A stretch of DNA of 64,000 bases from Antedon mediterranea (taxonomy: Eukaryota; Animalia; Echinodermata), in NCBI RefSeq assembly GCF_964355755.1, contig NC_092675.1:27996912-28060911 (forward strand), written 5' to 3'. The notes beneath the pieces were generated by a model. It worked only from the letters and a program-made list of their open reading frames with translations. It searched no databases and was not told the DNA's origin. Position 1 is the first letter of the stretch; each line of letters begins with the position of its first letter. A program made the position numbers and the translations under genes. Of this stretch, positions 1 through 64,000 are shown in pieces.

Positions 1-109
1 ACAAGGGATAAAAGCAATGCGACGAGCGTAGGATTCGACCAATTTTGACCAATCGCAAGCGATGAATTATTCGAACTCGAAGCGTTTACGTCCTAGTGGG
101 AACCAAGCT
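1..109. mobile_element. Right end of a probable non-autonomous DNA transposon (PIF/Harbinger-like terminus), cut by the window edge
   Basis: Ends in CCTAGTGGGAACCAAGCT followed by TAA, resembling Harbinger MITE termini. The partner terminus is outside the window. Confidence 0.3.
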
Positions 110-769
110 TAAATGATCCGGCCCACATACTAGCCTAGGCCTACAACCTAGGGATAACAATTCAATTCAATTCAACTTTTATTTCAGACAATTGTCCATA
201 TGGTATAATACATTACAAAAAAAAAGATGAGGGAGAGAGGACCAAAACTTTTATCCATTTGTAGTTGTCGTTCGAGTATTATCATTTTGTTTTAAAAATG
301 AGTTTATTAAATCAAATATTAATTATGTAATTCATAGTTGGGTATATCTCATTATGATGTATTAATACGTGTAAACAAAAGTACAATTGAGAGTAAAGAG
401 TTTCTGTAAAACAAACCTTACCATACCAAATTATTTTTTTAATTGTTTGAAAGTAATGCTCTGATAAATAGTGTGGTGTCCTTTTATTGATCATGAACAT
501 CTCAATAAACGAACTGCTTGTGATACATACTATTAGTTTCGAAATGGAGCTAGGTATATAAGAAGTCCGAATATACATTTTAGTTCATTGACGGACATTC
601 TTACGGACCAGGATAATTATTATTGCTATATATAATTATTGTCAGACTTCTTATTTGAATTTCATCGCGATTTGTAGGCCTATTATGTTCATCTTAAATC
701 TGTATTTTATTTTTACAATTGCAATAAATCAATAAATATAATTCTACTGAACCAATAAAAATTGGAATT

Positions 770-1942
770 ATGGCATGTGCATTTTCAATCTCTCATCTCA
801 TCGTTCATTTATTTGTTTTATCAATTGGCGAAGGCAGCTTCAACATTCACTGTAATCCAGAAGATAGAATGGATTCTTTTATTGGTGAAAAAGCCTACTT
901 CAGTTGTCAGATCAATCGTCTAATTATTTCAACGCAAAACGCAAACTTCACTGTTAAGTGGATTCACAATGGGTATAATCTAGTGAAAACCGAACATGTA
1001 CCGGTAAACACAACTGGGTATACCATTCATGTTTCACTAAGCTTTAATAATTTAAGTACATCTCATACCGGTGAATATAGAGTATCGGTGATGGATAATA
1101 TTGATAAGAATTTCCTTTCTGATCCTATCGAACTCTTTGTTTGGCCACCGCCATTCGTAAAACTTTGCAACGCTTCTAGATCGCATTACTCTAGTGGTGA
1201 AGTGGCTACATTGAATTGTGTGGTAACCTCTCCAGCTAGATACTCGTTGTATTGGTCAATTGAACCAGAAATGCGGGATGTTGCTTATGTGAACACCACT
1301 GATTTTAATGGTAAAACGAAGAATGTAAGTATGATGTTCAACGTTACGTTGTCAGACCAAAATACATTTAGCTGTTTTATAAAAGGACTAAATTCGTTTG
1401 AAAGGAAGCTTTTGTGTATATTAAAACCATTATTCGAATTTTTCGCCATAGATAGCCTTCAGATTCTGTCTTCTACATTTATTCTTGGTAAGAATGCTCA
1501 GTTGGAATGCAAGTATACTGAAATAATGACTGTACATATTGTTGAGGCGTTTGCTAAAAGAGATGATATATTACCAGACGCGCAAAATGTATATTGGGTC
1601 TCAAACAACTCTGCAGTAAACAAACAAATAGAAAAGGGTAATGGCACAGGATTGCTGACATTGAAAAACATTTCTTCTGACATCAACTACAGTAAAATTA
1701 CTTGTATAGTTGGCCAATGGAACATTTCTACTATCATACAAGTTGTAACAGGATATGCAACAACAACTGTACAACTGACAACTCTATCAAATACACATAC
1801 CAGTATTGAGACAATTACAAATAAAAACGAAACATACTTATACATTTTAATTGTGGTTAGAACAAATATATTATTCGTGGCGAGTATAACGATTATCTAT
1901 TTTCTGTACACACAAATTAAACGTACATACTACAACGTCTAA
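770..1942 (+). CDS. IgSF type I membrane receptor, family A member 1 (3 Ig-like domains, Arg in TM, short tail), single coding exon, 390 aa
   Basis: Hydrophobic N-terminal signal peptide. D1: FSCQI..VKWIHNG..LSFNNLSTSHTGEY. D2: ATLNCVV..LYWS..DQNTFSCF. D3: AQLECKY..VYWV..LTLKNIS..KITCIVG. Thr-rich stalk, TM LYILIVVRTNILFVASITIIYFLY, tail ending KRTYYNV. Many NxS/T sequons. Paralogs at 6419 and 23685. Confidence 0.88.
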   Translation: MACAFSISHLIVHLFVLSIGEGSFNIHCNPEDRMDSFIGEKAYFSCQINRLIISTQNANFTVKWIHNGYNLVKTEHVPVNTTGYTIHVSLSFNNLSTSHTGEYRVSVMDNIDKNFLSDPIELFVWPPPFVKLCNASRSHYSSGEVATLNCVVTSPARYSLYWSIEPEMRDVAYVNTTDFNGKTKNVSMMFNVTLSDQNTFSCFIKGLNSFERKLLCILKPLFEFFAIDSLQILSSTFILGKNAQLECKYTEIMTVHIVEAFAKRDDILPDAQNVYWVSNNSAVNKQIEKGNGTGLLTLKNISSDINYSKITCIVGQWNISTIIQVVTGYATTTVQLTTLSNTHTSIETITNKNETYLYILIVVRTNILFVASITIIYFLYTQIKRTYYNV

Positions 1943-3887
1943 GTAAGTACCTTGTACCAAGTACCGGTACTATTATAAGTTTTTTTTATTTAGGTATTAG
2001 GTTATTTTTAAGTATTCTATCGCTGTTAAAAAAACGAGTAAGGTTAATCATTTTTGTTTTTTATATTGTAAAATAAGTATTTAAATATGAAGAAAAAGTT
2101 AATTACAGAAAATGAACAGTTAAACCAGGGGAGACATTTTCACCCTGGTTCAACATTGCGCGTATAGGCCTAACCATTCTTAATTATCTAATGCAAATAA
2201 GTTGGCCTAAAGGCACTATAAATAGGCAGTGTATATTTTATAACAGTAAACCTATAGCTAGTATTTAAATTGTATTGTAAAAAAATGGTTGAGGCATACT
2301 TATGTATTATACTTGTCTATAAAGTAACGAGTTATTTAAGCTTTAAATCTATTCTATTACATGCTTATCGGTAAATAGATCGGTCGATGAGAGGAGGTAC
2401 AGGGATGGGAAACACTGACGTGAGATTGTTTAGGAATGATAATCTGAAAACATACCAGCTTATGTTAAACAAATCAATGACAAAGACAACTTTTAACTTT
2501 AAAAAAAATATATTTTTAGTGAACTAACTTAGTGTGCTAACTTATATAAGGTTGTTATTGAGAAGATTGTACTAAATATGCCAAGATTGTTTTTAAATAA
2601 TTATGTACATTTTTAACGTAGATCAGATATAGCAAGTTATGTTCGTAATAATCATTTAAATGTGTGTGCTAAGGCTTGCAGTAGGCCTACAAAGTTACTC
2701 CAATTAAAATATGATTATTAAAAATACGGCACTGGACTGAAATTAGTTTTAAATCTGCACTTTTTAAGATATAGATCTCATACATTGACATTTTAAGCTT
2801 GAAATTAAACATGTCCATTATCATATAAAAACTGAGCTTCATCGATTAAATTACAGTTAAGATTGTTACAAAATATCTTTTTTTTTTATGCAATTATTTT
2901 TGTCTCACCTTTTTTACTCTATTTTTTAAAATTAATTGCTGTTTTATTGGAAGAACCAGACTTGAAAACCTTTCCTCACAGAAACTAATGTTTTGTTTAC
3001 ATAACCAATTACAGAGGGCAGCACACTATTTCAATCGTATATTACAAACTAATAGTATCAATGAACCAATAGGTTCTTGATATTACTTGATAGTGCTTGT
3101 TACATCTGATTATAAATCTAAATTAAATCAATTTTTATCTCATCATAATTGATAGAATAATTACAATAATATAAAATCGTGTTTCTCTACTCAAAACATA
3201 AAATCTTCAATCAGGTCGAAGTATAGAATATATCTATGTCTTTGAACCACTACTGTCTCTTCTTCAGTACAGTAAGGGTCTACAATGGATGGCTATATTG
3301 ATACAGTAATATAGCATAAACGCCAGTTAAATAAAACCTAGTAGACCTACCGTTTGATTTTACAATCATTCGGGAAATTATTTGTGTTTTGTTTACTGCC
3401 GTACGTTGGTTTGTAATATAATATGAATACCGGACGTTATTCCTTATTTTAATATTTAGTAAGCTTAGATCTAACAATAAACGCATCGTACTGATTGCCC
3501 TGAATTCATTTAACATACGATACTTGTATATCATGATTGTCATATCAGCCAGTAATTCATAGTGTTCGTGGTCGAGTATTAGAACTTCCTGACAAAATGG
3601 AGGTGTGGTTACATGAGGTATTCTTTATAACTTTCTGGGGAGACCAGTTCGCTGGTTTTTCTTGTAAACATAAATGCATTGCCGACCGACCCAGTATGTG
3701 AGGTTCTACTGCACGGCAACCCTCACACAAAATACATACATTTTTTTCAATCAGATTTTGAATATGCCATTTTGCACTTTTCATAAAGTTAACTGACAGA
3801 AAATTTGGCTAATAGTTTGCTTTAAATATAGCTATAGGTAAATAGTGAATAACTATAATAATGTGAAATTAAAATGGCATATACAAC

Positions 3888-4183
3888 AAACAAGGCCAAC
3901 AGCCATAAGTCGCGTGCTCTCAGAAAAAAATGAACTTTCAAAAAGTAATGTACATCAAAACAGTTCAAAAAGTTCAGAAAAGCGATAAAACGCATAGTAT
4001 ACCGGACCGACAGACAGACCGACAGACCGACAGACCGACCGACCGACCGACCGACCGACATAGTGAACTATTGAGTCGCGTCCACGCGACTAAAAACAAG
4101 GCCATATACATGGTTGCTCAAGTGTTGACCAACCGACCGACATAGTGAGCTGTGGAGTCGCATTGCACGCACGCGACTAAAAA
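3888..4183 (+). mobile_element. Two adjacent short Helentron/DINE-1-like non-autonomous elements
   Basis: AAACAAGGCC start, internal (GACA/GACC)n microsatellite, 3' hairpin AGTCGCGTCCACGCGACT followed by AAAAA. A second shorter unit follows directly (~4094-4183). A reverse-oriented relative lies at ~36654-36756. Confidence 0.6.
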
Positions 4184-5289
4184 TGTGTTCAATTGTCTTT
4201 GCAGGGGAACAATAAATCTTTAATAAGAAAAGGAAGCGCTGAAACAATTATTAAAAATAGAGTGTATACTAATACACATTGTTTACGAGTCTCACTTGCG
4301 GTTTTACTTTCAGAAGCGTGATAAAAATACACATTTATGTATTCCAATTATGATATTATGCAAAGTTTATTATCTCGGTTTATCTTGCACTTTATAAAAG
4401 CTGAATTGTATACAAGTTACATTAAATTCTTTTCATTCTTTCAAAGGAAATAAATACTTGATGCTTAGATTGAACACATTTTTTTTAGCCTTTGATAAAA
4501 ATAAAAATCCACTTTAAAAACCGATCAATGTACAATAATAATATACAGTACATTTACAATTTAGATATCTTATAAGACAGCCGACATTAATTTTATTTAT
4601 TTTTACGCTAAAATAACACATATAAAATATATGATATATAATAGGCCTATAAACATCAAAGTAGATCTAGGCGATGGAATAACAACTGTTGAACTTAACA
4701 AGGATTTTTTTCGAGAATGCTGTACAGTCATATATGATTTAAGTAAACACAACTTATTATTTTAATTTAATTATTCTGAAACTGTTTAAAAGTAATACCG
4801 GGATAGTTATACGTGCTTACTTTTATTCCTCATGAACATTTCAACCAATGAGCTGTTCGATGCTACATATTTCGAATTGGAACTACTGTAGGTAAGATTT
4901 GATTTAATTTTTGACCGGCAAAGTCTTCATCTTGCAAACCCAGAGTGTTACAAGTCCATTACACTCATATAAAGCAAGCAAGCCTTTACTGGATAATAGT
5001 ACTATTACGGTATATAGAAATAAGACTGTTTTTTGATAGAATGCTCCTACTGTATATGCCATCCATTGTGATCACTTTGTTTTCCAAGTGAAAGCAGCAT
5101 GTTTTTACCTTTCAAGATACGCCACGGAGGTATAAATAACTCCATTAATCAATATACTATAATTGGATTATAAATGATGATATAATAAATGTGAATGAAA
5201 TGAATACGCAAATAATAAATATGTATTGGTATTTCAAAATGGTTGTACGTTCGGTTTTTGGTGAATCCAAATTAATAAAATGACTGTCT

Positions 5290-5420
5290 ATTTAGAAACC
5301 CGAAAACCCTGTAATATGGAGGATAGCATTAAATAACATGGTGTCCAGAAGAAAAGTGGAAAGAGGACGTTCTAAAACAACATAAGGTGGACAGTTGAAA
5401 AAGAGATCGACGATAAATAT
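5290..5420 (+). mobile_element. Degenerate 3' fragment of an RTE-clade LINE
   Basis: With frameshifts it encodes IAL..TWCPEEK..RGRSKTT*..TVEKE, matching the RTE ORF C-terminal pattern W.PEGKR.RGRPKTTW..TV.KE. Confidence 0.4.
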
Positions 5421-6418
5421 GACTTTTTACTACATAAAACAAAAGAAATCTTAACAGTTTTTCTCTGCTACTAATTCCAGAACAAACCCACATAACTGCA
5501 TTATGAAACTTTCCCAAATTCTGTCTTAAGTAAGAAAATGTATGTTTGTCTATTTATTGTCGATCGTTATCTTCTTCTGAAGAGGATGATGAGAATGAAA
5601 TGAAAATTCTTACGAGTAATTTTCAATGAAACAAAGAAAATATATTTGCCATACGACGAGTAACACCTCTACAGTACAGTAGTAGAGGAATGAGATACAG
5701 TGTGTGTAACATTGTCAATTTAACATCCACCACCAAACAAGGGAAGACTTTCTCTCTTTTTTTCGGTTTATCACAACACAAGTGTTAATTTTATTATTAA
5801 ATGCTCATTAAATAAATACAAATATTAACGTTCAGATTGATTTTCATAAAAACTCCAAACTCCAGACCAAACTTTATTATTTGTAGTGATGACATTTTTA
5901 AATTGCAATCCTCTCCCCATGCTGCCAACGTGTATACAGTACAATGTTTTTCCAGCTGGACAAAGTTTTATCTGACCTAAAAACCAACATGATTATCCAG
6001 ATGAAACACATGGTCTTTAATTTTTCCTACCCTTTAATCAAAAATAAAAACATTCTATTTTTGTCCTTAACACAGTTTTATTCTCGAACATTTTACACGA
6101 ACTTCCTGATAATTTTGTATTAGCACCGCAATCACACAACCTACCATATTCTGCTACAATTAAATCGAAAGAATTAATCGAAACTACGTAACTAAGCCTA
6201 CTGTGCGTTATCTGAAAAAAAAGTTGATATATTAACGAAACTACCTGATCTGCCAACATTCGAATTGGAAACGCAAGTAACTAGATTTAGTATCTTTTGA
6301 TTAGTAATTAATAATTTATCTTACAAGAAAGAAGTCGTTTTCTTTAAAAGAATTACAGTATTGCTTAATTTTCGGAATACTCTGTCCTTTTCTATCGTCT
6401 TAACAAATACTATAGAAG

Positions 6419-8620
6419 ATGCTCAGCAACAGAGTGGGTCTATTTGTCATTGTAATACTGCAGGTTTTTGCTGTAACACCTGTCAAAAGCGATGTCAATA
6501 TTAGCTGTAATCCAGTTGGTAGAATTGATGTTTTCATTGGTCAAGAGGCGTCCATCTGTTGTAAGGTCAATCGTCCAACTAGTTCGCAAAGAGTAATCGT
6601 CACCGCCAAGTGGTTTCACAACAACAGTGATAATGTCGTAAAAGTCGAGAATATATCAGTACCTTCAACTGCTTATGTAATTAATATTTCACTAAACCTT
6701 CATAATTTAACAATATCCAACAACGGGAAATATAAAGTATCGGTGAAGGATAACATGATAAAGACAAATTTACTTTCTGATCCTACCACACTCTTTGTTT
6801 GGCCATCGCCATCTGTAAAAGCCTGTAACGCATCTAAATCACATTACTCCAATGGTGAAGTAGCTACATTGAATTGTGCAGTAACCTCTCCGGCTAGATA
6901 CGCGTTGACTTGGTCAACTGAATCAGAGGAAGATTTGTCTTTAGTAAACATTTATACAAATGGTACAAGGAAGAATGCAAGTATGATGTTCAACGTTACG
7001 TTACTGTCCGATCAAAATACATTTAACTGTTTTATAAACGGAATAAATTCTTTGGACAGAAAGCTGCTGTGTACATTAAAGCCTTTATTTGAATCTGAGG
7101 TTATATATCTTCAGCTTTCATCTTCTCCATTTATTATCAGTGAGAGTTCTCAGTTAGAATGCAACTTCACTGAAACAATGACTACACTTATACATATTGT
7201 GGACGCATTTGAAAGAAATGACATTTTTTCAAATGTTAAAAATGCATATTGGATCTCCAACAATTCTGCAATAAACAAACAAATAGAGAAAGGTAACAAC
7301 GCGAGCAGGCTGACATTGAACAACATTTCTTCAGATATGAACTACAGTAAAATTACTTGTATAGTTGGTCAATTCAACACTTCTACTATCATAAATGTCT
7401 CAACAAAGTATACAACAATAAAAACCACAACTCATCTAAATAATGATATACTTACACCATTTAAGGCTACTGATAAACCTACCACTTTCTTTATTGCAGC
7501 TACCATAGGTTCACTTGTACTAGTAACTTTTCTCATAACGTTGATAATATGTTGTGTTATGTACAAAGTATATCATAAACACGATACTGAATCAACAAGC
7601 ATACGATACCCCGAGACTAGGCTTAACCAACATAGCATGCCAGCTGGAATAAATACAAACATACAGATTGGACTTGACGTGTCTACAATAAATACAGAAG
7701 AAGCATTCGAAAACATTTATGACGAAATCAATGAAGTGATGCCATATCGTTATTGCAGTAGGCCTACAATGCATATACCGGAGTTTAACACATCGTTTGA
7801 AAACAGGAAAGAACTATCTACGAACCAAGCGAATGAGATACTACAATTATTATCAAGTCCGAATTATACAGAGGTTAGAAATACAAATGTTAAAAAGGGT
7901 GGAGAAAAGAACCAAATTGTTCGACTACATAATCAACAAACATCATTACCTGGAATAAGCACAAACCAATCAACCATATCCCTACCAAGAATGCAATTAG
8001 TTGAAACTTTTGGTAATGGCGTTTTAACAATAAATCGAAATAAAACGTTGGACAGTGCCGAAAACATGACAGAGGATTGCATTAACACATCGAAGTGTAA
8101 AACATCTGTTAATAGGCGTTCAGTTGCTCGTTTTACAAACATTAATAAAATGCATAATACAGGCTTACTTCAGCTATTATCAAGTCCAAATTATGCCGAA
8201 ATTAAAAAGGAAGGTGATGATGGTAAAATCACGTGTTATTCAGAAAATACGGTAAAAAATAAAGAAGAAATCAAGATAGTTGGCCCACCAGATAATCATA
8301 TATATTTAGATAAAAATACAAACCGATCGACATTTGATGGACCTACAGGACTTGAAATGACTACACATAGAGTATCAGATGGTTATGACGAAATAAAAGA
8401 TGGGCCATATGATTACAGTAGGATACCACATGGAAGCAGCAGTGGCAGCATAGAAAGCAGGATACAGTTGAATGTCATGACGAATGTAACTGACAAGGAC
8501 AACTTTACAATACTTCAACTATTATCTAGTTCACACTACGCTGAAGTTAACACTAGTAATGATGAAACAAGTACGTGTTTTTCAGAAGATAATGTAATTA
8601 CAGAAGACACTAATATATAA
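6419..8620 (+). CDS. IgSF type I membrane receptor, family A member 2 (3 Ig-like domains, uncharged TM, ~350-aa tyrosine-motif tail), single coding exon, 733 aa
   Basis: Signal peptide MLSNRVGLFVIVILQVFAV. Ectodomain collinear with the 770 and 23685 ORFs. TM FFIAATIGSLVLVTFLITLIICCVMY. Tail contains ENIYDEI, three LQLLSS(P/S)(N/H)Y(T/A)E(V/I) repeats and GYDEIKDGPYDYSRI. Confidence 0.9.
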   Translation: MLSNRVGLFVIVILQVFAVTPVKSDVNISCNPVGRIDVFIGQEASICCKVNRPTSSQRVIVTAKWFHNNSDNVVKVENISVPSTAYVINISLNLHNLTISNNGKYKVSVKDNMIKTNLLSDPTTLFVWPSPSVKACNASKSHYSNGEVATLNCAVTSPARYALTWSTESEEDLSLVNIYTNGTRKNASMMFNVTLLSDQNTFNCFINGINSLDRKLLCTLKPLFESEVIYLQLSSSPFIISESSQLECNFTETMTTLIHIVDAFERNDIFSNVKNAYWISNNSAINKQIEKGNNASRLTLNNISSDMNYSKITCIVGQFNTSTIINVSTKYTTIKTTTHLNNDILTPFKATDKPTTFFIAATIGSLVLVTFLITLIICCVMYKVYHKHDTESTSIRYPETRLNQHSMPAGINTNIQIGLDVSTINTEEAFENIYDEINEVMPYRYCSRPTMHIPEFNTSFENRKELSTNQANEILQLLSSPNYTEVRNTNVKKGGEKNQIVRLHNQQTSLPGISTNQSTISLPRMQLVETFGNGVLTINRNKTLDSAENMTEDCINTSKCKTSVNRRSVARFTNINKMHNTGLLQLLSSPNYAEIKKEGDDGKITCYSENTVKNKEEIKIVGPPDNHIYLDKNTNRSTFDGPTGLEMTTHRVSDGYDEIKDGPYDYSRIPHGSSSGSIESRIQLNVMTNVTDKDNFTILQLLSSSHYAEVNTSNDETSTCFSEDNVITEDTNI

Positions 8621-8755
8621 TACTGTAGGACTATACAATAACAATTTGATCTCTGTTGCGCGTGCGTACAACTGAGGGACTAGTGCTGTTCCGCCGTACC
8701 ACGCAGAGAATGTTAAAGAGTCGCTATCGAATCGGGTTTGAACAGTACCATGAAA

Positions 8756-8827
8756 GACCCAGTGGTCTAATGGTTAGGACATCTGCATATCAAGCAGGAG
8801 GTCCGAGTTCGAATCTCGGTTGGGGCG
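8756..8827 (+). tRNA. tRNA-like sequence, anticodon ATC (Asp); probably pseudo-tRNA or head of a tRNA-derived repeat
   Basis: Cloverleaf by eye: acceptor GACCCAG/TTGGGGC (one A-G mismatch), D arm with AATGGTT, anticodon arm TCTGC-ATATCAA-GCAGG, T arm CCGAG-TTCGAAT-CTCGG. A and B boxes intact. Confidence 0.5.
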
Positions 8828-9120
8828 ACTGAGTATGATCAAATTAATATTTAAAACTTTGAAACAATAACAAGATACAATTGATTTAATTTATCCGTAT
8901 TTATATAATACGGTATTATTTTAAGCTTTTTAAAAATCTTTTAAATATTTTTTTTAAAATCATTACTATTTATTATTATATACGGTATTCTTCTTGGGGT
9001 TTCTGTGGTGGATCTAAAGACTTATGCATGATTCTACTAAATACTATTTTTTTTGTTAAATCATTAATCTTCAGGCCAGTTCTTAATCACTGTCTAAATA
9101 TTGTTCTTTGGTGTTGTTAA

Positions 9121-9345
9121 AGATATTGTCCCTCTGAAAAAAAAAAAATTAATTTCACATAATAGTTATTCAGATTGGATCCAAAAAATTATTTACTTCA
9201 AAAAATGTAATTTACTGAGCAAAAAAATAGTCAAATTTGCTGCCAGCCAATGGGTTTTTGGTTGCGTTTAACCTTTTTTTCTACGGAAGTTATAAACTGC
9301 ATTAAAATTTCTTCATTTTTCATGTTTTTGGGGGACAATACATCT
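9121..9345. mobile_element. Small MITE with TTAA target duplication (Kolobok-like)
   Basis: TTAA|AGATATTGTCCC ... GGGGACAATACATCT|TTAA: imperfect TIR, AG..CT ends. Confidence 0.6.
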
Positions 9346-10526
9346 TTAAACTTCTAGAACATGGAGCTTGCGCTAATTCGAGCCCAAAGAAACAGCGGGT
9401 ACTGACAACAATGATATAATTGAACTGAGGCATTTTTTAATGTTTCTGTAAATTATTTAGATACTGTTAAGTTAATGAGTTCAAGTTTTGGTATGCGATG
9501 AGAAAACTACAGTAGTAGCCTAGTGAAGAGTTATTAGTAGGGCTAAGTATAAATTCTGAAACTTGGCACGGTTACACATTAGGGTATCGAAAACATGGAA
9601 TATAGAAAACATAGGCATTCATGGTGTCATTGGAAAGAGAATTTGATACTCATTTTATTCCAGTGACACCCATATAAAAAAGTCATAGTTACACAGTTAT
9701 TTAGCAATAAAACAATTCACGTGACCAGCAAAGGTCAAAAGGTCAACATCTAATTTTACCAAATACCGTACTCTTTGGTATCGTTAGATAGCATTTTTTA
9801 TTCTGAATACAGTTTTACCAATGTATGTCTGATTTTCCTCTGTTCTTTTTCATAATTTTCCAATTGCATACATTTTTTACAAGTACGTATAACAAGTTTC
9901 CATTAGTAAAGAATAATATGGATTTTGTTATTATTAATTTGACACTTCATTCAAATTAAGAGTAAACTTATAGTTATAGTTACAATAGCATTTACCCGGT
10001 TTTAACTGCTTGACACAGGTGTTTCGCGTTCTAAAATTATGTTTAAGAATGTGCCTGAACATCAGTGTCAAATGTATACGTAGCCTATAGTTTGATTAAT
10101 TATTCTACTACCTATCACTATTTATATTGCAATAATTAACAAAAATTATAATAAATAAATGATATTAGATGTTAAAAAGCTTCTTCATCTTTTCTTTTTA
10201 AAAGGGTGATGTCAACCGGTAGAGAATGGCAACAAACTGATCTTTATATGGCAATATGATTTCCAACGTTCCCTGTAATAGTGATCAAAGAAGTACAAAG
10301 ATTCGATTTCATGTTCTTAAATATTATGACATCCAGAGCTAAAGCCAATGGAAACTAATTTCTTATGCGTAATTGGGTCGTCTTGAATCTGAATTTTGAA
10401 CAGTATTTTATAGGTTCGAAATAAAAAACCGTGGCGTGTCAGTTATTCGTAAATTTATTAGACCAAAATTCGCATTGAGATGCTGGACGCAATGTTCCCG
10501 GATCCACCGGTGGGTGGCGCTGTAAA

Positions 10527-11059
10527 GGGTATGTTCAGACTCACGGAGTTACGGTGGAGTTATCTACGCAAGGCCTACGGTAATCCGTGGCGTTAAAAGC
10601 CAAGGTGTTCAGACACAACGATCAACACTCCAATGCCTTGCGTTTAAAACACTCTGATCAGGTCAAAGCAGATAGAACTATATGTATACATTCATGACAA
10701 TGCATGAAAGTTTACATCGTTTACATTGTTTTTTTCATTTTTATTTATATAATGTTAACCTTCAAATATTTATTTATTTATTTATTTATTTATTTCATAC
10801 TCATCCAACAGCGAGTAACCCGCCAATTACAGGATGGATAAACTATTTAAAATTTCACAAGACAAACATATACACAAGATGCTCTACATAAACAAAGACT
10901 TATTATTAAGTCTTTGGGAGTGGAGTTGTAAATTGTCATGAGAAAAAAACCCTGACATATGACAGGACTTGAACCCAGGACCCTTAGATTGGTAGCCAAG
11001 CATCATAACCACCAAGCCACAGCTCCACTCCTAACCACCAAGCCACAGCTCCACTCCTA

Positions 11060-11091
<32 letters not shown>

Positions 11092-11473
11092 GTAGAATAT
11101 CATTTTAATTCTAAATAATTTAAAACGTAATTGTTACATGGACAATTATCTGAACGCCAACTTTACTGTTCTTTAAAATCTGAACCTGAAAATACATTTG
11201 ACATAGCTATTTAGCTGTCGTATCATAGGGTACGGATATGTAGTTGCTGTCTGCTATACTAATCGTGGTCGTTTATTTTCATTGGTTAAGGTTAAAATCA
11301 CTGATGCATCACTGGATTAGCGTTATGAAATCTACCCTCTCCCGCTAGAGTTAATTAACGCCACTGGCGCGGAGTAACAGCTTCCCAATGCTAATCCGCG
11401 GCATGCTTCAGACACAAAAATATGTACGCCGCTTACATAACTCCACCGTAACTCCGTGAGTCTGAACATACCT
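10527..11473. mobile_element. MITE (PIF/Harbinger-like) with ~36-bp TIRs, carrying nested insertions
   Basis: Left GGGTATGTTCAGACTCACGGAGTTACGGTGGAGTTAT; right ATAACTCCACCGTAACTCCGTGAGTCTGAACATACCT. Confidence 0.75.
10916..11090 (-). mobile_element. tRNA-derived SINE-like repeat nested in the MITE
   Basis: Minus strand has A box TGGCTTGGTGG and B box GGTTCAAGTCC. Bounded by inverted GGAGTGGAG/CTCCACTCC, with a 26-bp tandem duplication and a (TAC)n tract. Confidence 0.55.
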
Positions 11474-12889
11474 TTTTCGGAACACACTCAATACTTTCTT
11501 AGGGAGAAATCAGGTATGACCTAAAATGCCCCAGAATGTATGTTGTAGCCAACATTTTGACATTGTATCGCATGGAACACCTTAGAATGGTTTCAAAACA
11601 GTATATATCTGAGCCAACAAGTGGATTTTATGACTTTATTAAATAGCATATGACGTCACAAAGAACGTTATTTTTGGCATGTCTTCGGAAGCAACGTCTT
11701 CAGATTGCTTGGAAATGTCACCCAAACCATGGAGGAAAAACAAACAAAGTTCAAGAAAAGATGTCAACCCTGTTCTGATTGATCGGTTAAAATGCTATAA
11801 TGTATGTTTTATTCATTCATAATACAAAGTAAAACCCAATAGGATTGACGAGCTGGATGGCTCAGTGGGCTTGAATTGTATTGAGGCTATATCGATTGTC
11901 TACTTGACAATTTTTCAAAATATATTTTTCTTTTATTTTGAGAGAAATTATTAGGGTTAGGTTTTTAATATTTAGGACGAGTTTTATTATTTATGTTTTT
12001 CATCAAGACAAGTTCATAGTAAATAAAACTAAGCCGTCAGACACAGATAGATGCACTATTGGACTAAACAACGATGCCACATACATGACCAATGTGAATA
12101 CAGACACTATTCCAACATTCCCTTCCAACATCAAAATCAGATACAATTACATGAAATGCACTTAGCAACGATTCTGAGGATCAAGTGATTGTTTATACAT
12201 TGTGGCTGTTCACCATTCGTGAAGACGAATAGCCAATGAGGTTGCTTAACTATTTATATTCAATTCAAATTGAATTGTTGTTTTGCTTCCTTGTCAAATT
12301 ACGAACAAGGAACAGGAAGTAAAGTGCATTACAGGAATAATAATCAAAAACGTTGTTACAAGACAAGTTTTCTATATCGTCGTATTGTATGATAATTACG
12401 AAAATTAACTTTAAGGTGAGTGTGTGATAGTAGAATACAATGAGTCCGGCGTTTGAGTCCTTGCTGAAGATGGATCAACTATTTTCATTGTTGGGAATTT
12501 GTTTTGTTTCATTTTATTCTTTTATCTTTATATTACGGTTTTCTGCATTTCTATAAAATATGTAACTTAAAATAGGCCTTTATAGCTAATAACGTGGAAC
12601 ATGCTTTTTCAAAGACGTCTAAACTCGAGCAGCATAAGTTACGCGTGATTTCAAGAATTGTATGATTGATCATAAACAAATATGCTTCATATTAAGTTAA
12701 TCCTATAGCATTTATCAGAGCAAATCAGGCTATTGAGCACCGTCCACATTTCACCCTTTTTTTCATTTAATTTATTATGTCGTAATAAATTTGCTAGGTA
12801 CCGTATTTAATAATGACGTTGGCGATCCGACTGTACCACATTTGAGTTTCTTGCTACTCTCCAGCAGTTAAACTCATGAAGATATACTC

Positions 12890-13126
12890 TTTTTATTACT
12901 CGGGGTACCCGAGTCTAGGACTCTCTCATCTTCCATCTGGACAGTATTGAGCCAACTTTCAAGTCCTACTAGTTCTTTACGCGTCGTCTGGACGGCTCTG
13001 AACCATGTCATGCATATACTAGGGTAATAGGTGAACAAAGCTATAGAGAGAAAATTTTCGTACTTCGATGCAGAATTATGATGTCATAAACATGGTACCC
13101 CGAGTATCGCACATTCGTGCTTGTTT
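12890..13126 (-). mobile_element. Short Helentron-like non-autonomous element
   Basis: Subterminal inverted TACTCGGGGTAC/GTACCCCGAGTA and end GCACATTCGTGCTTGTTT. Same family in opposite orientation at ~30028-30315. Confidence 0.55.
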
Positions 13127-13402
13127 CTTTAAGCCGCTGGACCCTACTTCTACAGAATATATAGTATTTTAGAATTCATGTTTATGCTGAAACTCAAATT
13201 AATATTTTATAATAATTATTGATTAAACATACCATGACACAGAATGCAAATGTGTGTCATTTACTAATTTTGTGGATTTCTTTATTCAAATTCAATTAAA
13301 TTATTACTAGAATTTCTAAAATGTCCTAGCATTCATTTATTTCTACTTCACTTCACAGCAGTAGGCCTACTTGAAGGAACATTAAAAGACGAACATAAAG
13401 CA

Positions 13403-14281
13403 ATGTTACTCTCAATAATAAACCATAACAAAGTAATTGGTATTCTACTGGTATTTATCCCAATAATTAGTGGATGCAGTTTAATTTCATCTCCAGATAC
13501 AACAACAACTGTGGTGAAAGGCAAAGCTTTTGTAATGACCTGTGTCTTTCACTGCCAAAGGAATCGAACCTACATTGGATCGTGGACAAGAGGAAACATT
13601 AACATAATAAACAACAGACATGGAATAACTACAATAAGTGCAACCTCTCACAATGCCAAGGGAACATTTGTAAATACTACATTAAGAACACACAACACAA
13701 AAGTAGAACATGAACATGTGTATCGATGCATTTTGAATGATCCCACTATCGATATAAACGTTGAAACTTCTGCTGGATGCTACTTAAACGTGTTGAAGCC
13801 ACCAAACTCAAAATTTCCACTCATTAATTCCAGAAGTCTTGAAAATGGCATAATGATAGCAACGTGTATTACAGAGAAAACTGATCCAATACCAGAATTA
13901 CATTGGCAAGATAAAAGTGAATCATTATTTGCTACCAATAACGTGACACACGTTGAAATTAATGGGATATTTAAAGTTGATGTGAAAGTGGTTTGTATTA
14001 TGCATTGGTACACTGAAGAACCACGATATGTTCATATCAGACCATCAAACAGTAAAAATACGACGAATTTGTATGCTGATGAAAAAAGGACGTTTTTGTC
14101 AACTACTGATGAACCTATATGGCAAACGGAAAAGAATGATGGAAAGTCTGAAAAAGAAACTAATAATAATATTTTAATTGTAATTAATGTTATTATTATA
14201 AATATCATCATTTTTTTCAACATTTTGTTTATCTATTGGCGTAAACTTAAACGAATTATCCGTCAGTCGACAGATGTCTGA
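13403..14281 (+). CDS. IgSF type I membrane protein, family B member 1 (V/I-like domain + short C2-like domain, Asn-containing TM, short tail), 292 aa
   Basis: Signal peptide ending ISG-C. D1: FVMTCVF..GSWTRG..TTLRTHNTKVEHEHVYRC. D2: ATCITEKTDPIPELHW..KVVCIMHW. TM ILIVINVIIINIIIFFNILFIYW followed by RKLKR. A splice acceptor near 13358 and donor AAG/GTGAGT near 12416 suggest a 5' UTR intron. Paralog at 25554. Confidence 0.85.
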   Translation: MLLSIINHNKVIGILLVFIPIISGCSLISSPDTTTTVVKGKAFVMTCVFHCQRNRTYIGSWTRGNINIINNRHGITTISATSHNAKGTFVNTTLRTHNTKVEHEHVYRCILNDPTIDINVETSAGCYLNVLKPPNSKFPLINSRSLENGIMIATCITEKTDPIPELHWQDKSESLFATNNVTHVEINGIFKVDVKVVCIMHWYTEEPRYVHIRPSNSKNTTNLYADEKRTFLSTTDEPIWQTEKNDGKSEKETNNNILIVINVIIINIIIFFNILFIYWRKLKRIIRQSTDV

Positions 14282-15906
14282 AAGTATGTATTTTGTTTAA
14301 TTTCAAAGCGAACTTATTCTCACGAATCGAAAGCGGCGATTTTGATCATAATGCTTTTGCAGATTTTGCATTCGGGATATAGGCTATGTCAGTCATTTTC
14401 TTTTATATAGGCCTAACATTTGTACAGTTTCTGTGAGTTAAATTAGAAATAGAAACAAATGCAAATGGAGTGTATCGAAGGCCTGCTCCTGTTCTGACAT
14501 CAAAGGTATCTTCCTTGGCGGATGAATTTCAATGAGTGTGTAATAATTATCTTGTTTAAGGTTCTTTGATTTCAATGCAAAAAAGTTGGATAATGGAACA
14601 TTAACATAATTGGTCTCATCAACAGAGGATTTGTTCGTATCCCGTGTCACTGTTTCCCTTGCAAATTTTGTAAATTTTTATAAATGTTTTAAGTTTTTTA
14701 TATATTATATGTACGAGTAGTTGCCAGTGGAAACTTCCACTCTAAAAATCAGTGGAGAAATTAAAGATTTAGAAGCAAACATATATTATATAAATATATA
14801 TTTTTACAAATTAATAATAATAACTAAAAATACGAAGTGTATAAATCTATAACAAACAACTGTTGACAATTCATAATGCATAATTTAGGTTTTAGCAAAC
14901 TAATATTAGATGACACGAAACAGGATGTCATGAATTTTATATTTAGTATAAAAAAATGTTTGCCTTAATATATAAATTTTGTAAATATTTATATATTTTT
15001 GGTTTTTTTATATACTTTTATATGTAGTAGTAGTAATTGCCAGTGGAAACAGAATTTCCACTCTAAAAATAAGTGGAGAAAATAAAAAAAGTTGCCCCAA
15101 TGTCTTTAAATGATTTTGTTATTTAACTGTAGCTTTGAAATGTTTCTGTTAACACTCTTTAACAACAGGGTGCCTACGGGAAAACATGCATATTATTAAT
15201 AATTAATCTCCCCACTTTGGCACAGATGGTAGATTCTGCAAATAGGCCTAAATAATAATATATTACTTTGCCACACGGCATCTGAAAAATTGTGCATTGT
15301 AAAGTAAAACGATAAATAAAATCAATTGTTCAATACTGTTTATTATCTTCAATGTTGATTTGTGAATAATATAAGCTTTAGTAAAAAATATACAATTATT
15401 GATACAAAATGGAATAAAGTAAATTTTATATAAAAAAAATTATTGGTTTACAAATTTATGATAATTTCAAGATTTCGTTTTAAAATGTAACAATGCTCGC
15501 ACATTATTTATACAAATTAATAATATAAAACTAAAAACATGAAGTTTATAAATCTATAACAAACAACTATTGATCAAAGTATTTATTTGTCAAAATGTAA
15601 GGATGGCAAAATAATCAAACTGATAATACATAAAGAGGGGAAGCACACAATTATTTATAGACATTTCATATTGCATATTTTTTAAGTTTTTATTTTTAGA
15701 TATCCCAAAACAGTAAGTCATGAATTTTAAATTTAGTATACTAACAAATGTTTGCCTTTTACTGTATTATATAAATGTTTAGTATTTAATTTATATTTGA
15801 ATATGGCATTAATCATTTACAAACATTCATTCTACAATCCAAACTATTATAAAAATACATATAATTAAAAAATGTGGCTCAGAAATTAGCATATGAGAGA
15901 GGGCTT

Positions 15907-18900
15907 TTAAACAGCTTCAGCAAAGCCTAGACGATCTGCACCCTTGTCAAACTCGGTGTAGAACTTGCCCAAAAAGACGTCACCCAGAATCCACAGAGGG
16001 CCAGCTGGCGGTGCTACATCTAGAGCTTGGAAACCACTCAGACAAATGGTTTCACTCCCCTGTGCAAACTGAAATATAAACAAATAAAAGTTAACTAAAA
16101 GTTAATCAATCATGTTGAGCTTAAACCATTGTGACCCAGTTGCTAGAGACATCCAACAGGAGGAGTGCATTAGGAAAAAATTCTAGATATGATCCCAAAA
16201 ACTCAAATATATGTACCCTTTGTGAAACCATGTAATTGCTGTAGTAGAATCTTGGTAGTAGAGTTGTTGACTGCAATCTGGAACAGAACTATTATTGACT
16301 ACAGTCAAGTCTTCCAATACAAGACTCTCTGACAACCGGAAACTTTCCCAAAACCAGATTTTTCTTGAAAATTCACTTATACTATTAAAAATACACTCCA
16401 AATACAATACTTTCCACGAAACCATATATATTTTGCCAGCCCAAAGGTTTCCAGTATTTAAGAGTTTTTACCTAAACTTAAAGCTAATTTAACAAATACA
16501 GTTTTGACATACCTTGAGTACATAATCTTCACCCGTCAAGTTAAATGCCTTTCCGCCAAGAACAAAACCAATCTTTGGTAACGACGACACTTGATTGCAA
16601 TCAAATATGTACTGTAACAAGAAGATATAAAATAAAATGTATTTCAAATTTAATAGTGAATAATACTGCATTATTTAATATTTGCATAGGAGGTTTGGAA
16701 ACAACAAAATGCAGATGTGGATGGAAACCATTGCGAAAACGGTTTGTATATGTTCTTTTAGATTTTATAATCACAGTTTTGGAAAATGACTTTCTTTCCT
16801 TTTCCCCAGTAACCCATATATTATTTTGTGGATTCTTTTAACCCTCTTTATATTCCTTACTGAGCCTTGCATTTCTTTGGCACCAAGTTCTTTGTTGATA
16901 GCTAAGACATCAGTTGTAGGACCAGCAATTAAGGAAGTACCTGTATCAGCAATAGCTTCACAGCCCTTGGACAATATTTGGAACCACCTTGTGTTGCAAT
17001 GCAGAAAAATATACATAGATATTTTATTTTCTCATAAAGGAAAGAATTACTAGCACTATGAAATTGTTTAAGACCTATTTAAATATATATAAAATGTTTG
17101 TATTTCATAGTCAGGTCGACGTTATCTGCAATAAGGTATCAAAATACAGTTGTGCATACAGGACGTATTATGAAGCCTAAACTTTATTTTAAATGGAACA
17201 CTTATATTGTTCACGTTTTTCTTTTCTTCTACCCTAATAATATGCTTTGGCATTACCATATATTGATTTTAGAGACCTATTTATCTTTATATATAAATTA
17301 TATAGATTTTCTGAAATGAAAGTGAAGATAAATGAATACATCAATAATATTGACAACAATAAAAACTACCGCATGTGATCATTACAACAAAAAGGAACTA
17401 TTTATAATTTTAGAAACAAAAATCAATATAAAATATATGTGGAGTGTTTGTACACAGTGATAACAAATATTATTATCTATATTCCGTCATTTTTTCTCTC
17501 AAAATTACTCGACCAAACTCTCGCAACACCGACTTATTTTCCCTTGCCCGTTGTCGAGTCAACGTAACCAAAAATGGTTTCATTTAAAGATTATCCAAGC
17601 TTTTTAATTCAATTTCTATTAAAGATAAGACTATCGATATTTTTTTTGACACTTTGTCCAAATTTAAGTCTAAAGTTCTTAAATCGATTTAAAGGGGGAT
17701 TCTGGGTTTAAAATTGCTTTTAAATATCGTTTATTTATTAAATAAAAAATATTTTAACAATATAGACATGTCAGAATGAAGAAATAATAATGAGAAATTA
17801 AAAAAATAAAATTTCATATACATTTTAGGCTAAATTCATGGAAAGTCTGTTTTTCAGCAGCTTAGGGAAGCTCATTAATATTCATGAGATATTCACAAAA
17901 TCACGTCATCAGTGGATTCCAAACTCGTCATGTACGTTGTGTTTGTCAACTAAATTTACATCTATCTCCCCTGTTAAACGACGACCACCCGATCATTGTG
18001 AAATAAATTTTTTAAGCTAGGCCTAAAGTGTAATAATAACAGTAGTAGCATATATTTATTTGACATTTAATGAAATACAAAATTTAGTACAGACTACGGA
18101 GTCATAAATTATATACTATTTTTATACCTCGAATAGTACAGATCGTATTATCGGCTTCAAGTACTACAGTACTAGGCTAGGCCTAGCCTAAATCATTTTT
18201 TTTCATGGGTGAGACTGGGAGCCATTCTGACTAGGGATTAAAACGTTAAAACATTGGGGCCCATCATGGGCCTAGCTAGCCTACTACCTGTACTAAATGA
18301 TTGGCCCATAATAACAAAACTCAGTGGATTCCGAACCCATCCTATAAACCAAACTCCTAAACAATCTAAACCTAAAACATTCTACAAAATCGGCTGTAAA
18401 TATCGCCGTTCGCCGTCCGCACGTATGGTGTCCCGGTCGTCTAATAATAGGCCTAGGCCCTCTAGGCCCTAGGCCTAGTTACTCTCCAAAAAAGCGGATA
18501 CTACTGCATCAAGCAAGTAGACCAGGTAGTAGGAAGGAGACCTAGCCGATCCGGCCCAGTTAAAAATTGAGCTAGCTAGTGTAGTAGACCCTATGCGAAT
18601 TGATACTACCAGGCCTTTTTTTACTAGGCTACACTTCTTAAAATTAACAATACTTATGTTTACAAATATTCCAACTCTCTCATTCGAGCTATATTATCTA
18701 TACCATTCCGGTAGATCGAGTCGACCTTCAATCAAATACTGTACATCGTTCATGTTGTAATTATAGACGGGGTATACTCGACCCGACCAGTTTGGTATTG
18801 TATACTGTATCTGCTTATCACGTGACGATGCCAGGCATGGGCAGGTAGAGAGCACGTGTATCGTCGTCTCGCTCTCCTCGCTCAGCAGGAATGTATACGT

Positions 18901-20474
18901 TACGCTTCATTGATTTTGAAAGCTTTCCCTAAGTCAGTGCGAAAATCGGCAAACGTAAAGTGCAAACATATCTAATTTTTCACTGTTTTGATGAATTTTC
19001 ATAGAACATTGACTTTATAAATGAGAAGACCGACTAAAATTACATCAGATAAGTATAATTTTACAAAAGTAATTGATATGGTTAATGATAACGGATCGTC
19101 GGAAGATTGACCATTTCACGAATTTCCTATTCTGTAACACAGTGTCATATCGCCGTAGCTGCACTTGTAATCTGGCCTTATTTCACAGCCTTCGTTCTGC
19201 TTCACTGGGCGATTATATAAATTGAAACTTTTACCGTTCAAGAGACAAACAAATATATTTTACATTTTTTACTATTCATTTTAAACCCGGAACCCCCCTT
19301 TAAGTTTGCCATTTTATGATTCATGTTTCATGTTTTGTATTTTTATGTGCTTTTTTATTCTATATTTATATCTAAGAGTTTTAAGGCATCGTGTAATTGG
19401 CGCTTTTTCGCTGTTGGATGTGGTTGAAATAAAACAAAAATAAAATCTAGTACACTTCCTAGTGAGAGATTCAATGTCCAAAAATGGCATTCAAAAACTT
19501 TGTATATATGGAATATGAGTGAATAAGAGTGAAATATGTGAAACTATATTTAGACTATGTTAAGTAACTAAGCATTTATTGCACCACACAATATATACAA
19601 TGCTGAATATTAATCTGCAAATTGACATAATACTGTATGCAGTATTGTATTGGAATTCAATTGCTCAAATGCCTTTAGGCCTACGGTGATATCACAAGTA
19701 GGCGTGAAGTGTTTTGTTTCATTTGTCAACAATTTTTTACATGGCTGCTAAGACATATTTAGAAAACTAATATAACTATTGTATTGATTGATAGGATGAA
19801 GGTCAGTTTTTACTTGTTCAATAATGACCTATTTTTTGAACGGCATGTCAATAATATGCTTGCAATGTAGCTGACTTGCCCCAAGTCTGTATTTATTGTC
19901 TTTTTTATGTCACTGTCCGTCTACTAGTCGATTTTCATCTGGAAATACGAACTCTATATTTTTACTAATTTTGGTCTAGAACCTAGAAATTTACGGACAA
20001 TCTTATGGAATTGAATATTTGCTGTTAAATTTAAAAGTAACATATAAAAAAGAATGTTCATTGTACTGCAGCACATCAGTGCTGTAAACTTGCACCAGTG
20101 GGATTAACATTAGATCAAATTATAGACTCCTGTAAAAACCAGTTTCTTGTTTGTTACATGTTAAACCATGCAGAGATTATTTACTTGGACTATATTCAAG
20201 TTTTCCAATAACAACCCTTTATATGGTAATTTAATATAATACACCTTAGAAAAGGATCAGTGAACCAAGCAGAAATGTCAAACACACATTGATGTACTGT
20301 ATGCGACCTTTTTCTCAATAGAGTAAACAGTACATACATCCACAAATTTACCTGTCCATGTTAAATTGCCAATAACCTTTCTTGGTAACTTTCTCATAAG
20401 AAAAGTTACCTTTGTAGTACTTTGGGTCTGATCCTCCCAAAATCAGTTCTCCACCTGAACTATCATTTGTATTT
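15907..20474 (-). pseudogene. Cathepsin D-like partial pseudogene copy A (exons 6-9 only)
   Basis: Exon copies: 20352-20474 (GGELILGGSDPKYY), 16861-17001 (ADTGTSLI; 141 bp vs 142 bp, so a 1-bp deletion, and acceptor AG changed to TG), 16513-16611, 15907-16068 ([18 protein letters not shown]). Exons 1-5 absent. Intron and 3' flank homology spans ~15245-20885. Confidence 0.9.
17693..19299. mobile_element. Non-autonomous DNA transposon with TTAA TSD (Kolobok-like), ~1.6 kb
   Basis: TTAA|AGGGGGATTCTGGGTTTAAAA ... TTTTAAACCCGGAACCCCCCT|TTAA. No transposase ORF. Absent from the matching intron of the intact cathepsin gene. Confidence 0.75.
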
Positions 20475-21289
20475 CTGAAAAATAATATTTGACATTTATA
20501 CAATGTTATTGTGATATAGTATATTAAAACAATTTTACATTAAGAAGAAATTGTTAAATATAATAAATACAATAAAACTACTTTTACAACTTGCACTACA
20601 ATTTATTTCATTTCTTTATGGGGAAGGGATTTTGAGGATACTCTCATCAATTTGTACCTACCAACTCTTACGCATAATGCGGAAGTCTCATGCATGAGGC
20701 CAGATTGTTTTAGTCGTGTGCAATGCTATTTCCCGCACATCCATACAAATATTCAGAAAAAACATTATTTTGAAATGAACTTGCCGATTTTGAGGAAAAA
20801 AAGCCTAGGACTGCACATTATTTAATTAGTTTGAGAATAATTAGCCTAGTTAAGTAGGCCTATGTTTGTTTGTATTTATGGTTAACCCATTGACCCCTAA
20901 GTTCATTTTGCTAAAAAGGGACCTAAAAAGCATGTCACGTCATAATTAACCATAACTTTTTTTTTAAAGACAAAAATTCAAAAAATCAAAAAAGAAAAAT
21001 AATGCAAAGGACATTTTCTTTTCAAATATGTTATCAAATTTGTGTTACAACTTATTTTGCCGGAGTATGGATTATGCAAATTTTAGAAATATTTTAGGAA
21101 AATTACTAAACATTTTTAATTTATCTTTGACGTACTACCAAAATTACTAAATAATTGAATAAAACTATATCTCTTCAGCAGAACCTATTTCATCAAAATA
21201 AGACCAAACTTGACCATTATGAATGACCGGTTTTGAAATTATGAATAAATTAGTAGACGGACTCATCCGTCGATGACCATATGGGGCCG

Positions 21290-21451
21290 GGATCCAGTCA
21301 AATCGCCCCATCGCGACTTTGCAATGGGGCGACCTTGTGATGGATGACTTTGCGATGGGGCGACTTTGTTTTGGGGCGACTTTGCGATGGGGCGACCTTG
21401 TGATGGATGACTTTGTATGGATGACTTAATGGGGCGACTTGACTAGCTTCC
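21290..21451. mobile_element. Small MITE with internal GGGGCGACTT tandem repeats and ~9-bp TSD (Mutator-like)
   Basis: TIR GGATCCAGTCAAATCGCCCC / GGGGCGACTTGACTAGCTTCC. Flanks ATGGGGCCG and ATGGGGCCT. Confidence 0.6.
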
Positions 21452-22157
21452 ATGGGGCCTAGGCCCATCACGAAACCTAAGATCACGAAAGCTAAGACTC
21501 CCTACTAAGATCTAAGATTACGAAACCCAAGACCCAAGAGCAAGACCTAAGACTTAGCTAAGATTACCAACAAATCTCTATCGCACCTGCCTTGTATTTT
21601 AACTCTAAATTTGTTAACCAACTTATTCCGAATACCACACCTTATAATTAGATGAAGAAGAATCAATAAATAACAATAGATTCTTTAAATAAATTGATGA
21701 TTTTACAGACGTTTTCTCATGCGAATCTCGCATACTCTATGTTCAATATCATGTTTCTATGGAACGCCAAAGAGCAACATTAATGAAGGGCTAAAAACTA
21801 TGCGGAATCCATCTATTTAATTCATTTTTTTGGTGAAAATCATGTTCAATTCAATATATGTTGTCACTGTTAATACAAATAAAATGTTACTGTTGATACT
21901 TTACACGGTTTCGTTAACGTTAAGAAAAGAAATCGACAAATTCATCATATCCCCTTACTAGGCCTAGGGTAAGTAGTGATGCTTATTTTCAGATCGATTA
22001 ATATTCTTTGAAAATAGAAAAGTATCAGCAGTAACATATTACAGCATTTTTATTGACAAATTGACAAAATATATTGAACAAATTAAATGTGCATTTCACC
22101 AATAAATTCCATCAAGTTGTTAGCCCTCTAACTCTATTATTGTTGCTCGCTCTTTTC

Positions 22158-22608
22158 TCGTAAATCTTCTAATTGTAACCCTGGGTTATTATTCTTTGTT
22201 TTTTTGTTTCTATTTTTTGTTTTTTTAGGATGGGTTACTATTAGGGTAGTGGGTTACTATTACTAATCTTAAAAAAGGCACTTGAAAATAGTAACCCACC
22301 CCAACTTTTCCGGCCAGCAAATCATAGCAAAATAATAAAAATTACGAATAAACAAATTTATTTGAACTCTAACTTTATTTTATAAACTCAAAAACACTCA
22401 ATCAACATGCATTATCTCTTTATTTTCAAAATACGGTGACCAGTCTTAATAATGTCATTTTGTCAATAGTTTTTGTGACTCTAATATTAACCCCATGGGT
22501 TACTATTAGAGAAGTGGGTTATTATATAGATTGACTTATAAGGTGGGTTACTATTAGAAGGGGGGTAATTTACTATTAGAGTGTGGGTTACTATTAGAAG
22601 ATTTACGG
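22158..22608. mobile_element. Tc1/mariner-pogo (Tc2-like) MITE
   Basis: TIR CGTAAATCTTCTAATTGTAACCC / GGGTTACTATTAGAAGATTTACGG|TA. Internal GGGTTACTATTAG repeats. Confidence 0.6.
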
Positions 22609-23684
22609 TAGTTGTTTAGTAAAACATTGCACACATACACTTAGACGACATTATTACAATACTAAACTAAGGTAGCCTACATCAACTAAATTATGTGAAT
22701 AATGTTATGATAAAGATGAGTAGGAATTACTCCATAAATATTTAAAGTAATCACGAAGTAATTTTTAATCTATAAAATAGATTATTTTTATGGATTGTGA
22801 TAGGTGTATTCATGTAAATGGCATATACTCTAAAAATACGGTACACAATAACTGTAGATTAAGGTATAAAATTAATTCTTTATTTTATAATATTGTTCAT
22901 TTCCCTTTCTCCATGAAAAACACGATATTGTATACGTAATTTACTTATCCGTCCCTGCCTATCACATGCAGTGAAGCAATGTTAAGCAAAAAGTGCAGAA
23001 CATGTACTTTCTGTTTTCGTCGTTACTTTCAGAAGCGTGATCAAACTATTAATTTATGTAATATTAATAACAATATGAAAGTTGTATTATTTCTGTCATA
23101 GCCATCGGCACGCTATGCTGGTATCAAAATTAATTTGTCTTTGATTCTTTAAAAACTATATAATAACAAATATATATAGTATTAGGCCTGTACTTGATAA
23201 TGATATTTTAATTTAAAGAATACAAAAGTAAAATAAAAATTTAGCACAAAAAAGTTAAGGATTTTGTACTAAATTTATAAAAAGTAGAAAGCGATATTTA
23301 TAATAAAAATGTAAGCAAGTTATTCTTAATCAAAATATCCTATACAAAAATTATCTTAACCGGTCCATAGATATTAACAAAAAATGGGCTAAATCAAATG
23401 TGATAATAACAAAGTGATAATAACAAAGTTTATTGGTGAGTACTATTATATTAAAACAAAACTTAACTATTCATTTATCGAAACTGTTTGAAAGTATACC
23501 TAGACTAATAGTCAGATTACTTTTATTCTTCATGAAACAGTCCATAAGTGATGAGCTGTCCATGCTATTTGTTGGTTTTAAATATAGATATGTAAGAAAG
23601 TCGAAGACGGATACATTGTTTAATTTGTGTCAACAACTTTTTGTAAGTTTCTCAAAGATCATACAGTTCTACTGAATTAAAATT

Positions 23685-24857
23685 ATGGCGTGTAGAGTAT
23701 TTTGCATGTCTCATGTCATACTGCACGTAATACTGCATATTTTTGCTTTAACACGTAGCAAAGTTAACGCCAATATCCATTGCAAGCCAGTGGGTAGAAT
23801 TGATTTTTTCATTGGTCAAACAGCCTACATCAGTTGCCAGATAAATCGTGAAACTATGAGTAGACCTAGTTCGGAAAACGTAACAATAACTGCTAAGTGG
23901 ACGCACAATAGCTATAATCTAGTAAAAACTGAGAATTTACTCGCAAACTACACTGTGTATACAGTTGATGTTTCACTGAGACTTAATAATTTAAGCATAT
24001 CTGACGGCGGTCAATATAGATTATTTGTTACGGACACCGTTGGTACTACATTGCTTTCTCAACCTGCTACCGAAATCTTTGTTTGGCCAGCGCCGTTTAT
24101 AGAAGTGTGTAACGCATCTAAATGGCAATACTCCAATGGTGAAGTAGCTACATTGAATTGTGCAGTAACCTCTCCAGCTAGATACTCTTTAACTTGGTCA
24201 ATTGAGCCACAGATACAGGATTTTGTTTTGGTGAACACTATGGATGGTATAACAAAGAATATAAGGCTACTGATTAACGTTACGTCACTGATCGATCAAA
24301 ACACATTTAGCTGTTTCATAAGCGGAATAAATTCTTTGGTCAAAACAAATTTGTGTACATTACAACCTATGTTCGAATATGTGGTCATAGACAGCCTTCA
24401 AATTGTATCTTCTCCGATTAATCTTGGTGAGAAGGCTCAGTTAGAATGTACATTCACTGAAGTAATGACTTTACATTTTTTGGATAGGTTTGCTAGAAGG
24501 GATGACATTTCTAGCGTTGAAAATGTATATTGGATCTCAAATAATTCTGCAGTAAACAAACGAATAAACCAAATTAATAACAAAAGACTGCTGATATTGA
24601 ACATTTCTTTTGAAATGAACTACAGTAAAATTACTTGTATAATTGGTCAATGGAACATTTCTACTATCATAAAGGTTTCGAAAAATTATGTTACTACTGT
24701 ACAGCCCAGTATTAACACAATTAAGAACAACAATGACACACGCTTATACATTTTAATTTTTGTCAGAACTATACTTGTAGCACTTCTTATCATAATACTA
24801 CTTATTTTGTGTACAAAAAAAATCATACGTAGGCCTATAACAAGGCTGAAACCGTAG
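23685..24857 (+). CDS. IgSF type I membrane receptor, family A member 3 (3 Ig-like domains, Arg in TM, short tail), single coding exon, 390 aa
   Basis: Collinear with 770 and 6419 (e.g. GEVATLNCAVTSPARY, NYSKITC). TM LYILIFVRTILVALLIIILLILC. Tail KKIIRRPITRLKP. Confidence 0.88.
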   Translation: MACRVFCMSHVILHVILHIFALTRSKVNANIHCKPVGRIDFFIGQTAYISCQINRETMSRPSSENVTITAKWTHNSYNLVKTENLLANYTVYTVDVSLRLNNLSISDGGQYRLFVTDTVGTTLLSQPATEIFVWPAPFIEVCNASKWQYSNGEVATLNCAVTSPARYSLTWSIEPQIQDFVLVNTMDGITKNIRLLINVTSLIDQNTFSCFISGINSLVKTNLCTLQPMFEYVVIDSLQIVSSPINLGEKAQLECTFTEVMTLHFLDRFARRDDISSVENVYWISNNSAVNKRINQINNKRLLILNISFEMNYSKITCIIGQWNISTIIKVSKNYVTTVQPSINTIKNNNDTRLYILIFVRTILVALLIIILLILCTKKIIRRPITRLKP

Positions 24858-25553
24858 TCGTACATCATAAGCCTACTTGATAAATTGTATAGATGTATGG
24901 TATTTTCATCCAACAATACGTCAGTTAAAAGATTTTAATTTGTTTAAATATTATTTTCATTTCTGTTTAATGTATTATGACAGATATGGAGGTAGTCCGT
25001 ACCTTTATTAGGTAGTTGTATAGGGTGCGCGGGTGTTACAGTAGACAAACTATTTTATAGACTACGAATCTCCAAAGGTAATAATAATTCGGGCTCTGCA
25101 CGCACCAGTACAAGATTCTATATACCACTATGTACCACAACAGAGAAAAATTTCACTCGATAAAACCGGAATATAATAATATAGACGTTGCATAAAATCA
25201 TTCAGACACCTACAGAATGAGTCGATGGATCCAAAGGCGAGTACTACAAAAGACAGAATTGGCCCTCTACATATCAAGTCATTCATAAAGAAGCACTTCG
25301 TGTGAAGACACAACGATCACACTCTGTCAAGGTATTTTTTTTTATTCCCATTGGTTTGTTAAAAAGAAATTTCTAAATTCAATACATTGATCCAGTTGAT
25401 ATCGTTTTCAATCCGTTTATATTGTTTTCTGTTTGTTCAAACCATGTTTGTCACCAATCAGTTTCTTTTCTCTATTTCAGAAATAGTTCAATTTTTTCAC
25501 TAATCGTTACTGTGTCACCTCTAAACGGACAAAAGAAGAAGAAAATAACAATA

Positions 25554-26342
25554 ATGAAACTATTAATCGTTATGATATTGGTTTCGTCGATTCCAATAGT
25601 TAGTGGATGCAAGTTACTTTCTTCTCCAGATTTGAACACAACTGTTGTGAACAACAATTCTATTTCACTGAACTGTGCATTCCATGCTTCCAAGAAAAAT
25701 GAAGTCTATTCTGCAGTGTGGACAAAGGAAGGCACTGAAATACCAAATTTGGCTGGGAAGCATACTGAAAACATAATTTCCCATAATAAAAGTGGCACAT
25801 TAATAAATAGTACTTTGCGAATAGATCACTCAAACATTAACGATGAGGGTAAATATCGATGTCTTTTGAAGGCTGGCGAAGTTAGTGTGGAGGCCTCTGA
25901 TGAATGTCAAGTAAATGTATTAAAGTCTCCAAGCACGATATTTCCACTCGTTACTACGACAAGTCTTGATAAAAGTGACATGATGAGGGCAACGTGTATT
26001 ACCGAAAAAACCGTGCCACTACCAAAACTGTATTGGCTTGATCAGAGGGGACCGTTATATGCTAATAACGCGACACATATAATAATTCATGAGATATTCA
26101 AAGTTGATGTGGAAGTGGTTTGCATTATGCGTTGGTATACGGAAGAACCACGAGTGAGTATATTTCCAAGAAATGTCAATACGCCTGATGACATGAAGAA
26201 GACGCTTCCACCGGCTGTGCAAGCGGAACACAAGCTGGATTCCTACCTTATCTGTATAATCTTCTTGAATATCTTTTGCTTGTTTTTATTATTTGTTATA
26301 TCTTTCCGCATATTTTATTGGAATGATTGGTGTAATAACTGA
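25554..26342 (+). CDS. IgSF type I membrane protein, family B member 2, 262 aa (true start probably ATG 25554, not the TTG at 25422)
   Basis: Signal peptide MKLLIVMILVSSIPIVSG-C. D1: ISLNCAF..AVWTKEG..STLRIDHSNINDEGKYRC. D2: ATCITEKTVPLPKLYW..VVCIMRWYTEEPR. TM YLICIIFLNIFCLFLLFVISF. Upstream polypyrimidine-CAG acceptor at ~25480. Confidence 0.85.
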   Translation: MKLLIVMILVSSIPIVSGCKLLSSPDLNTTVVNNNSISLNCAFHASKKNEVYSAVWTKEGTEIPNLAGKHTENIISHNKSGTLINSTLRIDHSNINDEGKYRCLLKAGEVSVEASDECQVNVLKSPSTIFPLVTTTSLDKSDMMRATCITEKTVPLPKLYWLDQRGPLYANNATHIIIHEIFKVDVEVVCIMRWYTEEPRVSIFPRNVNTPDDMKKTLPPAVQAEHKLDSYLICIIFLNIFCLFLLFVISFRIFYWNDWCNN

Positions 26343-26401
26343 CTGAACTTTAACTTTTCATTAAGCTTACATATTAGCCTATATAACATTGCCGGGACCT
26401 G

Positions 26402-27407
26402 CAGGCCCGTAGCCAGGGGGGGTTTTTATGGTTTTTTATGGCGAACCCCCCCCCCCCCCCCCTTTACAGCGAACCCCCCTTAACCGACTGCGAACCCCCA
26501 TCCCCGACATGCCCAATACCTCACCCTCATCTCCGAAAATCGTCCAAATACGTGCCCCACAGTACAACAAGTTGTTCGTAAATTAAAAAATTCGTAAACC
26601 TTCTTCCCTGTATGAGCGTACTTCGAGCGATATAGTCTGTAAAGAGTTGCAAATGAATTGCGGATTTTAACCTGAAAAATAAATGTTTGGTCCCTGCATG
26701 TAACATGATATTGACGCGTCTCACAGCGAGCTGGGGGACGAACGATTCGTACAAAGGACACCGCCAGACAACTGCGTACCAATTGTTTAGATCACTGGCA
26801 GTCAGGCAGCATGCATAAAGTATATAGCCTTCCGACATACATCAGTATTTATGTGTGGCTATGAAGTATTATTAATATTTTACACTATAATATCTATGGT
26901 ATCATGTACTGTAGTTCACATTATGGCATCCGATTATTTTTGTCTAGACCACCAGCCGATACGTAGGCCTACTCAAATGTATCAATATCACCTATTTACA
27001 TTGACATATTTAATTTCCTCAACAAATTGCTGTAAATAAATATTATAGATAGAGCTATAATAAGAATTGCATTTGCCTTCACCCAGTGTGCTTTTTTCGG
27101 GGCTTCTCCTAGACGTACGTTCGCATTGAACTTGAACGCAATAACAAAATATCGAGTAAATGATCAAACAATCGGCGGTTCCACACAGAGCACGCGCATC
27201 TAACGAGTCCAAGTACGATCGTTTTGCTCATTGGTAGCATGCTGCATGAGAGTGTCTTTTCCGGCCATCTAGGGGTGTCATTTAACAAAATTTGCTTCGC
27301 CTCAGGCCCCACCCCAGGTGGGGGGAGGGGGGTTAGGTATGGGGGTGGGGTGACCCAAATACTTAGTGTGCGAACCCCCCCCTTGACAGATCCTGGCTAC
27401 GTCCCTG
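26402..27407. mobile_element. Non-autonomous DNA transposon with CAGG termini and 5-bp TSD
   Basis: ACCTG|CAGGCCCGTAGCCAGG ... CCTGGCTACGTCCCTG|ACCTG. Subterminal GCGAACCCCC repeats and G/C runs. Confidence 0.75.
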
Positions 27408-27769
27408 ACCTGACTGCTTAATTCCAATATTTTTTTAAAACACAATTGGCAAATTAATTAATTAAATTAATGTTTTTATTTTTGCATAAAGATTTTTATC
27501 AAAGAAATTGAAGGAAATGTTTTATAAAGGATGCAAAACTCAATTTTTTTTTTCGTTAACTTCAATAACTTAATTTGTAAGATGACTAAGAAATTGCTTT
27601 GATCGCACCATCCTCCTATGGATCCAAACTTTGGAAAATGTAAATATAAAAAAAGCTTAAAGAATTGCTCTTTATAAACAATTATAAATATGTTATTTTT
27701 ACTTAATAAAGACAAATGCTATTTTCTTTATATATTCACTCACTATACATTTTACAATTTGTAACAGTT

Positions 27770-28300
27770 TGTCGTGTATACACAAATTCTTATACTGTTC
27801 TACCAGTCGACCATACTTAGTGTTATTTCTTTTTGTAGATTTATCTGGGAGACTTGTTTATATCAAAAAGATAAAGTATTAATAAATAAAATTACCAGAA
27901 GGGCTGGGCGAGTTATTGGAGTTGATGTATCCGTACTTAATTTCAACTATGATGCAGGTGTTCTATCCTTGGTAAAACGTATACTCTCCCAAACAGAGCA
28001 CCCTCTTCATAAGGAATACACTTTTCTCTTCCATCTAATATTCGTATCCGTCTGCCTCGAAGCCGTACTAAACGCTACAATAAATCATTTGTCCCACAGT
28101 CTATTGTCACCTATAACAAATTTGTCAAACGCTAACTCTTGGCGAGAACACTTGGATCGTGACTTTTTGATATTTTATATTGATATAAAATTTTAAATTG
28201 ATTTGTATTTGTATGTATATTTGCTACTATCTCTGCAGTGTTTATAAGAGGAATTTCTGATGTATGTTTTTATATATTGGACCAAATAAAGAATAATAAT
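27770..28300 (+). mobile_element. 5'-truncated LINE remnant (RT C-terminal region, L2/Rex-like)
   Basis: ILILFYQSTILSVISF..INKITRRAGRVIG..HPLH then, after a frameshift, PSNIRIRLPRSRTKRYNKSFVPQSI. AATAAAG(AAT)n-like tail. Confidence 0.7.
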
Positions 28301-30027
28301 AAATGTATAATATATTTTAAACTACTACTGTACATTCATATAAAACACAAATCCTTATTTGTTTCGGTAATAAAATAATATTATAATTACTATTTTTTAT
28401 TTTTTCATTTACTTTGTTTGTAAATAATTAATCTTCTCCCTCATTATCTTTTTTACTGTTAAACTTGAATTATTATTTTGTAAACCAATTTTTAAATTAT
28501 TTTGTAGTAGGCCTAATCTAGGGTCTCTATCATACAAACTTCCGGGTTTCTTGAGATCCCATTTCATCATTTTCTTGAATCATTGTACATACTATTATTT
28601 TATTTGTGATTTGATTTGATATAATCAGTTTGGGTTTAGCAAATACATAATAGGCCTATATTTTTATTCATTGGTGCATTGGCACAGAGTTTTCAGTAAA
28701 TATTGGTGATTTTTCTTGCCTAGCATAAGTTTTTGTCCCCATTTAATTGTGTAGGCCTATGTGAGTGACATTATAAAATACATGTAACAATAATGTAGAG
28801 ACATTATTCATTTACTGGTGTTCAGGCATGTAAATAGGCCAGAGTATTTCTATGTAATACATGTAAGCAAGCAGATTTCATCAATAGGGTGCACTTCCCA
28901 GTATGTTGGAAGTGCCTTGTATTTCGATGCTGAAAGACATCTACATAATATCTACATAATAAAGAACATTGCATCACAATGGTTATCCTGATCTGTAAAA
29001 AATACCTTAAAATTCAAAAATTGTCAGCGCGTAGGCCTACCTATTTTTTTTTTACAAACTACAATGACGTAATTTGTGAACCATTTGATTGGTCATGCAG
29101 TTTTAACGATCGTAACGTTGAAGTTGAACGAACGATTGCAGATTTCAATGATTTCTAACGTTGATATTGACTATACCCCCCTTCTCTGTTAAATCGTTGA
29201 ATCCTGTAAATTATGCAACTCTCAACGCAACTCGCCGTAACGTTACGTCTACAGGAAACAGGCTTTATGTCGACAGGAAAACAGCCTTTTGAGGTGTATT
29301 ATAACATTTGAGATTTCCGAGGGAATTATATTTTTCTCGAGGGATTATGAAATATAGTTCCTCAAGAAAATATAATAATTCCTTCACCGCGGAATGGCGT
29401 CTATTGCAAATATCTCGCGCAGTTACCTATCTTGCGCTAAAGTCTTTGCTCGCACCGCCGCAGGGTGATAGTTCGACGTCATCGGCCAAAACGACCGATC
29501 GGTCCGTTCTAACATTTTGGATCCTCGGAATGGTGATCATGTGATGCCATTTAAACAAATCATGTTCTAGTATTTACATATGCTATGTAATAACGTATAT
29601 ACTGTAACTACCGATATTATCGTTCATCAGAAAGAAGCTGATAAATACATAAAGACGGGAAGCATACAAAGTTATTGATACACATTTCAAGGCTTAAAGC
29701 TGAAAGGCAAGTCTGATTTCGTCACCCTCTAGCCTATATTATTGTAAGTCTCTCTATTGTAGATGAATATGATGACAACCATCAAGGTTACCAATGAAAT
29801 AAATGAAAAAATATATATATAATTTCCATATGTAAATATTTCAATGTTGCATTAATCTCATTGAACATTATAAAAATGTATACACGTACACATTCCAAGA
29901 CTTGTCAATCTCCGAGTAGAACTTAAGAGGACGTCACCCATAATCCAAAGAGATCTAGTTGGCGGTGCTACATCTAGAGCTTGGAAACCGCTCAGACAAA
30001 TGGTTTCACTCCCCTGGAGAAACCTAA

Positions 30028-30315
30028 AAAACAAGCACGAATGTGCAATACTCGGGGTACAGCAAAAGAAGCTGTAATGACGTCATAAGACGCTACCAAA
30101 TACGGTCCATTTTCGAGACGTGATATGGCTGCATCCGGTTTGAAATTTAAAAATCCGGCTCTATAGCTTTGAGGACATGTGCCTGTAGTATATTCATGCC
30201 AAATCCAAGGGAGGAGTAGTACTTTACAAATCGCACTTTTTACTCAATAGTGTCCAGATGGAGGAGGAGGAGGAGAAAATGAGTAAGTCCTAGACTCGGG
30301 TACCCCGAGTAAAAA
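30028..30315 (+). mobile_element. Short Helentron-like element, same family as 12890-13126
   Basis: AAACAAGCACGAATGTGCAATACTCGGGGTAC ... (GGA)n ... AGTCCTAGACTCGGGTACCCCGAGTAAAAA. Confidence 0.55.
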
Positions 30316-31049
30316 TTAATGTGTATTACTTTAATCTATTACGATGTTAGAAAATGCTCCTCCCTGGCCTCATAGGCCTATATTTTGTGGATTTTTTTAA
30401 CCCTCTTTATATTTCTTACAGAGCCTTGAATTTCTTTGGCACCAAATTCTTTGTTTATAGCTGGTCCTATCACTTGTAGGACCAGCAATTAACGAAGTAC
30501 CAGTATCAACAATGGCTTCACATCCATTTGGACAATAAAACCATCTTGTATTGCAATGCTGAAATGTATACATGTTTTGATTTCCCATAAAGAAAAGAAT
30601 AACTAGTACTATAAAAATTGGTAATACTGTACATCATGACTTTCTTAAATCCATATATGAACATTTCGACAGTATAAATACTTTGCTGTATCAATTAAGT
30701 TTTTTTTTTACCTTTTTTTTTCTTCTACCCTAATATACTAGATTTTGTGATATGGAAGTGAATATACAATGCAAAAAAGACATACTAAGACCATTACAGA
30801 ATTTTAAGGAAATCATGATTAGAATTTCAAAAATAAATATCAATATGAATTATTTATTTGAAGCGTCCGTAACAGCGATATATATAGCTATGAAATATTA
30901 GTGAAGAGTACTATGTGTCACTATTTACATGTATTGCATGCATCACATCACATATACAATGATGGTTATTAACACACTAAGTGTATAGTATTGTATAGGA
31001 ATTCAATTGCTCAAATACTTTTCTGTGACATCAAGAAAGCAATGTTTCA

Positions 31050-34000
31050 TTGGTTATCCGCAACGAAGTTGCAGGATAACCTCTTGTGATTGTACGAAAT
31101 CATCATCATCTTTTTTAGTTATCCGCACTCAGCGGATAACTCCTTGTAACTGTCCTGTATCATCATCTTTTTTTTTTTTCTGTATTATTCTTTCTTTCTG
31201 TCATTTTTGTGCAGAGCATATCTCAAAAACGTGTAAAGTTAACATTTCATAACTTTGTCAACATATGGGTATTCACCTGAAGTTGTGCTTTTCTATTTCT
31301 GAATGACGTCAGAATTGCACAACATGACTTACGCGCGTTTTAACGAATTTCGCGTATTTAACATACATCGAAAACCATATAACAATTTAAATTGAAACTT
31401 AACAAAAGTTTTAGTTATATCTTGCGCTAACTGACTTTGTAAAAAAAATGGCATGTTTTACACGAAGTTACGCGCGCACGCGCGTTTAAAATTTCAAAAC
31501 GCGAAAAATCAATTTCTAATCCACTTTCTACGCGTTTCATGTCATTTTGAGCAGGTAAAAAATTCCCACGCGTGCGCATTTTTTTACGCGCGCCGTGCGC
31601 ACGTAGCGTTGAAAACAATTTTTTTCACGTGATTTATGTTTTTCCAGCCTTTTGTAGTAATTTTACCAACTTTAAAAACGATTTAGACTTAAAATTACGT
31701 CATACGTGCACGTCGAATTGGATAATTTACGTGGGTTTTTGATGAAAAAGGTAAAAAATTCGTTAAAATTTGTCAAAATTATGCCTTTTTTTAAATAGTC
31801 GTAATTTCTAAACTGGACGGTCAACTTTTTGTGGATGACATATTCTTGAAGTTGATGAGGTGTAGATATTGGATCATGTAATAATATGGCTAACCGGACA
31901 TTGTGACGTCATCGTATGGCCACGCGAATATAAAATATAGGATTTTTGTATCTTTCATCATAGCGCATGACATTTAATAGAGCGCATCTCCAATTATCTG
32001 TTTTCCATTTTTACCCCGATTTTTATATTATCTAGGTCAATCAACTATCTTTCGTATGAGTTAAAAATATTTTAATTTTTATGACGTCATCATGTCTAAA
32101 AATGTAAATAACGTGGGTCACTTATTTTCGTCTTTACAGTAAATTTCAATCTGTTATAGCTCGTCAGAATAAAACGTGATAATCATGATTAAAACGTTTT
32201 CTGGAAGCTATTGGATTGTAGATACGAATTTATGTAAACATTTTGCCAATCGGATGTTGTGACGTCATCATATGACCAGTTAAATAAAAAAAGTCGTATT
32301 TTCATCTTTTGCGTCATAATTCATCACATTTAAAAGAGCGCGCATCAATATTTTACGTATTTAAATTTCTTCTACACATTAATATGTTGTTGCCGAGATA
32401 ATTTCCTTCCGAAATTGCTATCTTAGTATTTCATTTTGATACCGTCGCTATGTTAAAAATTGGAATAAATGGCGGGTCCAGTCATTTCACCTATTCTACA
32501 CAGTATGTAATATGTATACAGATTATATTGTATATAATACGACACAAAATAACAGAATTCAGCAATAACAACATATCATATTCTTCAGTTCAGGTCATAT
32601 TGCCACAATCTTTTTCTGTGTGCAATATTCTAACGTATGACGTCTACGTGGCCTTTGTCGTGCGGATAACTAACTCGTCAAAGTGACGAGTTACATGTCT
32701 AGTCTTAATTGGTTATCCGCAACGAAGTTGCAGGATAACCTCTTGTGATTGTACGAAATCATCATCATCATCTTTTTCTTAATCTTCTTTCTTTCTGTAT
32801 GATTTTTGTGTAACGCTTTTCTCTAAAACTTGCAAACATAACATTTTGTTAACTATGTTAACATTTTGACATTTATGTAACGTCGTCAAGCGAAGCTTTT
32901 CATGATGTTTACAATCGCGCAACGTGACGTACGCGCGATTTAACGATTTTCTCGTATTTAACATATGTCGAAAACCAAATAACATTTTAAAGTGAAACTT
33001 TGCAAAAGTTTAATTTATATCATGCGCTAACCTTCTGTTGAAAAAAAATTGCGTGTTTTACACAAAGTTACGCGCGCACGCGCATTTAAAATTTCAAAAT
33101 GCGCAAAATTAATTTCTAATCAACTTTCTACGCGTTTCATGTCGGTTTAAGCATGTCAAAAATTCCCACGCATGCGCACATTTTTACGTGTGCGGAGCGC
33201 ACGTAGCATTGAAAACGTATTTTTTTCGCGTGATTTATGTTTTTCCAGCCTTTTCTAGTAATTTTACCAAATTTTAAACAATTTTGACTTAAAGATACGT
33301 CATACGAGCACGTCGAATTGGACAATTTGCGCGCGTTTTTTATGAAAACGTTAAAAAATTCGTTTAAAATATGCCTTTTTTAAAACAGTCGTAATTTCTA
33401 AACTAAACGGTCAACTTTTTGTGGATGGCATTTTCTGGAAGTAGATGAGTTGTAGATATTGGATCAGGTATTAATATGGCTAACCGGACATTGTGATGTC
33501 ATCGTATGGCCACGCAAATATAAAATTTAGGATTTTGTATCTTTCGTCATAGCTCATCACATTGAATAGAGCGCATCTCCACTTATCCGTTTTCCATTTT
33601 CACCCCGATTTTGATATTGTCTAGGTCAATCAACTATCTTTCGCATGAGTTAAAAATATTTTAATTTTTTTTACGTCATCGTGCTTAAAAATTTAAATCA
33701 CGTGTGGCATTAATTTCATCTTTACAGTAAATTTTAATCTGTTATAGCTCGTAAGAATAAAATGTGATAATCACGATTAAAACTTTTTCTGGAAGCTATT
33801 GGACTGTAGATACGAAATTATGTAAAAATGTTGCCAATCGGATGTTGTGACGTCATCATATGGCCAGTTAAATAAAAAAGGTCGTATTTTCATCTTTTGC
33901 GTCATAATTCATTACATTTAAACGAGCGCGCATCAATATTTCACGTATTCAAATTTCTTCTACATGCTAATACGTTGTTGCTGAGATAATTTCCTTTCGG

Positions 34001-35824
34001 AATTGCTACCTTCGCGTTTCATTTTAAAACCGTCAACATGTTAAAAATTGCAATAAATAGCGGGTCCCGTAATTTCACCTATTCTACACTGTATGTGATA
34101 TGGATACAGATTATACTGTGTACACTATATATGAATTTGAATAATAAAATTCAGCAATAACAACATATCATATTCTTCAGTTCAGGTCATAATGCCAACG
34201 TGAACACTTCCTTTTGTCCTCAACCTATCCCCTTAATGTTAATGTTGCACCACTTGCGCGGCGGATAACCAAACTCGTCAAAGTGACGAGTTACATGTCT
34301 AGTCTTCTTTCTTTCTGTATGATTTTTGTGTAACGCTTTTCTCTAAAACTTGCAAACATAACATTTTGTTAACCATGTTAACATTTTGACATTTATGTAA
34401 CGTCGTCAAGCGAAGCTTTTCATGATGTTTACAATTGCGCAACGTGACGTACGCGCGATTTAACGATTTTCTCGTATTTAACATATGTCGAAAACCAAAT
34501 AACATTTTAAAGTGAAACTTTGCAAAAGTTTAATTTATATCATGCGCTAACTTTCTGTTGAAAAAAAATTGCGTGTTTTACACAAAGTTACGCGCGCACG
34601 CGCATTTAAATTTTCAAAATGCGCAAAATTAATTTATAATCAACTTTCTACGCGTTTCATGTCGTTTTAAGCATGTCAACAATTCCCACGTGTGCGCACA
34701 TTTTTACGTGTGCGGTGTGCACGTAGCATTGAAAACATATTTTTTTCTCGTGATTTATGTTTTTACAGCCTTTTCTAGTAATTTTACCAAATTTTAAACA
34801 ATTTCGACTTAAAGATACGTCATACGAGTACGTCGAATTGGACAATTTGCGCGCGTTTTTTATGAAAAGGTTAAAAAATTCGTTTAAAATATGCCTTTTT
34901 TTAAACAGTCGTAATTTCTAAACTAGACGGTCAACTTTTTGTGGACGACATATTCTGTAAGTAGATGAGTTGTAGATATCGGATCAGGTATTAATATGGC
35001 TAACCGGACATTGTGACGTCATCGTATGGTCACGCGAATATAAAATTTAGGATTTTTGTATCTTTCGTCATAGCTCATCACATTGAATAGAGCGCATCTC
35101 CACTTATTCGTTTTCCATTTTCACCCCGATTTTGATATTGTCTAGGTCAATCAACTATCTTTCGCATGAGTTAAAAATATTTTAATTTTTTTGACGTCAT
35201 CATGCCTAAAAATTTAAATCACGTGTGGCATCAATTTCATCTTTACAGTAAATTTTAATCTGTTATAGCTCGTAAGAATAAAATGTGATAATCACGATTA
35301 AAACTTTTTCTGGAAGCTATTGGATTGTAGATATGAAATTATGTAAAAATGTTGCCAATCGGATGTTGTGACGTCATCATATGGCCAGTTAAATAAAAAA
35401 GGTCGTATTTTCATCTTTTTCGTCATAATTCATTACATTTAAAAGAGCGCGCATCAATATTTAACGTATTCAAATTTCTTCTACACGCTAATACGTTGTT
35501 GCTGAGATAATTTGCTTTCGGAATTGCTAACTTCGCTTTTCATTTTAAAACCATCAACATGTTAAAAATTGCAATAAATAGTGGGTCCCGTAATTTCACC
35601 TATTCTACACTGTATGTGATATGGATACAGATTATACTGTGTATACTATATATGAATTTAAATAATAAAATTCAGCAATAACAACAGATCATATTCTTCA
35701 GTTCAGGTCATAATGCCAACGTGAACACTTCCTTTTGTCCTCAACCTATCCCCTTAATGTTAATGTTGCACCACTTGCGCGGCGGATAACCAAACTCGTC
35801 AAAGTGACGAGTTACATGTCTAGT
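31050..35824 (+). mobile_element. Head-to-tail tandem array of three ~1.5-1.65 kb Helitron/Helentron-like non-autonomous elements
   Basis: Units ~31050-32703, ~32709-34303 and ~34304-35824 (third 5'-truncated). 5' TTGGTTATCCGC, subterminal inverted GCGGATAAC, 3' hairpin AACTCGTCAAAGTGACGAGTT, CTAGT end. Units 2 and 3 nearly identical. Confidence 0.8.
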
Positions 35825-36653
35825 TTTATTTGGTGTTTGAAATTAAACTGGCTGACGTCTTTAGAAAACTAATCATGTGTATTGATATTGATAGCTTGAA
35901 GGTCAATCCCTTCAGTTTTTGAATGGCATATCGACCTGCTTGCCATTTAGGGACAATCTTACAAGATTTAATTTTTTCCATTAACTACAAATTTAAAATA
36001 ATGCAAAAAATCATCCCTTGTCTTATATTAAGGGAAAAACAATGCACTAATCACTATCAAAATCAATACAATTATTTTTTTTTTTAAATAGAAAGTTATT
36101 AGTTTAGTAATTTAAATATAAGATAATGACCTCGTACAGAAAGCTTATTTTATCTAAGAAAACACAACCAAAACAATTATCCGGATTGTAATATTCTAAA
36201 GAAAATGAACTCACCGATCTAAATAGAAAGAAAAGAACTGTATGTATCAAAGACAATCTGCACATCTTAATTTAATTATTTGAAACCATTTAATTTTAAT
36301 AAAAATAAGCTTTATTTAATCAAGATATTAAAATTCATAAATAAAAAAGATAACATTGCAACATTGCACTTAAATACACACAGATGGACAGGACAGACAA
36401 ACCAATTTAACATTTACCCCGGTCACGCTTTGAGGTGCAAGATGGGCCATTCTGACATTTAATTTCTCTCTTAAGGGTAAAGATCACTTTTAGTGCCTGT
36501 CTTTAGTTGGAAGGATTCTAATTAGAGAACAAAGCTACTAAAGAGAACTAAAACATTGAACCTAAAAGTGGTCTTTAATTAGAGAAAGACAGTGTAATAG
36601 TTAATATTTATTGTGATTTTAACTTTTCCCTTCAATATCGAACTCCAGCAATA

Positions 36654-36756
36654 TTTTTAGTCGCCTGCAACGCGACAGCTCACTATGTCGGTCGGTCGGT
36701 TGTTGGTCGGTAAACATTAACTTGACCACGCGACTGCAGCCATGTATGGCCTTGTT
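36654..36756 (-). mobile_element. Short Helentron/DINE-1-like element
   Basis: Reverse-complement relative of 3888-4183 (TTTTTAGTCGC..GCGAC, (GTCG)n, GGCCTTGTT). Confidence 0.5.
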
Positions 36757-37919
36757 CATTTAAGGAAATACAGTCCAGACTAAAGCTTGGTTTAAAGAAA
36801 CTTATTGGCCAATTTGAGAGATGGAATAAACCATAAGAATACATGAAACTGACTCATCCAGAAATATGCTAATATTCATATTTAATACCACATAATGAAA
36901 TATTTTGACAAAAATCCGAGAGCTTTCCGATTTAGGCCTGCTGTACCATAACACGATGGAGTAAGTAAGATTTTATTCTTTACTCTATGAATATACCAAT
37001 TAGCATTCCAAAATTATTGAATTATAATACTCAGATCCCAGTATGTTCAATTCAATAAACTACTTGAAATAATTAATAGGCCTACTGTTGATATAAGTTA
37101 AAAGTAATACAAATAAAACGTAAAAAATATTTTGAAAATATTTGATTATGATAATAATATTCTTGGTAGACACACAACAAAACCGAAGAAGGAATTAGTA
37201 TGTGGTAATTCCATTAAATTCCAGTTTTTTGTTCCAGTCATTTATTTATTCCGACAAACAGTACCGTAGGCCTACTATATATTACTTTATCAGATAGCAT
37301 CTATGCATCTGTGCATTGTAAAGTAAAACAATAAAATAACAACAATTGTTCAGTAATGTTTATTATCTTCAATGTTGATTTGTGAATAATATAAGCTTTA
37401 GTAAAAAATATACAATTATTAATACAAAATAGAATAAAGTAAATTTTATATAAAAAAAATCTATTGGTTGACAAATTTATGATAAATTTAATATTTCATT
37501 TAAAAATGTAACAATGTTCGGACATTATTTTAACAAATTAATAATATAAAGCTAAAAATATGAATATGTTGATCTAGTATTTATTTGTCAAAATTTAAGG
37601 ATGGCAAAATAATCAAACTCATAATACATAAAGAGGGGAAGCACACAATTATTTATAGACATTTCATATTGCATATTTTTTAAGTTTTTAAAATCTATTT
37701 ATAGATGACCCAAAACAGTAAGTCATGAATTTTACATTAAGTATAACAAATGTTTGCCTTTTACTGTATTATATAAATGTTTATTATTTAATTTATATTT
37801 GAATATGGCATTAATCATTTAAAAACATTCAGCAACTACAATCCAAACTATTATAAAAATGCATATAATTGTAAAAAGTGTCACATGTGGCTAAGAAATT
37901 AGCATATGAGAAAGGGTGT

Positions 37920-58216
<20,297 letters not shown>

Positions 58217-58334
58217 TTTGATTAAAGAATGTTTTGTCCAACCAGGATAATTGTTTCACCTCCTTGTGGGTCCAAAAACGATTCCTCTTTTCTCAGTTCA
58301 GCAGTTGTTGTCGTGCAGGTGATGTTTATAACAT

Positions 58335-58422
58335 GACATGTGATCAAATACCATGTGAATATCAGGTGACCGTACCACCACGTGATTGAATTTAGTTGTC
58401 TGTATCTAACCGGAAATGACGA
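58335..58422. promoter_or_regulatory. Cluster of four CLEAR/M-box-like E-boxes plus an ETS site in the divergent promoter
   Basis: CATGTGA 58337, CATGTGA 58352, TCAGGTGAC (E-box at 58363), CACGTGA 58379, CCGGAAATGACG at 58410. These lie 120-200 bp upstream of the cathepsin ATG. Confidence 0.6.
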
Positions 58423-58639
58423 CTTGGAGATGGTAAACATCGATGAAGTGTGACGCTGATGTCGATGATGTAAAAAAATAACCAAAACATACTGAGCTTT
58501 TTAGAAGGTTTTCACCATAAATTTGAATTTTATTTTGCTTTATTTAATTAAGTATCTTATTTTTATGGCCTAGAATATTGTTAGTTGACTGTCACACTTT
58601 TAATTAGGCCTAAAAATCTTAGACTGTAGAGTATTTTTT

Positions 58640-58910
58640 AGCTAGCTAGCTAGCTAGCTTGTACTTTGTAGGCCTCTAGCTAGGCCTTAGTTAGGCTAGG
58701 CTAGCTAGCTAGGCCTAACTTAACTAAGTAAGTAGCTAGGACGTCCTCTAGGATATAAAATGATGATAGCTACTAGCTACTAGAGAGGAGTAGACGGTGT
58801 AGCCAAGTAGAGTGGATGACAAGCTGGGCTAGGCTAATATTTAATAAGCCTACTAATAAGGCCTCCTATTATTAGAGCTAGGCCTACAAATAACTAAAAA
58901 GGCCTATGTC
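58640..58910. repeat. Low-complexity (CTAG)n / TAGGCCTA-rich tract
   Basis: GCTAGCTAGCTAGCTAGC and repeated TAGGCCT. Confidence 0.6.
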
Positions 58911-59339
58911 TATGAACATGGCTGGTGGCTCGTGAATAATATTAATATTATTAAATAACAAACAAATAAACAAACAATAAGTTAAAGCATTATTTAATTA
59001 GATAGCAGGGAAAAATTTCATTTTAAAATTTTGTTTAGCAATTATTGCTAATCAAAAAACTGATTTTTTAGTCGAGAAACATAGTTTTGTATTGTCTTTT
59101 TTGCTACACAATTTTAGAAATGTGTAGCAGCAATAAGGTTGTTTTGTATAGCTTTTTGCTATGCTACACTGGCGAAATTATTCCCTGGATAGTATTATCA
59201 GGGAGTTGTAAAATAAAATTATTAATTAACATTTTATTATCCAAATCTAAAATAAAACACTGTTTGTAAATAGGCCTACAGTATTTACACATTTTATTTC
59301 ATATTTCAGATGTAAATTAAAGAAGCACCACCAATAAGC

Positions 59340-62300
59340 ATGGCAGAAAATGATCTAGACATGTATGGGGTTGATGAAGATCCTGATGCCATGCCACTCC
59401 TACCGATGATGTCAAATAATCTTAATTCCTTTGAAGAAGTCAGGAAAAAACAGCGTACTAGAGGCAGAAACTATTTGCATACAGAGGTCGATGACATCAT
59501 CTATGAACATAGTTATCGTGAGTATGGCGACGACGTTTTGAAGAAAACGTCTGGCCAACAGAAACGCAAGATACAGCTTGTAATTCATGATGTAATATTT
59601 CTTATCTTGGACTTTCTTCAAGTTTATGCGATGATAATGGCGATATCAATACGCTGGACCTGGCCGTATGACTGGTTGTACATTTCACGTTTTGCATTTT
59701 TCTTTAACTTGGACATCTGGGAATTTCTGAAGGTGAATGATGAGAGTATCTTTTATTCCGTTCGAGAAACTTTCATTGCTAGTTCAGAAATACCAATGGA
59801 TTATCGTTATCTTCTTCTTGGGTGGATAATTTTCGTCTTTGTTGGTATTCTTGTCTTTATTACTCTTTACATCTATATGAACTATCAAAAGAACTACAAT
59901 CTGCTTCTACAGATTGCTACAATGCAGAGAATATACATCATTTTATGTCAGGTGATAGCTCTTCCAATTGGTGTTGCAATGGCTAAGATTTATCACTGCA
60001 ATGACGATGGGAATTTAGATGTTCACAACGAAACAGCATGTTACAGTGGAGAGCACTTGGCGTACATTATTGTGTCAGTGGCTATCGCTGTCGGCCTGTA
60101 CATCCTTCTACCAATCTGGATGATTGCCAAGATGCGTACGCAACTATTCAGCAAGAAAGCTGAACGACATGAAGGCTACCTTCAACTGAAAGAATCAGAA
60201 TTTAGTCACTCTCTTGATGCTTTATGGGCGCTTAATCTCTACCACATGTTCTCTTCTTTCAAACGCTTCTGGGCTTATTATCGTCCTGTATTAATGTTCA
60301 TGAAATTTCTCCTTGTGATTTGGTATGCAATATTCCTTACAGAGTTATTGGTGCAAATATGTTTAGTCCTGGCCACCATATTGTTGATCTTTATTTTCAT
60401 GGCCATAAAACGACCTTTCCGTGTGACCTCTTTCAACGTCTATGTGCTATGTAGTTTCTTTACAATGTCTTTATTTGCATTCATGGGTGTGATGCAGAAT
60501 ACAGATAGCAGTACTGCTTTCTTTACGCCGACATACCTCTACGATGAGTTACTGGCTATCTTTGGATTCTGGCTTGGTGTCACAATTCTCTGGGTCATCT
60601 ATGTTGCTCTCCGATACACCAGAATCCTCTGTCCACGACGACCCCTCTGGCCCCAGATGACTACTCGAGGGATGGAGAAACTAAGTGAAGACACACAGAA
60701 ATACATGCGTGCACTCTTAGAAGGTCGAATTGTCCTAGAACATGCACTCTTGATTAATCCACTCTTCAGTCCAGCACACGAAGTCGCCAGACAAATACAG
60801 ATCATCAATGCTTATTGCCGTGAGGCAGAGCTTCTAAATGACCCTATTCATGATGCCCTCTGGGACCTTCTGGATGAATTGATTGAAGCACATTCAAAGA
60901 TTGCTCCGGTGTCCTTGTTTGCAGAATCTGTGAAAGCATCAATTAGAGAGACTTCTCAAGAATTAATGAAGATGATGCCAGAATTCAAACAGCGAATGGC
61001 ACAGCGTGAATATGATTTTATTTTGATAACGCCAATGAAACGAAGGATGCTTCTCAAGATGTACGTTCTTGGTAAGTTACAGAATAATCATATGAAAATT
61101 ATTATTATTTCTTAGACATAGGGTGAGAAAAAACTGTTTCTTTGAACTGATCAACTTGTTTTATGTGTTGGCTACTGCATGTTCTGCAGACTCTCCAATG
61201 TACCAGTCATTAGTATGGAAGTGATCTGAAACCAATGAAAGTGTTTTCAAGTCGGCTTGAACACGATTTTTTATTTCTATAAAATAGGTATCTTTGTGAA
61301 TGGCCGTGTTAATAGAACCCAGCATACTGATGCTGTTCAAAAGTTGTACAACCCAATGGAGTCTTTGGTACTGAAGAGCAGACAAGTTGAAGGTATATTG
61401 ATTTTAATTTACTGTATATATCCTCTATATTCAAACTTTTCCAAGATTTGTGTCATGCTAATTTTGTTTTTGGCAATTTAAATAAAGCAAATTATTCTTA
61501 TTAAGCTCTGTCTACAACTACCTGTATTAAACTTTATGTGACAAAAATGTGATGTGCCCATATATGGACATGATGATGTCATGTCACTACTACAATATTT
61601 CGGCACATCACAACTTTTTGGTCAAACTAGTTTGATAGTGTTGTCAGAGCTTTATACAGTTAAACCCCGTCCTTGGGGACTAATAATTTATTGGTTTTTA
61701 CAGTTTACACTGTAAATTAAATATCCATCCAGTCCAATAGCAGTCATTAAAAGCATGCATGGGGATGAGAGCTGTTATTTGATGCGGTGTGTACCTACTG
61801 TAGGAGCCCGTTCGGACGGAACAAATTTACATGTGTAATGATCGCGTGTGGTGTCAATTTTGAGATAAACTTTCTGTTTCAAAAATCCACCTCATGAGGT
61901 GGATTTTTCAATACACCTTAAACCTCAAGCTGATTAACCGCAAGATAAGGAGCAGTTTGACCTTAATAGTGTAAAGAGATGCATGAAATATGACCGTTTA
62001 CACGTGTAAATTGTTCATTGTCTGAACGATCACTGATTACACATGTGAATTTTAGAAACGGCAAATTATTCTGTTTTAATATACACTAATAAAAATCCTT
62101 ATTTAATAGCTTTGTATAGTCATGTCAGTGTTCAATTAGAAACTGTTGTGTTTTTTTTCAATCTCGACCTTTTGTTCACACTGTGAATGATGTGTTTTGT
62201 GTTTTAACAATTTTTAATATCACGACTACATCATAATCAAATTTAATGTAAATTTAGAAAATGCTTTATAAACTGAAGTCAAGACATGTTACATGCTGAT

Positions 62301-63974
62301 TCAGATGATGCAGACGTAAGAGAAATACAAGCTCATAATGACATGGCATACTGTTTTAATCTTTTTATTTGATATTTCATTTTGAAAAGACATTGTTTTA
62401 TGTTTTGCACTTTCTTATAACACATATGTTATTCTATCAAGGACAATTTCATTATTTTGTACATGATTTCTTGTAAACAATTTGACAATAAATTCAAAAC
62501 AGTTTTTTGTGAATCATAATAAAAGACACAAAAAAACATTATTTAGACAAATGACAGAAAATCATGATACCCCTTTTAGAAATTTTGAGGTACAGTAATA
62601 AAAAAAATAGGCCTAGTGTAATAACAATTTGCAATTTGAAATAACTTGATATTAATACCTAGGACTCACTGCATGGTAAGGAATCGGACTGTGTCCATAA
62701 AATAAAGCAAAAAGGCACGACATCTACTATGACTTCTGATGAGAAATTAAGCTGTTTTGTGACATAAAATGTACATTTTATGCATTGAATGTGTGATATA
62801 GTACAGGTCTGCTGGACAATGGACAGTAAATGATGGACCTGTCTAATTTTCCCAGTACTACAATTCTTCACTGTAATTTTATATACATGTTGTTAAAACT
62901 AATGATGGCCAGTAAAATTTAATTCGGGCCAGTAACAAAAACAGGGGTACCTTAAGGACAATCATATTATTTAAAAGGGTAGAAAATTGGACAAATTTCC
63001 TGAATTTTCCATTAGACTGAGTGTATTATAAAAAAATAGATTTTTAACATTTTCCATTTTTCTAAACTATAGCTTCCAATATGAATTTTATCTATCAGGT
63101 GATGATGGATTCTATGATGATTTTGATGGTGATCAGTTTGAGCTTGGTCCTACAAGTCACAGACTTAATTTAAAACAACAGAAAACATTCCAAGGCATTG
63201 AGGTTATTGATGAAGTTGAAGAGACTGAGCAAAGGAAAAGAGCAAAAACAGCTGAGGTAAGCTAACAAAAACTCATAACTAAGTATTACTCGGTAACTGT
63301 ACTGCTCGGTAAAGAGAATGAATGTGAAGCACTAGTATTAATGTATATCTCTTCTTCAGACTGGATATAATTATAATAATAATAATATTAATAATAACAT
63401 TGCACATTTATAAAGTGCTCTTTACTGGAGTCTCACAATGCCACGGGAAAAGAATAATTATTGAAATAGGGGAGTTTTCAGGAGAGATTTGAATTGAAAG
63501 GGGGAGGGAGTGTAACGGAGGGAACGAGGAAGGTTCCAGATCTCTGGTGCCTGAGCAAAGAAGCCCTTAGGCACAGATTTTAGGTTGGTTCTAGGTTGTG
63601 TTAACATAAGAGGATCCGTTTCAGAACGAAAACTTGTGCGTAATGAGACATGTGGTTCAATAAGTTTGTGAAGATAATTTATTTGGAAAGTTTACTTTTA
63701 AAATAGTTATGTATATAACACTTTGTTGATAAAGGTGCGTCCAAATTAATAACTACAAAGTTAATGCAAAAATAATATGTTGTGTGTAATACACAACATA
63801 AAAGGCAAACAAAAATAAATAATATACTCATGAATAACACTTTTTTGTATTTAATATTTAGAGTGAGTTTTCATCAAGTTTCATTGATGATGAAGCTGAA
63901 CTTGACTACATGATGGCTGGTATCCCAAGTAGACCAGCTACAACTGTGGATGGACGAAGGATGAGTTCTCTTAG
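59340..63974 (+). CDS. Uncharacterised multi-pass membrane protein (~8-9 TM), multi-exon, continues past the window
   Basis: Coding exons 59340-61071 (donor GTAAGT, phase 1), 61288-61392 (phase 1), 63099-63256 (phase 0), 63862-63974 (phase 2), all in frame with AG/GT boundaries. Acceptor at 59308-59309 implies a non-coding first exon. Cys-bracketed loop YHCNDDGNLDVHNETACYSGEH between helices. Confidence 0.88.
61502..61654. mobile_element. Short MITE family copy
   Basis: TAAGCTCTGTCTACA ... TGTTGTCAGAGCTTTA inverted termini. Related to 52050-52166. Confidence 0.6.
63367..63680 (-). mobile_element. 3' fragment of an L2-clade LINE
   Basis: Minus strand encodes PRTNLKS..GFFAQAPEIWNLPRSLR..FKSLLKT.LF, followed by a (TTA)n tail. 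Confidence 0.7.
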
Positions 63975-64000
63975 GTATCTATGGTGTATTCATATATTTT

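Follow-up and report, generated by a model that had tools for sequence, protein, structure and literature searches.

In vertebrates, paired receptors of the arginine type (LILR/PIR, CHIR and Xenopus XFL) are encoded by clustered genes with similar Ig ectodomains, in which a short-tail class carries an arginine in the outer half of the membrane helix and a second class combines an uncharged helix with a tyrosine-motif tail, as outlined in the accessible text of PMC2413239 and PMC13107469. According to the available parts of these sources, CD89, NKp30 and NKp46 are coupled to FcR-gamma or zeta via an arginine located in the upper helix half (PMC13107469), and an NxxR motif is a feature of FcR-gamma-binding helices (PMC2413239, PMC6557307). 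Clusters of Ig genes with tyrosine motifs are already known in Hydractinia and Botryllus. The Hydractinia Alr genes form an invertebrate tandem family of unusual V/I-set receptors with domains devoid of the canonical Cys pair, some of them bearing ITAMs or ITIMs; the family signals through motifs in its own tails, three of which are shorter than 14 aa, and no charged helix is described in the accessible text (10.1101/2022.03.04.482883). In Botryllus, two receptor families, fester and FcoR, are encoded side by side, FcoR being an Ig receptor with a long tail that holds ITIM, hemITAM and YxxI/L/V core motifs, and the word 'charged' is absent from the main text of both reports (PMC12065747, 10.1101/2024.10.16.618699). 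As far as these sources describe them, the immune tyrosine motifs of the invertebrate Ig families that have them (Alr, FcoR) sit in the tail of the receptor itself. The literature searched revealed no short-tail partner with a charged helix outside vertebrates, and homologues of DAP12 and DAP10 are reported, in the accessible part of 10.1101/2024.10.16.618699, to be missing from ascidian genomes.

Here, five intact single-ORF IgSF receptor genes are described, clustered in a crinoid genome within a window of 64 kb, the whole stretch of DNA that was analysed; the protein of a neighbour gene shows 99% identity to one of Antedon mediterranea. Their layout is a real paired-receptor-like one, from which a mechanism can be inferred. 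Family A (A1, A2 and A3) resembles the vertebrate pairs in its clustered genes with similar ectodomains and in its two classes of helix and tail, and the arginine of A1 and A3 is predicted to lie in the same helix half as that described for the FcR-gamma-coupled CD89, NKp46 and GPVI. However, unlike LRC and FcR-gamma-associating receptors, the cluster has no NxxR, each gene is a single ORF rather than having one exon per domain as in LRC receptors, and the searches run revealed no sequence relationship to LRC or FcR domains; moreover, the A2 tail differs from the vertebrate long forms in mixing ITAM-spaced and ITIM-like motifs. The cluster also resembles Alr, including the domains without the canonical Cys pair, whereas the Alr genes are described with one exon per domain and an Fn3-like spacer with six invariant Cys; no homology to Alr emerged from the general searches run. 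The likeness to fester/FcoR lies in the two neighbouring families and in the long tail shared by FcoR and A2. As described, however, FcoR has a V-sushi-C2-C2 layout, fester has three helices and the pairs stand head to head, whereas the cluster genes show no Pfam sushi match, are all predicted to be single-pass and point in the same direction.

Gene content, upstream blocks and diverged forms

Among the 52 stop-to-stop frames of at least 70 aa in positions 1-30000, those of the five genes are the longest (321-734 aa), the next-longest having 143 aa. The gene models are ORF-based predictions, and all five run from signal peptide to stop in a single reading frame. Pfam Ig models were matched by all of them (Ig_3, E 9e-10 to 7e-5), and at least one curated Pfam cut-off was passed by four, A2 passing none. 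The initial annotation of this DNA had proposed five IgSF receptors of two families in an invertebrate; the frames and the Pfam matches bear this out, the host being a crinoid, and the order A1-A2-B1-A3-B2, all on the + strand and with a family B gene behind A2 and A3, was confirmed (Table 1). The C-terminal STDV of B1 has what we take to be a class I PDZ-ligand pattern. No decayed extra copies were found within the window, and exact look-up in a protein collection returned 0/7 sequences, none of the five genes being matched.

Table 1. Positions in the window of the five receptor genes, of selected codons and tail motifs, and of shared upstream blocks
Feature	Positions	Strand	Description
Block upstream of A1	441..552	+	Non-coding; 70% identical to 4780-4885 upstream of A2
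A1	770..1942	+	390-aa type I receptor: signal peptide, three Ig-like domains, stalk, helix with Arg364, 10-aa tail
Arg364 codon of A1	1859..1861	+	16 residues ahead of the end of the hydrophobic stretch
Second block upstream of A2	4304-4379		Matches 23023-23096
Block upstream of A2	4778..4885	+	Non-coding; matches blocks upstream of A1 and A3
A2	6419..8620	+	733-aa receptor; ectodomain as in A1/A3, uncharged helix (~7490-7561), 352-aa tail
A2 Tyr434 motif YDEI	7718..7729	+	Homologous to first half of the ITAM-spaced pair of unit 3
A2 tail block 1, ILQLLSSPNYTEV	7838..7876	+	Near-ITIM, Pro at -2
A2 tail block 2, LLQLLSSPNYAEI	8165..8203	+	Near-ITIM, Pro at -2
A2 ITAM-spaced pair, Y656DEI-x6-Y666SRI	8384..8425	+	Unit 3
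A2 tail block 3, ILQLLSSSHYAEV	8510..8548	+	One canonical ITIM, SxYxxV, Tyr707
B1	13403..14281	+	292-aa V-C2-type receptor; helix with three Asn; short tail ending STDV
Block upstream of A3	23480..23567	+	Non-coding; 75% identical to 4778-4865
A3	23685..24857	+	390-aa receptor; ectodomain as in A1/A2, helix with Arg361, 14-aa basic tail without Tyr
Arg361 codon of A3	24765..24767	+	Aligned with A1 Arg364 in the common block YILIxVRT
B2	25554..26342	+	262-aa V-C2-type receptor; helix with one Asn; tail ~10 aa

A retro-copy origin of the family A copies is disfavoured because they have upstream non-coding blocks in common. Extra diverged forms of the A2 tail, A1 and B1 were present in sequencing runs; for the A2 tail and B1, a second form differing by about 11-14% occurs in the same sample and may be an allele or a paralog. 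In the second B1 form, 9 of the 12 listed codons were changed, but with 15 of 57 differences listed, this was discarded as a sign of positive selection. Run X8, whose RNA nature was only guessed, covered A1, A2 and B1 (deeper over B1), which was rejected as expression since the run also covers unique intergenic DNA.

Ectodomains and relatives of the two families

The three family A genes lie within 25 kb and, as initially proposed, have a common ectodomain of three Ig-like domains, V-frame, C2-like and I-like (types taken from a colinear match to P0095), with 61-62% identity over domains 1-3 in all three pairs. The closest vertebrate pairs have higher ectodomain identity. The third domain gives weak Pfam matches only (E 5e-4 to 0.12) and rests on the colinear profile match, in which it aligns with the I-set domain of P0095. 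Domain 1 is the most diverged (50-55% identity versus 63-72% for domains 2-3). A model of A3 domain 1 (pLDDT 71-92) matched a V domain at Z 11.9, with an rmsd of 2.5 over 91 residues, and this domain is predicted to fold as a V-frame Ig domain; as many V domains were tied at Z 11-12, the SIRP-alpha, Siglec and PILR entries at the top of the VIA list were not taken as evidence of kinship. The full-length A1 model reached pLDDT 37 and domain 2 stayed below 50 in a second model, domains 2-3 being left without a confident model, and Foldseek returned generic two-Ig matches only.

The A1, A2 and A3 frames are intact at dS 0.5-0.8, and dN/dS is 0.46-0.53 over domains 1-3, with bootstrap intervals below 1. 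By this measure, the family A genes are under purifying selection, and the neutral evolution of the short forms that the initial annotation had named as a refutation was not seen (dN/dS about 0.5). Its suggested check on domain 1 yielded no excess of amino-acid change (dN/dS 0.45-0.67), and values above 1 were not seen in any family A Ig domain, domain 1 included. Site patterns over domains 1-3 (96/96/84) are star-shaped, which is compatible with or without gene conversion between the forms.

Word-index homologue searches with A2 and A1 gave no match among 7009 and 1738 near-length candidates, respectively, and 0/75 pattern matches of a metagenome scan were confirmed. A profile search gave 31 matches at E <=0.001, nearly all of them sums of short generic Ig stretches, P0095 being the sole one colinear with family A over three domains (probability 97%, E 1e-10). 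This protein has the same four-Cys second domain and is related also to family B domains 1-2 (81%), but it consists of two fused V-C2-I-helix units, is about 20% identical to family A and has a canonical Cys pair in domain 1; its helices are uncharged and its tails Tyr-bearing, whereas the A1 and A3 helices carry Arg. Since the only colinear relative has uncharged helices, the membrane arginine looks derived.

The best solved-structure sequence matches were CEACAM6 (E 0.003) for family A and CD276 (E 2e-6) for family B; the 6 solved matches at E up to 1 did not include an LRC chain. Neither the word-index searches with A1 and A2 nor the profile search revealed an orthologue of a conserved adhesion molecule. 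The V + C2 ectodomain and short tail of family B recall B7/CD276, butyrophilin-like proteins and amphioxus IgVJ-C2 (E 0.003 for the latter), matches that hold at the generic Ig level only; family B differs from B7-like proteins in an extra Cys pair in domain 1, a shortened domain 2 and Asn in the helix. Atlas look-alikes, taken as leads only, comprised a 93-member echinoderm cluster at 0.95 for A1 and B1, and also herpesvirus glycoprotein C.

Membrane helices and cytoplasmic tails

The arginine of A1 and A3 had been annotated as lying inside the membrane segment, ahead of very short tails, which agrees with the predictions: the best hydrophobic windows of 19, 21 and 23 residues include Arg364 in A1 and Arg361 in A3, and the tails have 10 aa, ending YYNV (A1), and 14 aa, basic and without Tyr (A3). 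With 7-8 hydrophobic residues ahead of it, the arginine is predicted from hydrophobicity to lie in the outer half of the helix in both proteins. By a crude insertion score, it belongs to all 9 top windows in A3 and to the best window at 3/3 lengths in A1. An arginine outside the membrane had been named as evidence against paired receptors; the best windows include it, but a 19-residue A1 window with Arg outside scores nearly equal (-0.10 vs -0.39). The NxxR motif is absent from A1 and A3, Ile being found at -3 from Arg in both, and splice donors inside the short tails are weak (4/7 and 3/7 consensus places).

The A1 and A3 helices share 38% of residues, the block around Arg being the best-kept part (8/9 residues), and the A2 helix is 23% identical to either short form. 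With this overall likeness, and with 15-40% expected for neutral retention of the Arg codon, the arginine common to A1 and A3 is weak evidence. Further copies speak for the conservation that had been anticipated: Arg364 is retained in all five contigs from other samples that bridge the codon (three distinct sequences, two in organism B and one in a second organism-A sample), once via a synonymous change from AGA to AGG (2/5 contigs). Helix codon differences in these contigs are 4 synonymous versus 2 replacing (P 0.025 against neutral), and the evidence for selection on the membrane arginine is modest.

The A2 helix without charge and the 352-aa tail uphold the uncharged segment and YxxI/V-rich tail of about 350 aa that had been annotated. 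YxxI/V occurs at 6 of 14 tail Tyr (2.6 on average in 20,000 shuffles, P 0.027), and YxE[I/V] at 5 (0/20,000 shuffles). However, the tail is a triplicated, diverged unit, and its motifs are therefore not independent. The tyrosine blocks LLSSxxYxE[V/I] are the best-kept part: over three 13-codon blocks, the residue is conserved at 14 of the codons that differ and replaced at 10, while the remaining unit sequence is barely alignable. The canonical ITIM consensus is found in a single motif, against 0.74 expected by chance in 352 aa, together with two near-ITIM copies homologous to it and one pair with ITAM spacing (P 0.027), which suggests that A2 is not simply inhibitory.

Possible modes of action

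The reading favoured here, although tentatively, is that the cluster works as a paired receptor system, in which A2 would signal through its own tyrosine motifs and A1/A3 through a separate chain whose acidic membrane residue would receive their predicted intramembrane arginine. A Src-type kinase would phosphorylate the YxE[I/V] sites of A2, and the three LLSSxxYxE[V/I] blocks would recruit an SH2 phosphatase, making A2 mainly damping; since the YDEI-x6-YSRI pair could recruit a Syk/Shark-type kinase beside these blocks, A2 may be dual. A1 and A3 may bind the same ligand class through domain 1 and give the opposite signal via the partner chain, and the layout would suit coelomocyte recognition of microbes or cells. 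Such a system would have arisen independently of the vertebrate pairs, from an uncharged, tyrosine-tailed three-Ig ancestor. Its most specific version, in which crinoids independently evolved activating receptors that use Arg to assemble with an ITAM adaptor having an acidic helix, the counterpart of each pair being a sibling that recruits a phosphatase, appears rather unlikely.

The paired reading is favoured by ectodomains far more alike (61-62%) than the A2 helix and the short forms (23%), by the arginine within the best windows and in 5/5 contigs, by the well-kept tail blocks, by dN/dS intervals below 1 with a divergent domain 1 and extra diverged forms, and by the uncharged helices and Tyr tails of P0095. 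Against it stand the lack of an adaptor gene within the window, the DAP12 and DAP10 reported missing in ascidians, the absent NxxR, the weak evidence from one arginine common to A1 and A3, the near-equal A1 window, an ITIM count as by chance, the lack of dN/dS above 1, the C-terminal YYNV of A1's own and possible splicing to further tail exons. The initial paired-receptor proposal is partly supported, by the sequence hallmarks, the purifying selection and the arginine, but is weakened by the ITAM-spaced pair, the missing NxxR and the ectodomain identity of about 61% without an excess of amino-acid change; no result here points to allorecognition specifically.

Several of these points would also fit A2 as the only signalling chain, with A1 and A3 competing for its ligand as decoys that do not signal or as siblings serving adhesion only, in either case without an adaptor, their arginine being tolerated near the outer membrane face or used for sorting or self-association. 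We regard this as unlikely; it agrees with ascidians lacking a known adaptor in the accessible source, the absent NxxR, a retention not far above chance and the presence in Alr, described as signalling through their own tails, of three tails under 14 aa (10.1101/2022.03.04.482883). A2, having ITAM-like and ITIM-like motifs, would need no activating twin, but the 7-8 hydrophobic residues before Arg make its placement outside the bilayer hard, and the Arg block is the best-kept in the helix, where synonymous changes prevail. More improbable still is that the genes encode lineage-specific, non-immune adhesion or cell-recognition molecules of the nectin/CADM/CEACAM/B7 type, with tails tuning adhesion signalling in nerves, epithelia, gametes or regeneration. 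The V-C2-I and V-C2 layouts, the CEACAM6 and CD276 matches, purifying rather than diversifying selection and, presumably, the PDZ-ligand pattern of B1 are in its favour. Nevertheless, no orthologue of a conserved adhesion molecule emerged from the searches run, the rapid divergence, the tandem duplication and the additional diverged forms agree with a birth-and-death mode of receptor evolution, and to our knowledge a membrane arginine with a stub tail is no adhesion hallmark.

The A2-B1 and A3-B2 order raises the distinctly improbable scenario that A and B are obligate partners, either cis heterodimers like fester/FcoR or a linked receptor and B7-like ligand, in which the duplicated unit would be the A+B pair and assembly would be aided by polar residues of the helices, Arg for A and Asn for B. 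The helix Asn (three in B1, one in B2) and the paired encoding and co-expression described for fester and FcoR (PMC12065747, 10.1101/2024.10.16.618699) agree with it; however, no B gene of its own follows A1 and no decayed copy turned up in the window, the B helices lack an Asp or Glu that could pair with Arg, and an A3-B2 pair would have no signalling tail. It is very improbable that the short forms arose by duplication of a long-tail gene and are truncated, unexpressed or decaying: the 0/7 look-ups of annotated proteins fit, but frames are intact over 262-733 codons at dS 0.5-0.8 and dN/dS about 0.5, the A1/A3 helix is of its own type rather than a truncated A2 helix, organism B also has the helix-tail region of A1, and the upstream blocks are kept.

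If the version with an ITAM adaptor is true, paired Ig receptors coupled to an adaptor would exist outside vertebrates, implying an unrecognised FcR-gamma- or DAP12-like chain in echinoderms, for which the A1/A3 helix offers a specific bait. A short-tail Arg receptor beside a long-tail sibling in an echinoderm makes it testable whether basic-acidic intramembrane assembly predates vertebrates or had multiple origins. The cluster further draws attention to Ig receptor genes, compact and fast-evolving, that are seemingly missing from the protein collections searched, although annotation exists for a neighbouring gene of the same species.

Receptor genes, ectodomains and relatives

Five receptor genes were found where the initial annotation had placed them, and they corresponded to the five longest of the 52 frames that reach 70 aa within positions 1-30000 of the window, whose G+C content was ~33% (animal DNA). 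Each was contained in a single frame running from a hydrophobic N-terminus, from which the signal peptides were judged by eye, through to the stop, and all five matched Pfam Ig models. The anatomy was also as described: A1, A2 and A3 are sister three-Ig genes (family A) and B1 and B2 are two-Ig genes (family B), A1 and A3 being short forms, with a predicted Arg-containing helix and a stub tail, and A2 a long form, with an uncharged helix and a tail bearing Tyr motifs. No extra or decayed A or B copies were detected in the window by tBLASTn and nhmmer, and an exact look-up retrieved 0/7 forms from a collection of 15 billion proteins. The splice donors within the A1 and A3 short tails were weak, and splicing to other exons may still occur. 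GTAAGT is found directly after the A1 stop. The A1 C-terminus, YYNV (1928-1942), presumably represents a Grb2-type YxN or class II PDZ pattern, and that of B1, STDV (14267-14281), is taken by us as a class I PDZ-ligand pattern.

Features of the window
Feature	Position	Strand	Remarks
A1	770-1942	+	390 aa counted from first ATG; ORF
A2	6419-8620	+	733 aa; ORF
tRNA-like element	8756-8827		136 bases past A2 stop; called tRNA-Asp, ATC anticodon
B1	13403-14281	+	292 aa; ORF
Aspartyl-protease (cathepsin D/E-like) exon region, three copies	16771-17028, 30381-30596, 38655-38996	-	
A3	23685-24857	+	390 aa; ORF
B2	25554-26342	+	262 aa; ORF
Tandem unit of ~1.5 kb, three copies	31134-35834		84-97% identical; no long ORF
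LINE endonuclease/reverse-transcriptase	40951-43797	-	open 948-aa frame
zf-RVT fragment	46249-46983	-	
Large exon, conserved multi-pass membrane protein	59316-61115	+	contains 590-aa frame 59343-61112

Over domains 1-3, A1, A2 and A3 shared 61-62% identity, with dS of ~0.5 and dN/dS of 0.46-0.53 (bootstrap intervals 0.32-0.72), and B1 and B2 shared 49% across their two domains, with dN/dS of 0.46. Domain 1 was the most diverged of family A (50-55% versus 63-72% identity); its dN/dS was 0.45-0.67, and therefore no positive selection was visible on it at this depth. The A3 domain 1 was modelled well (pLDDT 71-92 per block, residues 1-110) as a predicted V-frame Ig domain that scored equally against the V domains of SIRP-alpha, Siglec, PILR and TCR (Z 11.9, rmsd 2.5 over 91 residues); its F-strand Cys is missing, and a Cys is located in the first strand in its place. 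Domain 3 of family A scored poorly against Pfam models (E 5e-4 to 0.12). Matches to solved structures were generic, the best being CEACAM6 for family A (E 0.003) and CD276 for family B (E 2e-6), as were nearly all of the 31 matches obtained when 1.84 billion representatives were searched by profile. The sole colinear one among these 31 was P0095, an unnamed protein of two fused units (V-set, C2-set and I-set domains in Pfam, followed by a helix), which aligned with family A across domains 1-3 at 20% identity (probability 97%, E 1e-10) and also with domains 1-2 of family B (probability 81%). This protein has the appearance of two tandem three-Ig receptor genes that were merged during annotation, with a Tyr-bearing tail on each, and a wider unnamed family may thus underlie the A/B cluster.

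The A2 tail and the membrane arginine

The length of the A2 tail and its enrichment in YxxI/V motifs were upheld (352 aa, 14 Tyr, 6 YxxI/V, P 0.027 against 20,000 shuffles), while a purely inhibitory reading was not, given the presence of a pair with ITAM spacing, Y656DEI-x6-Y666SRI (P 0.027). Five YxE[I/V] motifs were seen, a number reached by 0/20,000 shuffles; one Tyr motif agreed with the ITIM consensus (0.74 expected by chance), and no ITSM was present in the tail. The ITIM and ITAM consensus was taken from 10.1101/2022.03.04.482883. The tail comprises three diverged units of ~110 aa each, with the block [IL]LQLLSS[PS]xY[TA]E[VI] alignable in all three and a YDEI-PY block shared by units 1 and 3. 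Since 14 differing codons were residue-neutral and 10 residue-changing in the three pairs of a 13-codon block, and the remainder of the units barely aligns, selection has preserved the Tyr sites. One ITAM-like and one ITIM-like element were likely present in the unit from which the three copies descend, and 'dual' describes this tail better than 'inhibitory'.

Further forms, either alleles or paralogs, were observed in sequencing runs from two source organisms, designated A and B: a second A2-tail form from the same sample (79 differences plus 18 gap letters across 590 bases), another in organism B (83 differences and 27 gap letters over 680 bases), and a second B1 form (57 differences over ~500 bases). 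In run X5, a B1-like organism-B contig over 12672-13495 displayed a depth of 164 versus 23-29 for the other contigs listed, which hints at the collapse of several B copies into one contig, depth not being equivalent to copy number.

The proposed location of an Arg inside the predicted membrane segment of A1 and A3 was borne out by the best Kyte-Doolittle windows, which contain it. Arg364 of A1 and Arg361 of A3 align within a shared YILIxVRT block, with 7-8 apolar residues before and 16 after until the cytosolic end of the predicted helix. By a crude insertion score, Arg was contained in all nine top windows of A3 and in the best A1 window at each of three lengths, an Arg-free 19-mer of A1 scoring nearly as high. 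An Arg located in the upper half of the helix links CD89, NKp30 and NKp46 to FcR-gamma or zeta (PMC13107469), and the helices of these receptors have NxxR (PMC2413239, PMC6557307), a motif absent from the A1 and A3 helices.

Four sequencing runs were aligned to positions 1780-1960, and among the matches listed (21 of 23) five pieces bridged the A1 Arg codon by a 31-letter rule, all retaining Arg (5/5). They represented three distinct sequences, one from a second organism-A sample and two from organism B, each of the latter found in two samples of one study and one changing AGA to AGG. The differences listed in helix codons 356-380 were four synonymous and two amino-acid-changing (I to V, S to N), with P 0.025 where a share of 0.22 is expected under neutrality, in a window picked post hoc with the data already seen. 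This retention should not be over-read, because the A1 and A3 helices have 38% of residues in common and neutral retention of the Arg codon would be 15-40%. Since the P0095 helices are uncharged and its tails bear Tyr motifs, the Arg and the stub tail look derived, as judged from this single outgroup. In both organism-B runs, a loose end was interpreted by eye as a third, A3-like helix continuing into an A1-like tail.

Proposed signalling and comparison with known systems

The paired-receptor interpretation made earlier for this cluster is supported in part: the layout is present, NxxR is absent, and A2 is not simply inhibitory. Tentatively, and at a level short of probable, we propose that A2 would signal by itself, with a largely damping effect exerted via an SH2 phosphatase and perhaps an activating one via a Syk/Shark-type kinase, and that A1 and A3 would give little signal alone, their Arg assembling them with an acidic-helix partner; an immune role is suggested by the layout. 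The observed basis comprises the anatomy, the constraint, the retained Tyr blocks and the retained Arg. The partner chain is the weakest link: no adaptor was found in the window, where the sole plus-strand ITAM with an acidic lead lies within A2, and ascidians are reported to be without DAP12 and DAP10 (10.1101/2024.10.16.618699). It is rather unlikely that an adaptor for A1 and A3 will be found.

The strongest of the rival explanations, though itself unlikely, is that the short forms are decoys or serve adhesion only. The whole cluster could instead be devoted to non-immune adhesion, which we consider doubtful, and an arrangement in which A and B products form obligate pairs appears more doubtful still. 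Decay of the genes, set against their constraint and uninterrupted frames, is very improbable.

Compared with the vertebrate LRC/FcR pairs, the cluster under the paired-receptor proposal would work alike but is not a member, NxxR and the exon structure being absent here; nor is it a member of Hydractinia Alr or Botryllus fester/FcoR. The long-tail half is of an already known kind, and the short-tail, charged-helix half is the unusual part. No report of such a short-tail receptor in echinoderms or other invertebrates was listed by full-text searches of the open literature, and the Alr/FcoR helix sequences may still include charged residues. The word 'charged' is absent from the main texts of two Botryllus papers (fester/FcoR) and is used twice in the Alr text, one of these uses concerning an Ig salt bridge (10.1101/2022.03.04.482883).

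Gene history and other elements

The pairwise matches among the non-coding upstream blocks of the A genes (A1-A2 70%, A2-A3 75% and 78%, with no direct A1-A3 match) favour a DNA-level tandem duplication. The ectodomains are equidistant (site patterns 96/96/84), yet helix and stalk are common to A1 and A3 only (stalk 21 vs 10 and 2), and therefore either near-simultaneous duplication or ectodomain exchange between two signalling types would fit.

The 590-aa frame of the large exon was 99% identical to an NCBI Antedon mediterranea protein and 83% to one of Anneissia japonica, which places the locus in a crinoid echinoderm; the encoded protein has no Pfam family, occurs in animals ranging from cnidarians to echinoderms, hemichordates and amphioxus, and is named only 'uncharacterized'. 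One aspartyl-protease copy lies between B1 and A3, within a duplicated segment (15258-17303, matching 37277-39467 at 76-91%). The very high depth of the tRNA-like element in every run points to a SINE of tRNA origin.
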